Position numbers and translations under genes: made by a program | In this document: in pieces, positions 1-42,897 of the stretch | Position numbering within the stretch: the first letter of the stretch is position 1 | Layout: every line of letters starts with the position of its first letter | Assembly: GCA_029955215.1 (NCBI GenBank) | Contig: GCA_029955215.1_4351.1 | DNA from: a phage | Length of the DNA: 42,897 nucleotides | Strand: one strand, 5' to 3' | The notes under the pieces: generated by a model | What the model was told of the DNA's origin: nothing | Database searches by the model: none | The model's input: the letters and a program-made list of their open reading frames with translations, nothing else

Positions 1-99
1 CATATCTCTTAAGTAACTGATTTTCTTAATGTGCCGTAGATTCGCAACCGTAAAAATGTAACGATTATTGGGCAGGCTTAGGGCCTGCCCTTTAGTTAC
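1..99. repeat. Left copy of exact 99-bp direct repeat (identical to 42799-42897); terminal redundancy or circular-assembly overlap
   Basis: Bases 1-99 match 42799-42897 exactly; contains hairpin gggcaggc-ttagg-gcctgccc followed by ttt at about 72-95. Confidence 0.9.
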
Positions 100-162
100 C
101 AAGTAATAAGAATAAAGGCACAACCTCCCCTAAAGAATCACGACGGCAACGTAACTATTCTC

Positions 163-191
163 TTGCACACCCCAACATAATAGGATACTAT
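163..191 (+). promoter_or_regulatory. sigma70-like promoter, class I (TTGCAC-N17-TACTAT) with conserved AATAG-N4-CTATT core
   Basis: TTGCAC 163-168, 17-nt spacer accccaacataatagga, TACTAT 186-191; upstream of first + strand ORF. Confidence 0.6.
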
Positions 192-216
192 TCACTTATC
201 GAAACGAGACAGAGAG

Positions 217-417
217 GTGATGGTTATGTTTAAGAAGGGTCAGTTGGTGAAATGCACCAACGGTAGACACGGCATAGTTGAATTAAAATCTGATTTATTT
301 CCAGGGGAGTACATTGTGATTGTGCAAAATGTGGGAGGAGTAAACTCGGTAATACGCACGCCCGAGGAAGATTTAAAACTCATCGGCAACAATTTTAAAT
401 TCAAAGGGGCGAAGTGA
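217..417 (+). CDS. hypothetical early protein (66 aa; start may be a downstream ATG)
   Basis: ORF downstream of class I promoter; no recognisable motif. Confidence 0.45.
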   Translation: MMVMFKKGQLVKCTNGRHGIVELKSDLFPGEYIVIVQNVGGVNSVIRTPEEDLKLIGNNFKFKGAK

Positions 418-620
418 TGGAAGAATTATTTGAGGAACTGAAACACCATGAGTTCGAGGAAATATATTTTGTAGCTGAACGCTACGAGGTGCATCTGGTG
501 GACGGTATAACGGTTATTACATCTACCAGTGAGCGAATGTTAAATAGCTTACAGGCTATACGAACGGCATCGAATCATGATGCTCGCGCCGACGACTCTG
601 AGGGAGGTTGCCGTAAATGA
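414..620 (+). CDS. hypothetical early protein (68 aa)
   Basis: ORF overlapping upstream stop (ATGA coupling); acidic N-terminus. Confidence 0.45.
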   Translation: MMEELFEELKHHEFEEIYFVAERYEVHLVDGITVITSTSERMLNSLQAIRTASNHDARADDSEGGCRK

Positions 621-808
621 GAATTCGTATAACTGATGTTGATTATGTGCTGCCGCCGTCTTATGGCGACCACCCTTTGCGACACTTTGGGGTTTCGGTG
701 GGTGATGTGTTCTATGTCACCTATCGCAACGACTATGGGTATCTTGTAGAGAAGGATGGTGAAGAACTGTTTATCCGTAACATAGAGGCGGAGATTATCT
801 GTGAATAA
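617..808 (+). CDS. hypothetical early protein (63 aa)
   Basis: ORF with overlapping start/stop coupling. Confidence 0.45.
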   Translation: MRIRITDVDYVLPPSYGDHPLRHFGVSVGDVFYVTYRNDYGYLVEKDGEELFIRNIEAEIICE

Positions 809-856
809 TTACCAGTTTATTTTAATTGTCAGCGCCGTTTATGTGGTGCACGCGTT

Positions 857-1090
857 ATGGGGGTTGGTATGAGAAAACACATAATCAAGGTGGACTATCT
901 GGATGGGGTTAAATTACCGACGAATAAGATAGAAACGTGGTGCGGGGTTACCCCATCGTACGGTGAATGGCTGTTCCAGGATGCTCAACACGCCTTAATT
1001 GCTGTAGAAAACGGATTCAGGCAAGAGCCTTGCGCACAGTGTTTATCCGCTATCGTCCAGATCGCAACTCAGGCATTAAGTGAGGACTAA
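857..1090 (+). CDS. hypothetical early protein (77 aa)
   Basis: ORF in same-strand array. Confidence 0.4.
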   Translation: MGVGMRKHIIKVDYLDGVKLPTNKIETWCGVTPSYGEWLFQDAQHALIAVENGFRQEPCAQCLSAIVQIATQALSED

Positions 1091-1093
1091 GTT

Positions 1094-1237
1094 ATGAGAG
1101 AAGCATTTGAACGGTGGGCCGTAGTCGAGGGTCTGCCGGTTAACAAGGGTTCGAAGAAAGAGTACCTGAACGTTAAGACGCGTCTCGCGTGGCGGGCGTG
1201 GAAAGCTGGTGTGCGAGCGGTTATGAACCGGGGGTGA
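1094..1237 (+). CDS. hypothetical small protein (47 aa, not in ORF track)
   Basis: ATG 1094 four nt after upstream stop; translation MREAFERWAVVEGLPVNKG..., stop TGA 1235-1237. Confidence 0.35.
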   Translation: MREAFERWAVVEGLPVNKGSKKEYLNVKTRLAWRAWKAGVRAVMNRG

Positions 1238-1240
1238 GAT

Positions 1241-1453
1241 ATGGGAGAGTGGATTAAGTGTAGTGAGCGGTTGCCGGAAGATACCAAAATGTTACTGGCA
1301 TTTAGTCAAGGTGAAATCGTGGCGGCATATTGGAACTGGGTTGTAAATCCAATTGATTACAAAAAAAAATATAGGGGGTTTACGTATCTGTCCGGTAATG
1401 AACTTGGCGGAGTAACCCACTGGATGCCGTTACCAGCGCCGCCGGAAGTGTGA
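1241..1453 (+). CDS. hypothetical protein, DUF551-like (W-x-x-x-x-E-R-L-P and W-M-P-L-P motifs)
   Basis: MGEWIKCSERLPED...THWMPLPAPP resembles phage DUF551-type proteins from memory. Confidence 0.45.
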   Translation: MGEWIKCSERLPEDTKMLLAFSQGEIVAAYWNWVVNPIDYKKKYRGFTYLSGNELGGVTHWMPLPAPPEV

Positions 1454-1486
1454 TGTTCAATAGTTTGAGATTTTACTGAGTGACTT

Positions 1487-1520
1487 ACGCTGCTACACAG
1501 CAGCGTATCATTTTTCTCAT
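1487..1520 (+). terminator. rho-independent terminator
   Basis: 8-bp stem acgctgct/agcagcgt with acac loop, followed by atcatttttctcattttt. Confidence 0.6.
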
Positions 1521-1577
1521 TTTTGTTCTATTTCACGAAACGCAACAATCGAAGCGACTATTGCAGGAGATGCAACA

Positions 1578-1754
1578 ATGAAAACGTTCACAGAGAAACT
1601 TATGGAGTGCGTTGCGAAGCGAGATGCTGCAGTCCGCAGCTACCGTAAATGCGCCAACTGCGGCAGCGAGCAGGTACAGTTAATCTCGTACCTCAGCAGT
1701 GAGGTTACGCATAAGTGTAGAAAATGCCATCACGTAAATCGTAGACACCGATAA
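1578..1754 (+). CDS. small zinc-ribbon-like protein (58 aa; CxxC...CxxC)
   Basis: ATG 1578; CANCGSE ... CRKCHH cysteine pairs. Confidence 0.4.
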   Translation: MKTFTEKLMECVAKRDAAVRSYRKCANCGSEQVQLISYLSSEVTHKCRKCHHVNRRHR

Positions 1755-1761
1755 AATTTAC

Positions 1762-1790
1762 TTGCACGCTAAGATAGAATAGGCTACTAT
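1762..1790 (+). promoter_or_regulatory. sigma70-like promoter, class I (TTGCAC-N17-TACTAT)
   Basis: TTGCAC 1762-1767, TACTAT 1785-1790, same spacer family as 163-191. Confidence 0.6.
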
Positions 1791-1820
1791 TCATTTACAC
1801 GAACGAGAGGAGAGACAGAG

Positions 1821-1970
1821 ATGGTTACTTTGATGATTATGGAATTCGAAAACAGCACCGCAACTTACCGTGAGATGGCTATGGCGCAGGCGTACCACCT
1901 GGCCTCAAACGGCAACTTCTACAAGGCCCAAATCATCAATGAGTTCGGGGTAATTGACTATGAATTTTAA
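1821..1970 (+). CDS. hypothetical small protein (49 aa, not in ORF track)
   Basis: ATG 1821 preceded by gagaggagagacagag; stop TAA 1968-1970. Confidence 0.4.
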   Translation: MVTLMIMEFENSTATYREMAMAQAYHLASNGNFYKAQIINEFGVIDYEF

Positions 1971-2232
1971 CAGCTACACTGTGACCGTTGATTTTGAGGG
2001 GCTGGATTTGCCCCTCCCCAACAACTATAGGTATATAACCCGTGACCGTTTCGGTTTTATTCAGGGGTGGAGGAACAAACCAACATACACTGAGTTCGGG
2101 ATGTCAGGAGGAGAAGAGTTGCCAATCACGTTCGGACATCAGAGTAGCAACGAAGAACTTAAAACTGTGATTCGTAAGTATCGTCGCCGCGGTAACACTG
2201 GGTTTATAGCGATAACCGGCGCTCTTGAGTAA
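1960..2232 (+). CDS. hypothetical protein (about 90 aa)
   Basis: ORF track 1954-2232 begins at TTG; first ATG at 1960. Confidence 0.45.
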   Translation: MNFNSYTVTVDFEGLDLPLPNNYRYITRDRFGFIQGWRNKPTYTEFGMSGGEELPITFGHQSSNEELKTVIRKYRRRGNTGFIAITGALE

Positions 2233-2248
2233 GAGAGAGAGGCAGAAG

Positions 2249-2581
2249 ATGGGTAACAAAAACGAAGTATTCGAGTACCTGATTGACCAGCTACGGCAGC
2301 AGGTAAACAACAACCAGTGCGAAGACCTGGCGCACGAGGTGCAGTCACTTAAGAATCAGTTACGTGATGCGTCGGCGCAGATTAGGGATTTGCATGTCGC
2401 CTTGGTTAAAGCTACTGGTGATGTAGAGGCTTACAAAGTTCTACGCAAGTGCGCGAAAGTGCCCGAGCAATCCGGTTGCCGTAAGGAAGACGTGCAGGAA
2501 TGCTGCCACGACTTTGAATACATATACCCCGAAAGTGGGGCGCATCGTCATTGTATTAAATGCGGATGGACAACCGAATGA
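2249..2581 (+). CDS. hypothetical protein with coiled-coil N-terminus and Cys-rich C-terminus (110 aa)
   Basis: ATG 2249 after RBS-like gagagg; C-terminal CCHDF...HRHCIKCGW. Confidence 0.45.
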   Translation: MGNKNEVFEYLIDQLRQQVNNNQCEDLAHEVQSLKNQLRDASAQIRDLHVALVKATGDVEAYKVLRKCAKVPEQSGCRKEDVQECCHDFEYIYPESGAHRHCIKCGWTTE

Positions 2582-2781
2582 CCAGCATCTTATTTATCTG
2601 GGTATTATACGCGGGCCAGATGCAACTAGCGGCATCAGAAACGTTTTACTCGATGGAGGCGTGCCAGTCAGCGGCACGCGCCGCAGAGAACGCGCACTTC
2701 CTGTTTCAGGGAGACAAGCCCAACGATTCAGAGGTGCGCGCTATCTGCTCACCTAAGCGACTTGGTAAACAGGAGAAATAA
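2578..2781 (+). CDS. small protein with N-terminal signal-peptide-like hydrophobic segment (67 aa)
   Basis: ATG 2578 overlaps upstream stop (ATGA); MTSILFIWVLYAGQMQLAAS... Confidence 0.45.
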   Translation: MTSILFIWVLYAGQMQLAASETFYSMEACQSAARAAENAHFLFQGDKPNDSEVRAICSPKRLGKQEK

Positions 2782-2782
2782 C

Positions 2783-2965
2783 ATGGTACAGAGATATAGC
2801 TACAACCCGATGTTCGGGTTTACTCCTGATGTTGAAGGCGGGTTAGTGCTTTACGAAGATTACGTGAAACTCGAAGCCGAGTTACAGAAATACAAAGACC
2901 AGTTCCCGGATTACGTCGAGTGCGCGAACTGTGGGTCAGTTACACATGTGGAAGGGGCGGAGTGA
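2783..2965 (+). CDS. hypothetical protein (60 aa)
   Basis: ATG 2783 preceded by AGGAG 2771-2775. Confidence 0.45.
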   Translation: MVQRYSYNPMFGFTPDVEGGLVLYEDYVKLEAELQKYKDQFPDYVECANCGSVTHVEGAE

Positions 2966-3258
2966 TGTCTTTAGCAACTGACATCCTGAAACGAAGCGGC
3001 CTTGCGCCGCTGTCACCAAGAGCGAACACCAGAATATACAAGCGCCGCCGTAACGCGCTGTTCCCTGAGATTCAGGCCAGACTCAAAGCTGTCCGCGCCT
3101 GTGGATTCCAGAACGGGAAGGCCGTGAATCTCGGTGAGTTTAAAACAAAGGAACGCGCCGCAATCGCTAACCGGTTATTTAATTACTGGAAATCGATGGG
3201 GTACGATGATATTCCAACGAAACCGCAGAGACGACAATACATCTGGAGACATAAATGA
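2965..3258 (+). CDS. hypothetical basic protein (97 aa)
   Basis: ATG 2965 overlaps upstream TGA; RBS gaagggg. Confidence 0.45.
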   Translation: MSLATDILKRSGLAPLSPRANTRIYKRRRNALFPEIQARLKAVRACGFQNGKAVNLGEFKTKERAAIANRLFNYWKSMGYDDIPTKPQRRQYIWRHK

Positions 3259-3695
3259 CTACTATCGCGTTTGACGGAAAGACAATGGCCTGTGACACCC
3301 GTGCTGTTTGCGGGAGTAACTGTTACAGCACAGACACTAAGATATACGAGAATGATTTCTCCGTTATTGGGGTGGCTGGTGATGCGGGGGTCAGCACTAT
3401 GCTTATAGATTGCCCGTATATCCTCCAGGCCAGACCATATGACTTCGATTTCGAAGCCCTGGTATTCGTGAAAGACGCAGAAAAGGTGTATAAAGTAGCG
3501 TTTTATAAATCGTGGGATTGTGCCCTTAGTTCGGTTATTCCGGTTGCCGATAGCTTTTCGGCTGTGGGGTCTGGCTCCCCTTATGCTCTGGCGGCTATGT
3601 ATTTAGGTAATACGGCAACACGTGCGATTACTGTAGCCGCACAATTTGACACTAACACCGGTGGTAAGATTATTACCAAACGACTATTAGGATAA
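3255..3695 (+). CDS. HslV/proteasome-beta-like Ntn-hydrolase family protein (146 aa)
   Basis: N-terminal MTTIAFDG (Thr directly after Met) and internal AVGSGSPYALAAM align by eye with E. coli HslV MTTIVSV... / AIGSGGPYAQAA. Confidence 0.6.
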   Translation: MTTIAFDGKTMACDTRAVCGSNCYSTDTKIYENDFSVIGVAGDAGVSTMLIDCPYILQARPYDFDFEALVFVKDAEKVYKVAFYKSWDCALSSVIPVADSFSAVGSGSPYALAAMYLGNTATRAITVAAQFDTNTGGKIITKRLLG

Positions 3696-3754
3696 ATCCT
3701 AACCGTGCTATCCTCCAGTTACTGCATACTTAATACGCACCTGGAGGATTCATC

Positions 3755-4063
3755 TTGGATAAATTTACTGAAACAGTGACAGGCTGGCTTCTCGCTGCCG
3801 CACTAGCCGGAGGGGTAATCGGACTAAGGCAACATAAGTCCGCTATTTCCGGCCCTATCGACGGATTCTGCTTTATCGCAACTGGCTTCACTTGCGCTGT
3901 ATTTGGCGCACCTCTCGCGGCGCAATGGTTTGGCATTACCGGAGAACGCGAGATAGCTGGCCTGGGCTTCATTATTGCTATTCTCTGGATGCCTATCTAT
4001 TCCCGTCTCTCCGGTATCGTCGCTGGAGAATACATCGCACGTCGAGGAGGCACAGATGAATGA
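3755..4063 (+). CDS. holin-like membrane protein (TTG start, 102 aa)
   Basis: Multiple hydrophobic helices; GGAGGA RBS 3743-3748; directly upstream of endolysin. Confidence 0.55.
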   Translation: MDKFTETVTGWLLAAALAGGVIGLRQHKSAISGPIDGFCFIATGFTCAVFGAPLAAQWFGITGEREIAGLGFIIAILWMPIYSRLSGIVAGEYIARRGGTDE

Positions 4064-4328
4064 GTTATTCTGGTTCGGCGGTATGCTGGCAATTGGAGGC
4101 ACATCGCTGTTTAATGTATACCACCCCAGCGTTGACGACGGGTTATTCGGCCGGGTGCTCTATATCCTGACTGCTATTGTCTGCGCCGCTGGGTGTATCC
4201 ACCTGTTACAGGGCAGCATGTCACCTACGTTGCCGGAGACATTAATCGCATTAGTTGCGCTGCGTCAGGTTCGTCAGGCGTGGCTGTCATACGGAGGACA
4301 TAAGCGTGTCTCGAAACATTTCAGATAA
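4056..4328 (+). CDS. second small membrane protein of lysis cassette (holin/antiholin-like, 90 aa)
   Basis: ATG 4056 after GAGGAGG RBS; two predicted TM segments; ORF track start 3975 is probably too far upstream. Confidence 0.5.
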   Translation: MNELFWFGGMLAIGGTSLFNVYHPSVDDGLFGRVLYILTAIVCAAGCIHLLQGSMSPTLPETLIALVALRQVRQAWLSYGGHKRVSKHFR

Positions 4329-4794
4329 TGGGTTGCATTTTACCGCTGCGTTCGAGGGATTCCGCGGCACTGCGTATCGCGCGACACCAAACGAGAAGTA
4401 CCTGACTATTGGTTACGGAAGTTATGGCCCGCATGTTAAGGTGGGACAGACCATCACGCCTGGTCAAGGCCTCCTGTTACTGAATCGCGATATGGCTAAG
4501 GCCGTAGCTGCGGTTGACGCAGCAGCACACCATTCATTGACACAGGCTCAGTTCGACGCAGTGTGTGACTTGGTTTATAACGCAGGCGCTGGCGTGATTG
4601 CAGCTACTACAGGCACTGGTAAGGCGCTACGCTCAGGCGATATTGCGACGTTGCGGGCTAAGCTGGCACTATTCATCAACCAGAACGGCAAACCATTACT
4701 TGGCCTGCGCCGCCGTACCGCCGGTCGTCTGGCGCTGTTCGACGGTAAACCGTGGCAGGAGGCGGAGGCTATCGGGCGCGCGGTGAAAGGTTGA
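4306..4794 (+). CDS. endolysin, phage lysozyme (GH24, lambda R / P22 gp19-like)
   Basis: TIGYG..., QAQFDAVCDLVYNAG and LRRRTAGRLALF resemble the P22 gp19 / lambda R lysozyme family; GTG 4306 after GGAGGA RBS (start uncertain). Confidence 0.8.
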   Translation: MSRNISDNGLHFTAAFEGFRGTAYRATPNEKYLTIGYGSYGPHVKVGQTITPGQGLLLLNRDMAKAVAAVDAAAHHSLTQAQFDAVCDLVYNAGAGVIAATTGTGKALRSGDIATLRAKLALFINQNGKPLLGLRRRTAGRLALFDGKPWQEAEAIGRAVKG

Positions 4795-4858
4795 CACATA
4801 AGACTAATCCGACGATACTTAAATCACCTCCTGTTCCATCCCTCTGCTCTCCAGTTTT

Positions 4859-4890
4859 ATCCCGGCCCTGACCCAGCCGGGATTTTTTTA
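4859..4890 (+). terminator. rho-independent terminator
   Basis: Stem atcccggc/gccgggat followed by ttttttta. Confidence 0.7.
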
Positions 4891-4911
4891 TCTATTTTCT
4901 GTAATGACTAG

Positions 4912-4940
4912 TTGACTATTACCTACGACCCTATTATATT
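4912..4940 (+). promoter_or_regulatory. sigma70-like promoter (TTGACT-N17-TATATT)
   Basis: TTGACT 4912-4917, 17-nt spacer, TATATT 4935-4940; about 35 nt upstream of ATG 4974. Confidence 0.6.
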
Positions 4941-4973
4941 TACTCCATCGACAACGAGAACGGAGTAGAGAAG

Positions 4974-5123
4974 ATGAAAATCACAGATATCGAAGCATTC
5001 AAAGACGCACAACTGATGGCACGCATCGCCATTAGTAATCCGAGCAACAGCATCGCCGCGGACGCGTTCTGGTTCGCTGCGATGCAGGCACTGAAAGCAG
5101 CATATGCAGGAGAGAAGAAATGA
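4974..5123 (+). CDS. hypothetical small protein (49 aa, not in ORF track)
   Basis: ATG 4974 after ggagtagagaag; stop 5121-5123. Confidence 0.4.
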   Translation: MKITDIEAFKDAQLMARIAISNPSNSIAADAFWFAAMQALKAAYAGEKK

Positions 5124-5281
5124 GCGAACAAGGCCAAGTAAACCAACCACTACGAGTAGGTCGTAAAGTCAGCCACACCCCGTTCCCGACACGCGAGGAA
5201 CTGATGAAACGTGACAGTTTCCCGGGGCCGGACAAGAACAAGTACCTCAATCGCATGTGGGGAGAGCGTAAAAATGACTGA
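5120..5281 (+). CDS. hypothetical small protein (53 aa, not in ORF track)
   Basis: ATG overlaps upstream stop (ATGA). Confidence 0.4.
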   Translation: MSEQGQVNQPLRVGRKVSHTPFPTREELMKRDSFPGPDKNKYLNRMWGERKND

Positions 5282-5471
5282 CCGTGAATATGAAAAGATG
5301 ATGGTAGAGGCTGTTAACGGCGGCGTAGACATAGGCCACGTGATGCACGTCCTTAATACTAAAATCGCGGTAGCTGAGCAAATGGTTGAGTCGCTTTACG
5401 AGACACGCCGTGAACTGATTAACCGCTTTAATCTGAATAAAGCCCAGGGTGATGGGCATGAAAGCGCCTGA
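5274..5471 (+). CDS. hypothetical protein (65 aa)
   Basis: ATG 5274 in frame of ORF-track 5211-5471; coupled to upstream gene. Confidence 0.4.
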   Translation: MTDREYEKMMVEAVNGGVDIGHVMHVLNTKIAVAEQMVESLYETRRELINRFNLNKAQGDGHESA

Positions 5472-5640
5472 ACCGGTAGTTATTGATGGCGTCCTGTGGA
5501 AACCCTACTCGGTCAACCACATCGACGCCGACGGGAAGAAGTTCAGCTTCTACATTTTTGCAATTAGCCGGGAGCACGCCGCCTGTGTGGTCGAAGATAT
5601 ACGAGAAACGGCGTGGCTTGGTGATGAGATAGTGGGGTGA
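5458..5640 (+). CDS. hypothetical protein (60 aa)
   Basis: ATG 5458 overlapping upstream gene end. Confidence 0.4.
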   Translation: MKAPEPVVIDGVLWKPYSVNHIDADGKKFSFYIFAISREHAACVVEDIRETAWLGDEIVG

Positions 5641-5642
5641 GT

Positions 5643-5828
5643 ATGTTCAGCGACATCAACGCAGCAATCGAAGAAGCAATCTGGCGTCGCTACAACGGCG
5701 AACAACAGCGGCACTTCTGTCTTGTGCAACGCGGAAACATGATTGCCGTAGTACAGGACCGTGATAACAAATATCCGAATGCGATGTGGACAACGAGAGG
5801 GTTTAAAAATGCTAGTAAGAATCGATAA
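5643..5828 (+). CDS. hypothetical protein (61 aa)
   Basis: ATG 5643 after ggggtgag. Confidence 0.4.
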   Translation: MFSDINAAIEEAIWRRYNGEQQRHFCLVQRGNMIAVVQDRDNKYPNAMWTTRGFKNASKNR

Positions 5829-6009
5829 GCTGGAACCGGGCATGAAAGTGGTATCTAAGAATGGGCCACGCACAATAACCGGGCTTAAAAGCATGAAGCA
5901 GATGCCGAATGGCCGTGTAGTGTACGCGTGGTTTGCTACGAAGTCGCATCCACGACATGCGAGAACCATAGTAGGATGTGGAGATGTCGTGATTGAGGTG
6001 GTGGAATGA
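5809..6009 (+). CDS. hypothetical protein (66 aa)
   Basis: ATG 5809 after gagggt. Confidence 0.4.
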   Translation: MLVRIDKLEPGMKVVSKNGPRTITGLKSMKQMPNGRVVYAWFATKSHPRHARTIVGCGDVVIEVVE

Positions 6010-6227
6010 GAAGAGTATGTAAAGAGACGTTGCGCCAACAGATAGACCGCCTGGCGTCTAAAGGTAATCCAGAGTTCGGGCTTGGTATGACACTGAACGA
6101 AGAGTTCCAGTTAGAGGCATATCGGATGTTACTAGCGAAACTTAGTATGTGCAAAAACTGTAACCATGAACTAACGGTGGAGGATATCGAATACGACCAA
6201 TGTGGTTTTTGCGGGTGTGATTTATGA
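6006..6227 (+). CDS. zinc-finger-like small protein (CxxC...CxxC, 73 aa)
   Basis: CKNCNH...CGFCGC cysteine pairs; ATG overlaps upstream stop. Confidence 0.45.
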   Translation: MRRVCKETLRQQIDRLASKGNPEFGLGMTLNEEFQLEAYRMLLAKLSMCKNCNHELTVEDIEYDQCGFCGCDL

Positions 6228-6469
6228 TTACCAGCATTCCGAACCTGATTAAAGAATTTGGCACTATGGCGGAGACATGCCGACAAACCGGCATCAATGA
6301 AATGACCATCGCCAAGTACCGCAACGACGTTAACTGTGAGCGCCACGTAATTTATAACAACCGTCTCATGACGCACGTTAAGACAAGCCCGGTGCTATTC
6401 ACGCGCCGAGGTATCACTAAAACAGAGCAACGTATCGCTAAAGAGGAGAGCGGGGAATGCGACTACTAA
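6224..6469 (+). CDS. hypothetical protein, possible HTH DNA-binding (81 aa)
   Basis: ATG overlaps upstream stop; segment ETCRQTGINEMTIAKYR looks helix-turn-helix-like. Confidence 0.4.
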   Translation: MITSIPNLIKEFGTMAETCRQTGINEMTIAKYRNDVNCERHVIYNNRLMTHVKTSPVLFTRRGITKTEQRIAKEESGECDY

Positions 6470-6562
6470 TCATCCCTAACGCCTGGGCTATCGCTGTAGC
6501 TAACGACCATTACGGCGGCGATGGTAAAAGAGCACCGCGACACGGCCTATATAACTGATACA

Positions 6563-6586
6563 AGCCCTCTACGGAGGGCTTTTCTG
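6563..6586 (+). terminator. rho-independent terminator
   Basis: agccctc-tacg-gagggct followed by tttctg. Confidence 0.6.
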
Positions 6587-6679
6587 TACATCCTGCCCAA
6601 TCCCCTTATATAATCCCTTTAGACGCGTAGGGCGCGTCTGGTGCGCTCTGATGGTCAGACGCATATGCAAGGGGATTCT

Positions 6680-7225
6680 ATGAAGCTGAAACTTAAGCAG
6701 CCATCGCCAGAGGTGGTGCAAGCTGCACATGAAGAAGCTGTTAGCGCAAACCGTCGCCGTAAACGACCGCGCGGTAAACAGAGCCTTTATCAATCATCCC
6801 GTAATTCCGCTGCGTTGTGGGACCCGGACTATTGCGACGAATTGATTCGTTTCTTCGACCGCACGTCATGGGAACTTGTGCCTACGTCTAAAGGTGACGA
6901 ACGCCCGCTGATTCAGGATAAACCCCCGTCACTTGCCCGCTTCGCCTTACACATCGGCGTCACTATCCCGATTATTAAGCTATGGCTGCGTGAGATTCCC
7001 GCATTTGCAGAAGCCTATGAAACCGCACAGGCGCTGGAAGAGGCATACTTCACCGAGACAGGGGCCGCGGGTATCTCTGCTACATTTGCTGCCGCGAAGC
7101 TGGGCCTCAGTAAAGAGAAACCGGTTGAATCCACCGAAGAAACAGCACCGACTGAGATTATTTTCAGTGTTGCGGAGCCTGTAGGTAAAATCGTAACAAC
7201 GAATATGGGCGAGGTAGAGGAATGA
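6680..7225 (+). CDS. terS: terminase small subunit (putative)
   Basis: Immediately upstream of and overlapping terL; basic N-terminus, HTH-like segment; ATG 6680 after aagggga. Confidence 0.6.
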   Translation: MKLKLKQPSPEVVQAAHEEAVSANRRRKRPRGKQSLYQSSRNSAALWDPDYCDELIRFFDRTSWELVPTSKGDERPLIQDKPPSLARFALHIGVTIPIIKLWLREIPAFAEAYETAQALEEAYFTETGAAGISATFAAAKLGLSKEKPVESTEETAPTEIIFSVAEPVGKIVTTNMGEVEE

Positions 7226-8472
7226 GTATCCATCTATCCGCCCCGCAGGCGCTGTTCCTGAATTGCGATAACAAATATAAGGCCTATGTAGGCGGCTTCG
7301 GCAGCGGCAAAACATTTGTTGGCTGCCTAGACCTGCTTACGTTTATGCTTAAGCATCCCGGTACACGCCTTGGCTACTTTGGACCAACATATCCGGCTAT
7401 CCGAGACATCTTCTATCCGACATTCGAGGAAGCGGCTAACCTGCTAGGCCTCGATGTGCTTGTTAAATCTGGGGACAAAGAGGTAGTGGTTACCCGTGGT
7501 AAGACAGTGCTCGGGACAGTTATCTGCCGGTCGATGGATAACCCAGGCTCGATAGTCGGCTTCAAAATCGCGGCTGCGGTCGTGGATGAGCTCGATGTAT
7601 TGAGTCGCGAGAAAGCTGAGCTGGCGTGGAACAAAATCGTAGCCCGTATGCGTCTGGTCATCCCGGGCGTAATCAACCACATCTCCGTAACCACGACACC
7701 GGAAGGATTCAAGTTCGTCTACGCCAAGTTCAAAGAGAACCCGACGCCGAGCTACTCTATGGTGCAGGCATCAACTCATGAGAACGCCAGATTCCTGCCG
7801 CCGGATTATATTAGCTCGCTGACAGAGACTTACCCGGCGCAGTTGATTAACGCATATCTTAACGGTGAGTTCGTCAACCTGACATCCGGCAGCGTGTATT
7901 ACGCATACGACCGCCGTAAGCATCGCAGCAAAGAGACAATTCAGCCTGGCGACACGCTGTACATCGGGCAGGACTTCAACGTTACGAAGAATGCCAGCGC
8001 CGTGTATGTGCAACGTAAAGACGGCTGGCACGCGGTAGCGGAACTGAAAGGACTGTTCGATACGCCGGACACCGTGCGCGTAATTACTGAGAAGTGGAAG
8101 TCACAAGGCCACCGCATCGTCGTTTACCCTGACGCCAGCGGCAAGAACCGCAAGACCAACTCGGCGTCAATCTCTGATATTGCATTACTCCAGCAGGCCG
8201 GGTTCGATGTTCGCGCTAAATCCGCCAACCCCCCGGTTAAAGACCGCGTTTTAGCCGTGAATACCGCGTTGGAAAAAGGTAAGCTGTGGGTTAACGACCA
8301 CTTATGCCCTGAGATAGCCAAGACGCTGGAGCAGCAGGCATACGACGATAATGGAGAGCCAGCTAAAGACGGCATCATTGACCATATGGCCGATGCTCTC
8401 GGTTATCCTGTAGTTTACGAGATGCCGGTGGTTAAACCAGTAATCAACATCCCGGTGACTTTTGCACTTTAA
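7222..8472 (+). CDS. terL: terminase large subunit
   Basis: Walker A GGFGSGKT, Walker B VVDELD; 416 aa; precedes portal. Confidence 0.9.
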   Translation: MSIHLSAPQALFLNCDNKYKAYVGGFGSGKTFVGCLDLLTFMLKHPGTRLGYFGPTYPAIRDIFYPTFEEAANLLGLDVLVKSGDKEVVVTRGKTVLGTVICRSMDNPGSIVGFKIAAAVVDELDVLSREKAELAWNKIVARMRLVIPGVINHISVTTTPEGFKFVYAKFKENPTPSYSMVQASTHENARFLPPDYISSLTETYPAQLINAYLNGEFVNLTSGSVYYAYDRRKHRSKETIQPGDTLYIGQDFNVTKNASAVYVQRKDGWHAVAELKGLFDTPDTVRVITEKWKSQGHRIVVYPDASGKNRKTNSASISDIALLQQAGFDVRAKSANPPVKDRVLAVNTALEKGKLWVNDHLCPEIAKTLEQQAYDDNGEPAKDGIIDHMADALGYPVVYEMPVVKPVINIPVTFAL

Positions 8473-8484
8473 GAGGATTATTCA

Positions 8485-9960
8485 ATGTTAACTATGAACG
8501 GTCAGAATCAGGGTGTTAAGACAAAACACCGGGAATGGCTGCATCACTTCAATAAATGGCAGAAGGTGCGACACGCGCTGGAAGGCGACCTTATTCGCTA
8601 TCTGCGCAACGTCGGGAAGAACGAACCTGACCCGACCTACTCGGCCCAGCGCCAGGAAGAATATGAGAACGGCGCTATCTGCTACAACTTCACAAAACGT
8701 ACCCTGGCGGGGATGGTCGGCAGTGTCATGCGCAAAGACCCGGAACAAATTATTCCGCCTGAACTTGAGTACCTGTTACGCAATGCAGACGGTTCAGGTG
8801 TCGGGCTGTGGCAGCACGCGCAGGACACGCTGATGGAGATTGACTCGGTGGGCCGCGGCGGGTTGTTGGTTGACGCCCCGGAGACAGCCGCGGCAACGGC
8901 GGCAGAACAGAACGCCGGATTATTAAACCCGGTCATCGCATTCTACACCGCAGAGAACATCATCAACTGGCGACTCACTCGCGTAGGCTCTGTTAACCGC
9001 GTTACGATGGTAGTGTTGCGCGAGGTATGGGAATACTCGGAACCCGGCGCGGAGTTTGAAACCAAGTTCGGCGAACAATACCGCGTTCTCGATTTGATTG
9101 ACGGGCGCTACCGCCAGCGCATTTACCGCTTCGACGTCGAAGGTGGCGCGCAGGATGAAGTAATCGAGATATTCCCGGAACTCGGTGAACAGTTACGCGG
9201 TAAAATCCCGTTCACGTTCATCGGGGCGAGCAACAACGACGCAACCATAGACGATGCCCCTTTGCTGCCGTTAGCTGAGCTTAATATCGGGCATTTCCGT
9301 AACAGTGCGGACAATGAGGAGTCCAGCTTCGTTGTGGGTCAGCCCACTTTGTTCATCGCCCCTGGTGAGAACATGAGCATGGAACAGTGGAAAGAAGCCA
9401 ACCCCCACGGCGTGCGCATGGGGTCACGTTCGGGGCATAACATCGGTTACGGCGGAAACGCGTTTCTGGTTCAGGCAGGAGAGAATAACCTGGCCAAGCA
9501 GAACATGCTGGATAAAGAGAATCAGGCCATCCAGATTGGCGCGCAGCTTATCACCCCGACGCAGCAAATCACCGCGGAATCGGCCCGCCTGCAACGCGGC
9601 GCCGACACGTCCGTTATGGCTACAATAGCGCGTAACGTAAGCATGGCGTATACCGATGCGTTGCGCTGGGTGGCTGCGATGCTTGGATTGCGCGAAGACA
9701 CTGAGATTGAGTTCAAGCTGAATATGGAGTTCTTCCTGCAACCGATGACCGCCCAGGACCGTGCTCAGTGGATGGCCGACATCAACGCCGGTCTGTTACC
9801 AGCTACCGCTTACTACGCGGCATTGCGCAAGGCAGGTGTAACTGACTGGACAGATGATGATATTCAGAACGCTATCGAGGATACACCGCTGCCGGTTTTT
9901 ACACAGACTACCGGGGAAATTCCGGCTACAGCACAGCGGGATGAAGAGGCGCAGCAATGA
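8485..9960 (+). CDS. portal protein
   Basis: 491-aa ORF directly after terL and before Mu-F-like head morphogenesis gene; AAGAGGA RBS. Confidence 0.75.
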   Translation: MLTMNGQNQGVKTKHREWLHHFNKWQKVRHALEGDLIRYLRNVGKNEPDPTYSAQRQEEYENGAICYNFTKRTLAGMVGSVMRKDPEQIIPPELEYLLRNADGSGVGLWQHAQDTLMEIDSVGRGGLLVDAPETAAATAAEQNAGLLNPVIAFYTAENIINWRLTRVGSVNRVTMVVLREVWEYSEPGAEFETKFGEQYRVLDLIDGRYRQRIYRFDVEGGAQDEVIEIFPELGEQLRGKIPFTFIGASNNDATIDDAPLLPLAELNIGHFRNSADNEESSFVVGQPTLFIAPGENMSMEQWKEANPHGVRMGSRSGHNIGYGGNAFLVQAGENNLAKQNMLDKENQAIQIGAQLITPTQQITAESARLQRGADTSVMATIARNVSMAYTDALRWVAAMLGLREDTEIEFKLNMEFFLQPMTAQDRAQWMADINAGLLPATAYYAALRKAGVTDWTDDDIQNAIEDTPLPVFTQTTGEIPATAQRDEEAQQ

Positions 9961-11012
9961 GCAAGCTATCGCAGATGATTATCAGCCATCAAATATGGCT
10001 ACAGAGACTAGGAACGCAAACAGCGTCGCTGTCCGTCCCCTTCGTCAATAAGATGCGTGCGGAGGTGCGCGACGCGGTGCTTAAGTTCGGTGACGACGCG
10101 CGCACAGTGAAGAAGCTGAATAAATTGCTGACAAGCCTGGATGGCGTGCTGGATGACGTAACCGGCGATTGGAAGAGCACGATAGAGAAGAGCCTTCGCG
10201 AGATTGCCGACTACGAGAATAAGTGGTTTATCCATACGCTGGAGGCCAACACGAAGCCGAAAACGTTCATTACCGGACCTACGGCAGAAGAACTGTGGTC
10301 GCGTATCAAGTTCGCACCACTGGCGATGGGTAACTCACCTGTCAGCGTTATGGACCTGATGTCAGGCTGGGCGCAGACCGAGCGTAACCGCCTTGTGCGC
10401 GGCATACAGACCGGCTTTGTGCAGGGGCAGACAACCCGCCAAATTGTCTCTGCCGTTGTGGGTCCCGGTGGCCTGGCCGATATCTCTGAGCGCAACGTAA
10501 TGACGGTAGTCCGAACAGCAGTGAGCCACGTATCGAACACGGCGCGAGACTCTGTGTACGACAGCAACAGCGATATTGTGAGCAAATATCAGTGGGTATC
10601 TACGCTCGACAGCCGTACTTCGACTGTATGTAAGTCGCGCGACGGCCAGAAATATGACATAGGTAGAGGGCCGATGCCCCCCGCCCATCCGAACTGCCGC
10701 AGTACCACTATCCCGGTAATCGAAGATGACTTCCTGGACTTTCTCGACGAGGGGGCTAAGCGGGCGGCTAAGGGTGCGGACGGCGGTACTCAGGTAAGCG
10801 CAGACACCACCTATTACGAGTTCCTGAAGCAACAACCGGCATGGTTTCAGGACCAGGCGCTCGGCCCTGTTCGCGGTAAGATTTTCCGCGGCAGCGGTAT
10901 ATCGCCGGAAGAGTTTCGCGTAATATCTGTAGATGGTTTCGGGAATCCACTCACGCTTAAGCAGATGGCGGAACTCGATAAACGTGTTGCTGATTATCTG
11001 AAAGGGGAATAA
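9957..11012 (+). CDS. head morphogenesis protein (Mu gpF / SPP1 gp7-like)
   Basis: Position after portal; 351 aa; sequence character of the Mu F family. Confidence 0.65.
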   Translation: MSKLSQMIISHQIWLQRLGTQTASLSVPFVNKMRAEVRDAVLKFGDDARTVKKLNKLLTSLDGVLDDVTGDWKSTIEKSLREIADYENKWFIHTLEANTKPKTFITGPTAEELWSRIKFAPLAMGNSPVSVMDLMSGWAQTERNRLVRGIQTGFVQGQTTRQIVSAVVGPGGLADISERNVMTVVRTAVSHVSNTARDSVYDSNSDIVSKYQWVSTLDSRTSTVCKSRDGQKYDIGRGPMPPAHPNCRSTTIPVIEDDFLDFLDEGAKRAAKGADGGTQVSADTTYYEFLKQQPAWFQDQALGPVRGKIFRGSGISPEEFRVISVDGFGNPLTLKQMAELDKRVADYLKGE

Positions 11013-11473
11013 TGATGGGCTTTTTCAAAGTAACTGATGTACCGTCGCGCCGCGTAGTCCAGTACGCCCGCGTGTCAGGCTCTGGTGAGAACGTGGTGTT
11101 TATTGAAGATGAAAGTGTACTCGGTACACCAGTAGACGATATGCCGTTTGCAGATAAAACTGGTATTGCGCTACCGGCGGCGGGCATGCTTTACGAGATT
11201 CCGTATCTGGCTGATGCTGGTGACGTATATTTCTCTGTGCAACCGAAAGACACGGAACTTGCAGACGGCAGCGCAACTATCGCTGTAGAGGTTAAGGCCG
11301 GCAAAGCGCCATATGCTCTGACCTGGTACAAAGACGGTAAGGAAGTGGTCAACGCCCCGGAAGAGGCTTTGTCCCTGACGGTTAATGCGGCTGGTGAATA
11401 CTTCGTTAAAGTTACCGATGCCAATGGAGTGGAGGCGGTTAGCAAAGCGGCGAAGGTTACTAAGCCAGAATGA
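11012..11473 (+). CDS. Ig-like-domain protein (153 aa), possible capsid-associated
   Basis: C-terminal YALTWYKDGKEV...GEYFVKVTDANG resembles Ig-like fold repeats. Confidence 0.45.
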   Translation: MMGFFKVTDVPSRRVVQYARVSGSGENVVFIEDESVLGTPVDDMPFADKTGIALPAAGMLYEIPYLADAGDVYFSVQPKDTELADGSATIAVEVKAGKAPYALTWYKDGKEVVNAPEEALSLTVNAAGEYFVKVTDANGVEAVSKAAKVTKPE

Positions 11474-11476
11474 TAA

Positions 11477-11504
11477 AAGGCCCCATTATGGGGCCTTAGT
11501 TTTA
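11477..11504. terminator. bidirectional rho-independent terminator
   Basis: aaggcccc-attat-ggggcctt flanked by A-run upstream and agtttta downstream; separates convergent genes. Confidence 0.7.
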
Positions 11505-11726
11505 AACTTCCACGTCTATCACCAAATCATCAGGCATGGTTATGACTATTTTATCGTTTTCATAGAACGGGCTAAGAGGCTCATTTTCAGGCTGCAAACG
11601 TAAAGTTAGCTTTTTATCACCAAAATAATCTATGTAACGAACCCAGTACCACTCGTCGAATACCTGTACCTTTTCTCCGGGGCGTACATCTCTAGCCTTC
11701 TTTTGATTCGTAAATCTAATCGGCAT
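11502..11726 (-). CDS. hypothetical protein (74 aa), lone minus-strand gene in head module
   Basis: Own class I promoter (11753-11781), RBS caggagg, terminator at its 3' end. Confidence 0.55.
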   Translation of the reverse strand: MPIRFTNQKKARDVRPGEKVQVFDEWYWVRYIDYFGDKKLTLRLQPENEPLSPFYENDKIVITMPDDLVIDVEV

Positions 11727-11752
11727 AAATACCTCCTGTTTAAGTTAACTGA

Positions 11753-11781
11753 ATAGTACCCTATTATATTGGGGTGCGCAA
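11753..11781 (-). promoter_or_regulatory. sigma70-like promoter, class I (TTGCGC-N17-TACTAT) on minus strand
   Basis: Minus-strand reading ttgcgc-accccaatataataggg-tactat; near-identical to 21139-21167 and 163-191. Confidence 0.6.
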
Positions 11782-11847
11782 ACTATTTGTTTATGTATTC
11801 CAGTTATTCCACCAAATTGTAAATGTTGGAATAAACTATTCGAATAG

Positions 11848-11876
11848 TTGACTTTTCACTAAAAATATGCTAAGCT
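11848..11876 (+). promoter_or_regulatory. sigma70-like promoter (TTGACT-N17-TAAGCT), preceded by perfect 14-bp palindrome ACTATTCGAATAGT
   Basis: TTGACT 11848-11853, TAAGCT 11871-11876; palindrome 11835-11848; inverted repeat TTATTCCA/TGGAATAA 11804-11834. Confidence 0.45.
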
Positions 11877-12056
11877 CCACCTGAGCTTGTGAAGTATGAA
11901 CAAGCGACCGCGGCGCGGGCAGGTAACGGAGCGGGACGTAAGTCCTGAGTGTAGTTACGCTGACGCGTTCGGAAGGGCCATACTCTATTGCTTGTGTAAA
12001 AAGCAACTGGTTTACTGAGATTACGCCGTTTCTATGTTTAAATGATAAGGACTAGC

Positions 12057-12083
12057 GCCCCGCTTTATGGCGGGGCTTTACTT
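12057..12083 (+). terminator. terminator-like hairpin in leader just upstream of Rz
   Basis: gccccgc-tttatg-gcggggc followed by tttactt; 18 nt before the Rz start. Confidence 0.4.
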
Positions 12084-12100
12084 ATCGAGAAAGGGGAAAC

Positions 12101-12487
12101 ATGAATCTTAAAGCAACTGTCGTAGCGGGAGCATGTTTCATCATCCTGGCCTACGCACACGGCATATACCAGTACCGCAGCGGCTGGAACGAAGGCCGGG
12201 CGAACCTCGTTTCGCAGCAACAGCAGAAAGCACAGACTGAGCTAGCGAAGAAAACACAACGGCAGCAGCAGGATGAATCAAAGGCCGCAGCCGCTGACAA
12301 CGAAGGCAAGACGAAATCAGAGGTGATTACCCGTGAAGTCGTTAAGTACATTAAAACGCCTGGTCGCAGCGTGTGCACTTTCGACCCTGAGCGCGTGCAG
12401 CTCAAGTCCCGCGCCGTCGCAAACGCCAATTCCATCCCCGGATACGACGATGATGCAGCCGCCGTGCAAACTGGCACCGCCAAGTAG
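12101..12487 (+). CDS. i-spanin (Rz-like)
   Basis: N-terminal TM helix VVAGACFIILAYA, Q/K/A-rich coiled-coil region; overlaps the Rz1-like ORF. Confidence 0.6.
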   Translation: MNLKATVVAGACFIILAYAHGIYQYRSGWNEGRANLVSQQQQKAQTELAKKTQRQQQDESKAAAADNEGKTKSEVITREVVKYIKTPGRSVCTFDPERVQLKSRAVANANSIPGYDDDAAAVQTGTAK

Positions 12488-12596
12488 CGACGCTGACGAG
12501 GATTTGGCTGTCGACGTTCAGAACGCCGAATGCGCACGGCAATTGCGCCTGAAAGTGTTCATGTTGCAGGATTACGTGAGGAATATTCTGGAATAG
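12333..12596 (+). CDS. o-spanin (Rz1-like lipoprotein), overlapping Rz in another frame
   Basis: GTG 12333; lipobox L-S-A-C after hydrophobic signal; proline-rich mature region. Confidence 0.55.
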   Translation: MKSLSTLKRLVAACALSTLSACSSSPAPSQTPIPSPDTTMMQPPCKLAPPSSDADEDLAVDVQNAECARQLRLKVFMLQDYVRNILE

Positions 12597-12678
12597 TTGC
12601 CTTGCATGTTGGAATAATTTATTCTTGACATGTAAATCCGGGTGGCCCGGGTTCCAACGTCCAGGGGACATACTGACT

Positions 12679-13380
12679 ATGAATCGTTTTTTACGTTATC
12701 CGTTCCAGGAAGAAGCTGGGGCAGAAGATAAAGCTGGTGGCGGCGACGCGCCGAAAATGTTCACCGCTGAAGAAGTTCAGGCGATTATCGAGAAAGAAGT
12801 TGCCGGGCTTAAGGCTAATCAGGAAGCATTGCTGGCGGAGAAGAAAGAAGCCGCTCGTAAAGCAAAAGAGGCCGAAGAAGAACGGCAGCGCGCACACCAG
12901 GAGGCGTTAAAAGCCGCTGGTAAAATGGACGAGTTTGAAAAGACGATTCGTAGCCAGTATGACCCGGTGTTAGCTGAGAAAGATGGTCGCATCTCCAGAA
13001 TGGCAGAGCGCATCCTCGGCAGCGAACGTAAGGCGGTGTTAGGCTCTTTCGCTGGTGACTTTATTACCCCGGAAGCAGTGGACATCCTTGCGCCGTTCGT
13101 TAAGACTGAGTTTGAAGGCGATGACGTGGTTACTAAGTTTGTCGGCGCAGATGGCAACGTAATCACGACTGACCCGGAACAGTTCCGCAAATACCTGCGT
13201 GAACACAAAGCGTTTTCGCATTTGATTAAAGCAAATGCAGCTTCCGGCGGCGGGGCTTCCGGTGGCAAAGGCGGCGGGGCCGCACCAGCGTTTAAAGACA
13301 TGAGTGAAGCGGAGCGTTTAGCTCTGTATAAATCGAACCCTGCCGAATTTGAACGGCAACTTAAAGCCCTGAGGAAATAA
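12679..13380 (+). CDS. scaffolding protein (putative)
   Basis: Directly upstream of major capsid gene; Ala/Glu/Lys-rich coiled-coil character. Confidence 0.6.
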   Translation: MNRFLRYPFQEEAGAEDKAGGGDAPKMFTAEEVQAIIEKEVAGLKANQEALLAEKKEAARKAKEAEEERQRAHQEALKAAGKMDEFEKTIRSQYDPVLAEKDGRISRMAERILGSERKAVLGSFAGDFITPEAVDILAPFVKTEFEGDDVVTKFVGADGNVITTDPEQFRKYLREHKAFSHLIKANAASGGGASGGKGGGAAPAFKDMSEAERLALYKSNPAEFERQLKALRK

Positions 13381-13382
13381 TA

Positions 13383-14432
13383 ATGGCAATTACCACTATC
13401 GGCGATATCGTAACTGGCAACATCCCGGTCCTGGCGTCTTATATGACCGAGGACCCGGTAGAGAAAACCGCGTTCTTCCAGTCCGGTATTCTGACCCCGA
13501 CCCCGTACGCCGCTGAGATTGCCCGCGGTCCGTCCAACATCGCCAACATTCCTTTCTGGAAAGCGATTGATACCTCTATCGAGCCTAACTACTCGAACGA
13601 TGTGTATCAGGACATCGCTACCCCGCGTAATGTGCAAACCGGTGAGATGATGGCCCGCGTTGCGTACCTGAACGAAGGTTTTGGTCAGGCGGACCTGACT
13701 GTTGAACTTACCAGCCAGAATCCGCTGCAATCCGTGGCGTCCCGTCTGGATAACTTCTGGCAGCGCCAGGCGCAACGCCGTCTGATTGCTACCGCGCTCG
13801 GCCTGTACAACGACAACGTAGCCGCTACCGATGCTTACCACGAGCAGAATGACATGGTAATCGACGTGTCCGCTACTCTGGGCTTCGACTCCGGCGCGTT
13901 CATCGACGCTACCCAGACTATGGGTGATGCTCTGATGGGCAACGGCGGTGAAGTGTTGGGTGCTATCGCGATGCACAGCTTCGTTTATGCGCAGGCGCGT
14001 AAGCAGCAGCTTATCGACTTCATTCGTGATGCTGACAACAACACCATGTTTGCCACCTACCAGGGCTACCGTGTGATTGTTGACGACAGCATGACCGTAG
14101 TCGGTACCGGCCCGAGCCGTAAGTTCATCTCCATCATCTTTGGCAATGGCGCTATCGGTTACGGCGAAGGCTCCCCGGCCAATCCGCTGGCCTACGAGCG
14201 CGAAGAATCCCGCGGCAACGGCGGTGGCGTTGAAACCCTGTGGACCCGTAAGACCTGGTTGCTGCATCCACTGGGCTACAGCTTCACCAGCACAGTAATC
14301 ACCGGTAACGGCACCGAGACTGTCGCACGTTCTGCTTCCTGGCAGGACCTGGCGAACGCCTCCAACTGGAACCGTGTGGTTGAGCGTAAGCATGTACCGA
14401 TTGCCTTCCTGGTAACTGGTGTCGGGGCTTAA
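13383..14432 (+). CDS. major capsid protein
   Basis: 349-aa ORF after scaffold, strong codon bias, followed by stoichiometry-type hairpin. Confidence 0.8.
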   Translation: MAITTIGDIVTGNIPVLASYMTEDPVEKTAFFQSGILTPTPYAAEIARGPSNIANIPFWKAIDTSIEPNYSNDVYQDIATPRNVQTGEMMARVAYLNEGFGQADLTVELTSQNPLQSVASRLDNFWQRQAQRRLIATALGLYNDNVAATDAYHEQNDMVIDVSATLGFDSGAFIDATQTMGDALMGNGGEVLGAIAMHSFVYAQARKQQLIDFIRDADNNTMFATYQGYRVIVDDSMTVVGTGPSRKFISIIFGNGAIGYGEGSPANPLAYEREESRGNGGGVETLWTRKTWLLHPLGYSFTSTVITGNGTETVARSASWQDLANASNWNRVVERKHVPIAFLVTGVGA

Positions 14433-14449
14433 GGTTAAGATATAATCGG

Positions 14450-14475
14450 GAGGGACTTCGGTCCCTCTTTTCATT
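14450..14475 (+). terminator. rho-independent terminator after capsid gene
   Basis: gagggac-ttcg-gtccctc followed by ttttcattt. Confidence 0.65.
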
Positions 14476-14491
14476 TACTAAGAGGTAAATT

Positions 14492-14791
14492 ATGGCTAAG
14501 ACCGGAAAAGGCTTGCCGCGCAGCCTTCAGAACGTCGATTTCGGCGACTTTGACATCCCAGTAACGCCGGCTACTACCAGCGTAGTTGGTGGGGTTAAAA
14601 AGTCAGCTACTGTGGCTGCACCTGCGGCCATTACCGCTGGCGAAGGAGCGCAGTCTGCTGATGCTCCAACTAAGACAGAGTTCGATGCTCTTGTAGCCGA
14701 GTACAACAAACTTCGAACTGATGTTACCGCGCTGCGCACTACCGTAGCAAATCTGTTGACTGCGCTTAAAAACGCAGGAACCGTAAGCTAA
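14492..14791 (+). CDS. hypothetical structural protein (99 aa)
   Basis: ATG after agagg; Ala/Thr-rich. Confidence 0.5.
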   Translation: MAKTGKGLPRSLQNVDFGDFDIPVTPATTSVVGGVKKSATVAAPAAITAGEGAQSADAPTKTEFDALVAEYNKLRTDVTALRTTVANLLTALKNAGTVS

Positions 14792-14803
14792 AGGAGCTTA
14801 AAA

Positions 14804-15154
14804 ATGGTTGATGTAATCAAACGTCGTATTACCGGAGTTTCTGACGATTCTCCTGCCGACGGTCAGGTTGAAATCGACATGGCAAATATCTCACCAGCAT
14901 CTTTTTCTACCGCGCTCGCGGCTACCACCGCAGTTACGGCAGGGCAGACTATGACCCTGACCGTCGCAGTAACTGGCGGTCAGGAGCCATATTCCTACCA
15001 GTGGTACAAGAACAACAATGCCATCGCCGGGGCTACCGCAGCTACCTACGCTAAAGCGTCAACCACTACTGCCGATTCTGGTACGTATAAAGTGGTTGCT
15101 CAGGACGATTATGGTAATATTATCTCGAGTAGCACTGTAGCAACTGTGTCTTAA
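14804..15154 (+). CDS. Ig-like-domain protein (116 aa), possible decoration protein
   Basis: YSYQWYKNNNAI...SGTYKVVAQDDYG; AAGGAG RBS. Confidence 0.5.
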   Translation: MVDVIKRRITGVSDDSPADGQVEIDMANISPASFSTALAATTAVTAGQTMTLTVAVTGGQEPYSYQWYKNNNAIAGATAATYAKASTTTADSGTYKVVAQDDYGNIISSSTVATVS

Positions 15155-15190
15155 TACAACGGCCCTTCGGGGCCGTAATAAGGAAAGGTC

Positions 15191-15370
15191 ATGGCAGATA
15201 ATTATGTAATCCGCGAAAAGTACACTCACGTTGATGTTGTTGACGGTCAGGTGATGCCAGTTCGCGGTGTTGTGGAAGCGGATGAACTGGTTACGACTCA
15301 ACCGGACAGCGAAGAAGCACACAACAACGGCGGTGGTGCCAAGCGACGTCGCCGTAAGTCAGAGGAATAA
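15191..15370 (+). CDS. hypothetical small protein (59 aa, not in ORF track)
   Basis: ATG 15191 after aggaaagg; stop TAA 15368-15370. Confidence 0.4.
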   Translation: MADNYVIREKYTHVDVVDGQVMPVRGVVEADELVTTQPDSEEAHNNGGGAKRRRRKSEE

Positions 15371-15373
15371 TTT

Positions 15374-15886
15374 ATGCCGCTAATCGTGGAAACGGGAGAA
15401 ATCGTCCCTAATGCTGACAGTTACATTAGTCTGGCCGACGCCCGCGCGTTAGCGGCTAATTATGGCCTTGAGTTACCAGCTGACGATACCGCCGCAGAGG
15501 TGGCCTTACGCAACGGTGCCACTTATGTCGGGCTTGCGGAGCCGCAGATGTGTGGTCGTCGCGTGTCCTCCGAACAGTCTCTGGCGTATCCTCGCACCGG
15601 CGTTACGCTAAACGGCTTCCCGGTATCGAACAATGCCATCCCGAAGCAGGTGATTCTTGCGCAGGTAATCGCTGCCGCTACATATGGCGCAGGTACGGAA
15701 GTGCGGGCTAACTCAGACGGTCGTTCCGTGCAGACTGAGCGCGTAGAAGGAGCGGTGACAGTGACCTACTTCAACAACGGCAGCAGTGGTGCTACGACCG
15801 CGATTACCGCTGCGGACGACGCCTTACGCCCGTTACTGTGTGGTGGTCTTAACAATGGCTTCTCATTTAACGTGTACCGGGGTTAA
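15374..15886 (+). CDS. head-tail connector/adaptor family protein (putative)
   Basis: Position between capsid and neck genes; 170 aa. Confidence 0.45.
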   Translation: MPLIVETGEIVPNADSYISLADARALAANYGLELPADDTAAEVALRNGATYVGLAEPQMCGRRVSSEQSLAYPRTGVTLNGFPVSNNAIPKQVILAQVIAAATYGAGTEVRANSDGRSVQTERVEGAVTVTYFNNGSSGATTAITAADDALRPLLCGGLNNGFSFNVYRG

Positions 15887-15888
15887 AA

Positions 15889-16503
15889 ATGGCGAAGACT
15901 AAAACAGAGATATTTACCCTTATAGGCGCTAATCTTCCGGATAACACCGACAAACTTATCACTCCCGCAGCATTGCGCGAGGTAATGACGCAGATGGCCG
16001 ACTCGCCTATTTACGCCACTCCGGGTGTTAAAGAGGTAGAAGTTCTCCGTGCCGCGTCTACCGTGGCGCAAGCGCCTACCGCAGTAGATACAGCGTTACA
16101 GTTAACTTTCGGGGCTGCGCAGGGTAGCACATCCGACCCTGTAATGATTAATGCCGCAGGGCTGGTTACTTTCAACACCGCGGGAAACTATGCCGTTCGC
16201 ATCAAGTTACAGGCAGGGCGCACTGGAGCGAGCGGGACATCCATCCTGTTGTCGCGTATTCTTCTGAACGGCGCTCAATACGGTTCTCCCGCAGCAACTA
16301 AGCTGGTAAGCGCCGACATAACAATTCCTATTGAGTCCCGCGTTGTTATTGGCCCAACCGCAGGCCAGACGTTTGCCGTTCAGATTATGCGGGATAGCGC
16401 CGGGAGTAACTTCGGCGGCGTATATCCGCAAGCGGCTACGGTAACTGCATGGGGTACAGCACCATCTGCGCTACTGGTTATCTCGAGACTGGAGGCTGCC
16501 TGA
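15889..16503 (+). CDS. hypothetical structural protein (204 aa)
   Basis: Structural-module position; Ala/Thr-rich. Confidence 0.45.
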   Translation: MAKTKTEIFTLIGANLPDNTDKLITPAALREVMTQMADSPIYATPGVKEVEVLRAASTVAQAPTAVDTALQLTFGAAQGSTSDPVMINAAGLVTFNTAGNYAVRIKLQAGRTGASGTSILLSRILLNGAQYGSPAATKLVSADITIPIESRVVIGPTAGQTFAVQIMRDSAGSNFGGVYPQAATVTAWGTAPSALLVISRLEAA

Positions 16504-16862
16504 TGAGCACCGATTTCAGTAAACGTATGCAAGGCGTAGGTACGCGCCTGCTAACCAAATTCGGTAGCACGGTATCTCTGGTTCGCGCTGGCTCGAAAGT
16601 GTGGGACGAAGTTCTCGGCGAATACGTCTGGTCTGCGGATGAAGTGTTGCCGTTGAAGGCCGTTCCGGTTCCTGTTAACGCAGGACTGGTAAACGGTACG
16701 ACGATTCAGGCAGGTGACATGATCGTTAAGGCTGATTACAGCGTCGTTCCGAAGATGGAAGACAAGGTGCAATTTGGCGGCGAGCAATGGTCTATCGAAG
16801 CCATTGAGAAGAAGATGGTTAATGATGATGTCGTGGCCTACTTTATCCAGGTGAGAAAATGA
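16503..16862 (+). CDS. head-tail joining protein (putative)
   Basis: ATG 16503 overlaps upstream stop; position. Confidence 0.45.
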   Translation: MSTDFSKRMQGVGTRLLTKFGSTVSLVRAGSKVWDEVLGEYVWSADEVLPLKAVPVPVNAGLVNGTTIQAGDMIVKADYSVVPKMEDKVQFGGEQWSIEAIEKKMVNDDVVAYFIQVRK

Positions 16863-17257
16863 CACCATTTGAACAGTCTATTCAGAATTTTATAAAGAAG
16901 GCCAAAAAGAACCCTGAACTGGTGGTTCGCCAGGTCACGATTAAATTATATTCTCAGATTATAATGGCAAGTCCCGTTAAGACGGGTAGATTCAGGATGA
17001 ATTGGCAGGTCAGTAATAACAAGCCAGCAACGGGTGTTTTAATAGCAGACGACCCTTCCGGGAGCAGAGCTATAGGTCGGATGACAAATTACGTTATATC
17101 ATCTCCTGAGTGGGAAAATTTCTGTTTTACAAATAATTTGCCATATGCGGAAAGGTTAGAATATGGGTACTCACAACAAGCACCTCAAGGCATGGTCCGT
17201 GTGACTGTCGCCAGATTTCAACGTCTACTCAACGAAGCTGCGGCGAGGGCAGATTGA
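16859..17257 (+). CDS. neck protein, HK97 gp10-like (putative)
   Basis: GRFRMNWQ motif region typical of the gp10 family as recalled; AT-rich relative to neighbours. Confidence 0.5.
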   Translation: MTPFEQSIQNFIKKAKKNPELVVRQVTIKLYSQIIMASPVKTGRFRMNWQVSNNKPATGVLIADDPSGSRAIGRMTNYVISSPEWENFCFTNNLPYAERLEYGYSQQAPQGMVRVTVARFQRLLNEAAARAD

Positions 17258-17670
17258 TGGGCTACTTTGAGGACTTAACCAAAGCGTTTGATGTGCCGTT
17301 GGTGGCCTTCGGGACCGCAAACGGCATCAGGGTTGCGCTTGAAAATATCGACGCGCCGACGTCAACCGATACGCCGTATCTGGCGAGTTACATGTTGCTG
17401 GCAGATACGGAACAGGCGGATTTGTTCTTCACCGAGCAACGCTCAGGTGTTTATCAGGTCAACATTAACTACGCGTCGGTGAAAGGTAGCGCGCCAATCA
17501 ATAAAATGGCAGACTTACTTAACACGGTGTTTAAAGCAGGTAAGTCATTTTCACGTAACGACATCTGCGCCGAGGTTCAATCAGTTAGCCTGGGGCCGCT
17601 GATTGTAGAAAACGGATGGGCCAAAAGACCATTGTCAATTAACTTTATTGCATTCACCAAGAGGCTGTGA
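17257..17670 (+). CDS. tail completion / neck protein (putative)
   Basis: ATG 17257 overlapping upstream TGA; position before major tail protein. Confidence 0.45.
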   Translation: MGYFEDLTKAFDVPLVAFGTANGIRVALENIDAPTSTDTPYLASYMLLADTEQADLFFTEQRSGVYQVNINYASVKGSAPINKMADLLNTVFKAGKSFSRNDICAEVQSVSLGPLIVENGWAKRPLSINFIAFTKRL

Positions 17671-17672
17671 AT

Positions 17673-18839
17673 ATGGCTACAACTCCTTTTAAGGGCGCGA
17701 ATACCGCGCAATTCTATGTGGCGGAAGTGACCCCGGGCGTAACACCAAGTAACCCGGTATGGTCGCCGTTGCGTAGCACTGGCGGCGTTCCTGCCGTAAC
17801 CCGCGATGCGCTGACTTCCAACGAACTGGACGGCAGCCGTGAAACTACATCCATCCGCACTGGCAATAAGCAGGTAAGCGGGGAGTATGCCATCGAACTT
17901 AGCTCTCGTAGTCAGGATGATTTCCTGGCTGGCGCGATGACTTCTACGTGGCAGGATGGGGTAGAGATTACGGGTGCCGAAATTACTGTCGCCCCCGCAG
18001 GTAAAACATTCACCCGCGCTGCCGGTAGCTTCATTACTGACGGTGTAGAAGTTGGTGACCTTATTGCGTTCACCGACTTAACCGGCGACAACGCAAAACC
18101 GTTTATCGTGACCGCGGTTTCTGCTCTTGTAGTTACGGGTGCGGGCATTCAGCACACGCTGACAGCAGAGACTGTAACCACCGACGCTAAAACTGGCGAT
18201 AAACTGGAAACCGGTAACGCATGTAAGACGTTCTCCATCCTGACATGGTTCAAAGGACAGTGCGGGAACCCTGACGCGTACATGTTGACCAAAGGCGTGG
18301 AAATCTCCGGTTTCACCATTGAACAGGCCGTAAACGCGATGGTGACAGGCAGCTTCCCGTTCATCGGCCTGAGTCAGGAGATTCTTACCACGCCGCCGTC
18401 TGGCTCTGATTTCTCTCAGGTGACGTTCACGGACGAGCCGTTCTCTTCTGTAGATGTGTCTGTGTTCGACGGTTCTACGCCGTTGCGTTGCGATACTCTC
18501 ACTATCACCAACGATAACGGTGCTTCCGCGCAGTTCGAACTCGGCAACAGTAGCGTCGCGTTCGTGGAACGGGGGCGCGCAGCTAACACCTTTTCCATCT
18601 CCGGTAAGCTGTACGACATGACGATGATTCAGAAGTTTATCAACGAGCAGCAGGTAGAGATTAACTCTATTCTGGCGGGGGTAAACGGGGCTATGTCTTT
18701 CAGTTTGAAACGTGCGGAACTTACGGCGGTTACGCCTGAGATTGGCGGACCTGAGTCAATCACTCAGTCCATTGAAGGCCAGGCTACTGGCAACCAGTAC
18801 CAGTCGTCTATCGTGATTCAACGTATCACCTACGCATAA
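17673..18839 (+). CDS. major tail protein
   Basis: About 389 aa, position before chaperone/tape-measure genes, followed by strong terminator. Confidence 0.7.
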   Translation: MATTPFKGANTAQFYVAEVTPGVTPSNPVWSPLRSTGGVPAVTRDALTSNELDGSRETTSIRTGNKQVSGEYAIELSSRSQDDFLAGAMTSTWQDGVEITGAEITVAPAGKTFTRAAGSFITDGVEVGDLIAFTDLTGDNAKPFIVTAVSALVVTGAGIQHTLTAETVTTDAKTGDKLETGNACKTFSILTWFKGQCGNPDAYMLTKGVEISGFTIEQAVNAMVTGSFPFIGLSQEILTTPPSGSDFSQVTFTDEPFSSVDVSVFDGSTPLRCDTLTITNDNGASAQFELGNSSVAFVERGRAANTFSISGKLYDMTMIQKFINEQQVEINSILAGVNGAMSFSLKRAELTAVTPEIGGPESITQSIEGQATGNQYQSSIVIQRITYA

Positions 18840-18843
18840 AACT

Positions 18844-18868
18844 AAGGCCCCGAAAGGGGCCTTTTTCT
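18844..18868. terminator. bidirectional rho-independent terminator
   Basis: aaggcccc-gaaa-ggggcctt followed by tttctt; convergent gene ends on both sides. Confidence 0.8.
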
Positions 18869-18870
18869 TA

Positions 18871-19044
18871 CTAATTTTTGAAGGGCATTTCATAGAAATT
18901 AGTTAACTGGCCTCGGTCACTTCGTTCTGTCATTTCTTTAGAGGCCTCTTCCTTACTACCGACGGCATAAATATCAACCCACTCGTCCCATTCTTCGTCG
19001 TATACACGGATTACATATATTGTTTTCATAATATTTTCGCTCAT
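18871..19044 (-). CDS. hypothetical small protein (about 57 aa)
   Basis: Last gene of minus-strand cassette; start chosen at internal ATG; overlaps 18974-19267 in another frame. Confidence 0.35.
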   Translation of the reverse strand: MSENIMKTIYVIRVYDEEWDEWVDIYAVGSKEEASKEMTERSDRGQLTNFYEMPFKN

Positions 19045-19267
19045 CAATATTATCCCTGTACTCCCGTAACTTCTCCAGACTCTCAATTGCTTCCGCTAAG
19101 TCGGTTCCTGTGTCCTTGTGCCCCCGCAAGCCCATACACAATAGCTTCTTCAATGCGTGCTGTAACGCCGGGTCGCGGATGTCGAAGGCACGTAGCACGT
19201 CGTAAACGTCTACTGTCATAGTGCTGCCGTGAGTGTTTGTCATTGTGCGGTTGTATTTTGAAGTCAT
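18974..19267 (-). CDS. hypothetical protein (97 aa)
   Basis: ORF downstream of HNH gene in minus-strand cassette. Confidence 0.45.
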   Translation of the reverse strand: MTSKYNRTMTNTHGSTMTVDVYDVLRAFDIRDPALQHALKKLLCMGLRGHKDTGTDLAEAIESLEKLREYRDNIDERKYYENNICNPCIRRRMGRVG

Positions 19268-19280
19268 AAATCAATCTCCC

Positions 19281-19751
19281 CTACTCATGGTTTTCATGAA
19301 AACCGTATTTACTCTCGGCGGCTTTACGCGCGGCAACCGCTACATCAAAATCGTCGTAAAGCCCTAAATGCACTTGTTTGTAGTTAACTTTTATAAACGC
19401 GCGCCACTTACCCGCGGCTTTGTGGAAACTTACACCTGTAGCCCCGGATTTATTTATCTTTCTCATAGTTTTATTTTTACTGCCCCCTGTATTGTCGGTG
19501 GCGCGTAGATTTTCTATTCTATTGTCTAGCCTGTTATGGTTTATGTGGTCTATTTGAGTTTTCCTGTCTAAGTCGCATTTATTATAAAGACACCATGCTA
19601 TGCGGTGGACATACACTGTTTTACCACCCATACCGCAGCACAGATAGCCTCTTACACCAACCGTACCAACCTCAGCACCAGTAGATATCCTGGTAACCTG
19701 CCCCGTCTCAGGGCAGTATTTAAATTGTTTTGAAACATCAAGATACTTCAT
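19281..19751 (-). CDS. HNH homing endonuclease with AP2-type DNA-binding domain
   Basis: H-N-H region IDHINHNRLDNRIENL; C-terminal GVSFHKAAGKWRAFIKVNYKQVHLGLYDDFDVAVAARKAAE resembles an AP2 domain; AT-rich gene. Confidence 0.8.
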   Translation of the reverse strand: MKYLDVSKQFKYCPETGQVTRISTGAEVGTVGVRGYLCCGMGGKTVYVHRIAWCLYNKCDLDRKTQIDHINHNRLDNRIENLRATDNTGGSKNKTMRKINKSGATGVSFHKAAGKWRAFIKVNYKQVHLGLYDDFDVAVAARKAAESKYGFHENHE

Positions 19752-20878
19752 CTTAGCATCTCCGGTGAGATTGAAAGCCTACCTACTTCCCCGAACTCTG
19801 AACTATAGGTTATGACATTAGCGGACCTCTTAGACATCCACCCGCCGCGAGAAGCATATGCATCTTTCGCCGCGAGAGTGCGATGTTGTTCCACTACCAT
19901 ATTCCTACTTTCTACAATCTTTTGATGGTGGAGATGCCCGACATGTGCGTAACTGTACTCGCTTTCGCCAAATGCTTTTCTGAACTTAGCTATCATAATG
20001 GGTTCGACCACCTCAAACCGGCATTTATGCCCGTGTGTAAAGAACAGTGTCGTTTTACCGTGTTGCACCATCTTGTAAACATCCGGCGACGTATCGACGA
20101 ACACACGCGGCTCATTGTCGTACAGCGTACTGAACATCTCAGCCAACCAAATCATTCCGCTTTCGTCGTGGTTCCCTTGCACGATAAGCAAGCGAACATT
20201 TTTATGCTTAACCAGCGCCATACCAACAACACGGCGTACCATACGAATCATGTAGCGGACTAGTTTCTGGTAGCGCGTGTCCGCATCAAGAACATGACCG
20301 CTCGCTGGCGTAACGGCATCCAGACTATCGAAGTGTGCGAAGTCCCCGAGCAGATTAATGACTCCTGTTCCTGCATCTGGCGCTTTCTGGAATGCCGCAT
20401 CGAACCATCGGGAGAACAGGTCTTCAGCAATCTTCATATCCCAGTCGTCGCCGCTCTCGTCGGCCCAGGCCAGCATGCCGAGATGGAAATCAGATACCGT
20501 GTAAAGATTGAGTAGTTTGTCGTCACGTTTGGCTCGAGTCGCTTTAACAGGCGCAACTGGGGTAATCTCTGACTTCATGCCTTCAACCACGGCTTTCATC
20601 AACTCAACCTGACGTTCGGCATCGGTGTCGGTCTTAACCCATTGCAACTTAGTGTTGCCGAACTCGTCTACCAGTGACGACGTTCCTTTAATCTTGTAGC
20701 CGTCTGGCACAAGGTGACTAACATCACGACCATGACCTACGCCTTTCTTCGCCAGCTTCGCTTTACGGATACGAATAACGCGGTCTGAGATGCCGTATTT
20801 ACGGGCAATGTCGATATTCTTCATCCCGACGTTCAATTCTTCCTGTAACTGTTCGTCGGTTATTTTCTTCTGGGCCAT
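19748..20878 (-). CDS. HTH domain fused to calcineurin-like metallophosphoesterase (SbcD/Mre11-like motifs)
   Basis: N-terminal DIARKYGISDRVIRIRKAK; motifs SDFHLG, GDFAHFD, GNHDE, THGH, GHLHH. Confidence 0.7.
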   Translation of the reverse strand: MAQKKITDEQLQEELNVGMKNIDIARKYGISDRVIRIRKAKLAKKGVGHGRDVSHLVPDGYKIKGTSSLVDEFGNTKLQWVKTDTDAERQVELMKAVVEGMKSEITPVAPVKATRAKRDDKLLNLYTVSDFHLGMLAWADESGDDWDMKIAEDLFSRWFDAAFQKAPDAGTGVINLLGDFAHFDSLDAVTPASGHVLDADTRYQKLVRYMIRMVRRVVGMALVKHKNVRLLIVQGNHDESGMIWLAEMFSTLYDNEPRVFVDTSPDVYKMVQHGKTTLFFTHGHKCRFEVVEPIMIAKFRKAFGESEYSYAHVGHLHHQKIVESRNMVVEQHRTLAAKDAYASRGGWMSKRSANVITYSSEFGEVGRLSISPEMLR

Positions 20879-20916
20879 GCTTACTTCCTCGTGTTTAGGA
20901 TTTGTCCTATACTAGC

Positions 20917-21108
20917 TCACTTCTCGTTAACATTCGAGTTGCACGCCCAGATTAAAATAAATACCCACGGCAGCAGAACCCAACCAAGAAACAGGTTAGC
21001 CATGAATATCGCCAACTTCGCTTTATGGTTACGGAAATATGCAACCAGGAAAGGCGCGAAATAAGCGAGCAGTGCAAACAGAATTAAGGAAACTGGTAAA
21101 CTTGACAT
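20917..21108 (-). CDS. small two-TM membrane protein, superinfection-immunity (Imm)-like
   Basis: YFAPFLVAYFRNH...LGWVLLPWVFILIWA; start at second ATG with aagggg RBS (ORF track start 21123). Confidence 0.5.
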   Translation of the reverse strand: MSSLPVSLILFALLAYFAPFLVAYFRNHKAKLAIFMANLFLGWVLLPWVFILIWACNSNVNEK

Positions 21109-21138
21109 TTTAAACCCCTTCATTGTTGGTGTAAGTGA

Positions 21139-21167
21139 ATAGTACCCTATTATATTGGGGTGTGCAA
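21139..21167 (-). promoter_or_regulatory. sigma70-like promoter, class I (TTGCAC-N17-TACTAT) driving minus-strand cassette
   Basis: Minus-strand reading ttgcac-accccaatataataggg-tactat. Confidence 0.6.
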
Positions 21168-21275
21168 GTAATGTGATAGAATAATTTTGCGCCTAGTGTC
21201 GCACACGAAAAGCGGGTGGTTCCCGTCTGGCGCATTTATCGATAACCTGTAACCTCTTAACCAAAGGATTAAAGA

Positions 21276-21695
21276 ATGAAACTTTCTGATTTTTATTTCG
21301 AAGAGAAAGCACTGGTAGGCAAGAAAATGCCGATTCTGCTGCCGAATGGCGAAGACTCCGGCGAGTGGCTTAATGTTGTAAGCCCTGATGCGGATGCCGC
21401 CGTTAAAGCGGGGCGTGCTTTCATTATCGCGTACCGTCGCGGACTGGCGCGTTTTGAAGAACTGGAAAAAACCGCTAAAGCCTCCGGCGACTATACAGAA
21501 TATAACCTGGCGATTAATGAACTGGCGGAAGACCTCAACCGGCAACTCGCGGCTGAAGTCGTAAACGGCTGGAGCTTCGACGACGAGCCTTTCTCTAAGG
21601 AAGCGTTTAACAAATTGCTCGACCAGTTCAAAGGGCTTGGAACCCAGGTAGCCGCGTTCCATAACGCTGAGCGCAAAGCATTACAGGAAAAGTAG
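21276..21695 (+). CDS. tail assembly chaperone (putative)
   Basis: Position immediately upstream of tape measure; acidic 139-aa protein. Confidence 0.5.
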   Translation: MKLSDFYFEEKALVGKKMPILLPNGEDSGEWLNVVSPDADAAVKAGRAFIIAYRRGLARFEELEKTAKASGDYTEYNLAINELAEDLNRQLAAEVVNGWSFDDEPFSKEAFNKLLDQFKGLGTQVAAFHNAERKALQEK

Positions 21696-21727
21696 ACGCG
21701 CTGTACAGGTTCGCCACCTACGAGTTT

Positions 21728-22060
21728 GTGGATAAGCATAAAATCAGAGAGTTTGATTCTATAGCTGACGGACATGAACAGGCGCTTATCGCGATGGGTG
21801 TAATCGATAAGAAAAAACGTGCAGCGCGACGGGGTGGGCCAGAATGCCCGCCCCTTTTCATATCCACCTTTGAGACGTATTGCGACATTAAGTTTACGCG
21901 ACACGTGCGCGAGGACGCTGTAGTATTGTTTGCAAGAGAATCCGTTACGTGGCAAGACCTGAAAGCCTATCTCGACGTTACACAAAAACAGCTTAGCCTG
22001 TTCGAGATAGACATTATCATGGGCTTAGAAGCAATCTTTGAAGGTAGAAATAATGGCTGA
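21728..22060 (+). CDS. hypothetical protein upstream of tape measure (start uncertain)
   Basis: GTG-initiated ORF; no frameshift connection to 21276-21695 found. Confidence 0.35.
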   Translation: MDKHKIREFDSIADGHEQALIAMGVIDKKKRAARRGGPECPPLFISTFETYCDIKFTRHVREDAVVLFARESVTWQDLKAYLDVTQKQLSLFEIDIIMGLEAIFEGRNNG

Positions 22061-24323
22061 TATCGCTAGCTTGATAGTACGAGTATCCGCAACCGGCGTC
22101 GATAAAGTCACATCACAACTGAACGGGCTTACTAAAGCCGCAGGCGCTGCGGCTGCCGCCGTTGTCAGCCTGGAAACCGCTAAGCAGGTGTTCAGTGCGC
22201 TGGTGGACTCCCAGCGAAACTTCGATAAGCTGAACTCCGGCCTCATCACAATGACCGGGAGTGCTGAGAACGCGGCTAAGGCTTTCAGCGTCCTGCAACA
22301 GTTCGCGAAAGAAACCCCGTACGGCCTCAACCAGGCGGTGGAAGGCTTTACTAAACTTGTAGCCCTCGGCCTGAACCCCAGCAAAGAGGCGTTAATCTCC
22401 TACGGCAACACCGCCGCTGCGATGGGTAAAGACCTTAATCAGATGATTGAGGCCGTGGCGGACGCCAGTACATTTGAATTTGAGCGACTGAAAGAGTTCG
22501 GTATTAAGTCTTCCCAACAGGCAGATACCGTTTCGTTCACGTTCCGCGGCGTAACGACCACAGTTAAGAAGAACTCCGAAGAAATTCAGAAATACCTGCT
22601 AAACATCGGTAACACTGATTTCGCCGGGGCGATGGAAACGCGTTCGAAAACCCTTGACGGGCAGTTATCTAGCCTCGCGGACTCCTTTGACGGCCTTGTA
22701 CTTGCGGTGGCGCAATCAGGTTTCGGCGACGCCGTAGGTGAGCAAGCTGCGACAGCGGAAGATGCCATCACGGCCCTAACCGATGCCATCGCGTCTAATG
22801 AGATAGCAGCCACGCTCCAGGATTGGGTGACACTGTTCAATGAATCGTTCAAGTTTATTTCTGACGCTTTGAACGATCTGGCATACGACACCGAGGACAA
22901 ATCCGTGGATATGTCCGACTCGCTGGGGACTATCCCGGACGCTATTCGTGAGTGGTTGCCTGACATTCAGCAGACATTCCACGAGGTTATTGCGTGGTTC
23001 CAGCGCATTGACGATTACGCGGTCGCGTTAGGCCAGACCCTCGCCGACGTGTTCGACCCGAGCAAAACGGCAGCGCTAACATTTAAAAACCTGACCGCAG
23101 AGGCCGACGCCGCATACGCCGCCAGCATAAAACGCGCAGAGGCCGAATCACAGGCTATCACCAACAGGTCTAAGCAGCGTAAGAAAGAAATTGAGGAACA
23201 GCGCAAGCAGTATGACGAGCGCAAGAAGCAAGAAATTGACTTAGCCAGCCTTGTTAATAAAAAGAGCGGAAATGGTGGAACCGGAAATACCAACGACAAA
23301 GACGCGAAAGCCGCCGCTAAGAAAGCGGAGCAATTGCGTAAACAGGCCCAGGATTATCTCGACACTTTGGCCCGTCAGAACAACGACGAATTAAAGGCTA
23401 TTGACGCACAGGAACAGCAGAAACTGGCTAAGGCAAAAGAGTTCTACAACCAGGGCGCGTTGGCTCTGAAAGAATACGAGCAAGCAAAAACGGCTATCGT
23501 CCTCGAAGCCGGACAAGCACGGCAGGAAGAGCTGGATAAGCGAGAGAAAGAACGGCAGGAAAAGCAGCAGAAAGGTGAAGACTTCATGGCTCAGATTATG
23601 GGTCAGAATGCCGCCGAGCTTGAGCTTCTGGAAATTCAGGAACAACAAAAACTGGACGTTGCGGACCGATACCGCGAACAGAACCTTATTAATGAGGAGC
23701 AGTACCAGGCTGCGGTTAATGCCATAAATGACCAATATGCTTTGAAGCGCGCCAACGCTACAGGTAACGCTTTCGGGATGATGGCGGATAACATGAAGGC
23801 CTCACTAGGGGAGGCGTCGTCCGCGTACAAAGCATTCGCTATTGCTCAGGCCACAATCGCCACATACACCTCCGCTATTGAGGCTTATAAATCAGCGTCC
23901 GCTATCCCCGTGATTGGCTGGGTTATGGGGCCAATTGCCGCCGCCGCCGCCGTAGCCGCCGGTATGGCTAACATAGGTAAGATTCGTTCGGCTCGTGAAC
24001 AGGGTGGTCAATTATCCGCGGGCCAGATGTCCACCATCGCTGAACGCGGTAAACCGGAGGTTATCATGCCTGCGGGGGCATCGCGTGTGCGCACCGCGCA
24101 GCAGATGAAAGAGATTATGGGGCAAAACGGCGGAAACTCCGGCGGTGACAGCGTGACAATTGTCAACAACACCACCGGGCGAGTTGATTCTGCGGTAACA
24201 GAACGTGATGACGAAGGGCGTTTACGTATTATAATCAGTGAAACAGTATCGGCGGCGTTACAGGACAGCAACAGCGCAATCTCTAAGTCACGCCGTGCTA
24301 CACGAAACCAGCCGGGGTATTAA
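22053..24323 (+). CDS. tape measure protein
   Basis: 756 aa, long coiled-coil Ala/Gln/Glu/Lys-rich stretches, hydrophobic GWVMGPIAAAAAVAAGM segment. Confidence 0.85.
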   Translation: MADIASLIVRVSATGVDKVTSQLNGLTKAAGAAAAAVVSLETAKQVFSALVDSQRNFDKLNSGLITMTGSAENAAKAFSVLQQFAKETPYGLNQAVEGFTKLVALGLNPSKEALISYGNTAAAMGKDLNQMIEAVADASTFEFERLKEFGIKSSQQADTVSFTFRGVTTTVKKNSEEIQKYLLNIGNTDFAGAMETRSKTLDGQLSSLADSFDGLVLAVAQSGFGDAVGEQAATAEDAITALTDAIASNEIAATLQDWVTLFNESFKFISDALNDLAYDTEDKSVDMSDSLGTIPDAIREWLPDIQQTFHEVIAWFQRIDDYAVALGQTLADVFDPSKTAALTFKNLTAEADAAYAASIKRAEAESQAITNRSKQRKKEIEEQRKQYDERKKQEIDLASLVNKKSGNGGTGNTNDKDAKAAAKKAEQLRKQAQDYLDTLARQNNDELKAIDAQEQQKLAKAKEFYNQGALALKEYEQAKTAIVLEAGQARQEELDKREKERQEKQQKGEDFMAQIMGQNAAELELLEIQEQQKLDVADRYREQNLINEEQYQAAVNAINDQYALKRANATGNAFGMMADNMKASLGEASSAYKAFAIAQATIATYTSAIEAYKSASAIPVIGWVMGPIAAAAAVAAGMANIGKIRSAREQGGQLSAGQMSTIAERGKPEVIMPAGASRVRTAQQMKEIMGQNGGNSGGDSVTIVNNTTGRVDSAVTERDDEGRLRIIISETVSAALQDSNSAISKSRRATRNQPGY

Positions 24324-24326
24324 ACT

Positions 24327-24821
24327 ATGTCTTCTTTAAGGTTCCCAATGTCCCTTCGGCCAATAGTGTCGAAGGGGTACTCCCAAACGCGAGGGAGTAA
24401 TATCTGGCGTACAGAAGTTCAGGGTGGCGTACCTCGCCAGGGGCGTGATACATACTTTGAACCGGTGCCGATTAGCGTTACCCTGGTCGTATCGTCACTA
24501 GGCCGCCAGGCTTTCTATAGCTTCCTGAATAACATAGACGGCGGTGCGTCGTCGTTCATCATGCCCCACGACACCGGGTTAGGTATCGAAGACCACCAGG
24601 TGCTTATTACGTCAGACATTAGTGACAGTACTGATGACGGTAAGAACTGGGTTATTACGTTCACAGCAACAGCAGAACGCACTGCGATTCAGGAAGACAC
24701 ATGTCTTACGAAGAATCTTCCTGATTTGTTCGGTTGCTATGGTGATTGTTTAGGAGGGTTCCTCAAAGCATACGGAACCGCGCAATCAACGTTTCCACGA
24801 ATTTGGTACCCGATGCAATGA
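24327..24821 (+). CDS. minor tail protein (distal tail, putative)
   Basis: Position after tape measure. Confidence 0.5.
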   Translation: MSSLRFPMSLRPIVSKGYSQTRGSNIWRTEVQGGVPRQGRDTYFEPVPISVTLVVSSLGRQAFYSFLNNIDGGASSFIMPHDTGLGIEDHQVLITSDISDSTDDGKNWVITFTATAERTAIQEDTCLTKNLPDLFGCYGDCLGGFLKAYGTAQSTFPRIWYPMQ

Positions 24822-25333
24822 GCCAGGAATCAGTAGAAGCCGCATATCGCCGTAAGCTGGCTTCTAACCCTGACGGCGAAATTGACTACACGACGCTGGA
24901 GATAGTTCACCCGCTTCTTTCGAAGCGGTATTTGCTTGTTCGCGGAACTTCCGACCTAACGGCGACGTTAGAGACTGGTGAAGTCGTTACGTTTGAGGCT
25001 ACGCCTATGGAGGCTAAAGGGGCCGCCAACAATAACGACATGGACCAGCGAGCATCGTTCGCATTGCCCGATATTGGAAACCAGTTAGACGATGAGATGG
25101 ATAGGATACCGCCCGATAATACCGTGTTGCCTAAGTTTATATTCCGCCGTTTTGTTAGTACCGATTTGTCTTACCCGGCTGACGGGCCTGTTGTGTACGA
25201 GTTGCAGTCGATAAACCAGGAGAAGGGGTTATTCACGGCGGATGTTGGCGTTCCTATGTTGAACCAAAGAGCCACTGGCGAGTTAATGACTCCTTCAGTA
25301 ATCCCATTGTTACGTGGTATTTTGTCTACATGA
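24818..25333 (+). CDS. minor tail protein (putative)
   Basis: ATG 24818 overlapping upstream TGA. Confidence 0.5.
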   Translation: MSQESVEAAYRRKLASNPDGEIDYTTLEIVHPLLSKRYLLVRGTSDLTATLETGEVVTFEATPMEAKGAANNNDMDQRASFALPDIGNQLDDEMDRIPPDNTVLPKFIFRRFVSTDLSYPADGPVVYELQSINQEKGLFTADVGVPMLNQRATGELMTPSVIPLLRGILST

Positions 25334-25695
25334 ACATTAATTCTTATACTGGTCTTCCGTATGATTTTCGCCGCCGTAATTGCTGGCACCATGTGTGTAA
25401 CGTTCGCGCGGACGCGGGGCTCCCCACGCCCGAGTTTAACGTCGCTTCGCCAACACAGATTAATGATGCCTTTGAAGAAGGCCATAAAGACACTAAAGGC
25501 CTAGTACACGTAGAAACTCCGCAAAACTTCGATGTCGTTCTGATGGCAACGCGGCACAGAAACCGTGTAATCTGGCACGCTGGCGTATATTATGGTGGTA
25601 TGGTCAGTCATTGCGAGCTAGCTAGTCGCCAGGTACGGTTAGACCGACTGGAAGACTTGCGCGAAACTTATGCGGAGATAGAATTTTGGCGCTGA
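25330..25695 (+). CDS. tail-associated NlpC/P60-family peptidase (gpK-like, putative)
   Basis: NCWHHV (candidate Cys nucleophile) and IWHAGVY (candidate His); 121 aa. Confidence 0.55.
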   Translation: MNINSYTGLPYDFRRRNCWHHVCNVRADAGLPTPEFNVASPTQINDAFEEGHKDTKGLVHVETPQNFDVVLMATRHRNRVIWHAGVYYGGMVSHCELASRQVRLDRLEDLRETYAEIEFWR

Positions 25696-28241
25696 TATTA
25701 CACTACACCCGTAACGAAGACGGTACTTTCGACCGCAAACGGTACAACGTACCGCCGATGGAATACGTCGTTGCTAACATCCCTGACGGGGTGCCGGTAC
25801 GTATTTACCGGGGCGAGATTGGCGAGGATACGGAAGTAACGGAAGATTTCGAAGCGCTGAAAGAAGACGACGTATTCCATATTATCGAAGGTGCTGGTGG
25901 CGGTGGCGGTTTTCTCGGAAAACTGCTTGACCCATTGGGTGTGCTTAAGTTTATCACTAAACTGATTTCCCCGTCGCAGAAAACGCCTAAAACTAGTTTA
26001 GCTAACCAGCAGGCGGAGTCGCCAAACAACAACCTGACGGACCGAAACAATAAACCTCGCCCGTATGAGCGGTCGTATGATATTTGCGGCAGGGTACAGA
26101 CTATCCCTAATGACCTCATGACTACCTATAAAATATTCGATGAATCCGGCCGAATTATCGAGTATGGATACTACGACGCCGGTCGAGGTTACCTGGATAT
26201 CAAAGCAGAAGACATTACTGACGGCGATACTAAAGTACAGGAGATTACAGGTACATCTGTCGCGGTGTATGCGCCGTTTACATCGCCTAACAATACAAAT
26301 ACTCCTCAGCTTCTGGTGGGGGAACCTATCAATCAGAATCTTTATATAACTATCGCTTCTAATGAAGTAGACGGAGCCGTTCTTAAAGCCCGTAACGATA
26401 TAAGGGTTAACCCTAGCGACACGGGCCGTGTGAGATATGACTCTGCTACAAAAATTGGATACCTGTATGATGGCACGGGGGATTCTGGCTTCGCGGAAAT
26501 ATTATCTGTTGGCGATACCGCGTCGTTCAATAACTTTGACGTTCCGGACGTAACAAATACCAACGGCAACTTTCGTGTTCTTTATGTCGATAACTTCGAG
26601 CTGCGGGTCGACACCGGCGGCGCGTCTAACTGGGCTGCTTTAGGTTCAACCACCTATTCACTTTCCCCGAGAAGTGACACGTGGGTGGGCCCTGTGAATA
26701 CGTATGAAAGAACATTAACCGACTGGACCACCTTAAACCGCCTGGAAGTTGAACGAGTAGTTGCTAACATTGCCGCCGCGAATGGCATGTACAAGGACAA
26801 CGGCAGTAAATTGCGCACCGCTGTAACTGTAGAGCTTCAATATCAGCTACTAGATGAATCCGGGGCGCCGTACGGAAGCATTTACTCGAAACAGGCCACT
26901 ATATCCGGGCGGTCCGCAGATTACACCGGGGTCACCATTTACGCCGACCTGCCCGTGCGGTCGAAAGTCAGGGTACGCGCCCGGCGTGTTACCAACCTGG
27001 ACCTCGATTTCGAGGGCACCGTGGTAGACGAGGTTTCCTACATCAACCTTTACGGGCAGGTCCGCGACACTACGCCGCATTACGGCAACCGTACTACTGT
27101 ACACTCTGCACGTAAGCAGACGCCGCGGGCCGCAGAGATTAAGCAGCCGCAGCTACGTATGGTCGCGACGGAGATGGTGTACAAATACCTCGGCAACGGC
27201 GTATTTGACGCGGTTATGACACCTAATACCCAAGCCGTTCAGTCGTTAATACGCCTGGCGCGGGACCCAGTAGTAGGAAACCTCAATCTCACCACGGCTA
27301 ACATGGATAAGTTGTTGGCTACGCAAGCAGAGATTGAAAATTATTTCGGAAATGCTGAGGCTGGGCAGTTCTGCTACACATTCGATGATTACAAAACGAC
27401 TATGCAGGACATCATCAGCACAATAGCTGATGCTATTTTCTGCACGCCATATCGTAAAGGGCAAGACATATTACTGGATTTCGAGCGCCCTCGTATGGGG
27501 CCGGAGATGGTATTCACCCACCGCAGTAAAACAACGGCATCCGAGAGGTGGACTAGGACATTCAACGACGCTCAGGTATACGATAGTCTTAAGTTCTCCT
27601 ACATCGACCCAGATACCAACGTAAAAGAGACTATTAGCATTCCAGCCGAGGGTGGTGTTAATACCGAAACGTATGACTCCAAGGGTATACGTAATTATCG
27701 CCAGGCGTACTGGGCGGCGTACCGCCGCTACCAGAAAAACCTGTTGAAGAAGGTAACGGTATCATTCACGGCGACAGAAGAAGGGATTTTTGCAATGCCT
27801 GGGCGTGCGGTAAGTGTGGTAAAAGGTTCGCGTATGGCTCCACAAGACGGCTATGTAATCGCCGTTAACGGGCTTACGCTTACTCTTTCTCGGCCGGTCG
27901 CGTTTACTCCTGGGGATGACCACTCACTGATTCTTAAGAAGCGAGACGGGGGAGTTCAAAGTGTTGCCGTTGTGCCTGGAAGCCACGACCGTGAAGTGGT
28001 TATGCTATCCGCGCCGCAGGAGGCAATTTACACGGGGAATAGCGCACTAAAAACTGAGTTTTCATTCGGCAACGAAGCAAGGCATAATGCTCAGATGATT
28101 CTTGTTTCTACAGTTGACCCCGGAGATGACAGAACAGTTAAGATTACCGGGATTAACTATGAAGCAGATTTCTATAAATACGACGGCGTCGCGCCTTTCG
28201 GGCGCGGTTTCTCCGACGGATTCAGCAACGGTTTTAGTTAA
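25686..28241 (+). CDS. tail tip / central tail fiber protein (gpJ-like, putative)
   Basis: 851 aa in the distal tail block; poly-Gly linker GAGGGGGFLG; start codon ambiguous (TTG 25686 or ATG 25758). Confidence 0.6.
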   Translation: MALILHYTRNEDGTFDRKRYNVPPMEYVVANIPDGVPVRIYRGEIGEDTEVTEDFEALKEDDVFHIIEGAGGGGGFLGKLLDPLGVLKFITKLISPSQKTPKTSLANQQAESPNNNLTDRNNKPRPYERSYDICGRVQTIPNDLMTTYKIFDESGRIIEYGYYDAGRGYLDIKAEDITDGDTKVQEITGTSVAVYAPFTSPNNTNTPQLLVGEPINQNLYITIASNEVDGAVLKARNDIRVNPSDTGRVRYDSATKIGYLYDGTGDSGFAEILSVGDTASFNNFDVPDVTNTNGNFRVLYVDNFELRVDTGGASNWAALGSTTYSLSPRSDTWVGPVNTYERTLTDWTTLNRLEVERVVANIAAANGMYKDNGSKLRTAVTVELQYQLLDESGAPYGSIYSKQATISGRSADYTGVTIYADLPVRSKVRVRARRVTNLDLDFEGTVVDEVSYINLYGQVRDTTPHYGNRTTVHSARKQTPRAAEIKQPQLRMVATEMVYKYLGNGVFDAVMTPNTQAVQSLIRLARDPVVGNLNLTTANMDKLLATQAEIENYFGNAEAGQFCYTFDDYKTTMQDIISTIADAIFCTPYRKGQDILLDFERPRMGPEMVFTHRSKTTASERWTRTFNDAQVYDSLKFSYIDPDTNVKETISIPAEGGVNTETYDSKGIRNYRQAYWAAYRRYQKNLLKKVTVSFTATEEGIFAMPGRAVSVVKGSRMAPQDGYVIAVNGLTLTLSRPVAFTPGDDHSLILKKRDGGVQSVAVVPGSHDREVVMLSAPQEAIYTGNSALKTEFSFGNEARHNAQMILVSTVDPGDDRTVKITGINYEADFYKYDGVAPFGRGFSDGFSNGFS

Positions 28242-28253
28242 AGAGGACTCTAT

Positions 28254-30344
28254 ATGTCAAGCGGATGCGGTGACGTTTTAAGCTTGGCGGATTTACAAAC
28301 CGCCAAGAAACACCAGATTTTTGAAGCCGAGGTTATCACCGGTAAATCCGGCGGTGTTGCTACGGGAGCTGATATCGATTACGCGACCAACCCTGTTACC
28401 GGCCAGACTCAAAAGACGCTACCCGCCGTGTTGCGTGACGCTGGTTTTTCGCCCGTGTCATGGGACTTCGCCACTGGCGGTACGTTAACAGTTAGTGACC
28501 GCGACAAAGTGGTGTACGACCCTGTAAGTGAAACATGGTACTCATACGCAGGTACACTACCTGTTACAGTCCCCGCTGGTTTTAACCCTGTTGGTAATGC
28601 GGACTGGAAGCCGCAGACAGACCCGGATTTGAGGTCCGATTTAACCGCCCCATCATCGGGTCTTATTGTCGATGCATCCAATATTTTCATCAAAGCTAGT
28701 TCTCCTGGTACAAAGGATGTTCCGTTAAACACATTTGCGGGCCAGATGGTTAGTTTACTTAATTTCCAGGGAGTGGTAGCCGATGGTATAACCGATACAC
28801 GAGCCGGGGTGCAAGCTGCGATAGACGCGTGTGCTCTCGCTGGGGTTACGTTATATATCCCAGACGGTGTGTATGCTTTCGGAAACTTCTTCACCCAACC
28901 TTCTAATTCTAAGCTAGTTTTCGGTGAAAATGCATGGTTTAAACTACTAAATAACACCACCTGGCCTGGGCTTGGCGGTATAGGCCACTTCCACAACACC
29001 GGAACTAACTACAATGATTTCCTTAATACGGACGGTGAAACTATTAAGTATGTAGAAGCTACCAATGTAGTCACTGTAGGAATGAAGCTGGACTGTAACA
29101 ATATTGAGGGTGAAAACGGCATTTCATCAGCATGGGGTTCTAATATCCGCCATATCCGCCCTATAGTTAAGAATACAGTACACACAAACACCGCTCTAGG
29201 CGGTAGGGCGTTTCAGATAGAAGGTGAGCTAAACCAAGATATTGTAGTATCAGATGCCACTATTATTGATTGCTCTATTGGGTGCAATAGCCAAGGTTTA
29301 GCAGGCAGCACAACCGCCAACACCCGCGCAGTAACTTACGACGGTATTTTCATGAAAAATGTTGGAGTACCATTTAACATCGATGGGCAGGTATCCAACC
29401 CCGAAACCGCAGACGGCAGAGTACATTCAGTAACCGCATACAATGTAACATTGCATAATTGTGGCGGGCCGAAAGCACCATTTGCATCCCAATTAGACGG
29501 CGGCATTATTTGCGGGGATCGTGGGGCTGGTTTAGCAATATACGGTCTTCGTTTGATAAATGAGGATTCTTATGGTGGTATAGGCGCGGTGTTTAGAGGG
29601 GTTATTTATAACGTAGCTATACACGACGCAGATTTAACAGCCCCTTATATTAGTGCCATTGTCGACCACACTCCGCCGGGGTTTGGCTCACCATCACTGG
29701 CAGCATTAGGCGGTTTTGTGTCGACAAGGAACGTTAAAGTAAACGCGAATATTGACTACATAGCTAATGGGCCTAACAACAGTATAGGTCCTCACAGCCT
29801 TAGATTAGATATAGATATGGCTAAGGCATCTATTACAACATTGTTTGGTTCGAGCATAGCCTCGGACCCTACCACGCTGGCTATGGTGGAAATATTAGAT
29901 ACCAACACCGGGACAAGTAGTGGGTATCGGTCCTTTGGGGACATATACCGTGAAGGCAACTCCCCATCTGTCTGTATAAAACGAAAAGATTCCATCGGGC
30001 CTGTAGTCCCGGTTGATGCGTCTGGCGCGAGTCTACCCCTTACCCCTAATGGGGTCCAACGTTTTGTTAGAAATGGAAATACCGTCACAATATCTATCGA
30101 TGTAACTTACCCAACCACAGCGGACTCTCGCCCTGCGACCATATCAGGTATTCCGGTTCCAGGAGTAACAGGAGTAAATTATTGCGGCATTGGTACTGTT
30201 CTTAACGGTGCTGCTGTTGGTACTATTGCGGTGGTTAAAGGTGGGGAAAATTTTATAAGACTTTTAACTCCAACCGGCTCCAATACCCTAAACAGTGATT
30301 TATCTGGTAAAAATATTTCTATATCACTTACGTATATGTTCTGA
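28254..30344 (+). CDS. tailspike with right-handed beta-helix (pectate-lyase-like) depolymerase domain
   Basis: 696 aa; GITDTRAGVQAAIDACALAGVTLYIPDGVYAF signature typical of beta-helix tailspikes; AAGAGGA RBS. Confidence 0.75.
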   Translation: MSSGCGDVLSLADLQTAKKHQIFEAEVITGKSGGVATGADIDYATNPVTGQTQKTLPAVLRDAGFSPVSWDFATGGTLTVSDRDKVVYDPVSETWYSYAGTLPVTVPAGFNPVGNADWKPQTDPDLRSDLTAPSSGLIVDASNIFIKASSPGTKDVPLNTFAGQMVSLLNFQGVVADGITDTRAGVQAAIDACALAGVTLYIPDGVYAFGNFFTQPSNSKLVFGENAWFKLLNNTTWPGLGGIGHFHNTGTNYNDFLNTDGETIKYVEATNVVTVGMKLDCNNIEGENGISSAWGSNIRHIRPIVKNTVHTNTALGGRAFQIEGELNQDIVVSDATIIDCSIGCNSQGLAGSTTANTRAVTYDGIFMKNVGVPFNIDGQVSNPETADGRVHSVTAYNVTLHNCGGPKAPFASQLDGGIICGDRGAGLAIYGLRLINEDSYGGIGAVFRGVIYNVAIHDADLTAPYISAIVDHTPPGFGSPSLAALGGFVSTRNVKVNANIDYIANGPNNSIGPHSLRLDIDMAKASITTLFGSSIASDPTTLAMVEILDTNTGTSSGYRSFGDIYREGNSPSVCIKRKDSIGPVVPVDASGASLPLTPNGVQRFVRNGNTVTISIDVTYPTTADSRPATISGIPVPGVTGVNYCGIGTVLNGAAVGTIAVVKGGENFIRLLTPTGSNTLNSDLSGKNISISLTYMF

Positions 30345-30349
30345 TAACT

Positions 30350-30371
30350 AAGGCCCCAACGGGGCCTTTTA
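30350..30371. terminator. bidirectional rho-independent terminator
   Basis: aaggcccc-aac-ggggcctt followed by tttta; between convergent tailspike and minus-strand module. Confidence 0.8.
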
Positions 30372-30372
30372 T

Positions 30373-30513
30373 CTACTCTTCTGATAACTTCTCCAGTACA
30401 AACGCCAGTTGCGCATTAGCGGCGTCTCTTTGCTGCCGTAGTCGTAGAACTTCTTCTTCAAGTTCCTTGATACGTTTTTGCAATGCGGGAATCGGGGCTA
30501 TGATGTTCATCAT
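30373..30513 (-). CDS. small coiled-coil protein (46 aa, not in ORF track)
   Basis: ATG overlapping stop of upstream gene; MMNIIAPIPALQKRIKELEEEV... Confidence 0.4.
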   Translation of the reverse strand: MMNIIAPIPALQKRIKELEEEVLRLRQQRDAANAQLAFVLEKLSEE

Positions 30514-30698
30514 TCGAACTCCACCAAATCACCGTTAAAGAACTCGGCAACTATATAACCAGAATCGGGGTCATAGTCTGCTATACTTTCTGCTCCGCTT
30601 TCATCCACCACTCGGTACTCTATGCCGTTGTAGATGGTCTGGTATTCCTCGCCTTCTATAAAATCATCGATTGTGGAACTTACGCAAAACAGTTTCAT
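30510..30698 (-). CDS. hypothetical acidic protein (62 aa)
   Basis: ORF coupled to helicase gene. Confidence 0.45.
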   Translation of the reverse strand: MKLFCVSSTIDDFIEGEEYQTIYNGIEYRVVDESGAESIADYDPDSGYIVAEFFNGDLVEFE

Positions 30699-32119
30699 TT
30701 CTTACCTCGTCTCTTCATGTAATTAAGCAACTCTTCCTGGACAGATTTCTTCTCGTCCGTACGCGCGGCAACAACCTCGTCCAGCGTGTCTTTAGCGACG
30801 ATATGATAGAGGAACACCGGGCGCTCGTGGCCTGCCTGTTTCTGGCGTACAGGGCCTATACGCTCGACGACCTGCAAATAGTGCTCAAGGTTCCAGCCTT
30901 GCGAGATGAATGCCAGATGATGCCCGCCGTCCTGTAAATTCAAACCATGCCCGGCTGACGCAGGGTGTACGCATAAGATTTCGATTTCCCCGCGGTTCCA
31001 CGCTTCCATCTGCTTATTGCCCTTAGCACCTTTTGCGAACGCCTGCGCCTGCGGGAATCGCTTAAGGATGCGCTCCAGTTCGTGCTTAAACTGATAGGCC
31101 ACCAGTAACGGCGCCCCCTGTAACTCCTCAACAATTGACTCCAGTGCGTCCAGTTTTGTGTCGTGCACTTTCTCCCATTCTTTCGTCGCTTCGCCGTCTG
31201 GCCCCGACACATACACGGCACCGGAGGCAATTTGCAAGCACTTTGACGTCTTCGCCGCGGCGTTAGCCGCCTCAACTTCTCCGCTCTCCAGTTCCGCGAA
31301 TAACTTCTCCTCCATATCTATGTACGCCTGACGTGCTTTCTTCGGCAGGTCGATTTCCACCGGTACGATAACAGGCGCTTCACATCCGAACCACTCGGCG
31401 GCGTCAATCGTGAGACTAATGTCCTTCATCTTCTGGTGAATCTCATTATCCGCACCCGGGCGCGCATGATATTCACGGGCCATAGCTGATTTGCCTTTCT
31501 GTACCGAGTTAAACCAGCGGTCGGTGAATGCCGTATATGAAGAACCAAGACGCTCGCCCGCGTCGATAAACCAGTTCTGCCCCCACAAGTCTTTGAGGCC
31601 GTTTGGTGATGGTGTGCCGGTGAGGTTAATGAATCGCTTGACCTTGCCGAACGCCACTTTACTAAGAGCCTTCGCGCGCTTGCTTCCGCCGGAACGGCTG
31701 CGGAACGATTTCAGCTTCGTGCTTTCATCGGCAACGATAACCGTAAAAGGCCAGTCGTCTTTGCCGTAGTAGTCAATCAGCCACTCGATAACTTCGTAGT
31801 TAGTGCACACCACGTTGGCGTCTGACTCCAGCGCCGCGATACGGCGCTTCTCTGAGCCAGTGGCATCGACGACGCGCAGACACGGGAAACCCCACTTAGT
31901 TTGTTCTGCGGGCCACGTACCAGACGCAACACGTAACGGGGCGAGGATTAACACGCGGTCCTCTTCCGTAAGCTGCCCGTTGCGGAACAGGCGGTTTAGA
32001 ACCCACATCGTTGCGGAACTTTTGCCCGCGCCCATCGAGGCCCAAATATTACAGCGCGGATGCCGTAGCATGAACGAAGTCATGAGTTTCTGGTACTCTC
32101 GCCTTTGAAACTTACTCAT
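30695..32119 (-). CDS. SNF2/DEAD-like superfamily-2 helicase
   Basis: Walker A GAGKS, DESTK box, LTGTPSPNGL motif; start set at ATG after gaggtg RBS. Confidence 0.85.
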   Translation of the reverse strand: MSKFQRREYQKLMTSFMLRHPRCNIWASMGAGKSSATMWVLNRLFRNGQLTEEDRVLILAPLRVASGTWPAEQTKWGFPCLRVVDATGSEKRRIAALESDANVVCTNYEVIEWLIDYYGKDDWPFTVIVADESTKLKSFRSRSGGSKRAKALSKVAFGKVKRFINLTGTPSPNGLKDLWGQNWFIDAGERLGSSYTAFTDRWFNSVQKGKSAMAREYHARPGADNEIHQKMKDISLTIDAAEWFGCEAPVIVPVEIDLPKKARQAYIDMEEKLFAELESGEVEAANAAAKTSKCLQIASGAVYVSGPDGEATKEWEKVHDTKLDALESIVEELQGAPLLVAYQFKHELERILKRFPQAQAFAKGAKGNKQMEAWNRGEIEILCVHPASAGHGLNLQDGGHHLAFISQGWNLEHYLQVVERIGPVRQKQAGHERPVFLYHIVAKDTLDEVVAARTDEKKSVQEELLNYMKRRGKK

Positions 32120-32375
32120 TTTGCAAATCACCTCGTTCTTTGGCGAACCTTAACGCCCTTCTGGCGGCCGATGAGTTTGAAGTATATCTGTGGCCGCATG
32201 TTTTGCATTCTAACTTCGGCGTTCCGTTTTTAGTTTCTCCGATAACAATGACATTACGCCACCTGATAAAGCTACTGTCTCTGTGGCCGTCTCTGGTGGA
32301 AAATGATGACGCAAGCCAGGCGCCCTCCCACTCCCGCAAACACTTAACACATCGCAAGCTATGATGTACTGTCAT
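32112..32375 (-). CDS. zinc-ribbon protein (87 aa)
   Basis: CVKC ... CKTCGH cysteine pairs. Confidence 0.45.
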   Translation of the reverse strand: MTVHHSLRCVKCLREWEGAWLASSFSTRDGHRDSSFIRWRNVIVIGETKNGTPKLECKTCGHRYTSNSSAARRALRFAKERGDLQNE

Positions 32376-32566
32376 TTTGCCACCAGTACCAGTTCTTTAC
32401 GCCCAAACGCTGTAACGTTACCCGTTACATCTTCGATAACCAGTTTACCGTTCGACTCGACGAACACAGTATCAACGGCAACAGGCCGGCGTGTCTTAAC
32501 GTTGAAAATCATGTCGCCAGGTACGATGTCGCGTGCCGGTTTGCGGTCATATTCGTATTTATTCAT
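32372..32566 (-). CDS. hypothetical protein (64 aa)
   Basis: Overlapping stop/start with neighbours. Confidence 0.4.
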   Translation of the reverse strand: MNKYEYDRKPARDIVPGDMIFNVKTRRPVAVDTVFVESNGKLVIEDVTGNVTAFGRKELVLVAK

Positions 32567-32769
32567 TATTCGTCTTCCTCTGTGCAGTAGTTTTCTAGTA
32601 CATAATTCAGTGCGTTACGTTTTGCCTCGTCTATACATATGCACAGTCGGTCAAATTCAAGATCATCTAAAACAGATTCAGCGCCAACTAATCCCTCCAA
32701 TGCGGTTACAATGTCGCCATCATATTTTTCGTACATGTACTTAACGATGTGCGGGTCTAACTTTCTCAT
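32566..32769 (-). CDS. hypothetical acidic protein (67 aa)
   Basis: First gene downstream of class II promoter 32805-32833. Confidence 0.45.
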   Translation of the reverse strand: MRKLDPHIVKYMYEKYDGDIVTALEGLVGAESVLDDLEFDRLCICIDEAKRNALNYVLENYCTEEDE

Positions 32770-32801
32770 TTCTCAATTCCTTATATTGTTGGTGTGTGTG
32801 G

Positions 32802-33086
32802 TTAACTATAATAGTTCACTATTAGGTCGTCAACCTCTTCTTTTGTTCCTACTACAAAAACATTTGCGCCACGTTTACGAAGCCGTTTGTGCTCCCGCAA
32901 CTGATGGTCCTCCGGTTCCGTGTTTTCATCCTTCTTCACCTCTACAAACCATATCACTCCTCCTGGAAGGGCGACTAACAGGTCAGGCGCTCCGTTTCTA
33001 CCCTCGTACGACAGCTTACGAACGAGGCCGCCAATAGCCTCGAATCGGTCTTTTGCGTATTTCTGTATTTTGCCTTCCGGGGTCAT
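32802..33086 (-). CDS. VRR-NUC domain nuclease
   Basis: PDLLVALPGGVIWFVEVK (D...E-x-K) ; start at ATG 33086 (ORF track TTG 33101). Confidence 0.65.
   Translation of the reverse strand: MTPEGKIQKYAKDRFEAIGGLVRKLSYEGRNGAPDLLVALPGGVIWFVEVKKDENTEPEDHQLREHKRLRKRGANVFVVGTKEEVDDLIVNYYS
32805..32833 (-). promoter_or_regulatory. sigma70-like promoter, class II (TTGACG-N17-TATAGT) on minus strand
   Basis: Minus-strand reading ttgacg-acctaatagtgaactat-tatagt; contains AATAG-N4-CTATT core. Confidence 0.6.
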
Positions 33087-33235
33087 TAGCGCAGAACCCA
33101 AGTAAGGAAAGCCCCTCCTAGAACGGCAATACCGACAAACTTAAAGAACAGACCGTAACAGAACATCGCAGCTATTCCCGCGCCGGATAACAGTGCGAGC
33201 ATGGTTACTGTCGTCCAAAATACAAACATTGTCAT
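33086..33235 (-). CDS. micro-ORF c: small membrane protein (49 aa, not in ORF track)
   Basis: ATG overlaps upstream stop; hydrophobic MTMFVFWTTVTMLALLSGAGIAAMF... Confidence 0.35.
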   Translation of the reverse strand: MTMFVFWTTVTMLALLSGAGIAAMFCYGLFFKFVGIAVLGGAFLTWVLR

Positions 33236-33321
33236 AATACGCACCCCTCACGTTTCGTATGCGCAATGCCACAGCGCGGACAGATTCGACAGTCTTCTTC
33301 ATAGAACCAGTAAATTTTCAT
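33232..33321 (-). CDS. micro-ORF b: zinc-ribbon mini-protein (29 aa)
   Basis: CRICPRCG; ATG overlaps stop of micro-ORF a. Confidence 0.3.
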   Translation of the reverse strand: MKIYWFYEEDCRICPRCGIAHTKREGCVL

Positions 33322-33449
33322 TCCAGCACCCACAGATAAATTGCGATTAACATACACAATACGGCAACCATCATTCCGTATTGACCTTCGTGACAGTAAA
33401 CCCCGGCGGCGAATCCCGCCAGCGCCGTAACAATCAGTTTACTTAGCAT
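33318..33449 (-). CDS. micro-ORF a: small membrane protein (43 aa)
   Basis: ATG 33449 after gaggtg RBS, 12 nt after polymerase stop; hydrophobic core. Confidence 0.35.
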   Translation of the reverse strand: MLSKLIVTALAGFAAGVYCHEGQYGMMVAVLCMLIAIYLWVLE

Positions 33450-33461
33450 TAGAACCACCTC

Positions 33462-35639
33462 TCACTTAGCGTACCGGTACATTTCGCTGCCTTCTGCTAC
33501 AAGAGGGAATCCCTCAGCCCATTCAGGTAATTCGCACATCAATCGTTCGAGTTCAGCCACATTGTATTCAGGCGAATCTGGCGTCTCGCAGATAATTTCA
33601 TCGTGTACATGAAGTACAATCGGGTAGCCGTTTGCTTCAACGTTAAGTAGCGCATTAGCCAGCAAGTCACGGCACAGTGCCTGGGTACAGTTTTCCACCA
33701 GTTTCCCGGAGTACGTGTACTGGAAGCCCCACTGACGAGTTAACTGGTTTTCACCTTGGTACTTGATGCGCACGTTAGTAGAAACTTTCCCGTCTTCGTC
33801 CGTCTCTTTCGATACACTTAAACCTACGCCAGGGTAGGACATTACGCGGCCTGACGGCAACGTCATGCGCAACCACCAACCAGCTACCTTGTTGCCGTTG
33901 TTATCTGTTTCTACGTTGCGTGAAAACTTAACGCCACGAGGACCAGCGGTGAACTCTTTCCCTGGATTACGTATTGCCGCCATAGCTGCGTCTTCGATAT
34001 CACGCCAGAAAGCTACAGTCTCAGGGTGCGACTCGCGCCACATGCGCTTGATAGCGTCACATGTACGCCAGACTTTCTTATCCAGAATATATGATGGTCG
34101 GTCATCTTTTTCACCAGGACGCGGTGGCCGCTTGGCTTCCTGAATACGCGCCCACTCGTACCCACGTGCGGTAGCGGCCCAGATGTGGTCAGGGAAAGTA
34201 CCGTCCATTGTTTTAGCCATATCAACCAGGTCAAGGCCGAGGTTCTTGGCGAACTGAACGAAAGCCCCTACGCCGCCAGCGTAGCCGAGTCCCAACTCGC
34301 AAGCTTTGCCTATCTGGCGAAGGTCTTTACGTTCTTTCTTAATGTAATCCGGTTCCAGGCCAAACATCTTGCCCGCCGTTACGCAATAAATATCCAGCCC
34401 GGCCCGGAAAGTATCGAGCGCGGCTTCTTCGCCCGCCAGCCATGCCAGCCCGCGACCTTCAACGTTAGAGTAATCTGCAACAACAAACTTGTGCCCTGCT
34501 TCCGGGATAATGCAGCTGCGCACCGTAGATGCCGTTAGCTTGGCTACATCAAACCGACGATGCGCACGTCCTTTCAGCAACGCAGAAATCCCTTTATCCA
34601 GCTCATCGTCATGATAGTACCCGCGGGCCAGGTTCTGTGGCTGGAAGCCTTTACCGGCGAATCGTAGCGTACGTTTAGCCCCGCCGTACTGGATGCAACC
34701 GCGGCGGCGGTCGTCAGAAGAACGACCCAGCAATAACGGTGTGTATTTCGTTGACGCGGTGGACGCCGCTCCGAGGCGCATTTCGACAATATCACGGGCA
34801 TCGTCGGGTAAATCCTCGTCAGCCAGCAGGTCAAACAACGTTGCTTTTTGCGCGTTATGAATGCGGTTCGCAGGGGCCAGTTCCTGCAATGCCGGTAGAA
34901 AGTCTTTTCCGGTTAATGAACAGCCGAATTTACGTTGCGATTCCTCCTGCAACTCCCCCTTATGCCGTGTTATGGCTTCAATAGCGGCTTCTGCCAGCGC
35001 AATATCAACCTTGAACCCGCGGTCGTTGATTAACTGGTCCAGTTCCAGTACGCGGTCCTCGAACTCAGAGTTGCCCCACGACGGCATTTTTTGAAACACT
35101 TCACGCATCGAAGTGATATCACTAATAGCGTACTTGATGAATAACGCCCACTCCTCCGGGTGCGTCTCAGACGTATAGCGGCGTATTTTGTAATTCTTCG
35201 GGGTCGGCTTGGTGAATCTCTTTATTAACGCCTTACCGCGTTTGTCCTTGGCGTTCTCTGCAGATACTTCCAGCACTTCACACAAAACAGCCAATTTCCC
35301 CGGCAGCGCGTGGCGAAAAGCACAGGTCATTGTATCTATAACGCTGCTTACAGGTATGTCATAGCCCCAGCAGTTGCGGATAACTAAGCGGTCAAACATA
35401 TTGAAGTTATGACCTACAATCTTAATATCCCCTCTCATTGCCTTACGCAGGCCAACTTTCAGGTCGCGCGGCATATCGCTGCCGTCTGTGCAGTCCCAGC
35501 AACGCACCTCGCCGTCGTCGAACGCGTAGGTGCATATCATAATTTCTGTAGATGGGTGTTCGGCGTAGGCATAACTGCCGACAACCGTTATGTCTAATTC
35601 ACAAAAAGTTTCTGTATCAAGATAAAGTAATTCGTTCAT
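33462..35639 (-). CDS. DNA polymerase, family A with 3'-5' exonuclease domain
   Basis: Exo I motif DTETF; motif B RQIGKACELGLGYAGG; motif C VLHVHDEI; 725 aa. Confidence 0.9.
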   Translation of the reverse strand: MNELLYLDTETFCELDITVVGSYAYAEHPSTEIMICTYAFDDGEVRCWDCTDGSDMPRDLKVGLRKAMRGDIKIVGHNFNMFDRLVIRNCWGYDIPVSSVIDTMTCAFRHALPGKLAVLCEVLEVSAENAKDKRGKALIKRFTKPTPKNYKIRRYTSETHPEEWALFIKYAISDITSMREVFQKMPSWGNSEFEDRVLELDQLINDRGFKVDIALAEAAIEAITRHKGELQEESQRKFGCSLTGKDFLPALQELAPANRIHNAQKATLFDLLADEDLPDDARDIVEMRLGAASTASTKYTPLLLGRSSDDRRRGCIQYGGAKRTLRFAGKGFQPQNLARGYYHDDELDKGISALLKGRAHRRFDVAKLTASTVRSCIIPEAGHKFVVADYSNVEGRGLAWLAGEEAALDTFRAGLDIYCVTAGKMFGLEPDYIKKERKDLRQIGKACELGLGYAGGVGAFVQFAKNLGLDLVDMAKTMDGTFPDHIWAATARGYEWARIQEAKRPPRPGEKDDRPSYILDKKVWRTCDAIKRMWRESHPETVAFWRDIEDAAMAAIRNPGKEFTAGPRGVKFSRNVETDNNGNKVAGWWLRMTLPSGRVMSYPGVGLSVSKETDEDGKVSTNVRIKYQGENQLTRQWGFQYTYSGKLVENCTQALCRDLLANALLNVEANGYPIVLHVHDEIICETPDSPEYNVAELERLMCELPEWAEGFPLVAEGSEMYRYAK

Positions 35640-35650
35640 TATTTCGACCC

Positions 35651-35678
35651 TTTGTAAAAAGGCCCAATAAAGGGCCTT
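35651..35678 (-). terminator. minus-strand rho-independent terminator between SSB-like gene and polymerase
   Basis: Minus-strand hairpin aaggccc-tttatt-gggcctt followed by tttttacaaa. Confidence 0.6.
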
Positions 35679-35697
35679 AATTAAACTGATTCAAGTA

Positions 35698-36327
35698 TTA
35701 ACCACGGCGACGACGTTCTCGGCGCGGTGCTTCATCTTCTTCGTCGTCTTCAAGGTCATTGACGCTCGCAGCAACTTTAGAGCCTCCAAACGCTTTACCT
35801 TCGCCGACGTATTTAATCGCCAGCAGGTTAACGCCGAGGACTTTGTATTTCTGGCTGAACCAGATTTCAACGCTTACGTTAGCAACGCAGCCGCTGTAAA
35901 CCTGTTCGCCTTCAATCTGTTCACCGTCTACGTTGAAGTCCTGCTCTACCTGAGTCTCACCTTTTTTAGAGGTTACAATCAGCGGTTGTTTCTGTGCCTT
36001 CGCTTTGAAGTAGAAACCTTCCGGGAAGTCTTCAAAAGGATTATCACGCTCGGCAATGTCTTTAATCGCGCATTTATCCATGTGCTTGCCTTCGCCGTAG
36101 TTTGACTTCATCCACTTCTCGGCAGCGGCGGCACCAAGTGCTTCTTCTACAACCGCATAAACGGTGTCGTACATTTCGTCGATTTGCGCATGGTCAGACG
36201 GCAGGATGATAGTCGCGCTGTACTGACCTTTAGTGATAGAGCCATCGTCGTTTTCACGGTCTTTTTCGCGTTCGAATACGTTAACCCAGGCAGTGTTTAC
36301 TTTACGCAGATTCAGCTTAATACCCAT
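35698..36327 (-). CDS. putative ssDNA-binding protein (DUF2815-like)
   Basis: Acidic stretch DLEDDEEDE near C-terminus; strong promoter; position in replication module. Confidence 0.45.
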   Translation of the reverse strand: MGIKLNLRKVNTAWVNVFEREKDRENDDGSITKGQYSATIILPSDHAQIDEMYDTVYAVVEEALGAAAAEKWMKSNYGEGKHMDKCAIKDIAERDNPFEDFPEGFYFKAKAQKQPLIVTSKKGETQVEQDFNVDGEQIEGEQVYSGCVANVSVEIWFSQKYKVLGVNLLAIKYVGEGKAFGGSKVAASVNDLEDDEEDEAPRRERRRRG

Positions 36328-36388
36328 TTCCAGATTCCTCAGTTTTTAAGTTTCGTTTACTCCGGGAGCTGCCCGGCCAGTGATTAGA

Positions 36389-36417
36389 ACTATAATAGCA
36401 AACTATTCAGGTGTCAA
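36389..36417 (-). promoter_or_regulatory. sigma70-like promoter, class II (TTGACA-N17-TATAGT) on minus strand
   Basis: Minus-strand reading ttgaca-cctgaatagtttgctat-tatagt; near-consensus. Confidence 0.7.
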
Positions 36418-36421
36418 CGAT

Positions 36422-36595
36422 TTATTTAAGTTTCTTTGGCACTACTTTGTAGATGTAGGGTTGTACGGCCTCGTGCTTTGAGTTTTTCTCTTCTGCAATT
36501 TTGTCGGCGTCGGCTCGTTTAGCGTGAACAGAAACAATATCAAGTTCTTGAATAGAGTATCGGCGGTGATACCGAGCGAGAATATAAACCATCAT
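36422..36595 (-). CDS. hypothetical protein (57 aa)
   Basis: ATG overlapping stop of upstream nuclease gene. Confidence 0.4.
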   Translation of the reverse strand: MMVYILARYHRRYSIQELDIVSVHAKRADADKIAEEKNSKHEAVQPYIYKVVPKKLK

Positions 36596-37833
36596 TCTAA
36601 ATCCTCCTCTGTTACCTGATTCCACTCAGGCCGTTTGTCGTCTGCCGTTGCTACACATGGCGCCCCTGGCTTACGGGTGATGAAGTTTTTTAGTTCTTCT
36701 TCTGGGATAACCTTAACCGCTTCGGTCGGTGTCATGAGCACTTGCTTCATTAGCGCGATGCCGTATTTGCTTGCCACTTTCTCCGCGTCTTTCCACGCGC
36801 GATTACCCGGACGACCTTCTACCAGCTTGTAACCCGGCACTTTCTTGCCAGAATGCAACGCGGCAGCCATAGCTTTCTCAACCTTGTCGACGTGCTGGCG
36901 CAACAGCGGCAACTTCTCATATTCGGCTACAAGTTGCTCCGGCGTAAGTTCCAGTGCAAAGTCGTCCTCCAGTTCTTCCGCCAGTACAGAATTAACCGTC
37001 TTTGTACGCGCTGCGCACTGTTCTGAGAACCGACACCACTGGCAACCATCGACCGACGGCTTGAAGTCCGACGCTTTCAGGTTCTTCTTTCCACGGAAAT
37101 AGGCATCAAGGGCCCGCAGCGCTCGTTTCCGTGCGAACTTAGCGAACAGTTCCAGACCTTCAACCGAGATGTCCCACTCCGACGCGCCACCAGCATACGG
37201 CTGGAAGATGACCAGGCGCACTACTGTGATGTTATAGCGTCTCTTGAGTCTGCGATACACACCGAGAGCGTAAAGCATAAGCTGCTTGTTTTCTTTTGCC
37301 TCAACACGATGCCGTCCTGTTTTCAGGTCGCCAATAATCAGCATGTGTTCGTCAGTGTTAGCCAGTTCCTGCACGGCAACAAGGTCAGCGGTTCCGAATG
37401 TCTCAACACCTTCGTATCCCGGATGCAGCACCTCAGTAAGATTGACGCGCATCTCCAGTTTTGCGTAAGTCGCCACGTCGATAATCGCTTTGCAGTGGTC
37501 GGTGTACTTGCGCACCTGCTCAATCATGTCTGCCGTAATCAGTACCGCGCCTTTCATCGGTTTGATTAGCGCCTTAATCTGACCTTTACCCTCATCCAGC
37601 ACATAAGCACCGACTTCACGCTCTAACGGCAACGCAGTTCCGCGGATATAGGCATTTAGGTGCACTTCTGCGATGGTATGGCATGCAGTCCCAGTAACGG
37701 CGGCTTTACCCGATGCGTTAGGAATGTCTTTTTCACATGCCAGTGATGCAGCACAGGTAAGCCACTTTTTGGCGCCCGACGGCGACAGTAAGGCGTGCAC
37801 ATCATTATTGCCGCCGCGTTCCTTTAAAATCAT
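36592..37833 (-). CDS. PD-(D/E)xK nuclease, Cas4/DUF2800-like with Fe-S cysteine cluster
   Basis: N-terminal LSPSGAKKWLTC, GTADLV...IGDLKTG, C-terminal CQWCRFSEQC (C-x2-C-x5-C). Confidence 0.65.
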   Translation of the reverse strand: MILKERGGNNDVHALLSPSGAKKWLTCAASLACEKDIPNASGKAAVTGTACHTIAEVHLNAYIRGTALPLEREVGAYVLDEGKGQIKALIKPMKGAVLITADMIEQVRKYTDHCKAIIDVATYAKLEMRVNLTEVLHPGYEGVETFGTADLVAVQELANTDEHMLIIGDLKTGRHRVEAKENKQLMLYALGVYRRLKRRYNITVVRLVIFQPYAGGASEWDISVEGLELFAKFARKRALRALDAYFRGKKNLKASDFKPSVDGCQWCRFSEQCAARTKTVNSVLAEELEDDFALELTPEQLVAEYEKLPLLRQHVDKVEKAMAAALHSGKKVPGYKLVEGRPGNRAWKDAEKVASKYGIALMKQVLMTPTEAVKVIPEEELKNFITRKPGAPCVATADDKRPEWNQVTEEDLE

Positions 37834-38102
37834 ACCCTGTTCTCCCACTGGTCGATTAAATGTCGTGTCTGGCGGTGGCAATGCATAGCCCAGCCATACA
37901 TAGACTCGAAGACATAAAAGTCAGGCTTGGCGAAAGTCGTGCGCTTAATCTGCGACACGTGACGGCCAATATCTTTGGGTCGCGGTACTTTGCCTAAGTA
38001 CGCCATCTCTTCCATCTGGTGCGCACCGGACGGCGCACGCAACAGCCATAGCGCCTCCGTGTTATCCCGCCTGTCAACGGCTCGATAGAGTTGGTAAATC
38101 AT
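37830..38102 (-). CDS. hypothetical protein (90 aa)
   Basis: ORF coupled to nuclease gene. Confidence 0.4.
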   Translation of the reverse strand: MIYQLYRAVDRRDNTEALWLLRAPSGAHQMEEMAYLGKVPRPKDIGRHVSQIKRTTFAKPDFYVFESMYGWAMHCHRQTRHLIDQWENRV

Positions 38103-38488
38103 TGCGCCTTCTCCTGCATTTCAAGGAAGACAATCATTGCCGCACGTAGGGGGTTTTCGTGCGTACTCTTGGTGAACGATGCAGAGTGATATGCTCTATA
38201 TGTAAACGTATGCCGGTTAACCGTAACGCATTCAATTGATATATGATTGCGAGTAATAATTTGCCACGCAATATCTATGTTGTTGCACGGGTTAAATAAA
38301 TTACCATTAGATGGTCTAAAACCTTTAACAAACGGCATTCTTGTTTGCCATACAGGCCCCATGTCTGAATCATCAGTATCACTATCAAAGTCTTCGACGC
38401 CAGACGGGAAGAACAAATGTTCATTTAAATCTAATGCGACTGCCACCGCACAATTAATTTCAAAATCGCTCATATCTTCGTATTTCAT
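38099..38488 (-). CDS. hypothetical protein (129 aa)
   Basis: ORF with overlapping stop/start. Confidence 0.4.
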   Translation of the reverse strand: MKYEDMSDFEINCAVAVALDLNEHLFFPSGVEDFDSDTDDSDMGPVWQTRMPFVKGFRPSNGNLFNPCNNIDIAWQIITRNHISIECVTVNRHTFTYRAYHSASFTKSTHENPLRAAMIVFLEMQEKAQ

Positions 38489-38531
38489 AATTCTGACCCT
38501 CTATTAAAGCGGCCCGAAGGCCGCGAGATAG

Positions 38532-39032
38532 TTATTCTTCTTCGAAATACTTGTTCTTGATTGCCGTAAGGCGTTCCAGGTACTCAGCAAGGTCTTCGTC
38601 TTTAATCGCGGCAATCTTCATCTTCTTGCCGGTGAACTCTTCCAGCAGTTCATCGGAGTCGTCGCACGCGGCATCGCTAGGACCTTCGTTAATAGCGTCA
38701 TCGATAGCCTGAATCTGGTCACGCAGAGACTGGTAATCGACTTCTTCCTTCTCTTCTTCCGGTTCTGGCGTAGGTTCCTCTACTTTAGCTTTACGCGGCT
38801 TGCGTTTCGGCTTCTCGTCTTCTGCCGGTTTAGTGTCAACAATGTCTTCACCTTCGACCGGGATTTCTTTCGTTACTTCTTCGGTGCACTCGTCTACCGC
38901 TTCTTTGGTATACACTACCGTCTCTACTTCCAGCGGAGCGGCAACCTGAACAACTTGTTTTGCGCTATTAGCAGCAATCAGTTCATGTGCAACTACGAAA
39001 CGTTCCAGTAATACTAAGAATTTCTCTAACAT
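38532..39032 (-). CDS. highly acidic hypothetical protein (166 aa)
   Basis: AGGAG RBS; long Glu/Asp-rich stretches (EPTPEPEEEKEE, DDSDELLEE). Confidence 0.5.
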   Translation of the reverse strand: MLEKFLVLLERFVVAHELIAANSAKQVVQVAAPLEVETVVYTKEAVDECTEEVTKEIPVEGEDIVDTKPAEDEKPKRKPRKAKVEEPTPEPEEEKEEVDYQSLRDQIQAIDDAINEGPSDAACDDSDELLEEFTGKKMKIAAIKDEDLAEYLERLTAIKNKYFEEE

Positions 39033-39056
39033 TTTTCTTTCTCCTGTTTATTTAAG

Positions 39057-39284
39057 TTACTCGCCGTCGCCTTCGGTAAGGCTATCGTCTATTAATTCAA
39101 ATTTACCGTTTGAGTGCTGAATAGCTTCTTGCCCGCAATGGTCGCAAACCACCAGTTTATCGAATCCGTCAAACTCATCCCCGACTACACAAGAAAGTAC
39201 AAATTTATGTTTTGTACACGCTTCTTGCGGTTCACCAAAAATTACCCGGAAACCTTTAGCTATAGCGCCAGTTACTATGTTCAT
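39057..39284 (-). CDS. hypothetical protein with CxxC pair (75 aa)
   Basis: First gene downstream of class II promoter 39313-39342. Confidence 0.45.
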   Translation of the reverse strand: MNIVTGAIAKGFRVIFGEPQEACTKHKFVLSCVVGDEFDGFDKLVVCDHCGQEAIQHSNGKFELIDDSLTEGDGE

Positions 39285-39312
39285 ATCCGCCCCTCTCGTT
39301 TGGTATGGGCTA

Positions 39313-39342
39313 ACTATAATAGCGAACTATTCACGTTGTCAA
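39313..39342 (-). promoter_or_regulatory. sigma70-like promoter, class II (TTGACA-N18-TATAGT) on minus strand
   Basis: Minus-strand reading ttgaca-acgtgaatagttcgctat-tatagt. Confidence 0.6.
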
Positions 39343-39406
39343 TGGGCTTTTCTAAAATAATTAATATGGTACTATTCACATATCAACTGACTAAGGAGTA
39401 ACTGAC

Positions 39407-39622
39407 ATGCAACCATCTGAACTAGGCATTCGTGTAGAACAACGCCGCAAAGAACTCGGCATCTCCCAGCGCCGTCTGGCTGTCCTGACAGGAGTTTCCC
39501 AGGGCGCAATTAACCAGCTTGCGCTCGGTGTAACTCAGGACGTCCGCCCAGCAACGCTGTTTAAACTGGCGGAAGTGCTGGAAGTAGACGCCAAGTGGCT
39601 GGCGTTCGGTGAAGGGGCTTAA
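39407..39622 (+). CDS. XRE-family HTH transcriptional regulator (Cro/CI-type)
   Basis: RRKELGISQRRLAVLTGVSQGAINQLALG classic HTH; AAGGAG RBS; only + strand gene inside the minus-strand module. Confidence 0.75.
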   Translation: MQPSELGIRVEQRRKELGISQRRLAVLTGVSQGAINQLALGVTQDVRPATLFKLAEVLEVDAKWLAFGEGA

Positions 39623-39638
39623 CGCCCCTTTCTTTTTA
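39612..39638 (+). terminator. rho-independent terminator after HTH gene
   Basis: aaggggc-ttaac-gcccctt followed by tctttttatt. Confidence 0.7.
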
Positions 39639-39833
39639 TTGCACCTTTATCGGGTATCTTTTTCGAAACTTACCTAACCCGCAGTACACGCTGTAAGCCT
39701 CTGTGTAACTGTACACAACATGATATCCCCGGCCATAAGGAACTACGTTAAGAACTTCTACTATTTCGCCTCTGTGGTTGGTGTATTTATTACCTTTCAG
39801 TTCGTCGCTTACTTCTTTAAATTTACCGCTCAT
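39636..39833 (-). CDS. hypothetical protein (65 aa)
   Basis: ORF coupled to primase/helicase stop. Confidence 0.4.
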   Translation of the reverse strand: MSGKFKEVSDELKGNKYTNHRGEIVEVLNVVPYGRGYHVVYSYTEAYSVYCGLGKFRKRYPIKVQ

Positions 39834-42070
39834 TCCAAATCCTCCTCCGTCACCACCAGCATTTCATTCGGTTCGTATATCGTCTTCGGTCTTAATCTGT
39901 CACCCATCTTTTCCGGTATCCGGTAGGTACCAGGTATAACTTCACCGTTAACGTCACTTCCAAGCATCAACTCACCGTCTTTCAGCATCTTCTCAAGATG
40001 GTGGTTGGTGATGGCGTGGTCGCCTGAGTTCGCTACTATCTGCCGTTGGGTAAAACCTCGTCCGGTGTCGTCGGACTGTTGCAGGTCTTCCAGCGCGGCG
40101 AGTATTGATTCCTTACGCCCTTCATCCTTCCCGCGTTTTACAGCATTCTTTACGTTTTCTTTACCTTCCTTTGTCAGCCCTTCTTCCCGCTCTTTCTCCT
40201 CGTCAGTTTTGAATGGCTCGAAGCCCCACGGCATCAACACAAGCGCCTTGTGTGGTTCCGGCAGGTCGAGGTTTACGATTGTGCCGTATTCCTCCGTGCT
40301 GCCCAGGAACTCCACCGCGCGGTACTCTTTCGGCGGTGGCGCTTCACGGAACTGTACCGACTCCAGCACCATACCAACCGTCTTCTGTTGAGGCCCGTGC
40401 TTAAATTTAGAGTGGTATACGTTTATCTGACGGTCGGTTGCGCGTTCAATTGTCAGCTCCACGTCGACACCCGCATACAGCGCCCCACTGCCACGGGCTT
40501 TCTTTCCACCCTTCGGGGTATGGTGAACAACGCCCACCGCAGCTTTGGTTGCGTCGCGTACTTCTTTCAGGATGGCAATGACTTTACCCATGCCGATTGC
40601 CGTCGATGAACTGTTCTCGTCGAACTTATCAATCGTCAGGGCCAGCGTCTGGTTGAGGGTATCGAACGCGACCATCCCAATTGGCTCGTCACCCGCGGTT
40701 TCGCGCATCAACTTAATCAGGCTTTTCAGTTTTCCGACTTCGCCCATGTCGATAACATGTACATAACCTTTACCTTCCTCGCCATATTTAGCCGCGAGTG
40801 CGTCGATGCGTGTGCGTGTAGCAGCACCACCCTCACCGTCGATATAGAAATGGTGGCAACGCTGGGTATCTGCCCCTGCAAACCGGTATCCGGCGGCGCT
40901 AAGGTACATCATCCCCAGCGTATAGAACGATTTGTACGTGCCAGATTCCCCGACGATATCCCAGATACAATCCGACGGCATGTACCCTTCAACGACGAAA
41001 TCAGCCTTTACCGGTTCCGGTAGCTCGTCCTCCTCTGAGTCCTCGTCGTCTTCCAGGTCGTCGAGGCTGCATGAAACGGACTCACGTACACCCCATCCAA
41101 TAGCCTCTGCGACTTCACTGAACGGCAGCCCGGTCGCATCGCACGCATACTTCCACACCTCTTTCGGCGACATGCCCTCGGTTGCCGTAATGTCGGTGTC
41201 GTGAATCATGGTTACGTTAGGCGCTTCGTAACCCTCGCGCGGGAAGCACAGCAGGAAGTCATCCGGGCGCGGGGTAGGGTCACTGTAGTTTTCGGCATGT
41301 TCCGGCGTAGCTGGCATCTTAAGGCCGCGCGGGGTCATGATGCCGCCGTACTCGAAGGCCAGTTCCTCAAACGCATCAGTAAACGCAGTGCGCAGTTCTT
41401 CCGGTATCTGGTAGTCGGATGCGCTGCTAACGTCAACGGCGGGGATACCTTCCAGCAACTCGTCCGGGTCAATCAGGTCGTTGCGGCGCGACCAGATAAC
41501 CTGAGAACCAACCGGCGGCAGGTACATCGGCTGCGACAGAGTGAACCCGCTGCGGTCAGCGCCCATGCCTTTGAAGAAGTGCTCAAGCAGTCCGTGGCGA
41601 ACGCGGATGATGTCACCACCCTCAACCGGACGGCCCAACGGCATGACGACACGAAAGCGCGGTGACTCATCGGTATGCGATGCTGTAGTGTAGAGACACA
41701 TCGCCTGGCGGCTGCGCTTAACCAGACGCACCGCTTCCTGATACTCTTCCGGCGTTGCACTGTCGAAGTCAAGATACGCCAGCGACGATTTGCTTACAGA
41801 CGCGTCACAGCGATAGAAAAAGCCTTTACGTGCCTGCTTAAAGTCACCGGTTTCCGGGTCTTTTACGGTACTGTGTGTAGAGTCGCACGCGGCGGTGATG
41901 TAGCCGGGAGCAGTCTTAGGGTTAATCCCATCGCGGACGGCATCGAGCGGCTGGATTAACTCTTTCAGGTCGTCCAGTGTTGCCGCGTGTGTGGTTCTGA
42001 CGTTTATATCCTTTTTCTCTGCCCTCGCGTTGCGACGTGACCACGAGTAGGATAAAATTACATCGGACAT
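39830..42070 (-). CDS. DNA primase/helicase (primase-like N-terminal region plus RecA-like P-loop NTPase)
   Basis: P-loop VGESGTYKS and Walker B-like MVAFDTL; 746 aa; largest gene of replication module. Confidence 0.65.
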   Translation of the reverse strand: MSDVILSYSWSRRNARAEKKDINVRTTHAATLDDLKELIQPLDAVRDGINPKTAPGYITAACDSTHSTVKDPETGDFKQARKGFFYRCDASVSKSSLAYLDFDSATPEEYQEAVRLVKRSRQAMCLYTTASHTDESPRFRVVMPLGRPVEGGDIIRVRHGLLEHFFKGMGADRSGFTLSQPMYLPPVGSQVIWSRRNDLIDPDELLEGIPAVDVSSASDYQIPEELRTAFTDAFEELAFEYGGIMTPRGLKMPATPEHAENYSDPTPRPDDFLLCFPREGYEAPNVTMIHDTDITATEGMSPKEVWKYACDATGLPFSEVAEAIGWGVRESVSCSLDDLEDDEDSEEDELPEPVKADFVVEGYMPSDCIWDIVGESGTYKSFYTLGMMYLSAAGYRFAGADTQRCHHFYIDGEGGAATRTRIDALAAKYGEEGKGYVHVIDMGEVGKLKSLIKLMRETAGDEPIGMVAFDTLNQTLALTIDKFDENSSSTAIGMGKVIAILKEVRDATKAAVGVVHHTPKGGKKARGSGALYAGVDVELTIERATDRQINVYHSKFKHGPQQKTVGMVLESVQFREAPPPKEYRAVEFLGSTEEYGTIVNLDLPEPHKALVLMPWGFEPFKTDEEKEREEGLTKEGKENVKNAVKRGKDEGRKESILAALEDLQQSDDTGRGFTQRQIVANSGDHAITNHHLEKMLKDGELMLGSDVNGEVIPGTYRIPEKMGDRLRPKTIYEPNEMLVVTEEDLE

Positions 42071-42128
42071 GTTGTATTTCCTTTAGCAAGTAATTTGGCC
42101 TCGGCGTTCACCGCGTCGGGGCTTTCTT

Positions 42129-42362
42129 TTATTCCAGGTCTTCTAAAGTAGCGGTCATTCCGCGAACTTCAGCAACAGCGCTATATTTCCCGCCAACATT
42201 TTTCACGACACCGGATTTAACCAGCACGCGCAACGACGCTTCAATAATGGCGGAACTATAGTACTTAAAATAACTTCGGCGCAAGTCAAGAACGCTACAC
42301 GACCCTTTTTTACGTGTAAGCGAAACGACCGCCGTAAATACGCGGGACTGGAACTCGGTCAT
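42129..42362 (-). CDS. hypothetical protein (77 aa)
   Basis: ORF coupled to upstream HTH gene. Confidence 0.4.
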   Translation of the reverse strand: MTEFQSRVFTAVVSLTRKKGSCSVLDLRRSYFKYYSSAIIEASLRVLVKSGVVKNVGGKYSAVAEVRGMTATLEDLE

Positions 42363-42529
42363 TTCACGTTCTCCTTAATCCAGGCTTCCACTTTCTCTGG
42401 GTCGAACGTACCAGGCTGACGGCGGCCCATAATGCGGATACAACAATCTGGGAACTTCCCGCTCTTTAACCAGTTATTCAGCGTGCGACGAGTAACCCCG
42501 ATACACTCAGCTACCTCATTCTGTGTCAT
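42359..42529 (-). CDS. small HTH DNA-binding protein (AlpA/excisionase-like family)
   Basis: MTQNEVAECIGVTRRTLNNWLKSGKFP; start set at ATG 42529 with gaggg RBS (ORF track TTG 42562). Confidence 0.55.
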   Translation of the reverse strand: MTQNEVAECIGVTRRTLNNWLKSGKFPDCCIRIMGRRQPGTFDPEKVEAWIKENVK

Positions 42530-42561
42530 TCTCAAACCCTCATTATCAGTTAACAAAATCA

Positions 42562-42590
42562 AGTATACATTGCGAATAATGGGAAATCAA
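42562..42590 (-). promoter_or_regulatory. sigma70-like promoter (TTGATT-N17-TATACT) for minus-strand early operon
   Basis: Minus-strand reading ttgatt-tcccattattcgcaatg-tatact. Confidence 0.55.
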
Positions 42591-42798
42591 ACATAATCGC
42601 ACCTATTGACATTATGAAAATCTTCGTTTAAGGTGCTTCTATATCTTAGTTACTTTGATTCCTGTTCACCTTGTAAGAATGTTTAACCCGTGCGTTAAGC
42701 AAAGGGTTAAGCACAGGATTACTGAACACTCGAATTATCGTAACTTTCCTTTTCTTAGTATCTCAGTTGCCCTGGGCAAGCTCTATTCTCATCGGCAT

Positions 42799-42897
42799 CA
42801 TATCTCTTAAGTAACTGATTTTCTTAATGTGCCGTAGATTCGCAACCGTAAAAATGTAACGATTATTGGGCAGGCTTAGGGCCTGCCCTTTAGTTAC
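42799..42897. repeat. Right copy of exact 99-bp direct repeat
   Basis: Identical to 1-99; the window ends exactly at the end of the repeat. Confidence 0.9.

Follow-up and report, generated by a model that had tools for sequence, protein, structure and literature searches.

The dyad and the promoters that carry it

The window (the whole 42,897-nucleotide stretch of phage DNA that was analysed) is from a Kagunavirus (Guernseyvirinae) and is approximately 95% identical to vB_EcoS-Ro145clw. The phage is a virulent E. coli phage, and we found no cI or integrase gene in the window or in annotated relatives.

There are seven exact copies of the dyad AATAGNNNNCTATT (AATAG-N4-CTATT) in the whole window, starting at 179, 1778, 11752, 21138, 32810, 36394, and 39318. 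The expected number was 0.02, and none of 100 dinucleotide-preserving shuffles, our null model for repeat counts, gave seven. These are the copies that an earlier note had described as a core shared by at least seven promoters, but the family is larger, with about ten members. Allowing up to one mismatch gave 10 dyads compared to 1.13 expected, and the three additional ones (4907, 11843, and 39363) are all in promoter regions. Of the 16 sites with exactly two mismatches, 15 were within open reading frames, indicating that the signal is down to chance at two mismatches. Nine of the 10 dyads are in the non-coding part of the window (outside the set of open reading frames), which is 7.8% of its length; the other, at 32810, is in the last codons of the open reading frame at 32802-33101 (-). 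The earlier note had proposed that a similar frequency of the core in coding DNA would count against the repeat family. The observed distribution is not of that kind and does not refute the family.

The repeat itself is already in print and is not a new sighting. It was reported as PHIRE "phage promoters" in fBC-Eco01 (PMC9825357) and Golestan (PMC7203180), with seven copies, including one before the XRE gene, and the consensus tgAATAGTa-ccTATTat-T (PMC9825357, PMC7203180). In fBC-Eco01 the repeats were ascribed to a phage RNA polymerase (PMC9825357). Both reports list the repeats only, with no operator, dyad, regulator, or comparison across lineages.

The dyads, a decayed copy, and the genes for two HTH proteins are at the following positions.

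163-198, + strand: P163, class I; -35 TTGCAC at 163-168, dyad AATAGGATACTATT at 179-192, -10 TACTAT at 186-191 within the right half-site; predicted to drive small early genes from 217
1762-1797, + strand: P1762, class I; -35 at 1762-1767, dyad AATAGGCTACTATT at 1778-1791, -10 at 1785-1790
11746-11781, - strand: P11781, class I; -35 TTGCGC at 11781-11776, dyad at 11752-11765, -10 TACTAT at 11758-11753; predicted to drive a 74-aa gene, 11726-11502
21132-21167, - strand: P21167, class I; -35 at 21167-21162, dyad at 21138-21151, -10 at 21144-21139; predicted to drive the operon 21123-18974 (a superinfection-immunity-like protein, a 376-aa protein, and an HNH protein)
32805-32833, - strand: P32833, class II; TTGACG-N17-TATAGT, dyad AATAGTGAACTATT (- strand) at 32810-32823 in the spacer, abutting the -10; predicted to drive three small genes and a SNF2-type helicase gene
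36389-36417, - strand: P36417, class II; TTGACA-N17-TATAGT, dyad at 36394-36407; predicted to drive genes for an Enc34-like ssDNA-binding protein and a family A DNA polymerase
39313-39342, - strand: P39342, class II; TTGACA-N18-TATAGT, dyad at 39318-39331, divergent from the XRE gene; predicted to drive genes 39284-36422, including those for NinX-like and PD-(D/E)XK/DUF2800 proteins
39363-39376, + strand: dyad AATATGGTACTATT upstream of the XRE gene, one mismatch; class I geometry, with TACTAT at 39370-39375
4907-4940, + strand: P4912; TTGACT-N17-TATATT, one-mismatch dyad ACTAGTTGACTATT at 4907-4920 centred on the -35
11835-11876, + strand: P11850; TTGACT at 11848-11853, N17, TAAGCT at 11871-11876, one-mismatch dyad AATAGTTGACTTTT at 11843-11856 over the -35
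1459-1472, + strand: orphan decayed dyad AATAGTTTGAGATT, two mismatches, just 5' of a terminator at 1486-1507
39407-39622, + strand: gene for the 71-aa HTH_3 (XRE) protein, proposed here as the repressor that binds the dyad
42359-42529, - strand: gene that encodes the 56-aa HTH_17 protein and heads the primase-helicase operon; a less likely binder

The class I promoters (TTGCAC/TTGCGC-N17-TACTAT) had been called almost identical. This is true of three of the four, which are identical at 32-34 of 36 positions, but not of P1762, which matches these at only 27-28 of 36 and has a spacer unlike the others. The leader motifs AACGAGA and ACCAACAA accompany the promoters. The identity of the three elements and the leader motifs that they have in common indicate that part of the similarity is due to duplication of a promoter cassette.

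All of the hexamers that had been named are present. The description of the promoters as sigma70-like holds for class II, which matches consensus at 10-11 of 12 positions with a spacer of 17-18 bp. It holds less well for class I. The spacer is 17 bp and the -10 TACTAT is 5/6 to consensus, but the -35 TTGCAC is 3/6, and these promoters were below threshold and were not picked up in a sigma-70 scan of the window. The extended core ATAATAG-N3-ACTATTCA is inverted relative to transcription in class II, as had been described.

The copy upstream of the XRE gene had been recognized as a partial one at 39369-39382. That interval takes in only the right half; the full one-mismatch 14-mer is at 39363-39376. 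It is conserved across the genus, and its position suggests that it may be an autoregulatory operator of the XRE gene. An alternative XRE promoter, TTCACG-N17-TAAAAT (39330-39358), would put the dyad at approximately +1. P4912 is downstream of a terminator, heads a block of small genes and the terminase and portal genes, and has a lone CTATT half-site abutting its -10. In the Jerseyvirus SE2 counterpart of its dyad, the mismatch is on the opposite half (AATAGTTGACTAGT). At P11850 there is also an everted palindrome, ACTATTCGAATAGT, at 11835-11848, confirming the related perfect palindrome described before; its AATAG is shared with the dyad at 11843-11856. At the position of the orphan copy, other Kagunavirus contigs (L006 and L007) have an exact dyad.

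All 10 dyads are in promoter-like contexts, and each overlaps or abuts predicted -35 or -10 hexamers. The -10 starts at dyad position 8 in class I and position 14 in class II; elsewhere the dyad is over the -35. The two classes, the XRE promoter, and the pair of promoters in which the dyad covers the -35 have nothing in common outside of the dyad and the hexamers. The Kagunavirus dyads have AATAG in 14 of 14 half-sites and a variable centre. The right half-site overlaps or abuts the -10 in every class and is constrained by that hexamer too. Taken together, the three registers of the dyad relative to the -10 and the retention of the spacer half-site while adjacent spacer bases vary (below) support the view that the dyad is an element separate from the hexamers.

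The dyad in related lineages

We compared orthologous promoters in seven related lineages. The dyad is kept in the spacer or -10 region, and neighbouring spacer bases vary. Among orthologues of P39342 in six lineages, the spacer half ANTAS is nearly invariant, whereas the four bases at the centre and the three upstream are free to vary. The spacer half-site is kept across genera in which the proteins are 30-65% identical. In Jerseyvirus and in most of the distant lineages, the -10 starts at dyad position 11.

Judged from the aligned sites, the variation in the dyad is lineage-specific and partly symmetric. In TS6, position 2 of the half-site is T in 7 of 10 cases (ATTAS...STAAT). The dyad is TTAGC-N2-GCTAA in six of six cases in one metagenomic group (L097), and another metagenomic lineage (L105) has AATAC in six of eight half-sites (AATAC-N4-GTATT). 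The spacer half and the -10-proximal half change in concert in TS6 and in the L097 group. The halves are often unequal in L106, L107, and TS6 (AATAG...GTATT), and dyads of the L096 group are heterogeneous. Because some of the sites in the distant lineages were gathered using ANTA-N6-TANT as the pattern, only positions 2 and 5 are free observations there.

As a test of reciprocity, the TS6 dyad and the Kagunavirus dyad were each looked for in the other genome. There were no matches to AATAG-N4-CTATT in the TS6 genome, even at one mismatch. The TS6 dyad has nine matches there compared to 3.8 expected (none of 100 shuffles reached nine), and it is found only at chance level in the window. TS6 and the Jerseyvirus SE2 both infect Salmonella, yet their dyads differ, which is evidence against a host factor. 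Jerseyvirus (Salmonella) and Kagunavirus (E. coli) have AATAG-N4-CTATT in common. The lineage-specific sequence of the dyad favours a phage-encoded reader over a host one, and the comparative data as a whole favour reading the dyad as an operator. The independence of dyad and hexamers and the differences between lineages both support the earlier proposal of a shared operator read by a regulator; that proposal had allowed for a phage or a host protein, and the former is favoured.

Candidate readers of the dyad

The product of 39407-39622 resembles 434 Cro. It matches Pfam HTH_3 (PF01381) with E = 2.3e-12 and 47 bits (cutoff, 23). Its best sequence match in the PDB is 434 Cro, also of 71 aa (phmmer E = 2e-6, over 63 of 71 residues). 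A single-sequence AF2 model (pLDDT 81.5) has five helices, and the top PDB match in Foldseek was 2cro (TM 0.73/0.79, 38% identity). Residues 32-39, QGAINQLA (with flanks, VSQGAINQLAL), are the predicted recognition helix. A 43%-identical homologue in the lambdoid Klebsiella phage GZ7 is encoded by a "repressor protein" gene in the cro position, divergent from cI, that adjoins ACAA-N6-TTGT operators.

The XRE gene is beside the primase-helicase gene in all lineages, and its recognition helix varies. In TS6-like and more distant lineages it is upstream of the primase-helicase gene on the same strand; in Kagunavirus and Jerseyvirus it is inverted and monocistronic, with its own terminator. A lineage-appropriate dyad is in the promoter of the gene itself in Kagunavirus, the Jerseyvirus SE2, and TS6. 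No dyad element was found upstream of it in the distant L096 group. The correspondence between helix and dyad is no clean code on the sequences compared: the Kagunavirus and Jerseyvirus proteins have diverged by 50% and their helices (SQGAINQL and SQSLITHL) differ at four positions, and AATAG is found in both.

The earlier note had named two HTH proteins as candidate binders. With 434 Cro as its closest solved relative, its conserved place by the primase-helicase gene, and a dyad in its own promoter, the XRE protein is favoured as the better candidate. The HTH_17 protein is disfavoured: a phmmer search (E <= 0.01) gave no homologue in the complete genome of TS6, which keeps dyad promoters, or in the partial loci of distant lineages, which also have them.

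It is unlikely, but worth weighing, that the dyad is the operator of another phage protein, either HTH_17, the NinH-like protein (6224-6469), or an unassigned small early protein. The Pfam match of HTH_17 has E = 4e-7, and its gene heads an operon with a dyad-free promoter (TTGATT-N17-TATACT, 42590-42562), a sensible place for an early regulator. A transcriptome time course of K1B4, in which timing is at the level of genes and too coarse for assignment of promoters, has one HTH gene among four "early" genes (PMC12645636). Besides the missing homologues, the 56 residues of HTH_17 make up an excisionase-like domain in which no dimerisation element is evident. Kagunavirus, Jerseyvirus, and TS6 all conserve the NinH-like protein, but its Pfam score is sub-threshold and its putative HTH is almost unchanged between Kagunavirus and TS6, in which the dyads are different. 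No dyad is present in the promoter of either gene. Approximately 30 small open reading frames have no Pfam match and could hide another DNA binder; among about 50 scanned, there was no recognisable sequence-specific HTH other than XRE, HTH_17, and the sub-threshold NinH-like protein.

We regard it as very unlikely that there is no dedicated binder, with copies spread by duplication and gene conversion of whole promoter-plus-leader cassettes and the palindrome a by-product of A/T-rich, -10-like sequence. The identity among three class I elements includes spacer bases with no known role, and the accompanying leader motifs and the contact of the right half-site with the -10 in every class also fit. 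However, the promoter classes have only the dyad and hexamers in common, the dyad is in three registers to the -10, and the spacer half-site is kept across genera while adjacent bases vary and covaries with the -10-proximal half in TS6 and the L097 group.

It seems most improbable that the dyad is bound by a host protein (a transcription factor or nucleoid protein) that the phage exploits. The identical dyads of Kagunavirus and Jerseyvirus, despite the divergence of their XRE proteins and the four changes in the helix, would be explained, and there is a loose resemblance between the dyad and operators of the CTAG type, for example that of trp. Against this, TS6 uses ATTAS-N4-STAAT and lacks AATAG-N4-CTATT on the host genus that it shares with SE2, TTAGC-N2-GCTAA and AATAC-N4-GTATT are at the same promoter positions in metagenomic relatives, and we identified no known enterobacterial factor with the dyad as its site.

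The proposal made for fBC-Eco01, that a phage-encoded RNA polymerase uses the repeats as promoters, has next to no chance of being right. PHIRE was built for phage-specific promoters and returns exactly these repeats in fBC-Eco01 and Golestan, but each lies within a pair of sigma-70-type hexamers spaced 17-18 bp apart, the promoter of a single-subunit polymerase would not be expected to be palindromic, and gene content contradicts this reading, as the window encodes no RNA polymerase. No RNA polymerase family was detected in any large open reading frame scanned (at least 376 aa) or in annotated relatives. Each of those frames encodes a tape measure protein, DNA polymerase A, primase-helicase (AAA_25), SNF2 helicase, nuclease, portal, or terminase, or is in synteny with tail and tailspike genes.

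A proposed circuit and known systems

Based on these comparisons, we think it probable that the dyad is the operator of a dimeric HTH repressor of the phage, most likely the 71-aa protein encoded at 39407-39622. We infer that the dyad promoters are active, that the 71-aa protein binds the dyad, and that binding represses. Transcription of the phage would be by host sigma-70 RNA polymerase, starting from about ten promoters, and in each the operator would overlap the polymerase site. The operator would be centred at approximately -12.5 in class I and the XRE promoter, -18.5 in class II, and -33.5, over the -35, in the promoters at 4912 and 11848. As the 71-aa protein accumulates, it would fill the seven perfect sites and sterically exclude polymerase, turning off the early and replication operons, much as Cro turns down PL and PR when lambdoid phages grow lytically. 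Occupancy would be lower at the one-mismatch sites, which are in the promoter of the 71-aa protein itself (autoregulation) and in the two promoters heading blocks of structural genes. Late expression needs further explanation if a global repressor covers all strong promoters, including those of structural operons.

A broader scheme is possible, although we hold it to be doubtful: Guernseyvirinae and metagenomic relatives, a whole subfamily of siphophages that are strictly virulent, might run their whole transcription via one retained Cro-like protein, with three operator geometries and two grades of affinity giving the early-to-late switch without a phage sigma factor, activator, or polymerase, and with protein and operators co-evolving to the orthogonal specificities AATAG, ATTAS, TTAGC, and AATAC. 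If true, this would be a natural set of orthogonal repressor/operator pairs, through which co-infecting relatives might cross-regulate or exclude one another.

The repeat is real and conserved, and the proposed circuit is of an ordinary kind for phage control. The gain from an ordinary repressor/operator circuit is thus practical rather than fundamental. Kagunavirus and Jerseyvirus are among the most often isolated candidates for therapy and food safety, and many members of the subfamily are used for biocontrol. The "transcriptional repressor" gene is often flagged in safety screens, and the model (one 71-aa protein and about ten operators) would give it a role. It would also correct the published ascription of the repeats to a phage RNA polymerase and supply a map of promoters and operators for engineering these small genomes. 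The dyad variants in different lineages would be a natural series on how 434-type recognition helices change specificity.

The proposed circuit can be compared with several known systems. The controller proteins of restriction-modification systems, such as C.AhdI and C.BclI, are likewise small HTH_3 dimers with a similar fold (TM approximately 0.7), palindromic promoter boxes, and an autoregulated timing switch. However, C-boxes are upstream of and over the promoter of the C gene itself and first activating, with one or two sites per system and unrelated sequence. The mycobacteriophage L5 gp71 "stoperators" and the phiC31 inverted repeats are cases of one phage-encoded repressor with many dispersed 13-17 bp sites, at or near promoters across the genome. 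Those sites serve prophage maintenance, and those of L5 are asymmetric, orientation-dependent, and many are within operons. In contrast, the sites described here are symmetric, fewer, and all at promoters, and the phage is virulent.

The closest likeness is to Cro proteins. Like lambda Cro, the XRE protein is a small early or middle protein proposed to turn down early, replication, and its own promoters, and in TS6-like and more distant relatives its gene, like cro, comes before the replication genes and on their strand. Unlike lambda Cro, there is no decision between lysis and lysogeny, and the targets are all around the genome. 434 Cro and 434 repressor bind 14-bp dyads. The XRE protein is of the same Pfam family and five-helix fold as these proteins (PDB 2CRO, 3CRO, 2OR1), and the 434 operators are also 14-bp dyads with conserved outer bases and a variable centre that overlap the -10 or -35 of sigma-70 promoters. 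Judging from the alignment, Gln28 and Gln33 of 434 repressor would correspond to Q32 and Q37, with A at operator positions 1 and 4 in both. Here the half-site is AATAG and not ACAA, and a Gly takes the place of Gln29 in the alignment. The 434 system has a cI partner, a tripartite OR/OL, and an integrase, none of which is found with this virulent phage, and two clusters of three operators rather than about ten that are single and dispersed. The divergent partner of the XRE gene is a replication-module operon and not cI. The absence of cI and integrase together with the single, dispersed operators points to a Cro-like regulator and not to a lambdoid immunity region.

Distribution of the dyad repeat

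The terminase-portal block was 95% identical to that of Escherichia phage vB_EcoS-Ro145clw and matched 410 phage records, nearly all of them siphophages of Escherichia or Salmonella in the subfamily Guernseyvirinae, indicating that the window is a Kagunavirus genome. The layout in annotated relatives is that of a usual small virulent siphophage, with no integrase or cI in those relatives. The first and last 99 bp (1-99 and 42799-42897) form an exact direct repeat, which takes in a terminator hairpin (70-90 and 42868-42888). Because the ends are identical, the assembly is most simply taken as circular or circularly permuted, with the repeat as its overlap and a unit genome of ~42,798 bp (~42.8 kb), opened within a non-coding region. 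The stretch formed by 42530-42897 and 1-162 (~430 unique bp; 530 in window coordinates, in which the terminal repeat is counted twice) separates the divergent operon of the HTH_17 protein (56 aa, 42359-42529, -) from the promoter P163. It has no ORF of at least 60 aa, contains several sigma-70-like promoters on both strands (TTGCGA-N16-CATAAT; TTGACA at ~42616), closes with a strong terminator at 70-90, and might be a leader or non-coding transcript, or an origin region.

The 14-bp dyad AATAG-N4-CTATT is strongly overrepresented. A search with AATAGNNNNCTATT found seven exact matches in the window, against 0.02 expected from shuffles, one at each of the seven promoter elements that the earlier note had located (dyads from 179, 1778, 11752, 21138, 32810, 36394 and 39318). 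With at most one mismatch, there were ten sites in the window (1.13 expected). Exactly two mismatches gave 16 sites, 15 of them within ORFs, and the dyad signal therefore ends sharply at two mismatches. Nine of the ten sites are in the 7.8% of the window outside the ORF set used, and the tenth is within the final codons of an ORF.

The promoters with exact dyads contain all of the hexamers that had been proposed for them. Class I promoters (P163, P1762, P11781 and P21167; -10 TACTAT) had been described as almost identical, which held for three elements (32-34 of 36 positions) and failed for P1762 (27-28 of 36). Their -35, TTGCAC, is poor (3 of 6) and was missed by a consensus scan in which class II promoters (P32833, P36417 and P39342; -10 TATAGT) scored 10-11 of 12. 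Upstream of the gene for the XRE protein (71 aa, 39407-39622, +), the copy described as partial exists and extends over a complete dyad, 39363-39376, that has a single mismatch. Neither of the remaining two one-mismatch sites is in the earlier note; both have the dyad centred on a TTGACT -35 hexamer:

4907, + strand: dyad of a promoter (P4912) that follows a terminator and heads the terminase/head block
11843, + strand: dyad of a promoter (P11850) that follows a terminator and heads the capsid/tail block

An orphan dyad with two mismatches, AATAGTTTGAGATT (1459-1472), is just 5' of a terminator (1486-1507) and has no convincing -35. Other Kagunavirus contigs have an exact dyad, AATAGGTTACTATT, at the equivalent position, and the orphan may be either a decaying promoter or a roadblock site. 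At 21174-21182 (+), TGATAGAAT is an extended -10 promoter candidate for the tail operon starting at 21276. It is back-to-back with P21167, whose dyad would be ~40-45 bp upstream of its start, an arrangement that resembles, purely in position, the OR2-PRM geometry of lambda.

The repeat has been published before, wrongly labelled, and is not a surprising finding. Two Kagunavirus genome papers, on fBC-Eco01 (PMC9825357) and Golestan (PMC7203180), list the family as seven PHIRE 'promoters'. The consensus tgAATAGTa-ccTATTat-T was ascribed to 'the phage-encoded RNA polymerase' for fBC-Eco01 (PMC9825357), the same sequences were listed for Golestan with the copy before the XRE gene included (PMC7203180), and an operator was proposed in neither paper (PMC9825357, PMC7203180). 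We reject the repeats as promoters of a phage RNA polymerase, since Pfam detected no RNA polymerase among the large ORFs of the window and none is annotated in relatives.

The dyad, the promoter hexamers, and phage lineage

Sequence comparisons argue that the dyad is distinct from the promoter hexamers because its register differs, the promoter classes are otherwise unlike, and the spacer half-site is kept across lineages. Counted along the dyad, the class I -10 (TACTAT) starts at position 8 and the class II -10 (TATAGT) at position 14, and a start at position 11 (TATTAT/TATTGT) is seen in most distant relatives and in the orthologue of P21167 in SE2, a Salmonella Jerseyvirus; in two promoters the dyad is over the -35 instead. 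Beyond the dyad and hexamers, the classes have nothing in common.

We gathered loci from other lineages with the primase-helicase as bait: Jerseyvirus, phages like the related Salmonella phage TS6, and five metagenomic lineages in which this protein is just 27-33% identical to that of the window. In the 16 bases 5' of TATAGT in P39342 orthologues from six lineages, the spacer A-(A/T)-T-A-(G/C) is almost invariant, and the 3 bases before this half-site and the 4 after it vary freely. We see no reason for a sigma-70 spacer to behave in this way, with an invariant half-site within variable sequence. Ungapped and MAFFT profiles within Kagunavirus are of limited value, as the entire promoter is conserved at that distance, and the operator argument thus rests on the cross-lineage data. 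A cruciform or RNA-hairpin role was rejected, given arms of only 5 bp and a class I dyad upstream of the predicted start.

Leader motifs accompany several of these promoters. AACGAGA is found at a fixed distance 3' of the -10 at 203, 1802 and 4953 (+) and 39300 (-), in the leaders of P163, P1762, P4912 and P39342, and occurs in SE2 leaders too; ACCAACAA is found at 21130 and 32793 (-), after P21167 and P32833. Promoter and leader appear to travel together as cassettes.

The dyad sequence shifts with phage lineage, partly on both halves together. Half-sites were AATAG in 14 of 14 in the window, AATAC in 6 of 8 in the related lineage L105, and TTAGC in 6 of 6 in the L097 group, and in TS6 there was a T at position 2 in 7 of 10 (ATTAS...STAAT). 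For several distant lineages, sites were selected by ANTA-N6-TANT and a TTG close by, which leaves positions 2 and 5 as the only free observations in them; the motifs of Jerseyvirus, L097, L107 and L112 emerged from an unbiased tally of every palindrome. In L106, L107 and TS6 the halves of the dyad often differ from each other, and the dyads of the L096 group are heterogeneous.

A host protein is an unlikely reader of the dyad, because TS6 and SE2 have different dyads and both infect Salmonella. In a reciprocity test that supports the lineage dependence, the Kagunavirus dyad had no match in the TS6 genome, even with one mismatch allowed, and seven matches in SE2 with at most one mismatch (1.26 expected). 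The TS6 dyad was at chance level in the window and had nine matches in TS6 (3.8 expected; no shuffle reached nine), five of which (55, 873, 4191, 22956 and 29676) are in promoter-like or orthologous promoter contexts. The TS6 dyad at 30990 was rejected as the orthologue of P11850, since it faces the wrong way on a strand check. A scan of viral_contigs for AATAG-N4-CTATTATAGT gave several matches each in Kagunavirus and Jerseyvirus contigs and single, chance-like matches in unrelated contigs.

Conserved non-coding elements

The most striking side find was a 271-bp non-coding stretch (11830-12100, +) between P11850 and a strong terminator:

roughly 11883-12080, + strand: predicted transcript of the stretch, with promoter TTGACT-N17-TAAGCT and terminator 12057-12076

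In 180 phage records from two genera, 65 Salmonella Jerseyviruses among them, the stretch has an identity of at least 95%, and its flanks are only 78-83% identical between the window and SETP13. Rfam and tRNA searches gave no match for it, and Rfam at the gathering threshold gave none in the whole window. Its 44-codon ORF is interrupted in a more distant, 83%-identical copy (L115); this copy retains the long hairpin through compensatory changes (GGUAAC/GUUAC to GGGAAC/GUUCC; GGCGCG/CGCGUU to GGAGCG/CGCUUU). For the full-length fold, z was -2.35; four divergent copies of the 11.9-kb non-coding region aligned poorly, and RNAalifold derived no usable consensus from them. The stretch is probably an undescribed structured RNA, or a transcribed or transcription-activated cis site such as an origin.

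A hairpin at 36382-36362 (-), CACTGG-CCGGG-CAGCT-CCCGG, is in the leader of the Enc34-like ssDNA-binding protein gene, ~10 nt past the P36417 start. It is kept in Kagunavirus, Jerseyvirus, TS6, L106/L112 and L107, and L097/L098 have CTCGG-CGGGTT-CCGAG in its place, in which two pairs are compensatory. Possible roles for the hairpin are to stabilise the leader or to act as a translational operator for the ssDNA-binding protein.

Candidate DNA-binding proteins and a repressor model

The XRE and HTH_17 proteins, both proposed earlier as binders, proved to be the only clear sequence-specific HTH proteins among ~50 ORFs in a Pfam scan. The XRE protein matched HTH_3 (E = 2e-12), and, among proteins of solved structure, the one closest to it in sequence is phage 434 Cro, likewise of 71 aa (E = 2e-6). 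Its single-sequence AF2 model (pLDDT 81.5) has five helices, with 2cro as the top fold match (TM 0.73/0.79). The Cro and repressor proteins of 434 bind 14-bp dyads in which the outer bases are conserved and the inner ones variable. A 43%-identical homologue in the lambdoid Klebsiella phage GZ7 is in the cro position, divergent from cI and flanked by ACAA-N6-TTGT operators, and its recognition helix retains the 434 Gln-Gln pair. The XRE protein retains glutamine where it aligns with Gln28 and Gln33 of the repressor and has Gly in place of Gln29; the window and 434 systems both have A at operator positions 1 and 4, and positions 2-3 differ. As read from the alignment, these correspondences are suggestive. 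The GZ7 immunity region (7895-7996) is of the 434 type: ACAAACAAGTTTGT and ACAAATAACCTTGT are operators lying between its cI and cro, and this cro is the nearest temperate-phage relative of the XRE protein found here.

XRE orthologues adjoin the primase-helicase gene wherever a lineage had enough sequence to tell; in TS6-like and more distant lineages, they share its strand and are located upstream of it, in the manner of cro relative to O and P. The recognition helices of the family differ (SQGAINQL, SQSLITHL, TQSAISHL, SQGYISHL, TQGGIGHI, SQGRVSHI, SQARISHI and SQGCFGHL), and the XRE gene's own promoter has a weaker, lineage-appropriate dyad in Kagunavirus, Jerseyvirus and TS6. AATAG is common to Kagunavirus and Jerseyvirus despite four helix differences, and the correspondence of helix to dyad, judged from these sequences, is not a clean code. 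A genome_contigs scan for peptides of the XRE protein found only distant XRE proteins of unrelated bacteria, none with the same recognition helix; there was no dyad at their genes, and one locus had two one-mismatch copies >1.4 kb off.

Other phage proteins were considered as readers. An 81-aa NinH-like protein (6224-6469, +), whose Pfam match to phage NinH falls below threshold (E = 2e-4), is a possible third DNA-binding protein of the genome and is conserved in Kagunavirus, Jerseyvirus and TS6; its N-terminal HTH-like segment hardly varies between lineages with different dyads. The HTH_17 protein had no detectable homologue in the complete TS6 genome, and its action as a MerR-like activator, distorting DNA at a spacer operator, was rejected, since spacer length is already 17-18 bp and no dimerisation helix is present in the protein.

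Alongside the observed repeat, its placement and conservation, and the homology of the XRE protein, we infer promoter activity, binding, and the sign of regulation in a model of a Cro-like repressor. Host polymerase would use all of the dyad promoters, and the one strong-looking promoter that lacks a dyad (TTGATT-N17-TATACT, 42590-42562), at the head of the HTH_17/primase-helicase operon, may be constitutive. As it accumulated, the Cro-like protein would cover the seven perfect operators (centres near -12.5 for class I and near -18.5 for class II) and block polymerase. Binding would be weaker at its own promoter and at the two one-mismatch operators that overlap the -35 of structural-operon promoters, and the outcome would be early and replication shut-off with autoregulation, in parallel with the action of Cro at PL and PR. 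It is very probable, as a weaker claim, that some phage-encoded factor binds the dyad as its operator; the repressor/operator model as a whole is one that we favour with moderate confidence. Its use would be in annotating and engineering these widely used phages.

The proposed circuit would work like the lambdoid Cro/operator system, and the XRE protein belongs to the 434 Cro-like HTH_3 group. It differs from a lambdoid immunity region in that cI, clustered operators and a lysogeny module are all absent from the window. Repressor sites dispersed throughout the genome are found in temperate phages, as in the stoperators of L5 and the repeats of phiC31.

Follow-up and report, generated by a model that had tools for sequence, protein, structure and literature searches.

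Results

Gene organization surrounding the PPH gene

The window, the whole stretch of 42,897 nucleotides analyzed here, is the complete genome of a Kagunavirus-like (Guernseyvirinae) E. coli siphophage, and its plus strand carries a gene for a proteasome-like hydrolase of the PPH family directly upstream of the lysis genes (Table 1). The reading frame of the PPH gene (146 codons plus stop, ATG start), the N-terminal sequence MTTIAFDG, and the internal GSGSPYALAAM segment (residues 105-115) were all as described in the first-pass annotation. The surrounding region is ∼89-91% identical to the corresponding regions of vB_VIPECOMC04, CR01, and BASEL Bas73, and the only NCBI entry for the exact 146-residue protein is "hypothetical protein NEP52_21445 [Escherichia coli]", the phage genome having been deposited as part of a bacterial assembly and not under a phage label. 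The ATG is the first start codon 3' of the in-frame stop, and homologs align from their own residue 1, so the start codon is well defined. It overlaps the stop codon of the preceding ORF, which suggests translational coupling of the two genes; Bas73, RcXuper, PAK_P3, and metagenomic loci show this 4-nt overlap as well. An AP2-like DNA-binding function that had been guessed by eye for the preceding ORF was dropped for lack of a Pfam match.

The lysis cassette begins with the next ORF after the PPH gene, and the same strand goes on to encode the terminase and structural proteins; Jerseyvirus wksl3 has the same synteny. The first-pass annotation had counted it among the early genes; this is unproven, as the timing of expression cannot be read from the sequence. 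Between the PPH stop and the first holin lies a predicted RNA hairpin (ΔG of -19.7 kcal/mol, z of -3.87 versus shuffled sequences), the 3' arm of which covers the GGAGGA Shine-Dalgarno sequence (3743-3748) of the TTG-initiated holin. Because no T-run is present the hairpin is not an intrinsic terminator, and it may gate translation of the holin; its sequence also occurs in the relative L006, which has no PPH gene. A sigma-70-like promoter match (TTGACA, 16 nt, GATTAT; 10/12) was noted at 3646-3673, within the 3'-terminal part of PPH and upstream of the holin, and may be due to chance since the whole scan returned 7 sites versus 9.3 in shuffled sequence. As a separate observation, the Rz-like spanin genes of Bas73 are situated among its head genes (5509-6004), several kilobases from the holin-holin-endolysin genes, so the lysis functions of that phage are split over two loci; in the window, the equivalent position would likewise fall between head genes.

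Table 1. Features of the window at and around the PPH gene
Feature	Position	Strand	Remarks
Small-ORF array	217-3258	+	Upstream of PPH
Small ORF preceding PPH	2965..3258	+	97 aa from the Met matching phrog_9632; longest ORF from 2920; no Pfam match
Ribosome-binding site GGAGA	3245-3249	+	Read from sequence
ATGA start/stop overlap	3255-3258	+	TGA of preceding ORF with ATG of PPH; read from sequence
PPH-family proteasome-like Ntn threonine hydrolase gene	3255..3695	+	PHROG, profile, hhalign, predicted fold
Candidate catalytic residues (Met1 numbering)			Thr2, Asp14, Lys29, Gly39, Gly42, Gly105-Ser106-Gly107, Asp132, Thr135-Gly136
Segment missing from PPH-less Kagunavirus relatives	3257..3684		∼428 bp, essentially the ORF; flanks ∼94% identical on both sides
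RNA hairpin between PPH stop and holin	3696..3760	+	Core 9-bp stem 3710-3718 / 3741-3749
Lysis cassette (holin-holin-endolysin)	3755..4794	+	Directly downstream of PPH; followed by more small ORFs
Holin	3755-4063	+	TTG start; phrog_2359
Second holin	Within ORF 3975-4328	+	phrog_2508; probable start 4056
Endolysin	Within ORF 4255-4794	+	
Small and large terminase	6641-8472	+	
Head and tail genes	After terminase, to about 30 kb	+	
Replication module	30.7-42.1 kb	-	

Assignment of the protein to a described family

The protein matched PHROG 1040 ("peptidase HslV family") with an E value of 3.9e-34 and covered positions 14-154 of that 277-position profile. Single-sequence comparisons were much less sensitive: the match to Pfam PF00227 (E = 0.03, 14.4 bits) lay below the gathering score of 22.4, and in a phmmer search of the PDB the proteasome and HslV chains appeared only at E values of at least 0.037, so profiles were needed. 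The top match of the phmmer search, a 4-carboxymuconolactone decarboxylase (E = 0.0039), was dismissed because neither the profile nor the fold searches reproduced it. When a family profile built from 46 diverse members was compared to the PDB, the matches were HslV (E = 2.2e-12), BPH (Betaproteobacteria proteasome homologue; 1.2e-9), and proteasome beta5 (∼7e-8), and this search yielded no solved structure closer than these three. Alignment by hhalign to E. coli HslV gave a probability of 96.9% over residues 1-135 versus 1-166, pairing MTTIA with MTTIV and GSGSPYA with GSGGPYA.

An exhaustive search returned 2114 representatives at E ≤ 1e-3, most of them 135-155 residues long, and the BFVD contained 43 viral structure representatives of the same fold at that threshold. 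Homologs were present in about 400 GenBank phage records (401 counted), often annotated as "peptidase HslV family", "protease", or "ATP-dependent protease", and the Sciku record itself cites HHpred similarity to Ntn-hydrolases. Longer relatives were also seen in the BFVD, namely A0A1W6DWU9 (263 residues, 53% identity) and A0A2I7R6C7, A0A6G5YGZ5, and A0A5B9NBU4 (275-279 residues). In these phage proteins of about twice the length the PPH domain spans only one half, and they are possible counterparts of the published "RPC" proteins, which have a C-terminal extension. By tblastn (E ≤ 1e-3), five Microbacterium phage records matched; were these to be genuine full-length PPHs they would provide a further argument against HslU dependence, as Table 1 of PMC8665760 shows no HslV in Actinobacteria. 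One candidate was discarded as a repeat artifact: P0138 (2655 residues), with 12 stretches matching the N-terminal region of the query (E = 1.3e-11), is a trimeric autotransporter adhesin of the Vomp/Ata type.

Predicted fold and comparison with the PPH description

An AlphaFold2 monomer model computed from an 80-sequence alignment had a pLDDT of 92.6 and a pTM of 0.88. Foldseek returned BPH, beta5, and HslV as the best matches of this model, all with a probability of 1.00. The predicted fold is a proteasome-type Ntn sandwich in which one short helix takes the place of the first helix pair and no C-terminal helix is present. Its only helices are residues 46-51, 108-116 (H3), and 121-131 (H4); the first of these, six residues long, is the single helix between a strand ending at 42 and a strand starting at 66, and the last element is a strand at 139-143 of the 146-residue chain. 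A non-Ntn fold, which would have argued against the first-pass assignment to the HslV/proteasome-beta-like Ntn hydrolases, was not obtained, and that assignment was borne out by PHROG 1040, the family profile, hhalign, AlphaFold2, and Foldseek alike.

The PPH family was named and described bioinformatically by Fuchs et al. 2021 (PMC8665760), who placed it in group I along with HslV, BPH, AAH, and CPH. According to that study, PPH proteins have ∼140 residues, occur in Caudovirales and prophages, possess the catalytic triad, and have no propeptide; the absence of H2 is a trait unique to PPH and RPC, and PPH is without a C-terminal S12/H5 or extra C-terminal domain, the latter distinguishing it from RPC. 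The phage protein resembles this description throughout. It is encoded by a siphophage, its 146 residues compare well with ∼140 (most of 136 representatives have 135-155), and its MTT start places the nucleophile right after Met with no propeptide. The triad and oxyanion residues (Thr1/Asp17/Lys33 and Gly47) are represented by Thr2, Asp14, Lys29, and Gly39. With regard to H2, the model has just the 46-51 helix and hhalign left the H2 region of HslV unaligned or deleted; no S12/H5 or additional domain follows at the C terminus, and the nearest relatives are HslV and BPH. We conclude that the protein is a member of this already described family and is not new, as judged by the PPH features tested, all of which it shows. 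The novelty implied by the first-pass annotation thus does not hold for the family, which had been published and annotated in many phage records, and its statement that no phage role was established does hold. Literature searches for experiments on phage HslV-like or PPH proteins returned annotations plus one localization result only (Erwinia phage RAY gp116, see below). The Guernseyvirinae clade to which the protein belongs differs from most PPHs by a 6-residue insertion at 81-86 and by Cys53 in place of Trp.

Comparison with HslV and other proteasome-type proteins

The protein shares with HslV the fold, the N-terminal Thr, the equivalents of Asp17, Lys33, and Gly45, and the GSG-PYA motif, but it is ∼30 residues shorter. 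The H2 region (about HslV 64-92) with its Arg86/Arg89/Lys90 cluster is absent, the H3-H4 loop is shorter by ∼9 residues, and the last ∼10 residues at the C terminus are also missing. The scores against the NCBIfam HslV equivalogs were 12.9 bits for TIGR03692 (cutoff of 157.75, a shortfall of more than 140 bits) and 12.7 for NF003964 (cutoff of 137). On these sequence grounds the protein is not an HslV orthologue. Its closest structural relative is BPH (PDB 5ovs and 5ovt), a chromosomal, bacterial protein in contrast to the phage-borne PPH. BPH has H1-H4 and a long acidic pore loop following H2, whereas in the phage protein H2 is missing and the corresponding segment, residues 52-65 (CPYILQARPYDFDF), contains no acidic run. 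Compared to the catalytic beta subunits of the 20S proteasome (PF00227), which have the same fold, it is without propeptide, alpha-ring partner, H2, and H5. The features of connectase, in which H1 and H2 are both absent and a two-helix insertion between S3 and S4 covers the active site, were not found.

These comparisons bear on the proposal, made in the first-pass annotation, that the phage subunit pairs with HslU of the host, in which case it would form HslV-like rings that dock on the ATPase to yield a hybrid ATP-dependent protease of altered specificity. The proposal is in keeping with HslV being the best PDB match of the family profile, with the MTTIA/MTTIV start and the GSG-PYA motif common to both proteins, and with the inspected hosts of PPH phages being Proteobacteria, a phylum with HslV (PMC8665760, Table 1). 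Furthermore, jumbo phages carry HslV-like proteins but no HslU, which makes a host partner conceivable. The HslU C-terminal tails bind in grooves between HslV subunits. In HslV, Arg86/Arg89/Lys90 shift in conformation upon HslU binding and their mutation cripples the enzyme (PMC5777263); this cluster is missing here together with the rest of H2, part of the H3-H4 loop, and the C-terminal end, and the curated HslV model was failed by a wide margin. BPH likewise descends from HslV and has lost the HslU-interface residues, and pull-downs gave no ATPase partner (PMC5777263); the closest structural relative does not bind HslU. The pairing proposal was thereby weakened, and we regard it as unlikely. 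Independence from HslU is suggested by the missing elements, by the analogy with BPH, and by the lack of an HslU-like gene among the window ORFs of at least 140 residues and in the complete annotated genome of the relative Bas73, the intersubunit grooves for the HslU tails being beyond the reach of a monomer model.

Conservation of the candidate catalytic residues

Residue conservation was assessed using 136 near-full-length representatives (125-175 residues, 30-45% identity to the query), giving 137 rows with the window protein included. Thr2 was conserved in 135 rows (one Ser), Asp14 in 136, and Lys29 and Gly42 in all 137. Within the Gly-Ser-Gly motif, Gly105 and Gly107 were invariant and Ser106 was found in 129 rows; Ala111 was also invariant (137/137), and Asp132 and Gly136 were retained in 129 and 127 rows, respectively. 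The N terminus was MT or VT in 131 of the 136 representatives. In the hhalign comparison, Thr2, Asp14, Lys29, Gly39, and Gly42 correspond to HslV Thr1, Asp17, Lys33, Gly45, and Gly48. Gly42 had been considered as the counterpart of the proteasome oxyanion-hole Gly47 and was rejected on account of its pairing with Gly48; the pairing of Gly39 with HslV Gly45 identifies Gly39 as the oxyanion-hole equivalent, a position occupied by Gly in 110 rows and by Ala in 22 of the 137. A Thr nucleophile directly after the initiator Met was thus supported, the Asp, Lys33-equivalent, and Gly-Ser-Gly elements were conserved in homologs, and a loss of catalytic residues, which would have spoken against the assignment, was not seen. 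E. coli methionine aminopeptidase strips Met when Thr follows, and E. coli HslV matures in this way; exposure of the Thr in the phage protein without a propeptide is thus plausible. An intact catalytic site need not mean ordinary peptidase activity, since BPH is inert on standard peptide substrates and casein (PMC5777263).

Pairwise dN/dS values for the Kagunavirus PPH orthologues ranged from 0.10 to 0.23, indicating that the coding sequences are under purifying selection. These values and the residue counts also address the second function raised in the first-pass annotation, that of a decoy, by which a non-catalytic poison subunit would titrate HslU or co-assemble with host HslV to halt HslVU proteolysis. 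The small size of this HslV homologue and its retention of the ring-contact helices H3 and H4 would suit such a function, and inhibition of host proteases is common among phages. A decoy could do without Thr1, Asp, Lys, and Gly-Ser-Gly, yet at 30-45% identity these residues are invariant or nearly so, which makes a catalytically dead protein unlikely; the low dN/dS likewise disfavors it, and the parts that are missing are precisely the HslU-facing elements. We consider the decoy function very improbable.

Distribution and allelic variation among related phages

In the Kagunavirus vB_EcoS-Ro145c2YLVW, sequences aligning at ∼94% to window positions 2900-3256 and 3685-4100 flank the site, the intervening ∼428 bp, which extend from the start codon to a point ∼11 nt short of the PPH stop, are absent, and tblastn found no trace of the PPH protein in that genome. 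Just 33 of 117 related records that match window positions 3000-3950 contain the gene, and most of the others, including K1G, K1H, K1ind2, and BASEL Bas70-72, match the two flanks only; BASEL Bas73 carries it, unlike Bas70-72. Its absence from most close Kagunavirus relatives shows that the gene is accessory and dispensable. Most Jerseyvirus genomes encode a PPH of ∼60% identity at the same position, and for this reason ancestral presence followed by repeated loss or by cassette exchange appears the likelier history from the sequences. The preceding ORF, 2965..3258, persists in relatives that are without PPH and so is not its obligate partner. In the BASEL phenotyping, Kagunavirus isolates are described as very similar in behavior whether or not they carry PPH, and no difference between carriers and non-carriers is given, so no benefit of PPH is documented.

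The location of the gene could be taken to indicate a core protease of prohead morphogenesis or a factor that regulates the neighboring holin/endolysin genes, as in both Kagunavirus and Jerseyvirus the holin-holin-endolysin genes follow PPH immediately and a prohead protease is not annotated in Bas73. However, most Kagunavirus relatives, among them K1G, K1H, and Bas70-72, have no PPH and yet retain the same lysis and head genes, so PPH cannot be central to head maturation or lysis. The adjacency was not seen in Xop411, VLCpiS13d, EL, PAK_P3, or RcXuper, and in Dewey the lysis cassette is ∼2.3 kb upstream of the PPH gene. Adjacency to the lysis cassette is clade-specific, and we give a prohead or lysis function almost no credence.

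Among the Kagunavirus orthologues, two alternative alleles were observed at residues ∼44-80, the most variable part of PPH, which stands in for H2 and the pore loop, and two more at ∼116-131, comprising the end of H3 and H4. All four combinations occur (A/A in the window, A/B in UTEC10, B/A in Sciku, and B/B in Bas73 and SCS92), which points to intragenic recombination. Such variation could be accommodated by a sequence-specific processing enzyme or, as connectase is, a transpeptidase/ligase, which would act on one defined phage or host protein instead of degrading proteins in bulk. The proteasome superfamily includes that ligase and apparently inert rings such as BPH in addition to proteases. 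PPH is without H2, and PMC8665760 anticipates that the new homologs in general will have quaternary structures without precedent. We view this function as rather doubtful.

Gene context in distant phages

We inspected the neighborhood of PPH homologs in distant phages and metagenomic contigs and observed no conserved neighbor or partner gene across them. The homologue of Xop411 resides among small genes of the early region, those of VLCpiS13d and Dewey among small ORFs, that of PAK_P3 in a block of small genes after a helicase, and that of EL adjoins PhuZ; three metagenomic contigs have it in co-directional arrays of unannotated small ORFs. In Rhodobacter phage RcXuper (733-5462) and in DSS3_MAL1 (739-5450) it is part of a co-directional block in the order RNA ligase, P-loop polynucleotide kinase (AAA_33), PPH, a hypothetical protein of ∼150-168 residues with no Pfam match, a bifunctional NMN adenylyltransferase/Nudix protein, and NAMPT. 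The RNA ligase with the kinase and the NMN adenylyltransferase/Nudix protein with NAMPT are modules of tRNA-repair and NAD-reconstitution counter-defense, respectively, and by guilt by association the block looks like a counter-defense island. A further observation concerns Erwinia phage RAY, of which gp116, an HslVU-family protease and at most a candidate PPH, co-localizes with the phage DNA, probably inside the phage nucleus. The authors of that study speculated that gp116 could help overcome host defenses.

Discussion

We consider it probable that the gene encodes a catalytically competent N-terminal-threonine hydrolase of the PPH family that is independent of HslU and serves as an accessory, host-dependent fitness factor rather than in a core function of lysis, morphogenesis, or replication. 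PPH would represent a minimal, ∼140-residue offshoot of the HslV/BPH branch within the proteasome-beta superfamily. Host methionine aminopeptidase would remove Met1, as it does for E. coli HslV, to leave Thr as the N-terminal nucleophile, the free amine of which would work together with the equivalents of Lys and Asp. On the model of HslV, BPH, and the 20S beta subunits, the protein would assemble into a ring or double ring by way of the retained H3 and H4. Because the HslU-responsive H2 region is missing, the enzyme would function as a peptidase without the host HslU ATPase, acting on some host or phage protein.

A more specific proposal, which we put forward tentatively as one possibility, is that PPH is a self-assembling, ATPase-independent threonine protease that cleaves a specific host immunity or proteostasis protein and is swapped between phages as a counter-defense or host-takeover effector. 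It is prompted by four observations: PPH is a cassette that near-identical phages either have or lack, a variety of phages carry it within arrays of small accessory ORFs, it is flanked in phages of Rhodobacterales by RNA-repair and NAD modules, and its most variable segment, at the presumed substrate-entry face, recombines as alternative alleles.

The identification itself was already known, the family having been described in 2021 and the gene being routinely annotated. The phage studied here offers a practical entry to the function of viral proteasome homologs, being a small E. coli siphophage with natural, near-isogenic relatives that have (Bas73) or do not have (Bas70-72 and K1G) the gene. 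Should PPH turn out to be a minimal proteasome ring that is active without a partner, no smaller member of that architecture would be known, and if it is a counter-defense effector, a functional role would for the first time be assigned to a viral proteasome homologue.

Follow-up and report, generated by a model that had tools for sequence, protein, structure and literature searches.

The Shine-Dalgarno (SD) sequence of the first holin gene in a Kagunavirus genome is enclosed in the 3′ arm of a stable and strongly conserved RNA hairpin, and the architecture recurs in front of homologous holin genes in other phage genera. A promoter-like motif of the host type overlaps the 5′ arm. In a reading that we hold tentatively, at slightly less than even weight, the hairpin locks translation of the holin gene in a transcript-specific manner, comparable to that of T4 gene e, and carries a host-type promoter within its 5′ arm. 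This promoter would start transcription within the loop, and the hairpin would affect holin translation, and with it the timing of lysis, according to the origin of the transcript.

Genomic setting of the lysis cassette

The window, i.e., the whole stretch of 42,897 nucleotides that was analysed, amounts to the complete genome of a siphophage, about 42.8 kb in size, and its first 99 nt are repeated at position 42799. It belongs to the genus Kagunavirus (Guernseyvirinae), and its region 3200-4800 is 85-88% identical to the Kagunavirus phages BCH953P1, phiEc3, 590B and others, with 131 matching GenBank records. The small genes located between positions 217 and 3695 are all encoded on the + strand. 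The last of them is an HslV-family peptidase-like gene (3255-3695, + strand; PHROG phrog_1040), whose stop codon lies 14 nt 5′ of the hairpin 5′ arm and which is the proposed source of read-through transcripts. Among 45 related loci, this gene is found upstream in 14 and is absent in 31. A prediction scan of the + strand from position 1507 to the holin start at 3755 found no terminator-like sites, and upstream transcription is predicted to reach the holin gene.

The lysis cassette begins with the holin gene (3755-4063, + strand), which starts with TTG and encodes 102 amino acids. Its identification in the earlier note holds, as the protein matches PHROG phrog_2359 (E 9e-30, residues 1-96) and its relatives are annotated as holins. 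It is followed by a second holin-like gene (4056-4328, + strand; PHROG phrog_2508), the ATG of which overlaps the end of the first, and by an endolysin gene with a GTG start (4306-4794, + strand; Pfam PF00959 and PHROG endolysin families). The terminase and structural genes come next after the cassette. The TTG at 3755, conserved in the relatives, is a well-supported start because an in-frame TAA (3731-3733) shuts the holin reading frame upstream of it, because the phrog_2359 profile aligns with the protein beginning at residue 1, and because the holin homologues in other genera, starting with either ATG or TTG, have a common N-terminal M-D-x motif.

A stable hairpin encloses the ribosome-binding site

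The hairpin had been described in the earlier note as an inverted repeat, and its coordinates are exact: ATCCTCCAG at 3710-3718 pairs with CTGGAGGAT at 3741-3749 with 100% complementarity across a 22-nt loop (3719-3740). In the RNA, transcribed from the + strand, the 5′ arm reads AUCCUCCAG and includes the anti-SD-like motif CCUCC, the 3′ arm reads CUGGAGGAU, and five of the nine pairs of the perfect stem are G-C. The placement of the GGAGGA Shine-Dalgarno sequence (3743-3748, + strand) is equally exact; it lies wholly inside the 3′ arm, with a spacer of 6 nt to the TTG codon (3755-3757). Two small additional helices of three base pairs each are predicted. The inner one joins 3723-3725 with 3737-3739 within the A/U-rich loop, and the lower one is formed by GUG at 3705-3707, pairing with CAU at 3751-3753 across an internal loop.

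The folding-energy calculation that the earlier note had proposed as a check gives -14.2 kcal/mol for the hairpin alone, and the SD is predicted to be buried when both arms are present. The stem is found in the minimum free energy and centroid folds in every context tried. In a 58-nt context the fold reaches -16.1 kcal/mol with a z-score of -3.80, and none of 200 shuffled sequences is as stable; in a 104-nt context the z-score is -2.38. For RNAs starting between 3600 and 3696, the calculated probability of an unpaired SD is 0.000-0.006 and the cost of opening it is 8-11 kcal/mol, and for leaders starting at 3719-3723 the probability is 0.53 and the cost 3.4 kcal/mol. According to these models, the SD is strongly occluded, provided that the 5′ arm is present.

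The 9-bp inverted repeat by itself is not beyond chance in the window, in which eight perfect inverted repeats of 9 bp or more, with loop lengths of 3-30 nt, are present, compared with 5.0 +/- 2.7 expected from Markov-1 random sequence. In a crude scan of the whole window, the opening cost of the holin ribosome site is the ninth among 87 start sites, a ranking given little weight as it relied on a home-made gene caller and many of the higher-ranked sites are wrong internal starts. The hairpin is judged real on account of its local stability, its conservation and its recurrence in other phage genera. With the SD inside a helix whose stability is above the expectation from composition, it has in silico the properties of a cis-acting element that sequesters a ribosome-binding site, and a search of Rfam returned no family matching it.

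Conservation among the relatives

The conservation of the element was followed in 45 Kagunavirus-type loci from IMG/VR and GenBank and in 38 further ones from metagenomes. Within the lysis region, no stretch is more conserved than 3705-3794, which is 97-99.6% identical to the window in some 80 Kagunavirus genomes and contigs, compared with about 80-88% for the holin coding sequence and as little as 78% for the holin protein. Over 82 Kagunavirus-type sequences, the somewhat longer stretch 3685-3794 is 97-100% conserved. The conserved block begins at around 3685, some 25 nt 5′ of the stem and at the edge of a -35-like hexamer. It is kept unchanged in the 31 of 45 loci without the HslV-like gene, which means that it travels with the holin gene and not with the upstream gene. 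Such a pattern indicates, as far as sequence comparison can tell, that the element is under strong purifying selection.

The few variants mostly respect the stem. In the 82 sequences, the 5′ arm is invariant except for A3717G, present in two distinct sequences, which retains a G.U pair; in the 3′ arm, T3742C occurs in one metagenomic contig and gives an A.C mismatch. The mismatch 3719/3740 beside the stem is closed by single changes in two clades, either T3719G (forming G-C) or C3740A (forming U-A). In the clade of Salmonella phages the stem is extended to 13-14 bp, with 5-6 loop positions changed and the loop reduced to about 12 nt. The common polymorphisms within 3685-3749 are confined to position 4 of the -35-like hexamer, to the promoter spacer and to the 'n' of the TGn motif. 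Covariation within the genus is uninformative due to almost no variation of the stem; in 21 distinct sequences the stem is invariant besides the two G.U cases, the one A.C case and the flanking closure, and the shuffle control is not significant. The metagenome scan with GGAGGAnTCATCTTGGATA, which had supplied the 38 near-identical Kagunavirus copies, also gave 23 unrelated matches and brought up the one A.C mismatch and no compensatory double changes. A second copy of TATCCTCCAG at 3419-3428 was considered as an alternative 5′ arm and rejected, as it is present only in the window and in the loci L006 and L059.

Counterpart hairpins in other phage genera

The comparison was extended to lineages which have homologous holins but whose upstream spacers are not alignable with that of the window. 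In Dhillonvirus (15 loci), a stem of 12 bp with a loop of 6 nt is followed by a T6 tail (z -5.87); in KW1E_UTAR and the Klebsiella phage KLB22, the stem has 8 bp, the loop 7 nt and the tail T7-8 (z -1.50); in Eiauvirus, a 9-bp stem with a 7-nt loop is followed by TTTTCTT (z -2.74). The hairpins of these three lineages are canonical terminators which run directly into the holin ATG, and the depositors of KLB22 annotated a terminator overlapping the holin ribosome-binding site. In Scappvirus (Scapp and Smarc4), the holin starts with TTG as in the window, and the hairpin consists of a 6-7 bp stem with a loop of about 19 nt, has no U-tract and is no more stable than shuffled sequences (z -0.15 and -1.47); a separate terminator is located about 75 nt upstream.

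In each of these lineages the purine-rich SD is part of the hairpin 3′ arm, and 5-9 nt separate the end of the stem from the start codon. No such hairpin was found in Jilinvirus ep3 and PPpW-3, in which the holin gene directly follows a gene for a 'late transcriptional activator', or in Erwinia phage RF1, in which it heads a divergent operon. A holin hairpin covering the SD thus recurs despite complete sequence turnover, clearly in three genera and weakly in a fourth, and no other evidence speaks as strongly for a functional structure.

By position, the hairpin of the window stands where the sister lineages have an operon-boundary terminator. It shares with the three terminator lineages the offset to the homologous holin start, a 3′ arm with SD-like purines and, on its 5′ side, a promoter-like -10. 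In contrast to their loops of 6-7 nt and tails of T6-T8, its loop is 22 nt long and its tail, UCAUCUUG, contains no U-tract. An intrinsic terminator in the window was accordingly rejected: the loop exceeds the usual length of about 3-8 nt, the T-tail score is 1.52 and the terminator scan makes no call.

A promoter-like motif on the 5′ arm

A candidate extended -10 element, TGcTATCCT, is predicted by a position weight matrix (PWM) at 3706-3714 of the + strand, with TG at 3706-3707, the variable nucleotide at 3708 and the hexamer at 3709-3714, so that it overlaps the 5′ arm. It is preceded, with a 16-nt spacer, by a putative weak -35-like hexamer, TTAGGA (3687-3692, + strand), which reads TTAAGA in many relatives. 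By promoter geometry, transcription would start at A3721 (+ strand), the seventh nucleotide past the -10, and give a 34-nt leader without the 5′ arm. Position 3708 is the only common polymorphism of the extended -10 (C and G at about 1:1), and TG and the hexamer are invariant.

The match of the Kagunavirus -10 (TATCCT) is only moderate. Its score of 7.46 ranks 128th among the 85,722 positions of the window, where about 127 sites score higher, and this rank comes from a self-built promoter PWM that was applied after the motif had already been noticed. The motif also has explanations other than a promoter. The reverse complement of a strong SD resembles TAnnnT when it follows a T, and the promoter likeness is consequently in part a by-product of the stem; the invariance of 3705-3707 together with the variability of 3708 is equally explained by the predicted lower helix with its internal loop. 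A higher-scoring candidate inside the HslV-like gene, TTGACA-16-GATTAT at 3646-3673, was rejected as a conserved holin promoter, because loci without that gene do not have it and synonymous changes disrupt it in Shashou and SHAK7693.

Motifs with a similar placement are predicted in the sister lineages. The -10-like sequence TGaTATAGT of Dhillonvirus ranks second among 6324 positions in its locus, the promoter-like TTGACC-17-TACTAT of KW1E/KLB22 first among 6216 and the TGtTACCAT of Eiauvirus 27th among 5208; the TAATCT of Scappvirus ranks 8th among 3698 and 17th among 3602 in its two loci. In all five lineages, a sigma70-type -10 lies at -36 to -46 and either overlaps the hairpin 5′ arm or directly adjoins it, and in every lineage except that of the window no promoter-like site closer than 100 nt to the holin start scores better than this phased -10. 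The seventh nucleotide past the -10 is a purine in 6 of 6 loci, and its position ranges from 3 nt short of where the 5′ arm ends to 3 nt inside the loop. Transcripts initiated at such an embedded promoter would lack the 5′ arm, and as a result they would be neither terminated nor hidden at the SD. Our search of the literature on Kagunavirus and Dhillonvirus found no mapped transcription start; the one RNA-seq time course of a Kagunavirus that it brought up (vB_Eco_K1B4), which has no start-site resolution, places the lysozyme gene in a broad 'middle' class (PMC12645636).

A proposed transcript-specific lock

The proposed mechanism distinguishes two kinds of holin transcript. RNA initiated upstream and extending across the small-gene cluster and HslV-like gene would carry both arms, and its 9-bp stem (-14 kcal/mol) would bury GGAGGA, so that hardly any holin, if any, would be made from read-through transcripts. 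The main stem should not be reached by ribosomes that terminate at the upstream stop (3695). The host polymerase, acting on the extended -10 promoter at 3706-3714, would start near A3721 inside the loop, and the mRNA derived from this promoter, with its 34-nt leader, open and strong SD and weak TTG, would be the productive holin message. The position of the terminator in the comparison of four lineages and the phasing of the -10 suggest that the occlusion is probably specific to read-through transcripts. The idea of the earlier note that holin translation is throttled is in this respect only partly borne out, as the occlusion of the SD is predicted, but a general throttle is probably not what it brings about. 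The same note had suggested coupling to an RNA-melting event, which is unlikely, as in silico the pairing of the SD does not drop below 98% between 25 and 60 C.

In the sister lineages, the hairpin would in addition act as a true terminator, and Kagunavirus would keep the translational lock alone; with the U-tract absent in the window, only this part of the function would remain. The architecture of the window may descend from the terminator-plus-promoter junction of the sister genera or parallel it, a proposal that shares with the lock a single assessment just short of even. A broader claim, to which we give slightly less credence, is that a 'promoter-inside-hairpin' insulator exists in Kagunavirus, Dhillonvirus, the KW1E/KLB22-like phages, Eiauvirus and possibly Scappvirus, and that Kagunavirus has lost the terminator half. 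In such an insulator, one stem-loop would terminate and/or lock the RNA arriving from upstream, and the embedded sigma70 promoter would launch the only translatable holin message. The logic of T4 gene e would in this way have been reinvented with an unmodified host polymerase. Since no temporal control is evident for a sigma70 promoter, the lock alone may not postpone the synthesis of holin. The lock model does not account for the near-invariance of the 22-nt loop, which leaves room for a model based on processing or on the binding of a factor.

Alternative explanations

The main alternative, less likely than the lock, is the throttle of the earlier note in a constant form, and it dispenses with the internal promoter. 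All holin mRNA would then have both arms, the hairpin and the TTG start would fix translation at a low level and thereby set the lysis time, and in the sister lineages the terminator version would also reduce transcription into the cassette. The stem, its stability and its conservation fit such a constant throttle as well as they fit the lock, and the only moderate -10 of Kagunavirus speaks for it. The strongest promoter-like sites are located after the endolysin gene (4791-4940), which means that the lysis genes could be the tail of the upstream operon. The dose of holin is known to set the lysis time, and in phage lambda the stem-loop of the S gene governs access to the SD (10.1101/2025.05.14.654169). 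However, with the probability of an unpaired SD at or below 0.006 and an opening cost of 8-11 kcal/mol, translation would be near off, yet the phage must lyse. The phasing of the -10 on the 5′ arm in all five lineages and the conservation from 25 nt upstream of the stem are left unexplained by a constant throttle, and so is the expression of the holin genes of Dhillonvirus and KW1E, which lie directly behind a strong terminator with no space for a downstream promoter.

The other alternatives are all improbable. The hairpin might mainly be a weak terminator or attenuator that cuts upstream transcription into the cassette, the overlap with the SD being a side effect of compaction. This reading, to which a small probability is assigned, draws on the canonical terminators at the homologous position in three lineages (T-tail scores 4.0-5.4) and on the KLB22 annotation, but it is at odds with the loop, tail and scan result of the window described above and with a 3′ arm in which the SD has been strengthened to GGAGGA and not kept G/C-only. 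A marginally smaller probability attaches to a late cleavage of the loop, e.g., by RNase E, or to a phage protein or RNA binding the loop, either of which would release the SD and set the lysis clock running. The loop is A/U-rich, predicted to be mostly single-stranded and near-invariant over about 80 genomes, beyond the need of a passive loop; nevertheless, the Salmonella-phage clade alters 5-6 of its positions and shortens it to about 12 nt, the loops of the sister lineages are short and unrelated, and no Rfam family matches. Least probable of all is an element acting at the DNA level or a coincidence, that is, a protein operator, a recombination linker at a module boundary, or a 5′ arm kept as a promoter with accidental complementarity to the SD. 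Inverted repeats of 9 bp are not rare (eight observed against five expected), and the site lies at the indel boundary created by the presence or absence of the HslV-like gene. Against this, the half-site shows no enrichment elsewhere (9 matches, with 6.1 expected), and a repeated phage promoter or operator motif was not indicated by CGTGSTATCCTCC and CTGGAGGAT, neither of which is enriched in the window. The variant A3717G retains a G.U pair, which is meaningful only in RNA, and hairpins stand at the same offset in unrelated spacers, with a local z-score of -3.8 in the window.

Relation to known regulatory systems

The closest known counterparts of the proposed lock are the T4 genes e, soc, 49 and I-TevI, whose late promoters are located in the DNA that encodes the 5′ strand of an SD-sequestering helix (PMC3014915). 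In gene e, the leader of which was described by McPheeters et al. 1986 (as reviewed in PMC3014915), a lysis gene is likewise located 3′ of genes expressed earlier, and the SD of read-through transcripts is hidden in an RNA helix. The temporal switch of T4 is, however, provided by phage-specific late promoters (TATAAATA) with gp55/gp33, whereas the window has a candidate extended -10 of the host sigma70 type and no known timer. The target of the T4 element is endolysin, whereas in the window it is holin and the start site is a predicted one. The sister lineages differ from gene e in adding an intrinsic terminator to the helix.

In the S gene of phage lambda, a stem-loop at nucleotides -21 to -7 controls the access of ribosomes to the SD serving Met1 (10.1101/2025.05.14.654169). 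As proposed for the window, a stem-loop just 5′ of the holin start governs SD access, and the rate of translation sets the lysis time. The lambda structure partitions initiation between the starts of the antiholin S107 and the holin S105, whereas the holin of the window is without a conserved dual-start motif and its longer stem buries the only SD. A dual start of the lambda type was rejected for the window, which has a single TTG; the next in-frame GTG is codon 8 (3776), is without an SD and is absent in Dhillonvirus (MDKLNEWL...). RNA thermometers such as ROSE and fourU also pair the SD in a hairpin of the 5′ leader, but their imperfect, weak helices melt at 37-42 C, whereas the perfect 9-bp helix of the window stays closed up to 60 C in silico; with a mean probability of an unpaired SD of 0.003-0.017 from 25 to 60 C, this class was rejected as well.

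Implications for lysis control

The dose of holin sets the moment of host lysis, and hence the burst size and fitness of the phage. Kagunaviruses and Dhillonviruses are common in collections of Escherichia coli phages for therapy. Control by sequestration of the SD is already known in kind; the part worth experiment is the promoter-in-hairpin architecture found in multiple genera. If only the constant throttle were true, the hairpin would be one more structured holin ribosome site and mainly an aid to annotation. If the transcript-specific lock is true, a module of about 70 nt would stop early read-through from making holin in a phage that has neither a polymerase nor a sigma factor of its own, and the lysis time would be tunable by point mutations in the stem or the -10. 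If the insulator exists across the genera, the origin of the transcript would set lysis timing in phages relevant to therapy, and single-base changes could re-tune it.

Completeness of the genome and annotation of related loci

Positions 1-99 are repeated exactly at the end of the window (42799-42897). This shows that the genome is complete and closes into a circle, the 99-nt repeat being either an assembly overlap or a terminal repeat. Within this repeat lies a strong terminator-like hairpin, consisting of GGGCAGGC-TTA-GGGCCTGCCC followed by TTTAGTTAC, at 70-90 and again at 42868-42888.

The phages vB_EcoM_SHAK7693 (OR594180.1) and vB_SalS_TU03 (MZ560703.1) are placed by GenBank in Autographiviridae/Kayfunavirus and Jerseyvirus, respectively. 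Both carry a Kagunavirus-type lysis region, with 88-91% identity across the holin leader, and judged by this sequence their taxonomy lines look wrong. In the Edwardsiella phage eiAU-183 (region of interest 1168-1509 of that locus), the holin as annotated from position 1222 looks too short. The ATG at 1168 yields MDLWQK..., which fits the M-D-x N-terminus of the holin family, and it is located directly 3′ of a terminator hairpin, an arrangement like that of Dhillonvirus.

The accessory gene upstream of the holin

Just upstream of the holin, an HslV-family peptidase-like gene occupies 3255-3695. It is an accessory gene, found in 14 of the 45 related Kagunavirus loci surveyed (64-89% amino acid identity) and missing from the other 31, and its indel boundary falls at approximately 3685, immediately ahead of the conserved holin leader.

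A promoter-like site, TTGACA-16-GATTAT, is predicted at 3646-3673 in the 3′ end of the gene. Its perfect -35 element occurs in this genome only: it is disrupted by synonymous substitutions in both SHAK7693 and Shashou, and most relatives lack the gene that carries the site. The gene also contains, at 3419-3428, another exact copy of TATCCTCCAG, which comprises the -10-like element and the 5′ arm of the leader hairpin. This copy was seen only in the window, SHAK7693 and one further locus (L006), and is therefore probably incidental coding sequence.

Among the metagenome matches (L066-L126), GGAGGAnTCATCTTGGATA is present in 23 unrelated contigs, five of which have a C-rich, anti-SD-like stretch directly 5′ of GGAGGA: three carry CCTCCCA, and the remaining two carry CCCCCCA or CGCCCA. 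These five may belong to a further SD/anti-SD leader family, or may simply have matched by chance, given the very large size of the database.

Predicted transcription into and beyond the lysis cassette

The final plus-strand terminator-like site ahead of the holin is a perfect 9-bp hairpin at 1486-1507 (TACGCTGCT/AGCAGCGTA, loop of 4 nt, followed by TCATTTTTCT). With no later plus-strand site of this kind before the holin, the transcription unit that would read into the lysis cassette should be about 2.2 kb long. Directly after the endolysin stop, two strong sigma70-like promoters are predicted, TTGACA-17-GATACT at 4791-4819 and TTGACT-17-TATATT at 4912-4940, the latter with the top score across the whole window under our own sigma70 matrix. 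It is probable that the packaging/structural operon is served by promoters of its own and does not begin with the lysis cassette.

Follow-up and report, generated by a model that had tools for sequence, protein, structure and literature searches.

In phage lambda, the late leader consists of the PR' promoter, a 194-nt '6S' transcript and the tR' terminator, followed by the lysis and morphogenesis genes. The lambdoid phage HK022 reportedly carries two antitermination RNAs, putL and putR, whose description is said to go back to King et al. 1996 and later structural work. The put RNA is made of two adjacent stems and acts in cis on RNA polymerase, at the beta' zinc-binding domain, to suppress downstream terminators. 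In phage T7, RNase III sites such as R1.1 lie between the genes of one long transcript. Further, a catalogue of 10,006 candidate structured RNAs (csRNAs), whose entries are unnamed, includes conserved, covarying intergenic RNAs of Caudoviricetes, like the one studied here, and some of these lie no more than 25 nt upstream of genes (PMC10690425).

Here, we analysed a 374-bp non-coding gap (11727-12100) in a stretch of phage DNA of 42,897 nt (the window), which is a complete Kagunavirus-like (Guernseyvirinae) genome. The gap lies between a minus-strand ORF (11502-11726) and the spanin gene Rz (ATG at 12101) and has four parts: a leftward early promoter, a TATTCC/GGAATA half-site array, an extended -10 promoter that points rightward and a predicted RNA of ~205 nt that stops within 5 nt of the Rz ribosome-binding site. 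Judged from its sequence, the right-hand 250 bp would form a promoter-to-hairpin cassette for this RNA, at about 11883-12088. When the sequence was re-checked, every feature that the first-pass annotation had listed in the gap was found where it had been placed. Several of the single features are within the reach of chance, and the case for their reality rests on conservation and covariation in relatives. The features are as follows.

11502-11726, minus strand: accessory ORF of 74 aa from the ORF list, in a slot of variable content, flanked by the Hoc-like gene and the RNA cassette
11727-11795, minus strand: repeated 'class I' promoter (sigma70-type) and 5'UTR of the accessory ORF, from motif recurrence
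11796-11848, no strand: operator-like TATTC(C)/GGAATA half-site array (half-sites 11796-11801, 11805-11810 and 11828-11833, plus a palindrome)
11848-11876, plus strand: rightward promoter TTGACT-17-TGcTAAGCT with extended -10, from the sequence and its conservation in relatives
11885-11905, plus strand: P1, the 5'-terminal hairpin GCUUGU / ACAAGC with a 9-nt loop (predicted fold)
11908-11972, plus strand: core three-tier hairpin of 65 nt (predicted fold and covariation)
11908-11910 and 11912-11917 paired with 11964-11972, plus strand: P2, with C11911 bulged (predicted fold)
11920-11927 paired with 11954-11962, plus strand: P3 (predicted fold)
11928-11932 opposite 11947-11953, plus strand: purine-rich internal loop of the core, GGAGC opposite GAGUGUA
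11933-11937 paired with 11942-11946, plus strand: P4, capped by a GUAA loop (predicted fold)
11971-11993, plus strand: conserved single-stranded block GGAAGGGCC-N6-CUAUUG, near-invariant across copies
11988-12006, plus strand: P5 hairpin UUGCUU / AAGCAA, Kaguna-type only and the weakest element
12017-12055, plus strand: 3' module GAGAUUACGCCGUUUCUAUGUUUAAAUGAUAAGGACUAG, predicted mostly unpaired and almost invariant
12044-12086, plus strand: extended 3' hairpin, terminator-like in the scan, fold energy -23 kcal/mol
12093-12487, plus strand: Rz (i-spanin), with Shine-Dalgarno GGGG at 12093-12096 and ATG at 12101 (phrog_2536, E=1e-56)
12580-12655, plus strand: second GGAATA cluster, ahead of the scaffold gene, with TGGAAUAAuuUAUUC-TTGACA and hairpin CCGGGTGGCCCGG

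Read on the minus strand, the leftward promoter has a -35 element TTGCGC (11781-11776), a spacing of 17 nt and a -10 element TACTAT (11758-11753), and the Shine-Dalgarno sequence AGGAGG of the accessory ORF lies at 11737-11732. The proposed minus-strand class I promoter was located within a 32-nt motif, 11750-11781, that recurs twice elsewhere in the window, at 21136-21167 (97%) and, inverted, at 163-194 (91%). This motif matches the repeat tgAATAGTa-ccTATTat-T reported in Kagunavirus fBC-Eco01 (PMC9825357). The accessory ORF itself matched phrog_8705 (E=2e-24), gave no match in Pfam and is present only in L001 (50 relatives compared). In other relatives the slot holds a sliding clamp, a methylase, RusA or PAPS reductase, and in Jerseyvirus it is empty. 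Moreover, the leftward promoter part is not co-conserved with the RNA, as the alignment to relatives starts only at 11796. Of the gap described earlier as a divergent region, the leftward half belongs with the variable accessory gene and is separate from the RNA.

The rightward promoter consists of a -35 element TTGACT (11848-11853), a 17-nt spacer and a -10 element TAAGCT (11871-11876), with TG at 11868-11869. A simple consensus scan omits it because the -10 hexamer matches at only 3/6 positions. However, the plus-strand promoter that had been assigned to 11848-11876 is borne out by its elements, since TG-N-TA(A/C)GCT and the -35 element are kept in 46/46 distinct aligned relatives. The RNA is predicted to start at about 11883.

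The half-site array abuts the -35 element of this promoter. The inverted repeat noted before, TTATTCCA(CCA) at 11804-11814 against TGTTGGAATAA at 11824-11834, and the perfect palindrome ACTATTCGAATAGT at 11835-11848 are both present, and the motif said to recur upstream of the scaffold gene, ATGTTGGAATAA, does so at 12606-12617, where the repeat lengthens to 19 nt (11823-11841 / 12606-12624, 89%). A search for TGTTGGAATAA with at most one mismatch gave three matches against 0.72 expected, a count reached in 2 of 100 shuffles and not beyond chance alone. The array is also found in Jerseyvirus, Cornellvirus SP-031 and phiEap-2, and it was not found in the early paralog described below or in the leaders of TS6/AH01 type. 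The sole other half-site cluster in the genome is at 12580-12624; the element to which it belongs (12580-12655) is kept in every Guernseyvirinae clade examined, AH01 and TS6 included, and the position of its -10 is ambiguous. Its sequence suggests that it is probably a co-regulated promoter with a 5'UTR, and the TATTCC/GGAATA array probably sets the timing of the rightward promoter as an operator.

Folded singly, 12 of 12 variants of the core showed the same architecture (dG -28 to -37 kcal/mol). Double changes occur in 7/8 pairs of P3 and 5/5 pairs of P4, and one pair of P2 is found in three types, CG, UA and AU. G-U pairs in P2 and P4, which would be C-A on the opposite strand, indicate that the plus-strand RNA is the folded species. 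P1 shows double changes in 4/6 pairs and is swapped for another hairpin at the same position in Jerseyvirus (ACGCU UUC AGCGU) and in L028/L182 (GCUUGUG..CGCAAGC). No covariation was seen in P5, which Jerseyvirus and L028 lack. The block at 11971-11993 hardly varies, if at all, among Kaguna-type, Jersey-type and early copies, and CGGAAGGG(C/U)C is found in SP-031 and phiEap-2 too. This block resembles a Shine-Dalgarno sequence followed by a UUG mini-ORF (UUG CUU GUG UAA in the window), the length of which varies from 1 to 10 codons in relatives. Even L028, with only 81% identity to the window over the whole RNA (11880-12088), keeps the 3' module unchanged, and the sub-motifs AGAUU(A)CGCCGU and AUGUUUA of this module are shared with Jerseyvirus. 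A long-range pairing of GAGUGU with AUACUC (11981-11986) was rejected because this segment varies without compensation.

Across 36 Kaguna-type loci, the mean identity of the RNA was 97.5%, compared with 88.4% for Hoc, 92.2% for Rz and 94.3% for the scaffold gene, and it holds at 96-98% where Rz falls to 73-80%. The Kaguna type is present in 182 phage records and the Jersey type in 269. Recent recombination spreading one allele could partly explain the high identity.

On the raw alignment, MAFFT/RNAalifold misaligned the Jerseyvirus stems and recovered the fold only partly, and it was replaced by a hand-specified structure with model-based alignment. In two alignments, which were fitted to the model and to that extent favour the structure, 98.8% and 97.7% of the cells were paired, compared with 33-42% in slid-partner controls. 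Both sides had changed in 17/41 and 20/41 pairs, and the observed values were reached in 0/500 shuffles. The first-pass annotation had staked its hairpins on their conservation among relatives, and what was found is the opposite of a loss: compensatory changes in Kagunavirus, Jerseyvirus and the early-region paralogs. Its structured element of about 200 nt, offered as either a leader or a separate small RNA, is likewise supported, as the promoter and the 3' hairpin are conserved and the stretch as a whole is more conserved than the flanking genes.

These data bear on three readings that give the RNA no role of its own. In the first, the gap holds a promoter, a long untranslated spacer and a hairpin, without a core function at the RNA level, and the identity stems from recent allele spread or use as a recombination linker. 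This would suit the mosaic genomes, where one leader occurs with varying alleles of the Rz, scaffold and accessory genes, the exchange of segments between early and late copies, and the weak whole-RNA fold energy, with an unexceptional z-score of only -1.5. However, compensatory changes keep P1, P2, P3, P4 and the 3' stem across lineages more than 40% different in sequence, loop and junction motifs (GAGUGUAG, GGAAGGGCC) are selectively conserved, and sliding the partners lowers the pairing from 98% to below 42%. This reading is already disfavoured by the covariation, and we consider it quite unlikely.

In the second, the conserved object is a DNA element, such as a replication origin, a packaging site or a protein-binding array, forming cruciforms or single-stranded DNA. 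The repeated half-sites and palindromes at 11796-11848 would fit such an element, as would the CCGCGG-type palindrome in the conserved block ACCGCGG. It is nevertheless a very improbable account, because conserved G-U pairs, which are weak in DNA and become C-A mismatches on the other strand, are frequent in P2, P4 and P5, the conserved promoter points inward and the hairpin closes the element, and the repeats lie upstream of the transcribed part.

In the third, the gap contains a small protein gene, namely the ORF of 36-40 aa at 11896-12018, to which the annotations of several relatives, Bas70 and Schulenburg among them, assign a 'hypothetical protein'. Most Kaguna-type sequences keep this ORF intact. 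However, in 7/30 distinct Kaguna-type sequences the frame is broken by frameshift or truncation (L003, L013, L022, L027, L015) or the ATG is lost (L012, L028), and in Jerseyvirus and other genera the ORF is absent and the RNA structure persists. It belongs to no PHROG or Pfam family and lacks a convincing Shine-Dalgarno sequence, and the substitutions are compensatory in stems, not synonymous. We give a coding function hardly any credence.

About 43 Kagunaviruses carry a second copy of the RNA in the early control region, with the same P1/P2 and headed by a near-identical promoter. This early copy is followed by its own hairpin, ~70 nt and another promoter, with no adjacent gene start, and it is thus not a 5'UTR abutting a gene. 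In L015, the core of the late copy is identical to the early copy of GZMU_E2010, indicating that modules move between both loci. The covariance model R1 found exactly one copy in the window and likewise only one R1-type copy in Jerseyvirus AG11; it detects Jersey-type copies at E about 1e-14. As a negative control, the degenerate pattern ACCGCG..TYCGGAAGG was sought in IMG/VR, giving 120 loci, 80 of which were searched with R1. The only strong match, L091, was the second piece of the Kagunavirus contig L009, and the best in unrelated loci were two 44-nt matches at E=0.9. The leaders of TS6, AH01 and SP-031 were not detected by R1, and only phiEap-2 reached a z of 4.5; hence these leaders are treated as positional analogues with shared patches. 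A homology of the late 3' module to the early 'type C' cassette of the window is only marginal and is not claimed (z 3.5 inside the window, less than 2 in each of the three further comparisons).

We then compared the RNA with known families. Rfam 15 gave no matches at the gathering threshold over the whole window, and in a permissive search of 11450-12700 the best match overlapping the RNA was wcaG, with 18.4 bits against the 42 required (E=1.2). The leaders of nine relatives gave nothing in Rfam at E<=0.5, ARAGORN found no tRNA or tmRNA in the window or 11 relatives, and R1 found nothing at E<=10 in the HK022 genome. To see whether the RNA mimics a host sequence or stems from a prophage, 5,426 E. 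coli genomes were searched, and no match was found. A literature search found no description of it. As a side observation, the one Kagunavirus RNA-seq paper, on the K1B4 transcriptome, is at gene level only. The RNA looks like a new phage RNA, where new is relative to Rfam and the literature and the csRNA catalogue (PMC10690425) may list it.

In the extended 3' hairpin, the lower stem pairs GAUAAG (12044-12049) with CUUAUC (12081-12086), and each genus has other complementary pairs there. The upper G+C stem pairs 12057-12064 with 12069-12076 around a UUAU loop (8 pairs, 7 of them G-C) and occurs in the compensatory forms CCCUGC/GCAGGG, CCCGGC/GCCGGG and CCCGAC/GUCGGG. At 12057-12076, the G+C-rich stem and short loop (4 nt) expected of a terminator are present, followed by the U-rich tail TTTACTTATC, and the hairpin ends 18-25 nt before the Rz ATG. 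However, the terminator-like stem of the first-pass annotation, which is real and conserved as a G+C hairpin, is only the top of the longer stem, and its U-rich tail would be paired with an A-rich strand upstream: the short U tract UUUACUUAU (6 U in 9; UUAGCGUAU in Jerseyvirus) is predicted to pair with GAUAAG at 12044-12049. No U tract was found after the hairpin in TS6, SP-031, AH01 and phiEap-2, and with four other genera missing it, intrinsic termination does not appear to be a conserved property. The terminator-like scan gave 6 matches against 2.5 expected in 2 kb, which is not beyond chance alone, and the CPT annotation of Schulenburg has no terminator here. The Rz ribosome-binding site begins 5-7 nt after the 3' stem, a spacing kept in all genera, and inspection of the sequence between hairpin and ribosome-binding site found no promoter and no room for one.

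We propose, at a probability of about one half, that the cassette would be transcribed into a separate, stable RNA, with a 3' hairpin that is leaky or processed and would also allow polymerase to run on into Rz/Rz1. Host RNA polymerase would start at the extended -10 promoter at 11848-11876, with the timing set by the adjacent operator array, and would produce an RNA of ~205 nt (about 11883-12088) with a protective 5' hairpin, the 65-nt core, an unpaired 3' module and a long G+C-rich hairpin. Most transcripts would end or be cut at the 3' hairpin, giving a discrete stable RNA that is functional in its own right, and some polymerases would pass the hairpin and transcribe Rz/Rz1. As read-through is the only visible route to Rz/Rz1 transcription, the RNA would double as the spanin mRNA leader. 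We infer both partial termination or processing at the 3' hairpin and an action of the free RNA beyond Rz.

A purely cis-acting leader is a possible alternative, although one we hold to be less than probable. It would be a 5'UTR that only tunes late expression of Rz/Rz1, perhaps also of the scaffold and capsid genes, and would have no function as a free RNA; it could work by attenuation at the 3' hairpin in response to a protein or a ligand, by masking and unmasking of the G-rich Shine-Dalgarno sequence or by RNase III processing of the long stems. The fusion to the Rz ribosome-binding site at fixed spacing in every Guernseyvirinae genus, even where the 5' modules differ, and the lack of an intervening promoter before Rz both favour it. 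In addition, the C-rich arm of the hairpin could pair with a G-rich partner or the GGGG Shine-Dalgarno, the duplex lengths of the core (about 22 bp, counting its loops) and of the 3' stem (about 17 bp) are compatible with RNase III substrates, for which near-continuous duplex of about 20 bp or more is expected, and the operator array suggests timed expression. In contrast, no gene begins next to the early paralog, behind which a further promoter lies; an expression platform alone would not need the near-invariance of the unpaired 3' module; and variation in the leader does not track that in the Rz or scaffold alleles. No riboswitch family matches either (Rfam; window and nine relatives). A conserved, covarying hairpin is present, but it is single and irregular and shows no obvious ligand pocket built from several helices; no mutually exclusive pairing with the 3' hairpin was established as conserved; and the gene context differs from that of riboswitches, as spanins and head proteins lie downstream and spanins, being non-metabolic, do not call for ligand sensing. 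We note that the Rz fusion, invariant in every genus, fits a purely cis role equally, and that control of lysis-gene expression as the specific role is only a candidate, as a paralog exists away from any lysis gene.

The resemblance to the T7 RNase III sites lies in irregular long hairpins with an asymmetric internal loop, near ribosome-binding sites in phage mRNA, where cleavage, by analogy, would free a stable upstream RNA and a mature downstream mRNA. Unlike the T7 sites, the RNA here sits in a cassette with its own promoter, and internal-loop conservation as seen in GAGUGUAG is, to our knowledge, not a known RNase III determinant. An Hfq-type sRNA would be expected to have a terminator with a run of about 6 or more U beside an A/U-rich site; the RNA has an A/U-rich 3' module (12030-12049), but its tail is only UUUAC.

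The predicted layout resembles that of the lambda late leader: a strong promoter, a non-coding transcript of ~200 nt ending at a hairpin just before lysis genes (here Rz/Rz1) and then head genes. As in lambda, downstream expression would need passage through the hairpin. Lambda depends on the Q protein together with a DNA site within the promoter, whereas no Q-family antiterminator is annotated in Bas70 (PHROG-style) or Schulenburg (CPT), where the only regulators annotated are Cro-like, HTH and NinH-like proteins. Moreover, the lambda late leader is not known to be a structured RNA backed by covariation, whereas here it is the fold that is conserved.

Could the nascent RNA take the place of such a protein? 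In an HK022 put-like scheme of RNA-only processive antitermination, it would bind its own polymerase and carry it past the 3' hairpin and then past further terminators in the rightward operons. As with put, a folded nascent RNA comes soon after promoters, and some relatives have two copies per genome, placed just after the strong promoters that head both rightward units. Further along the late operon are terminator-like hairpins, one behind the capsid gene (14448-14469) and one at 18844-18863, and no dedicated antiterminator protein, N- or Q-like, is annotated in two independently annotated relatives. However, the RNA has no sequence or structure match in HK022, the carrier of putL and putR, and its architecture of one long hairpin plus an unpaired module is unlike the two adjacent stems of put. 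The separate promoter after the early copy bypasses it, so that most early transcripts would lack the early copy, and R1-type copies are single in both the window and Jerseyvirus AG11. We regard put-like antitermination as improbable. A bolder reading, which we hold to be doubtful, is that the RNA is the founding member of a modular phage RNA family with early and late paralogs that swap 5' domains, perhaps acting on a host machine without a dedicated phage protein, either by reprogramming RNA polymerase in an antitermination unrelated to put or by titrating a host factor (RNA-binding or defence) with the invariant GAGUGUAG loop and the 3' module.

The Guernseyvirinae (Kagunavirus, Jerseyvirus, Cornellvirus) are among the most often isolated phages of E. 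coli and Salmonella and are widely proposed for therapy and food safety. The RNA element is present in more than 450 deposited genomes, where it is left blank or annotated as a 36-aa hypothetical protein; at the least, an RNA feature should replace this CDS. Since the RNA is better conserved than the capsid-decoration, spanin and scaffold genes and is duplicated in some genomes and exchanged between loci, it very likely matters for the infection cycle. Its small size and clear mutational targets, and easily cultured phages such as Bas70 of the BASEL collection, make the choice between leader, free RNA and antiterminator directly testable. The analysis also provides a predicted promoter and operator layout for the operons of the spanin and head genes. 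The 'tRNA-Ser' annotated in some Jerseyviruses is a separate matter, as it lies on the opposite strand, over the end of the Hoc-like gene and outside the RNA.

The window spans an entire phage genome (42.9 kb) with a terminal repeat, its first 98 bases recurring at the end (1-98 = 42800-42897), and over 11400-12700 it shares 98% identity with Escherichia phage vB_EcoS-Ro145c2YLVW (Guernseyvirinae, Kagunavirus). The folded RNA of about 205 nt (about 11883-12088) lies in the 374-bp gap 11727-12100, upstream of the spanin gene Rz, among these features:

left of the gap, before the Hoc-like gene: portal and head-morphogenesis genes
11012-11473: Hoc-like decoration gene
11477-11497: hairpin between the Hoc-like gene and the minus-strand ORF
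11502-11726, minus strand: 74-aa ORF
left 70 bp of the gap, minus strand: sigma70-like promoter TTGCGC-17-TACTAT
from 11796 rightward, before the next promoter: five half-sites TATTC(C)/GGAATA
after the half-sites, rightward: promoter TTGACT-17-TGcTAAGCT, then the transcribed region
12101-12487, right of the gap: Rz, overlapped by Rz1
downstream of Rz/Rz1: scaffold and major capsid genes

The first-pass annotation had described this gap as a divergent region with promoters, palindromes and a structured leader or possible small RNA, and each feature it listed was found in its place. Taken singly, these features are mostly within chance expectation; TGTTGGAATAA with at most one mismatch has 3 matches against 0.72 expected (2 of 100 shuffles reach 3), and the fold energy z-score of the RNA is -1.5. 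The features are credible because of comparative data from relatives, not because of single-feature statistics.

Across 36 Kaguna-type loci from IMG/VR (the form found in Kagunavirus), the RNA is more conserved than the flanking proteins, with a mean identity to the window of 97.5% (11880-12088) versus 88.4% for the Hoc-like gene, 92.2% for Rz and 94.3% for scaffold; in four loci it is 96-98% identical where Rz is only 73-80% identical. Among GenBank phages, the Kaguna type occurs in 182 records (90-99% identity) and the diverged Jersey type of Jerseyvirus, which blastn with the window sequence as query missed, in 269. The two types are plainly homologous in blocks, namely ACCGCGGnGCGG, GnAGCGGG, UUCGGAAGGGCC, UAUUGCUU, AGAUU(A)CGCCGU, AUGUUUA and the end hairpin. 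The covariance model R1, built from a hand-specified structure on the Kaguna-type alignment, matched one copy per genome (apart from the second copies of some Kagunaviruses described below), scoring 240-277 bits for the Kaguna type, 195 for the intermediate locus L028 and 55-62 for the Jersey type (E of about 1e-14). On 80 IMG/VR loci taken from a degenerate pattern scan, the sole strong match was L091, the second piece of a Kagunavirus contig also represented by L009, and the best in unrelated loci were two 44-nt matches with E=0.9.

In the model-based alignment, which is biased towards the R1 structure, 98.8% of cells paired versus 33-40% with slid partners, 17 of 41 pairs showed two-sided changes, and none of 500 shuffles reached any observed covariation measure; adding the early-region copies gave 97.7% of cells paired and double changes in 20 pairs. 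Because of this bias, 12 variant cores (P2/P3/P4, 11908-11972) were folded singly, and all 12 gave the same 62-68-nt hairpin, comprising P2 with a bulged C, P3, an asymmetric purine-rich internal loop, and P4 with a 4-5-nt loop. Independent compensations can be recognised by eye: P4 takes several forms (GGGAC/GUCCU, GGUGC/GCACU, CGGAC/GUCCG, GGGCGU/ACGCCC, GUGCC/GGCAC, CACGU/ACGUG), one P2 pair is C-G, U-A or A-U, and the end stem occurs as CCCCGC/GCGGGG, CCCUGC/GCAGGG, CCCGGC/GCCGGG or CCCGAC/GUCGGG. Hairpin P5 (11988-12006) found no support outside the Kaguna type. Conserved G-U pairs mark the plus-strand RNA as the folding species, not DNA or the antisense strand. Neutral, DNA-level or coding readings of the region are disfavoured: covariation, G-U pairs and a broken ORF speak against them. 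In 7 of 30 distinct Kaguna-type sequences this ORF (11896-12018), annotated as protein-coding in some relatives, has a frameshift, a truncation or no ATG; it is absent outside the Kaguna type and matched no PHROG or Pfam family.

Rfam and ARAGORN returned no match for the RNA, and neither 5,426 complete E. coli genomes nor the genome of HK022, in which put RNAs occur along with a late leader of the lambdoid kind, showed any similarity. We class the RNA as a phage leader or small RNA of conserved structure, apparently undescribed before in Rfam 15 and the searchable literature, a comparison that does not extend to a published set of 10,006 unnamed candidate phage RNAs. A conserved Shine-Dalgarno-like GGAAGGG lies within 11971-12000, and 10 nt after it comes a UUG mini-ORF (UUG CUU GUG UAA); the block GGAAGGGCC-N6-CUAUUG is conserved in late, early and Jersey-type copies, with mini-ORFs of 1 to 10 codons. 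Together, GGAAGGG and the mini-ORF may point to a place where ribosomes load, of the start-stop or uORF type.

In the left part of the gap, 70 bp belong to a leftward accessory gene and form with it a variable slot, occupied in relatives by a sliding clamp, methylase, RusA, PAPS reductase or nothing; similarity of relatives to the window begins only at about 11796. The minus-strand promoter belongs to a 32-nt repeat with further copies at 21136-21167 and 163-194, and the same repeat was found in another Kagunavirus with a repeat-finding program (PMC9825357). The interval 11477-11726 and its equivalents in relatives, bounded by the Hoc-like gene on one side and the RNA cassette on the other, form an accessory-gene hot spot, where a DNA methylase and a RusA gene are also listed; the genes whose strand was checked (sliding clamp, PAPS reductase, several unknown small ORFs) are on the minus strand. 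The occupant in the window is driven by a copy of the class I promoter, the repeated early promoter. On the rightward side, TG-N-TA(A/C)GCT and the -35 element are conserved in all 46 distinct relatives aligned.

The terminator-like hairpin of the first-pass annotation forms the upper part of a longer predicted stem (12044-12086), where GAUAAG would pair with the U-rich tail. Such an extended stem occurs in every genus, ending 5-10 nt before the Rz Shine-Dalgarno, and the lower stems differ in sequence among genera with complementarity kept. Intrinsic termination is plausible in the window. Because the U tract is absent in TS6, VSiP, SP-031, AH01 and phiEap-2 while the lower stems remain complementary, the conserved property is, on this comparison, a stem adjoining the ribosome-binding site, not intrinsic termination. 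There is no space for a promoter between the 3' stem and the Shine-Dalgarno; therefore, as the layout indicates, Rz/Rz1 transcription must pass through the element. Such tight fusion to Rz would fit a purely cis role of the RNA, which we consider unlikely, as it leaves a second copy of the RNA and the invariant 3' module (12017-12055) unexplained.

Structured leaders of 200-290 nt stand at the same place in Cornellvirus SP-031, phiEap-2, TS6, VSiP, St162, SE1 and Pantoea phage AH01. Their mutual relatedness is clear (z 20-57), and only that of phiEap-2 is significantly similar to the window RNA (z 4.5). Shared patches include GACCGCG..CGGAAGGGYC, hairpins with GNRA caps, and two loop motifs, ACGGAG and GUAG, whose strands are swapped in phiEap-2; we treat these leaders as positional analogues with partial homology. 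In the more distant Klebsiella phage K21lambda1 (44% capsid identity), both the gap and Rz are missing from this position.

Unexpectedly, R1 gave a second match in phage Schulenburg (37907-38084, 60 bits), and also in fFiEco03, GZMU_E2010 (109 bits), phiEc4, G AB-2017 and Golestan. By blastn the RNA occupies 224 places in 181 records, thus two copies in about 43 genomes. The early divergent control region houses this second copy, which has a promoter near-identical to that of the late copy, identical P1 and P2 5' arm, variant P3/P4 and its own end hairpin, without the TATTCC operator; about 70 nt further on there is a class I promoter, with the first early gene behind it. The late-copy 5' domain and core of the IMG/VR Kagunavirus L015 (2276-2485) are identical to those of the early copy of GZMU_E2010 (L183 380-573), unlike the usual late copy, which points to segment exchange between the loci by recombination or gene conversion. 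The early paralogs (L181 37880-38110; L182-L186 about 380-600) have at least two forms, one with a tandem CACT repeat, variable in length, just before the end hairpin (Schulenburg 3, G AB-2017 4, Golestan 7), the other with the segment UCACUCC; both are complementary to the GGAGUGA Shine-Dalgarno region common to class I early leaders.

Copies at operon heads would suit put-like antitermination, which we regard as improbable given the lack of any homology to put and the promoter bypassing the early copy. We instead favour, at a probability of about 0.5, a dual role in which the promoter-driven cassette would yield a discrete stable RNA and, its 3' stem being leaky or processed, the same RNA would also serve as the Rz/Rz1 (spanin) leader. 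This reading is preferred because it is consistent with all the features to be explained: selection acting on the fold of the RNA, unpaired segments that hardly vary, a promoter of its own, a long 3' stem that is conserved, an operator confined to the late locus, obligatory Rz read-through there, and a free-standing early paralog.

The window has no second R1 copy. Its slot (about 42606 to 99 across the ends), the paralog site in about 43 other Kagunaviruses, holds a different non-coding promoter-to-terminator cassette within a second long non-coding stretch of about 460 nt in the early divergent control region (42563-42897 joined to 1-225):

42606-42634: promoter TTGACA-17-TAAGGT
after this promoter: about 260 nt with no notable ORF
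70-90: strong hairpin terminator with tail TTTAGTTAC
163-191: class I promoter, after the terminator
226: ATG of the first early gene

This cassette is conserved in Jerseyvirus AG11 (L187 35540-35830; alignment z=43), whose terminator differs from that of the window by a compensatory GGC/GCC to GGU/ACC change, and its 3' part weakly resembles the leader 3' module (R1 14.5 bits; z 3.5).

Further observations concern the late region. Rz1 (o-spanin), within 12333-12596, most likely starts at GTG 12333, giving a signal peptide and lipobox (…LSTLSAC); the phrog_1267 alignment covers residues 9-86 of this longer product, and the short Rz1 annotated in several relatives (start equivalent to 12450) is without a lipoprotein signal. 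Within the rightward late region, strong hairpin terminators lie at 14448-14469, after the major capsid gene, and at 18844-18863; the latter is bidirectional, follows the tail tube gene and borders on a minus-strand gene block. All Guernseyvirinae clades examined, even those without GGAATA sites in the Rz leader, have kept an element upstream of the scaffold gene (12580-12655) that consists of GGAATA..TGGAATAAtttATTC-TTGACA and, after it, the hairpin CCGGGTGGCCCGG; the promoter of this element may be read as TTGCCT-17-TATTCT or as TTGACA without a recognisable -10.

Follow-up and report, generated by a model that had tools for sequence, protein, structure and literature searches.

The window, which comprises the whole 42,897-nucleotide stretch of phage DNA analyzed here, is a Kagunavirus genome and 99.3% identical to phage Ro145clw. 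Five genes on the minus strand lie between the tail-tube gene (17667-18839, plus strand), which matches PF18906 (E = 1e-37), and the tail-chaperone gene (21276-21695, plus strand); two chaperone ORFs match PF08748 and PF23812. In their own reading direction the five encode an Imm protein, a metallophosphoesterase (MPE) with an HTH, an HNH endonuclease, and two small proteins termed p76 and p57. The block is the sole minus-strand unit in about 21 kb of plus-strand structural genes, the GC skew changes sign across it, and its base composition is not foreign. An opposite-strand block had been proposed here in a preliminary description, and all elements listed there were recovered in place by ORF, profile, and terminator scans. 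Compared with relatives, all five ORFs had pN/pS values of 0.12-0.21, which indicates purifying selection, and they are therefore regarded as real genes. The Rfam scan of the whole window gave no match, the NCBIfam search nothing significant, and the PADLOC defence models no meaningful match, the sole one being the HNH protein against PbeC (E = 0.0075).

The first gene, imm (20917-21108, minus strand), encodes 63 aa from its likelier start, the ATG at 21108, which has the Shine-Dalgarno sequence AAGGGG 6 nt upstream and is also used in the K1G annotation; with the ATG further upstream, at 21123, the protein would have 68 aa. The protein matched PF14373 Imm_superinfect with 48.3 bits against a cutoff of 27.9 (E = 9.3e-13) and phrog_1039, “immunity to superinfection”, with E = 1.1e-22. 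Two hydrophobic segments were located at residues ~4-24 and 33-55 (19-residue hydropathy means >2.0), and the pN/pS of the gene was 0.21. The earlier reading as an Imm-like two-TM protein of the superinfection-exclusion type is borne out by the profile match and both segments. With T4 Imm it shares the PF14373 match above the curated cutoff, the small size, the two predicted transmembrane helices, and the occurrence in a virulent phage. T4 Imm comprises 83 aa, so that the protein of the window is shorter, and a further difference lies in the window's relatives, which have two alleles or secreted-protein replacements. Among 49 Guernseyvirinae-context loci from IMG/VR, the first-gene slot was occupied by Imm allele A in 15, by allele B in 18, and by other genes in 16. 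The two alleles differ in TM1, and 15 of the 16 non-Imm loci carried a signal-peptide or single-TM protein instead. Repeated exchange of small envelope proteins in this slot fits an exclusion function. Imm would insert in the inner membrane and, like its T4 counterpart, stop the delivery of DNA by secondary phages into the infected cell.

The second gene (19748-20878, minus strand) encodes 376 aa and had been described as an HTH-metallophosphoesterase fusion, an assignment that holds. It matched phrog_704 with E = 1.7e-164, while it stayed under the Pfam cutoffs for Metallophos (19.4 vs 21.5 bits) and Metallophos_2 (25.6 vs 27 bits), which counts against the reading preferred below. The N-terminus forms a three-helix HTH resembling sigma-70 region 4, followed by a beta-hairpin/helix linker and a C-terminal binuclear metallophosphoesterase domain with all catalytic motifs intact (D130-x-H132, GD179, GNH237D, H282, and GH315-x-H317). 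Residues D130, H132, D179, N236, H237, H282, and H317 were invariant and H315 nearly so in an alignment of 15 sequences reaching down to 27% identity (A2), and all eight metal-site residues were invariant among 84 sequences (A4). An invariant loop, T190 ... D200-x-R202, is specific to the family. Motif III as GNHD is the form found in Mre11, SbcD, and Icc-type diesterases. No match in the PDB was found with phmmer, and the best PDB matches of the 15-sequence profile were non-significant, namely Thermotoga maritima Mre11/SbcD (E ~0.5) and, for the HTH, FixJ. Sequence diversity for AlphaFold was supplied by a homologue search with distant members (A3), as the search based on A2 returned close relatives. 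A Foldseek comparison with PDB entries bore out the MPE fold without telling sub-families apart; the closest structural neighbours were Mre11/SbcD, and the BFVD fold search returned only uncharacterised viral MPEs. The model ends at the MPE core, with the extra domains N-terminal. Two absences count against the preferred reading as well, namely that of a capping domain from the model and that of an annotated SbcC/Rad50-like gene from the block and the collinear K1G genome.

The phage family of this MPE comprises at least 5,740 proteins in 2,039 phage genomes across several families, and it is kept in Drexlerviridae, Dhillonvirus, Guernseyvirinae, vibriophages, and roseophages, mostly in phages described as lytic. 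Its homologues carry Sigma70_r4 or HTH Pfam domains. Distant members have neighbours from DNA metabolism, i.e., thymidylate synthase and dCMP deaminase in DSS3phi2, DNA ligase in Campylobacter phage Los1, and methylase and helicase in PHB17.

The third gene (19281-19751, minus strand) encodes an HNH endonuclease of 156 aa (HNH156) whose ATG overlaps the MPE stop codon (ATGA). It matched PF13392 HNH_3 with 38.2 bits (cutoff 24.8) and phrog_99 over its full length (E = 6.6e-54), and its catalytic motif IDHINHNRLDNRIENLR is intact. The HNH part of its earlier designation as an HNH-AP2 homing endonuclease is thus well founded, while the AP2 match (PF00847, 19.7 bits) falls under the cutoff of 33.3. 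The gene arrived with an insertion of 480 bp (19268-19747), delimited by BLAST breakpoints against Bas74, junction sequences, and a locally lower GC content of 0.42-0.44. It is located at the ATGA overlap of MPE stop and p76 start, with the 4-nt ATGA repeat at both ends, and it carries the Shine-Dalgarno sequence GGGAGA for the downstream p76. HNH156 is absent at the same junction in Bas74, ZCEC5, and K1G and occurred in 3 of the 49 census loci. Free-standing phage HNH homing endonucleases (HNH_3 plus AP2-type, phrog_99) are matched in domain make-up, with AP2 below cutoff in the window, in the intergenic insertion that spares both neighbouring genes, and in the presence/absence polymorphism among near-identical genomes. 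A selfish HNH-AP2 homing endonuclease would be placed exactly at the MPE/p76 junction with both genes undisrupted, and it probably drives mosaicism at its end of the operon.

The p76 gene (18974-19267, minus strand) was listed in the preliminary description as one of two small ORFs, and it is read here as 97 aa. Alignment with relatives places the canonical 76-aa part at 19040-19267: the stop codon is kept as TGA or TAA in 11 of 11 relatives and lost in the window only, where CGA stands at 19039-19037. The 97-aa ORF is consequently a conserved 76-aa gene with a lost stop, and both small ORFs are under purifying selection, with pN/pS values of 0.12 for p76 and 0.15 for p57. Homologues of p76 were found in 774 phage records. 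It matched no Pfam family, and its single-sequence AlphaFold model (pLDDT 65, pTM 0.34) was too poor for use. The last gene, p57 (18871-19044, minus strand), overlaps the end of p76 with its start and encodes a small, acidic protein of 57 aa (pI 4.4). It occurred in 23 phage records, all from Kagunavirus, down to 63% amino-acid identity, and had no match in Pfam, PHROG, or PADLOC.

Transcription of the block was assessed from its two ends. At the distal end, a hairpin at 18844-18863 was recovered on both strands, as the earlier proposal of a bidirectional terminator had held, and is common to the tail-tube transcript (plus) and the block (minus). Its folding energy is -21 kcal/mol (z = -3.4) for the minus strand, where the U-tract is the weaker one, and -16.6 kcal/mol (z = -2.2) for the plus strand, which has a strong U-tract. 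Relatives share the stem without change, and some of them have the loop inverted. At the other end, two overlapping sigma-70-like promoter candidates lie at 21139-21177 (minus strand), identified by consensus scan, direct reading, and conservation. The one proposed earlier, TTGCAC(21167-21162)-17-TACTAT(21144-21139), agrees with the consensus at 7 of 12 positions, and the overlapping ATCACA(21177-21172)-17-TATAAT(21154-21149) at 10 of 12. Promoter-like matches in the region did not exceed chance (7 vs 5.5 +/- 2.4 expected), so it is conservation that speaks for a promoter. Positions 21124-21275, a divergent intergenic control region that separates imm (minus) from the tail assembly chaperone gene (plus), are nearly invariant across Kagunavirus genomes and ~80% identical in Jerseyvirus f18SE (8 genomes aligned). 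A cluster of conserved hairpins lies at 21188-21234, where hairpins predicted by RNAalifold have two compensatory pairs in f18SE. At the position of the earlier promoter f18SE has TTGCAT-17-TATTAT, so that the earlier assignment is supported by the conserved region and this counterpart, but weakened by its 7 consensus positions, the better overlapping candidate, and the chance-level count.

A self-contained transcription unit, as previously suggested, is consistent with the conserved promoter region, the terminator on both strands, and the flip in GC skew; own promoter and terminator are predicted and conserved. Host RNA polymerase would transcribe the operon from a sigma-70-type promoter in the divergent intergenic region and stop at the hairpin where the tail-tube transcript ends as well. 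With its own promoter of this type, the operon would hence be independent of rightward structural-gene transcripts. In RNA-seq of Kagunavirus K1B4, imm shares a temporal class with the DNA polymerase and methylase genes and is classed apart from the neighbouring structural genes, in a crude temporal classification that labels imm “late” (PMC12645636). K1G encodes both the DNA polymerase and the methylase on its minus strand.

An MPE-containing block was present at the tail-tube/chaperone junction in 49 of 49 Guernseyvirinae-context loci, with MPE identity down to 55% and always in the order TAC(-) ... MPE(+) ... tail tube(-). The same junction holds the block in seven annotated relatives, i.e., K1G, Bas74, EC3-1, ZCEC5, XY1, Ro145clw, and Jerseyvirus f18SE. 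Among the megablast matches listed (H1-H38), both flanks matched on one strand and the middle was variable. Since the block occurs at the junction in every relative sampled, it is an ancestral operon and not an inserted island, and the earlier view of an inserted accessory cassette does not stand. Its genes are already annotated in GenBank and RefSeq records, e.g., as K1G ORF18-21, and imm is reported for all Jerseyvirus genomes (PMC8425127). The block is the standard, already described leftward “imm-mpe” operon of Guernseyvirinae, not the undescribed system that had been suspected. Synteny in the relatives is conserved throughout, but known roles cover the block in part, those of MPE, p76, and p57 being predicted. 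The MPE is the constant core, around which three positions vary: the first-gene position with Imm or another small envelope protein, the position after the MPE with p76 or a split polynucleotide kinase-phosphatase, and the distal end with p57, a second HNH, or Ant. Across the 49 loci the distal end is a gene-exchange hot spot. Sporadic, accessory behaviour is confined to the HNH gene and p57. Taken as a whole, the block is rather probably an operon with its own transcription, which serves superinfection exclusion and DNA metabolism and was invaded by a homing endonuclease.

Within this operon, the MPE would be a phosphodiesterase with a binuclear metal site and the structural type of Mre11/SbcD; its N-terminal HTH would keep it on DNA, and no Rad50/SbcC partner would be needed. 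Cutting or resection of DNA is its most likely activity, either in the breakdown of host DNA or in the processing of phage replication and recombination intermediates. Mre11/SbcD proteins, including T4 gp47 and T5 D12, have the same binuclear fold with DxH, GD, GNHD, H, and GHxH. The MPE of the window differs from them in lacking the capping domain and the partner gene, in having the HTH plus beta-hairpin module and the family-specific loop, and in showing no significant sequence similarity to them. The stand-alone MPE Gp48 of mycobacteriophage A10ZJ24, which likewise has five motifs, is reported to be expressed early, to have phosphodiesterase activity, to disrupt the genomic DNA of the host, and to exert a counter-defence effect (PMC12287305). 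Gp48 belongs to another phage lineage and host, and the text consulted mentions no HTH fusion; by analogy, it serves as a functional precedent for a nuclease reading of the MPE. A more far-reaching proposal is tentative and rather improbable: that the HTH-MPE is a DNA-targeted nuclease for host take-over or counter-defence, the three slots are a hot spot where exclusion and counter-defence genes are shuffled, and p57 is an unrecognised anti-defence protein, all jointly. The nuclease could then destroy the host chromosome or process ends damaged by defence nucleases, and Guernseyvirinae would shuffle the envelope-protein slot, the p76/PNKP slot, and the p57/HNH/Ant slot.

The slot after the MPE suggests a different role, in which MPE, 3'-phosphatase, and 5'-kinase together repair the breaks that host defence nucleases make in tRNA or DNA. 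In 18 of the 49 relatives, a HAD_PNKP-type phosphatase and a P-loop kinase-like protein directly follow the MPE and are translationally coupled to it; in K1G the phosphatase is PF25109 (72 bits), with the P-loop protein alongside. The MPE would then be a 2',3'-cyclic phosphodiesterase or 3'-end trimmer, and the window a reduced version with p76 in place of the kinase-phosphatase. Such healing by 2',3'-cyclic phosphodiesterase activity is known for the MPE domains of Clostridium thermocellum Pnkp and lambda phosphatase (PMC2190708). The p76 and PNKP genes are mutually exclusive over the 49 loci, and p76-like domains form the C-termini of proteins in PHROG “ATPase” families. However, phosphatase and kinase are both missing from the window, K1G has no annotated RNA or DNA ligase, and the structural neighbours of the MPE are Mre11/SbcD rather than lambda phosphatase or CthPnkp. 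A DNA-binding HTH would also be unexpected in a tRNA repair enzyme. The MPE occurs in more than 2,000 genomes, yet none of the examined non-Kagunavirus loci had the full PNKP pair beside it, one of them (L072) having a HAD-type phosphatase only. End healing is therefore considered unlikely as the role of the block.

In the preferred reading, a single slot accommodates either p76 or PNKP as alternative alleles. The genes downstream of the MPE appear translationally coupled through ATGA overlaps and would form an exchangeable slot, which in the window holds a widespread 76-aa helical protein in place of the K1G-type split polynucleotide kinase-phosphatase, together with the Kagunavirus-specific p57. 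Positions 18875-19738 have no homology to K1G. An origin of p76 as a remnant of the K1G P-loop gene was rejected (BLASTP E = 0.19, no DNA homology), and with it the idea that the HNH insertion deleted the PNKP genes.

Recent acquisition of the block as a moron or anti-defence island that forms a new multi-gene system, with membrane protein, phosphoesterase, and endonuclease acting together, is highly improbable. The block's predicted promoter and terminator, Imm as a classic moron-type function, the exchange at the distal end, and p57, which is small, acidic, sporadic, and genus-restricted like many anti-defence proteins, would agree with such an origin. Against it stand the occurrence of the block at the tail-tube/chaperone junction of all relatives examined, across genera, its non-foreign composition, and the absence of a PADLOC match. 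Of the 49 loci, 16 have another gene in place of Imm and 3 have HNH156, and outside Guernseyvirinae the MPE also occurs in contexts where Imm was not detected; since the components vary independently, Imm, MPE, and HNH form no obligate system. The term moron is likewise contradicted by the central MPE gene, whose family spans 2,039 phage records over several families. Least probable is a mainly regulatory HTH-MPE with sigma-70 region-4-like control of the adjacent divergent promoters, e.g., as a tail-gene switch, and a phosphoesterase domain serving as sensor or signal-degrading module: homologues with Sigma70_r4, Sigma70_r4_2, or LysR-type HTH Pfam domains, a weak PHROG match to “late transcriptional activator”, and the location beside an unusually conserved, hairpin-bearing intergenic region are outweighed by the catalytic metal ligands kept (H315 nearly) in the 15- and 84-sequence alignments of a family of at least 5,740 members, the very different genomic contexts in other phage families, and a Campylobacter phage homologue without any HTH.

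As a genomic feature, the standard leftward operon of Kagunavirus and Jerseyvirus matters little, its genes being already named by annotation pipelines. A useful by-product is the large HTH-MPE family, for which a literature search found no characterised member; as Bas74 and other small, tractable BASEL phages carry it, its role is directly testable. The first-gene swap slot, with two Imm alleles and unrelated secreted proteins, offers a natural panel for the study of superinfection exclusion in therapeutic-candidate phages.

Among the published blocks, K1G ORF18-21, Ro145clw genes 10-14, EC3-1 gp30-33, and f18SE gp20-22 agree with the window in position, orientation, promoter region, and terminator, and their Imm and MPE are 98% and 95-100% identical to those of the window, respectively. 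HNH156 and p76 are present in EC3-1 and Ro145clw as in the window. K1G has the split PNKP (HAD phosphatase and P-loop kinase) where the window has HNH, p76, and p57, whereas Ro145clw carries a second HNH of 162 aa in the place of p57. The exact gene set of the window was found elsewhere only in one IMG/VR locus (L034).

A megablast search of positions 17600-22100 against 50,697 phage records returned 404 matching records. The Escherichia phages vB_EcoS-Ro145clw and Ro145c2YLVW were the top matches with 99.3% identity over 96% of the query, followed by further Kagunavirus genomes at about 88-93% and by a third tier of several hundred records, mostly Salmonella phages, at 80-90% identity. The window runs collinear with K1G, whose genome is complete, and amounts in essence to an entire genome of a Kagunavirus (subfamily Guernseyvirinae) in circularly permuted form. 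The opposite-strand block that the preliminary description had reported was confirmed by ORF calls and family matches, as five minus-strand ORFs amid plus-strand structural genes. In the profile searches proposed there, the membrane protein gene imm (20917-21123) matched PF14373 above its curated cutoff, and the HNH gene (19281-19751) matched PF13392 above and AP2 below the cutoff. The metallophosphoesterase with an N-terminal helix-turn-helix (HTH-MPE, 19748-20878) was assigned to phrog_704 (E = 1.7e-164) and fell slightly under the Pfam Metallophos cutoffs. The two remaining ORFs encode p76 (18974-19267, 97 aa here, with the p76 coding part at 19040-19267) and p57 (18871-19044, 57 aa). The block is flanked on the plus strand by the tail-tube gene (17667-18839; PF18906, E = 1e-37) on one side and by two tail-chaperone ORFs and the tape-measure gene on the other. 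Across the block the GC skew flips its sign, and pooled pN/pS against relatives amounted to 0.12-0.21 for each of the five ORFs.

The best-supported reading of the block is an independently transcribed operon in which the first gene would supply superinfection exclusion and the conserved core gene, MPE, a DNA nuclease, with exchangeable accessory genes around it and a homing endonuclease that would have colonised it. In a time course of the Kagunavirus K1B4, imm shares its temporal class with the DNA polymerase and methylase genes and is classed apart from its structural neighbours (PMC12645636). The polymerase and methylase genes lie on the minus strand in K1G, and the time course lends limited support to independent transcription. 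The promoter proposed earlier (TTGCAC-17-TACTAT, 21167-21139, minus strand) is a weak consensus match; the promoter scan preferred an overlapping candidate (ATCACA-17-TATAAT, 21177-21149, minus strand) and found no excess of promoter-like matches over chance in the region. The intergenic region between the imm and chaperone genes is almost invariant across seven Kagunavirus genomes. It can also be recognised in the Jerseyvirus f18SE, where TTGCAT-17-TATTAT stands at the position of the promoter proposed earlier. Support for a predicted promoter of the block therefore comes from conservation. Upstream of the promoter candidates and of the chaperone gene, the divergent intergenic region also contains a conserved cluster of small hairpins (21188-21234) with two compensatory base-pair changes in f18SE; a role in regulating transcription of the tail genes is possible.

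At the other end of the block, the terminator scan called a terminator-like hairpin at 18844-18863 on both strands. Its folding is far more stable than that of shuffled sequence, at z = -3.4 and -2.2, with a good U-tract on the plus strand, for the tail-tube transcript, and a weaker one on the minus strand. The stem is invariant among relatives, and the 4-nt loop is inverted in some of them (TTTC vs GAAA). Ro145clw has two copies of the hairpin, one on either side of an extra 162-aa HNH gene (L001:2745-2764 and 3273-3305). Together, the loop inversion and this duplication suggest that the distal end gains genes through recombination at the palindrome.

The block had been taken for a cassette inserted into the tail genes, with comparison of the junction among relatives as the check and synteny conserved in relatives, together with known roles of the genes, as the outcome that would speak against it. 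The first half of this outcome, conserved synteny, was found. The minus-strand block lies at exactly the same junction in K1G, Ro145clw, EC3-1, Bas74, ZCEC5, XY1, and f18SE. In a census of 75 IMG/VR loci encoding MPE relatives, typed by tblastn, the order chaperone(-) ... MPE(+) ... tail tube(-) occurred in 49 of 49 loci with Guernseyvirinae context, down to 55% MPE identity, and the insertion claim was therefore abandoned. The other census loci belong to other lineages. In Dhillonvirus JL1 (L009:3492-6701), the gene for an MPE of about 73% identity directly precedes those for the small and large terminase subunits, outside the tail module. The order of MPE followed by the large terminase recurs in loci L049-L061, which equal JL1 in MPE similarity.

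Within the census, MPE was constant and three positions around it were exchangeable; the exact gene set of the window was seen in only one locus, L034. Slot 1, between promoter and MPE, held Imm allele A in 15 loci and allele B in 18, which are 71% identical and differ mainly in TM1. The remaining 16 of 49 loci lacked Imm. Twelve of these encoded a ~108-aa protein (phrog_14165, PHROG function label unknown) that begins with a sequence resembling a signal peptide. Three others encoded different signal-peptide proteins and one a single-TM protein; the occupant in L078 had no envelope signal. Examples of such genes are L016:4110-4436, L040:4109-4438, L045:1752-2114, L046:4096-4419, L047:2065-2403, and L037:~4170-4462. 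Since Imm is replaced mostly by secreted or single-TM proteins, the first operon gene seems to be a position at which small envelope proteins are swapped. Slot 2, after MPE, was occupied by p76 in 27 loci and by a HAD_PNKP-type phosphatase with a P-loop kinase-like protein in 18. The two were mutually exclusive, with p76 and the split polynucleotide kinase-phosphatase never found together (census loci L012-L086; L002:2769-3808). An end-healing repair module, in which this kinase-phosphatase would have its place, explains the block less well than the operon described here. Whatever gene comes next, its start codon overlaps the stop codon of MPE in an ATGA, and translational coupling is therefore preserved. 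At the distal end, p57, a further HNH of 162 aa, or a protein resembling Ant may be encoded.

The block genes are already named in RefSeq, and imm is reported from all Jerseyvirus genomes (PMC8425127), so that the earlier suggestion of an undescribed system does not stand. A true moron or a new multi-gene system is a weaker explanation. The block is a regular feature of its phage subfamily and had been catalogued before. Its remaining interest lies in what the HTH-MPE family does and in the envelope-protein swap slot of the relatives.

Homologues of MPE were found in 2,039 phage records, including phages of Escherichia, Klebsiella, Salmonella, Vibrio, and Campylobacter as well as roseophages, and the family comprises at least 5,740 proteins at E <= 1e-8. 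In alignments down to 27% identity, all metal-binding motifs were invariant, as was a family-specific loop (T190, D200, and R202). Loop residues 188-202 (VTPASGHVLDADTR) had very low AlphaFold confidence and may form a family-specific substrate-binding or oligomerisation element. The structure prediction that had been proposed was carried out with AlphaFold2 on an 84-sequence alignment (pLDDT 80); the model places a predicted N-terminal three-helix bundle before a beta-hairpin and helix and the MPE core, and lacks a C-terminal capping domain. Foldseek searches with this model were less discriminating between MPE sub-families, and matches in BFVD were uncharacterised viral proteins only. MPE homologues carry Sigma70_r4-type HTH Pfam domains, and in other phages the gene lies among DNA-metabolism genes. 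A reading of HTH-MPE as mainly a regulator is weaker than the nuclease-bearing operon. No characterised member of the HTH-MPE family was found in the literature. A mycobacteriophage MPE is reported to degrade host DNA (PMC12287305) and is taken here as a precedent by function, not by homology. Motifs, fold, HTH domains, gene context, and this precedent lead us to read MPE as a putative DNA-tethered, Rad50-independent, Mre11-like nuclease. It was not filed under the Mre11/SbcD family because sequence membership, capping domain, and partner ATPase were each tested and none was found. Two loci (L068:4501-5655 and L069:4501-5655) carry mosaic MPE genes, in which the first ~97 residues (HTH and linker) are near-identical to the window or f18SE type and the catalytic domain is much more divergent, with 55-60% identity over the whole protein. 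Judged from these sequences, this would imply recombination at the domain boundary.

Compared with Bas74, the window contains an extra 480 bp (19268-19747) with ATGA at each side, which supplies its own Shine-Dalgarno (GGGAGA) for p76. The HNH gene has an intact motif, occurs in 3 of 49 loci, and has locally lower GC; based on this motif, distribution, and composition, it fits a free-standing homing endonuclease, probably inserted without harm to its neighbours. No other paralogue of it was found in the window.

With homologues in 774 phage records of many genera, p76 is a real, widespread protein, for which no Pfam family was found. Longer proteins carry homologues of its core (residues ~19-69) at their C-terminal end, among them PHROG families with the label 'ATPase' and a 252-aa hypothetical protein of Nonagvirus JenP2 (L090:1916-2674), whose gene sits between those for QueE and QueC in a phage cluster for 7-deazaguanine DNA modification. 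At the p76 stop codon (19037-19039, minus strand), the window has CGA, and each of the 11 relatives checked has either TGA or TAA. The protein thereby grows by 21 residues, from 76 to 97 aa, and its gene shares 71 nt with p57, in whose frame the substitution is synonymous; this may reflect a recent mutation, with the stop codon truly lost, or an error in sequencing. The acidic p57 (52-57 aa, pI 4.4) was found in 23 records, all Kagunavirus, down to 63% identity.

Follow-up and report, generated by a model that had tools for sequence, protein, structure and literature searches.

A helix-turn-helix (HTH) segment joined to a calcineurin-like metallophosphoesterase (MPE) in a single phage protein raises the question of what the enzyme acts on and what the HTH is there for. 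A sequence-only reading of the locus had offered three functions, a targeted nuclease, a nucleotide-signal-degrading enzyme and a self-regulating phosphatase. We followed these proposals up in the window, by which we mean the whole stretch of phage DNA analysed (42,897 nucleotides, essentially a whole phage genome), and in related phages.

Modules of the HTH-MPE protein

The gene, here called HTH-MPE, is a complete open reading frame of 376 amino acids plus stop at positions 19748-20878 of the minus strand. This strand placement had not been stated in the sequence-only reading. The frame starts with ATG, and a GAGGAAG ribosome-binding site lies 6 nt 5' of the start. The protein consists of a LuxR/FixJ-like three-helix HTH, a beta-hairpin followed by a helix, and a calcineurin-like MPE:

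20735..20878, minus strand: HTH domain, residues 1-48 (helices 8-16, 21-28 and 32-44), LuxR/FixJ-like
20567..20707, minus strand: hairpin/helix module, residues 58-104 (beta-hairpin 61-70 and 76-85, helix 87-102)
19751..20524, minus strand: MPE catalytic domain, residues 119-376, calcineurin-like metallophosphoesterase
20477..20494, minus strand: motif I SDFHLG, residues 129-134, metal ligands D130 and H132
20327..20347, minus strand: motif II GDFAHFD, residues 178-184, D179, and H182 aligned with the histidine of Mre11 GDLLH
20273..20326, minus strand: family-specific conserved loop SLDAVTPASGHVLDADTR between motifs II and III, putative substrate-binding element
20162..20176, minus strand: motif III GNHDE, residues 235-239, N236 and H237
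20027..20038, minus strand: motif IV THGH, residues 281-284, H282 and H284
19925..19939, minus strand: motif V GHLHH, residues 314-318, H315 and H317

The AlphaFold model of HTH-MPE has a mean pLDDT of 90.5, with values of 91-99 across the MPE domain and low values at residues 45-60, a flexible linker between the HTH and the rest of the protein.

The five MPE motifs quoted in the sequence-only reading (SDFHLG, GDFAHFD, GNHDE, THGH and GHLHH) are all present and in order, and HTH-MPE contains the whole ordered set that defines the superfamily (DxH, GD, GNH(D/E), H and GHxH). A Foldseek comparison returned the MPE fold with a probability of 1.00 against dozens of solved MPEs, and 138 PDB matches had E<=1e-3. 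Conservation was read from alignment columns of 138 representatives, at 50% identity, of the family PHROG 704, to which the protein belongs (see below). In these columns D130, H132, D179, N236, H237 and H282 are conserved at 100%, H317 at 99% and H315 at 95%, and the complete DHDNHHHH ligand set is present in 138 of 150 representatives. The ligands are 95-100% conserved across 138-150 representatives, and catalysis is therefore under selection. The quoted motifs are thus more than chance matches, their eight residues being conserved metal ligands, and the proposed fusion of an HTH to a complete metallophosphoesterase stands. Further conserved positions of the MPE domain, again in 138 representatives, are G134 (96%), H182 (96%) and H284 (90%). 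The loop SLDAVTPASGHVLDADTR, in which T190 (99%), L197 (94%), D198 (97%), D200 (88%) and R202 (94%) are conserved, may be an element that binds the substrate.

Searches with Pfam and other profiles matched both the HTH and the MPE, below the Pfam thresholds when HTH-MPE was taken alone. For the MPE (models PF00149/PF12850), Metallophos_2 scored 25.6 bits (gathering cutoff 27) and Metallophos 19.4 (cutoff 21.5); these models reached E<=0.01 in only 20-25 of 124 family members, which makes this a divergent subfamily. For the HTH, Pfam GerE gave 14.2 bits (E=0.033, cutoff 23.5), while NCBIfam FixJ (E=0.016) and a PDB-derived GerE profile (E=0.039) matched residues ~9-45, all scores lying below the curated thresholds. 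Other members of the family match HTH models at 1.5e-9 (Sigma70_r4_2) and 2.4e-8 (GerE), and the modelled HTH superposes on FixJ/LuxR-type DNA-binding domains over 38 residues at 1.2 A with 39% identity, the overall Foldseek E being >0.1. The N-terminal HTH is therefore genuine, its LuxR/FixJ kinship being tentative, and the segment DIARKYGISDRVIRIRKAK that had been singled out as HTH-like (residues 23-41) falls within it. Of its three helices the third, RVIRIRKAKLAKK, is basic and probably acts as the recognition helix. The domains of LuxR/FixJ/NarL (GerE) proteins usually have four helices, whereas that of HTH-MPE has three, and, unlike those proteins, HTH-MPE carries neither a receiver nor a ligand-binding domain.

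The N-terminal module is present in 144 of 150 family representatives; the HTH is absent from the Campylobacter phage members and a few other representatives. The hairpin/helix module is retained even in the HTH-less Campylobacter phage members, and its G74 (95%), W80 (94%) and K82 (at least 90%) are conserved. Comparison with PDB structures gave no solved counterpart for this module (residues 58-104). Among close relatives the HTH is constrained similarly to the catalytic domain (33 and 29% polymorphic sites, respectively), whereas across the whole family it diverges much faster, with 19% identity as compared to 44% for the enzyme domain.

Membership in PHROG 704

The sequence-only reading had implied an unusual architecture. 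This part did not hold: the architecture is already catalogued, and HTH-MPE is a member of the very large phage family PHROG 704 ('DNA repair exonuclease'), whose HMM it matches end to end (residues 3-375 against positions 1-389 of 390, E=1.7e-164, 548.6 bits). About 2,000 sequenced phages carry a full-length homologue, the family is present in about 4% of the phage genomes in the collection searched, and it comprises 4,647 protein clusters at 50% identity. A 100% identical protein is found in MH051334 and a 94% identical one in Bas74. Homologues in GenBank include Bas74_0022 (XPK43186.1), vB_EcoS-Ro145clw gp13 (AUX83755.1) and JMPW2 gp62 (YP_009594192.1). Bas74 and other Kagunavirus genomes have both the three-module architecture and the minus-strand cassette of the window.

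The nearest relative is annotated as "calcineurin-like phosphoesterase", and family members go by the names 'DNA repair exonuclease', 'calcineurin-like phosphoesterase' and 'winged helix-turn-helix domain-containing protein'. Some phage homologues are labelled 'DNA polymerase II small subunit', a label that traces to their likeness to the DP1 subunit of archaeal PolD. The 'DNA repair exonuclease' label of PHROG 704 is a computational transfer by homology. The protein had been called uncharacterised, in agreement with our literature search, which found no functional or experimental study of the family. None of the papers checked on retrons, Druantia, Metis and PUA-Cal-HAD names the gene among triggers or escape loci; the escape mutations linked to host-DNA degradation that the Metis and PUA-Cal-HAD preprints describe are in T-even denA.

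The family is a conserved resident of several virulent phage lineages rather than a patchy accessory gene, and in the window HTH-MPE counts among the ordinary conserved genes of its lineage. Model phages and therapy candidates of E. coli, Salmonella and Klebsiella (T1-like, Jersey-like, Kagunavirus and Webervirus-type) carry it. A biochemical and genetic test of the family would replace a homology guess in thousands of genome annotations, and could reveal how such phages handle host DNA or process their own without SbcC/Rad50.

Comparison with solved and characterised phosphoesterases

The AlphaFold model has no close solved structure: by Foldseek, Mre11/SbcD, the exonuclease subunit DP1 of PolD and the phosphodiesterase Rv0805 tie at about 1e-7. 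The top PDB neighbour, Thermotoga maritima Mre11 (5.8e-8), is no better than Rv0805 (6.9e-8) or DP1 (7e-8 to 3e-7); the glycerophosphodiesterase GpdQ follows at 1.8e-6. In sequence searches of the PDB, HTH-MPE as a single sequence found nothing, a 7-sequence profile gave Mre11 at E=0.22, and a 124-sequence profile gave T. maritima Mre11/SbcD at E=0.021-0.041, a marginal match confined to motifs I-II. Apart from a weak match to the Pseudomonas putida 'Nuclease MPE' (E=0.57), Mre11/SbcD was the sole MPE found with this profile. No SbcD/Mre11 model was matched in NCBIfam or Pfam.

The resemblance of the first motif to SbcD/Mre11, already pointed out in the sequence-only reading, is borne out by the alignment, in which SDFHLG and GDFAH (GDflH in the family) correspond column for column with SDWHLG and GDLLH of T. 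maritima. Mre11/SbcD (PDB 2q8u, 4o24, 6x1y) and HTH-MPE have the same binuclear ligand set, and share motif I (S/T)D-x-HLG and motif II GD-x-x-H with the nuclease histidine. The two differ in that identity is 13-14% and TM about 0.42-0.47, that the HTH and hairpin-helix of HTH-MPE stand in place of the C-terminal capping and Rad50-binding domains of Mre11, and that in the HTH-MPE family motif II is followed by an additional conserved loop, TPxSGHxLDxDxR. Archaeal DP1 is 11-12% identical to HTH-MPE and carries an OB-fold and no HTH; the polymerase of the phage in the window is of family A, and no PolD large subunit is encoded. In the P. putida MPE, two histidines are reported to be essential for DNA cleavage and dispensable for bis-pNPP hydrolysis (PMC7826289). 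H182 and H237 of HTH-MPE would be the two histidines that enzymes of the Mre11 and P. putida types need specifically for cleaving nucleic acids.

Phage MPEs linked to DNA degradation provide precedents. Gp48 of mycobacteriophage A10ZJ24, expressed early, acts as a DNase in vitro and degrades host genomic DNA (PMC12287305). Its homologue in Bxb1, gp47, is required for phage DNA replication, has limited exonuclease activity and, as found for HTH-MPE, has a predicted structure whose top neighbours are Mre11 and DP1 (PMC11795197); gp47 is also the integrase directionality factor. These Cluster A proteins, like HTH-MPE, are stand-alone enzymes without an SbcC partner, but their length is about 255 aa, their motif I is at residue 10, and they have neither HTH nor hairpin-helix. 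Matches to gp47 by tblastn range over phages of Actinobacteria, Streptomyces and Pseudomonas, whereas HTH-MPE occurs in phages of Enterobacteria, Vibrio, Campylobacter and others. The T5 pre-early protein A1, a predicted metallophosphatase, has a part in the breakdown of host DNA according to its annotation and its description in a preprint (bioRxiv 10.64898/2026.04.02.716235). It has been likened to double-strand-break repair nucleases and polymerase proofreading subunits, and its structural neighbours are those of HTH-MPE. However, A1 has 556 aa and relies for DNA binding on a separate protein, A2, acting in trans, where HTH-MPE has a fused HTH. Specific kinship was not found in either case: hhalign of the HTH-MPE family gave a generic alignment of motifs III-V with Gp48/gp47 (probability 7.7%), and one of 19 residues around (G/S)NHD...WL with T5 A1 (probability 16.7%).

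Sharing a superfamily with lambda phosphatase, HTH-MPE might instead be a protein phosphatase (Ser/Thr/Tyr) like lambda NinI, reprogramming host or phage phosphoproteins. A homologue in a lambdoid Microbulbifer prophage lies after NinG, a nin-region position presumably comparable to that of lambda ninI. Nevertheless, we consider this reading most improbable: the PPP signatures GDxxDRG and GNHE are absent (HTH-MPE reads GDFAHFD and GNHD), sequence searches of the PDB, NCBIfam and Pfam matched no PPP protein or model, and the HTH fusion would be left unexplained.

The places of Rv0805 and GpdQ among the top structural neighbours could point to an anti-defence phosphodiesterase, which would hydrolyse cyclic (oligo)nucleotides or other immune signals (CBASS, Pycsar, type III CRISPR, Thoeris) or deplete the nucleotide pool, the HTH being incidental or regulatory. 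The gene also stands in an accessory-looking cassette adjoining a superinfection-immunity gene, and phage genes in such positions often counter host defences. However, the PDB searches gave no sequence-level match to any cNMP phosphodiesterase, the class III enzymes (Rv0805/CpdA) included, and HTH-MPE matched none of the PADLOC-DB families, defence or anti-defence, at E<=1. The near-universal HTH fusion and the Mre11-like histidine of motif II point to nucleic acid, the phage signal-degrading enzymes Acb1 and Apyc1 have folds other than MPE, and the family is conserved and resident in several virulent lineages, not patchy. An anti-defence role is thus very unlikely.

Among the three functions first offered, a DNA-directed nuclease fits best, given the Mre11 profile match (E=0.02), the conservation of H182 (96%) and the Mre11 and DP1 neighbours. 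Nucleotide-signal degradation and self-regulating phosphatase activity gained no support, with no PADLOC match, no palindrome at the promoter described below and no PPP-type motifs.

Gene neighbourhood and proposed role

In the window, HTH-MPE belongs to a small minus-strand cassette that sits inside the tail module:

21149..21177, minus strand: candidate sigma-70-like promoter of the cassette, ATCACA-17-TATAAT, 10/12 (such hits in the region are at the shuffle expectation)
20917..21123, minus strand: superinfection-immunity-type membrane protein, 68 aa, upstream of HTH-MPE in the cassette (Pfam Imm_superinfect, phrog_1039)
19281..19751, minus strand: HNH_3/AP2 homing endonuclease, downstream, its start overlapping the MPE stop (ATGA), an optional insertion
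18844..18863, no strand assigned: bidirectional GC-rich hairpin terminator, closing the minus-strand cassette and the upstream plus-strand tail gene

With a promoter-like site of its own, in a minus-strand cassette inside the tail module, HTH-MPE would not depend on the late structural operon for its expression. No inverted repeat or operator-like palindrome was found in 20850-21300, around the cassette promoter. A Rad50/SbcC SMC-type ATPase is encoded neither in the 42.9-kb window nor beside the HTH-MPE gene in ten other loci.

Elsewhere, homologues are found near genes of DNA and nucleotide metabolism. T1-like phages have a helicase, VRR-NUC and Dam methylase there, and the Microbulbifer prophage has NinG/Rap and a MazG-like gene. 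In a Campylobacter phage the neighbours are RusA and an ATP-dependent DNA ligase, the ligase preceding the homologue, and in a marine phage they are ThyX, pol III beta and RNR. A polynucleotide kinase (PNK) and a dNMP kinase come right after the homologue in T1-like (Webervirus-type) phages of Klebsiella, as also in H28, and in the Kagunavirus-like relative H90 a '3'-phosphatase, 5'-polynucleotide kinase' lies within the same cassette.

The kinases and the ligase would suit an end-healing phosphoesterase that strips 3'-phosphate or 2',3'-cyclic phosphate from broken RNA or DNA ends, like the MPE module of CthPnkp or lambda phosphatase, and that cooperates with PNK and/or ligase against the damage done by host anticodon nucleases and other defence nucleases. 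An MPE-type 2',3'-cyclic phosphodiesterase activity is established for CthPnkp of Clostridium thermocellum and for lambda phosphatase (PMC2190708, PMC3675462). Yet the window encodes no PNK or ligase, and only some clades show the association; the arginine signature GDxxDRG that marks the lambda-phosphatase/CthPnkp branch is missing from motif II, no protein of that type appeared in the PDB profile search, and an HTH is not what one expects on an enzyme that heals RNA ends. We regard end healing, including the cooperation with kinase and ligase, as unlikely.

The position of the gene in other phages bears on a further alternative, a transcription factor whose LuxR/sigma-70-region-4-like HTH binds specific phage or host promoters and helps to activate late (lysis, structural) genes or autoregulates, with the MPE as sensor, effector or second function. 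In T1-like phages, the Microbulbifer prophage and a marine contig, the homologue is the last or nearly the last gene of the early/replication block, just upstream of holin/endolysin and terminase genes, which we take to be roughly the position of lambda ninI and Q. A weak match to PHROG 836 'late transcriptional activator' (E=0.0084) and the Sigma70_r4_2 and GerE matches of family members go in the same direction, and the fast divergence of the HTH relative to the enzyme would be expected if DNA specificity shifts between phages. In the window and in another locus (L009), however, the gene is inside the tail module and not upstream of late genes, and the cassette promoter has no operator-like repeat around it. 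The catalytic ligands are essentially invariant while the HTH is dispensable in some members, and the literature search found no precedent for an MPE-fused activator. This role is quite unlikely.

The reading that we favour, with moderate confidence, is that HTH-MPE is a two-metal phosphodiesterase (Mn2+/Mg2+-type) of the nuclease-like MPE branch that stands alone, has DNA as its substrate, is tethered to DNA by the HTH and works in phage DNA metabolism or host-DNA degradation. The ligand conservation, the Mre11 and DP1 neighbours, the Mre11 profile match, the HTH fusion, the DNA- and nucleotide-metabolism neighbours and the phage MPE precedents all argue, on balance, for a nuclease. A binuclear centre formed by D130, H132, D179, N236, H237, H282, H315 and H317 within residues 119-376 would carry out cleavage, and the flexible linker would join this domain to the LuxR/FixJ-like HTH. 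Because the phage encodes no Rad50/SbcC ATPase, the HTH may supply the DNA affinity that Rad50/SbcC normally gives to Mre11/SbcD. The enzyme could degrade or nick host DNA, leading to host shut-off, nucleotide salvage and silenced defences, or it could trim ends and secondary structures in replicating phage DNA.

A bolder proposal, which we find rather doubtful, makes this HTH-tethered, SbcC-independent Mre11-like enzyme the hitherto unassigned nuclease that T1-like (Drexlerviridae), Jersey/Kagunavirus-like and many marine siphophages use against the host chromosome at an early stage of infection. If so, this attack would shut the host off, supply nucleotides and silence inducible defences, and the HTH, which evolves fast, would guide the nuclease to certain DNA sequences or structures or hold it back from phage DNA. 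The family would then be a third independent phage MPE system for host-DNA degradation, beside T5 A1 and Gp48, and the most widespread of the three.

Two observations concern the make-up of the cassette. Recent horizontal acquisition of the MPE gene as a moron is unsupported, its GC content (0.48-0.52) being that of the genome. The HNH gene was rejected as an obligate partner, since the 94%-identical Bas74 locus and most Kagunavirus relatives lack it; it has a lower GC content, and in another locus (L010) the same slot is filled by an HNH gene of an unrelated type.

The gene and its family

The open reading frame at 19748-20878 lies on the minus strand and encodes 376 residues; it starts with ATG and GAGGAAG stands six bases 5' of the start. 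A sequence-only reading had placed here a fusion of a helix-turn-helix (HTH) segment with a calcineurin-like metallophosphoesterase (MPE), and both the position and all the strings it quoted were found, in the same order, in the protein:

DIARKYGISDRVIRIRKAK, residues 23-41: HTH-like segment
SDFHLG, residues 129-134: motif I
GDFAHFD, residues 178-184: motif II
GNHDE, residues 235-239: motif III
THGH, residues 281-284: motif IV
GHLHH, residues 314-318: motif V

That reading did not recognise the architecture as a characterised phage protein. However, the family is long-catalogued and very abundant: PHROG 704, labelled 'DNA repair exonuclease', matches residues 3-375 (E=1.7e-164), and an identical protein is present in GenBank. 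A tblastn search of 50,697 phage records found the protein in 2,039; in 1,958 of these the match spans 80% or more of its length, and in one it is 100% identical. The hosts of these phages include Escherichia, Klebsiella, Salmonella, Vibrio, Campylobacter, Flavobacterium, Rhodobacter and others. When 1.84 billion representatives were scanned exhaustively with HMMER, 4,647 clusters (50% identity) reached E<=1e-3 and 1,151 reached E<=1e-30; most are 370-420 aa long. The feature is neither surprising nor categorically new, but a correct observation of a catalogued family.

Depositors have named its members "DNA repair exonuclease", "calcineurin-like phosphoesterase superfamily domain protein", "metallophosphoesterase", "winged helix-turn-helix domain-containing protein", "sigma70-r4-2 domain-containing protein" and "DNA polymerase II small subunit". 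Some records read "hypothetical protein" because the Pfam MPE models score just under their gathering thresholds (25.6 vs 27 and 19.4 vs 21.5 for our protein).

Two separate PHROGs, 20703 and 20762, represent the N-terminal half of the protein (1-195) and its C-terminal part (260-374), and short proteins of Jk06, phiJLA23, Salmonella phage 36 and RDJL Phi 1 match parts only. This indicates that in some genomes an insertion, a frameshift or a sequencing error splits or interrupts the gene.

Catalytic domain and N-terminal module

The structure was predicted with AlphaFold2 from 124 diverse homologues; the model had a mean pLDDT of 90.5 and a pTM of 0.78, with the following elements:

Residues 8-16, 21-28 and 32-44: three helices
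Between helix 32-44 and the hairpin: low-confidence linker
Residues 61-70 and 76-85: beta-hairpin
Residues 87-102: helix, followed by a second linker
Residues 119-376: compact alpha/beta domain, pLDDT 91-99

Conservation of the motif residues as metal ligands was 95-100% in 138 representatives: D130, H132, D179, N236, H237 and H282 are 100% conserved, H317 99% and H315 95%. Catalysis is therefore clearly under selection. The complete ligand set is present in 138 of 150 representatives, and H315 is replaced by Asp in six of the 150. Other conserved positions are H182 (96%), D184, H284, R258, D339 and R351, together with a family-specific loop after motif II, TPxSGHxLDxDxR (T190 99%, D198 97%, R202 94%).

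Foldseek comparison of the model with the PDB returned only metallophosphoesterases, none of them close (10-16% identity, TM about 0.3-0.45 on the query). The best match was Thermotoga maritima Mre11 (5.8e-8), then Rv0805 (6.9e-8) and PolD DP1 (7e-8 to 3e-7); YfcE, GpdQ, purple acid phosphatases, sphingomyelinases, LpxH and Vps29 ranked lower. In BFVD, this fold was found in many phage proteins that are uncharacterised. The tie with Rv0805 would suit a phosphodiesterase of small molecules or immune signals, a role we regard as very unlikely, as it is without sequence or PADLOC support. A protein phosphatase of the PPP type is highly improbable, since PPP signatures are absent from the protein. 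When the 124-member profile was compared with the whole PDB, only two kinds of MPE were matched: T. maritima Mre11/SbcD (E=0.021-0.041; SDWHLG/GDLLH vs tDaHlG/GDflH in motifs I and II) and, weakly, the Pseudomonas putida "Nuclease MPE" (E=0.57).

The N-terminus matched GerE, RhlR, DesR and LysR-type HTH domains in the same profile search. Among the 124 members taken individually, 24 matched HTH_1, 17 HTH_8 and 12 Sigma70_r4_2 (best 1.5e-9), and HTH_50, HTH_28, HTH_23 and GerE (best 2.4e-8) were also matched. When residues 1-118 were modelled separately (pLDDT 87), no PDB structure was a significant global neighbour; locally, the best superpositions were on LuxR/FixJ/NarL-type DNA-binding domains, such as FixJ (38 residues, 1.2 A, 39% identity), ComA, EvgA, DosR and LiaR. 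These results, together with the ligand conservation, the model and the Foldseek matches, make the HTH plus MPE reading sound. The HTH is followed by a hairpin-helix unit, KGxSTL...G...QWVKT, with W80 invariant in the alignment of the N-terminal module, for which no solved counterpart was found and which is kept in Campylobacter myophage members lacking the HTH. At least 60 residues precede the hairpin tryptophan in 144 of 150 representatives, so that the fusion is the family norm. In near-identical relatives HTH and enzyme are similarly constrained (33% vs 29% polymorphic sites), but over the whole family the HTH has diverged much faster than the enzyme (19% vs 44% identity to the query).

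With such a domain, the protein might be a transcription factor to which an enzyme is joined. The gene does stand before late genes in some lineages, and there is a weak match to PHROG 836, but no operator was found, and we consider this role quite unlikely.

Gene context in other lineages and proposed activity

In T1-like phages, genes for a helicase, VRR-NUC and Dam methylase precede the HTH-MPE gene, which is followed by an HNH gene, or by polynucleotide kinase (PNK) and dNMP kinase genes, and then by the lysis cassette. In Vibrio phage K137 it is followed by HNH, endolysin and head genes; in an N4-like roseophage it comes after dCTP deaminase and thymidylate synthase, and in a Campylobacter myophage after DNA ligase and RusA. 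In other contigs the gene lies 3' of replication genes and before holin and terminase, within a tail module, or among ThyX, PhoH, pol III beta, HNH and RNR. No SbcC/Rad50-type ATPase adjoins it at any examined locus.

A family member was also found in an apparently intact lambdoid-type prophage of a Microbulbifer sp. chromosome (CP174300.1, locus L007, 10001-11218), in the order Erf, YqaJ, SSB, NinG, HTH-MPE, MazG-like gene, holin, terminase and portal. Virulent phages are thus not the only carriers of the family.

In Klebsiella T1-like phages (locus L006, 6172-7238) PNK and dNMP kinase genes are directly 3' of the MPE gene, and in the Kagunavirus-like PQ474795.1 the cassette with the MPE gene also encodes a 3'-phosphatase/5'-polynucleotide kinase and a transcriptional regulator. 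A functional link to end-healing is possible. However, PNK and ligase neighbours are restricted to some clades, and that the protein is an end-healing phosphoesterase acting with PNK or ligase seems unlikely to us.

We favour, with modest confidence, a stand-alone metal-dependent DNA nuclease in which the HTH replaces the SbcC/Rad50 partner. This reading is based on the selected catalysis, the near-constant HTH, the sequence kinship with Mre11/SbcD only, including the motif-II histidine, and the DNA-metabolic neighbours. The target would be either DNA of the host or intermediates of phage replication and recombination. A role outside general recombination is mildly favoured, considering that this phage already encodes a PD-(D/E)XK (DUF2800) exonuclease and an annealing protein. 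In the P. putida MPE, two histidines are reported as essential specifically for DNA cleavage (PMC7826289); they would correspond to H237 and H182.

Precedents come from two other groups of stand-alone phage MPEs. Gp48 of A10ZJ24 is a DNase that is expressed early and breaks down host DNA (PMC12287305), and its homologue gp47 of Bxb1 is needed for phage DNA replication and has limited exonuclease activity (PMC11795197). The top structural neighbours of gp47, Mre11 and DP1 (PMC11795197), were also found for our protein, and are shared by T5 A1, a predicted metallophosphatase involved in host DNA degradation (bioRxiv 10.64898/2026.04.02.716235). Profile comparisons found no specific kinship to Gp48/gp47 or T5 A1; therefore the claim is that the protein works like them, not that it is a member of their families. 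Biochemical and genetic study is worthwhile, because its result would re-annotate thousands of phage genomes.

The minus-strand cassette

The window is an essentially complete genome of a Kagunavirus (Guernseyvirinae) siphophage; the 10 kb tested share about 98% identity with Escherichia phages vB_EcoS-Ro145clw and Ro145c2YLVW. The window encodes terminase, head and tail proteins, tailspike, helicase, family A DNA polymerase, a gp2.5-like SSB and primase-helicase. The cassette that holds the HTH-MPE gene is short, lies on the minus strand and separates the major tail protein gene from those for the tail chaperones and tape measure:

17667-18839, plus: major tail protein
18844-18863: hairpin, probable bidirectional terminator at the cassette end
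18974-19267 and 18871-19086, minus: one or two small ORFs, 3' of HNH
19281-19751, minus: HNH_3/AP2 endonuclease, ATG overlapping the MPE stop codon (ATGA)
19748-20878, minus: HTH-MPE gene, second in the cassette
20917-21123, minus: Imm_superinfect membrane protein, 68 aa, first in the cassette (Pfam E=9.3e-13; phrog_1039)
21177-21149, minus: sigma-70-like promoter candidate, no better than chance in a shuffle control
21276 onward, plus: tail chaperones, then tape measure

The GC content of the MPE gene (0.48-0.52) equals that of the genome; the stretch of HNH and small ORFs has a lower value (0.44-0.46). The downstream HNH is read as a homing endonuclease that uses a conserved gene as landing site, rather than as a partner of the MPE. 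Bas74 and most Kagunavirus relatives lack it, and it is homologous in the window, T1-like phage JMPW2 and K137 (32-35% identity). Since an HNH gene is directly 3' in these three phages, and an unrelated one occupies this place in a marine contig (L010), the 3' flank of the MPE gene looks like a recurrent homing site.

The Imm_superinfect gene is kept beside the MPE gene in Kagunavirus genomes. From HNH to the terminator the stretch is variable, and the nearest relatives carry different small genes there (231 and 489 nt). For the 97-aa small ORF, the match to PHROG 2452 covers no more than the C-terminal third (positions 150-224 of 235), and longer families are matched in comparable regions; the ORF may be a remnant. 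The hairpin has a perfect 8-bp GC-rich stem (AAGGCCCC-GAAA-GGGGCCTT) with T-runs on both strands, and is placed where the plus-strand tail gene and the cassette converge.

Two adjacent plus-strand ORFs 5' of the tape measure gene, 21276-21695 and 21728-22060, match PHROG 15027, a tail-assembly chaperone of 259 positions, in its N-terminal half (1-138) and its C-terminal half (152-259) respectively, the pattern that would be expected of a G/GT-type programmed-frameshift pair. In the family A DNA polymerase (33462-35639, minus, 725 aa), residues 444-537 match PHROG 93 'endonuclease' (E=1.1e-13) and Pfam sees only DNA_pol_A, at residues 370-470; residues 444-537 may be either an element inserted into the polymerase or a divergent part of it.
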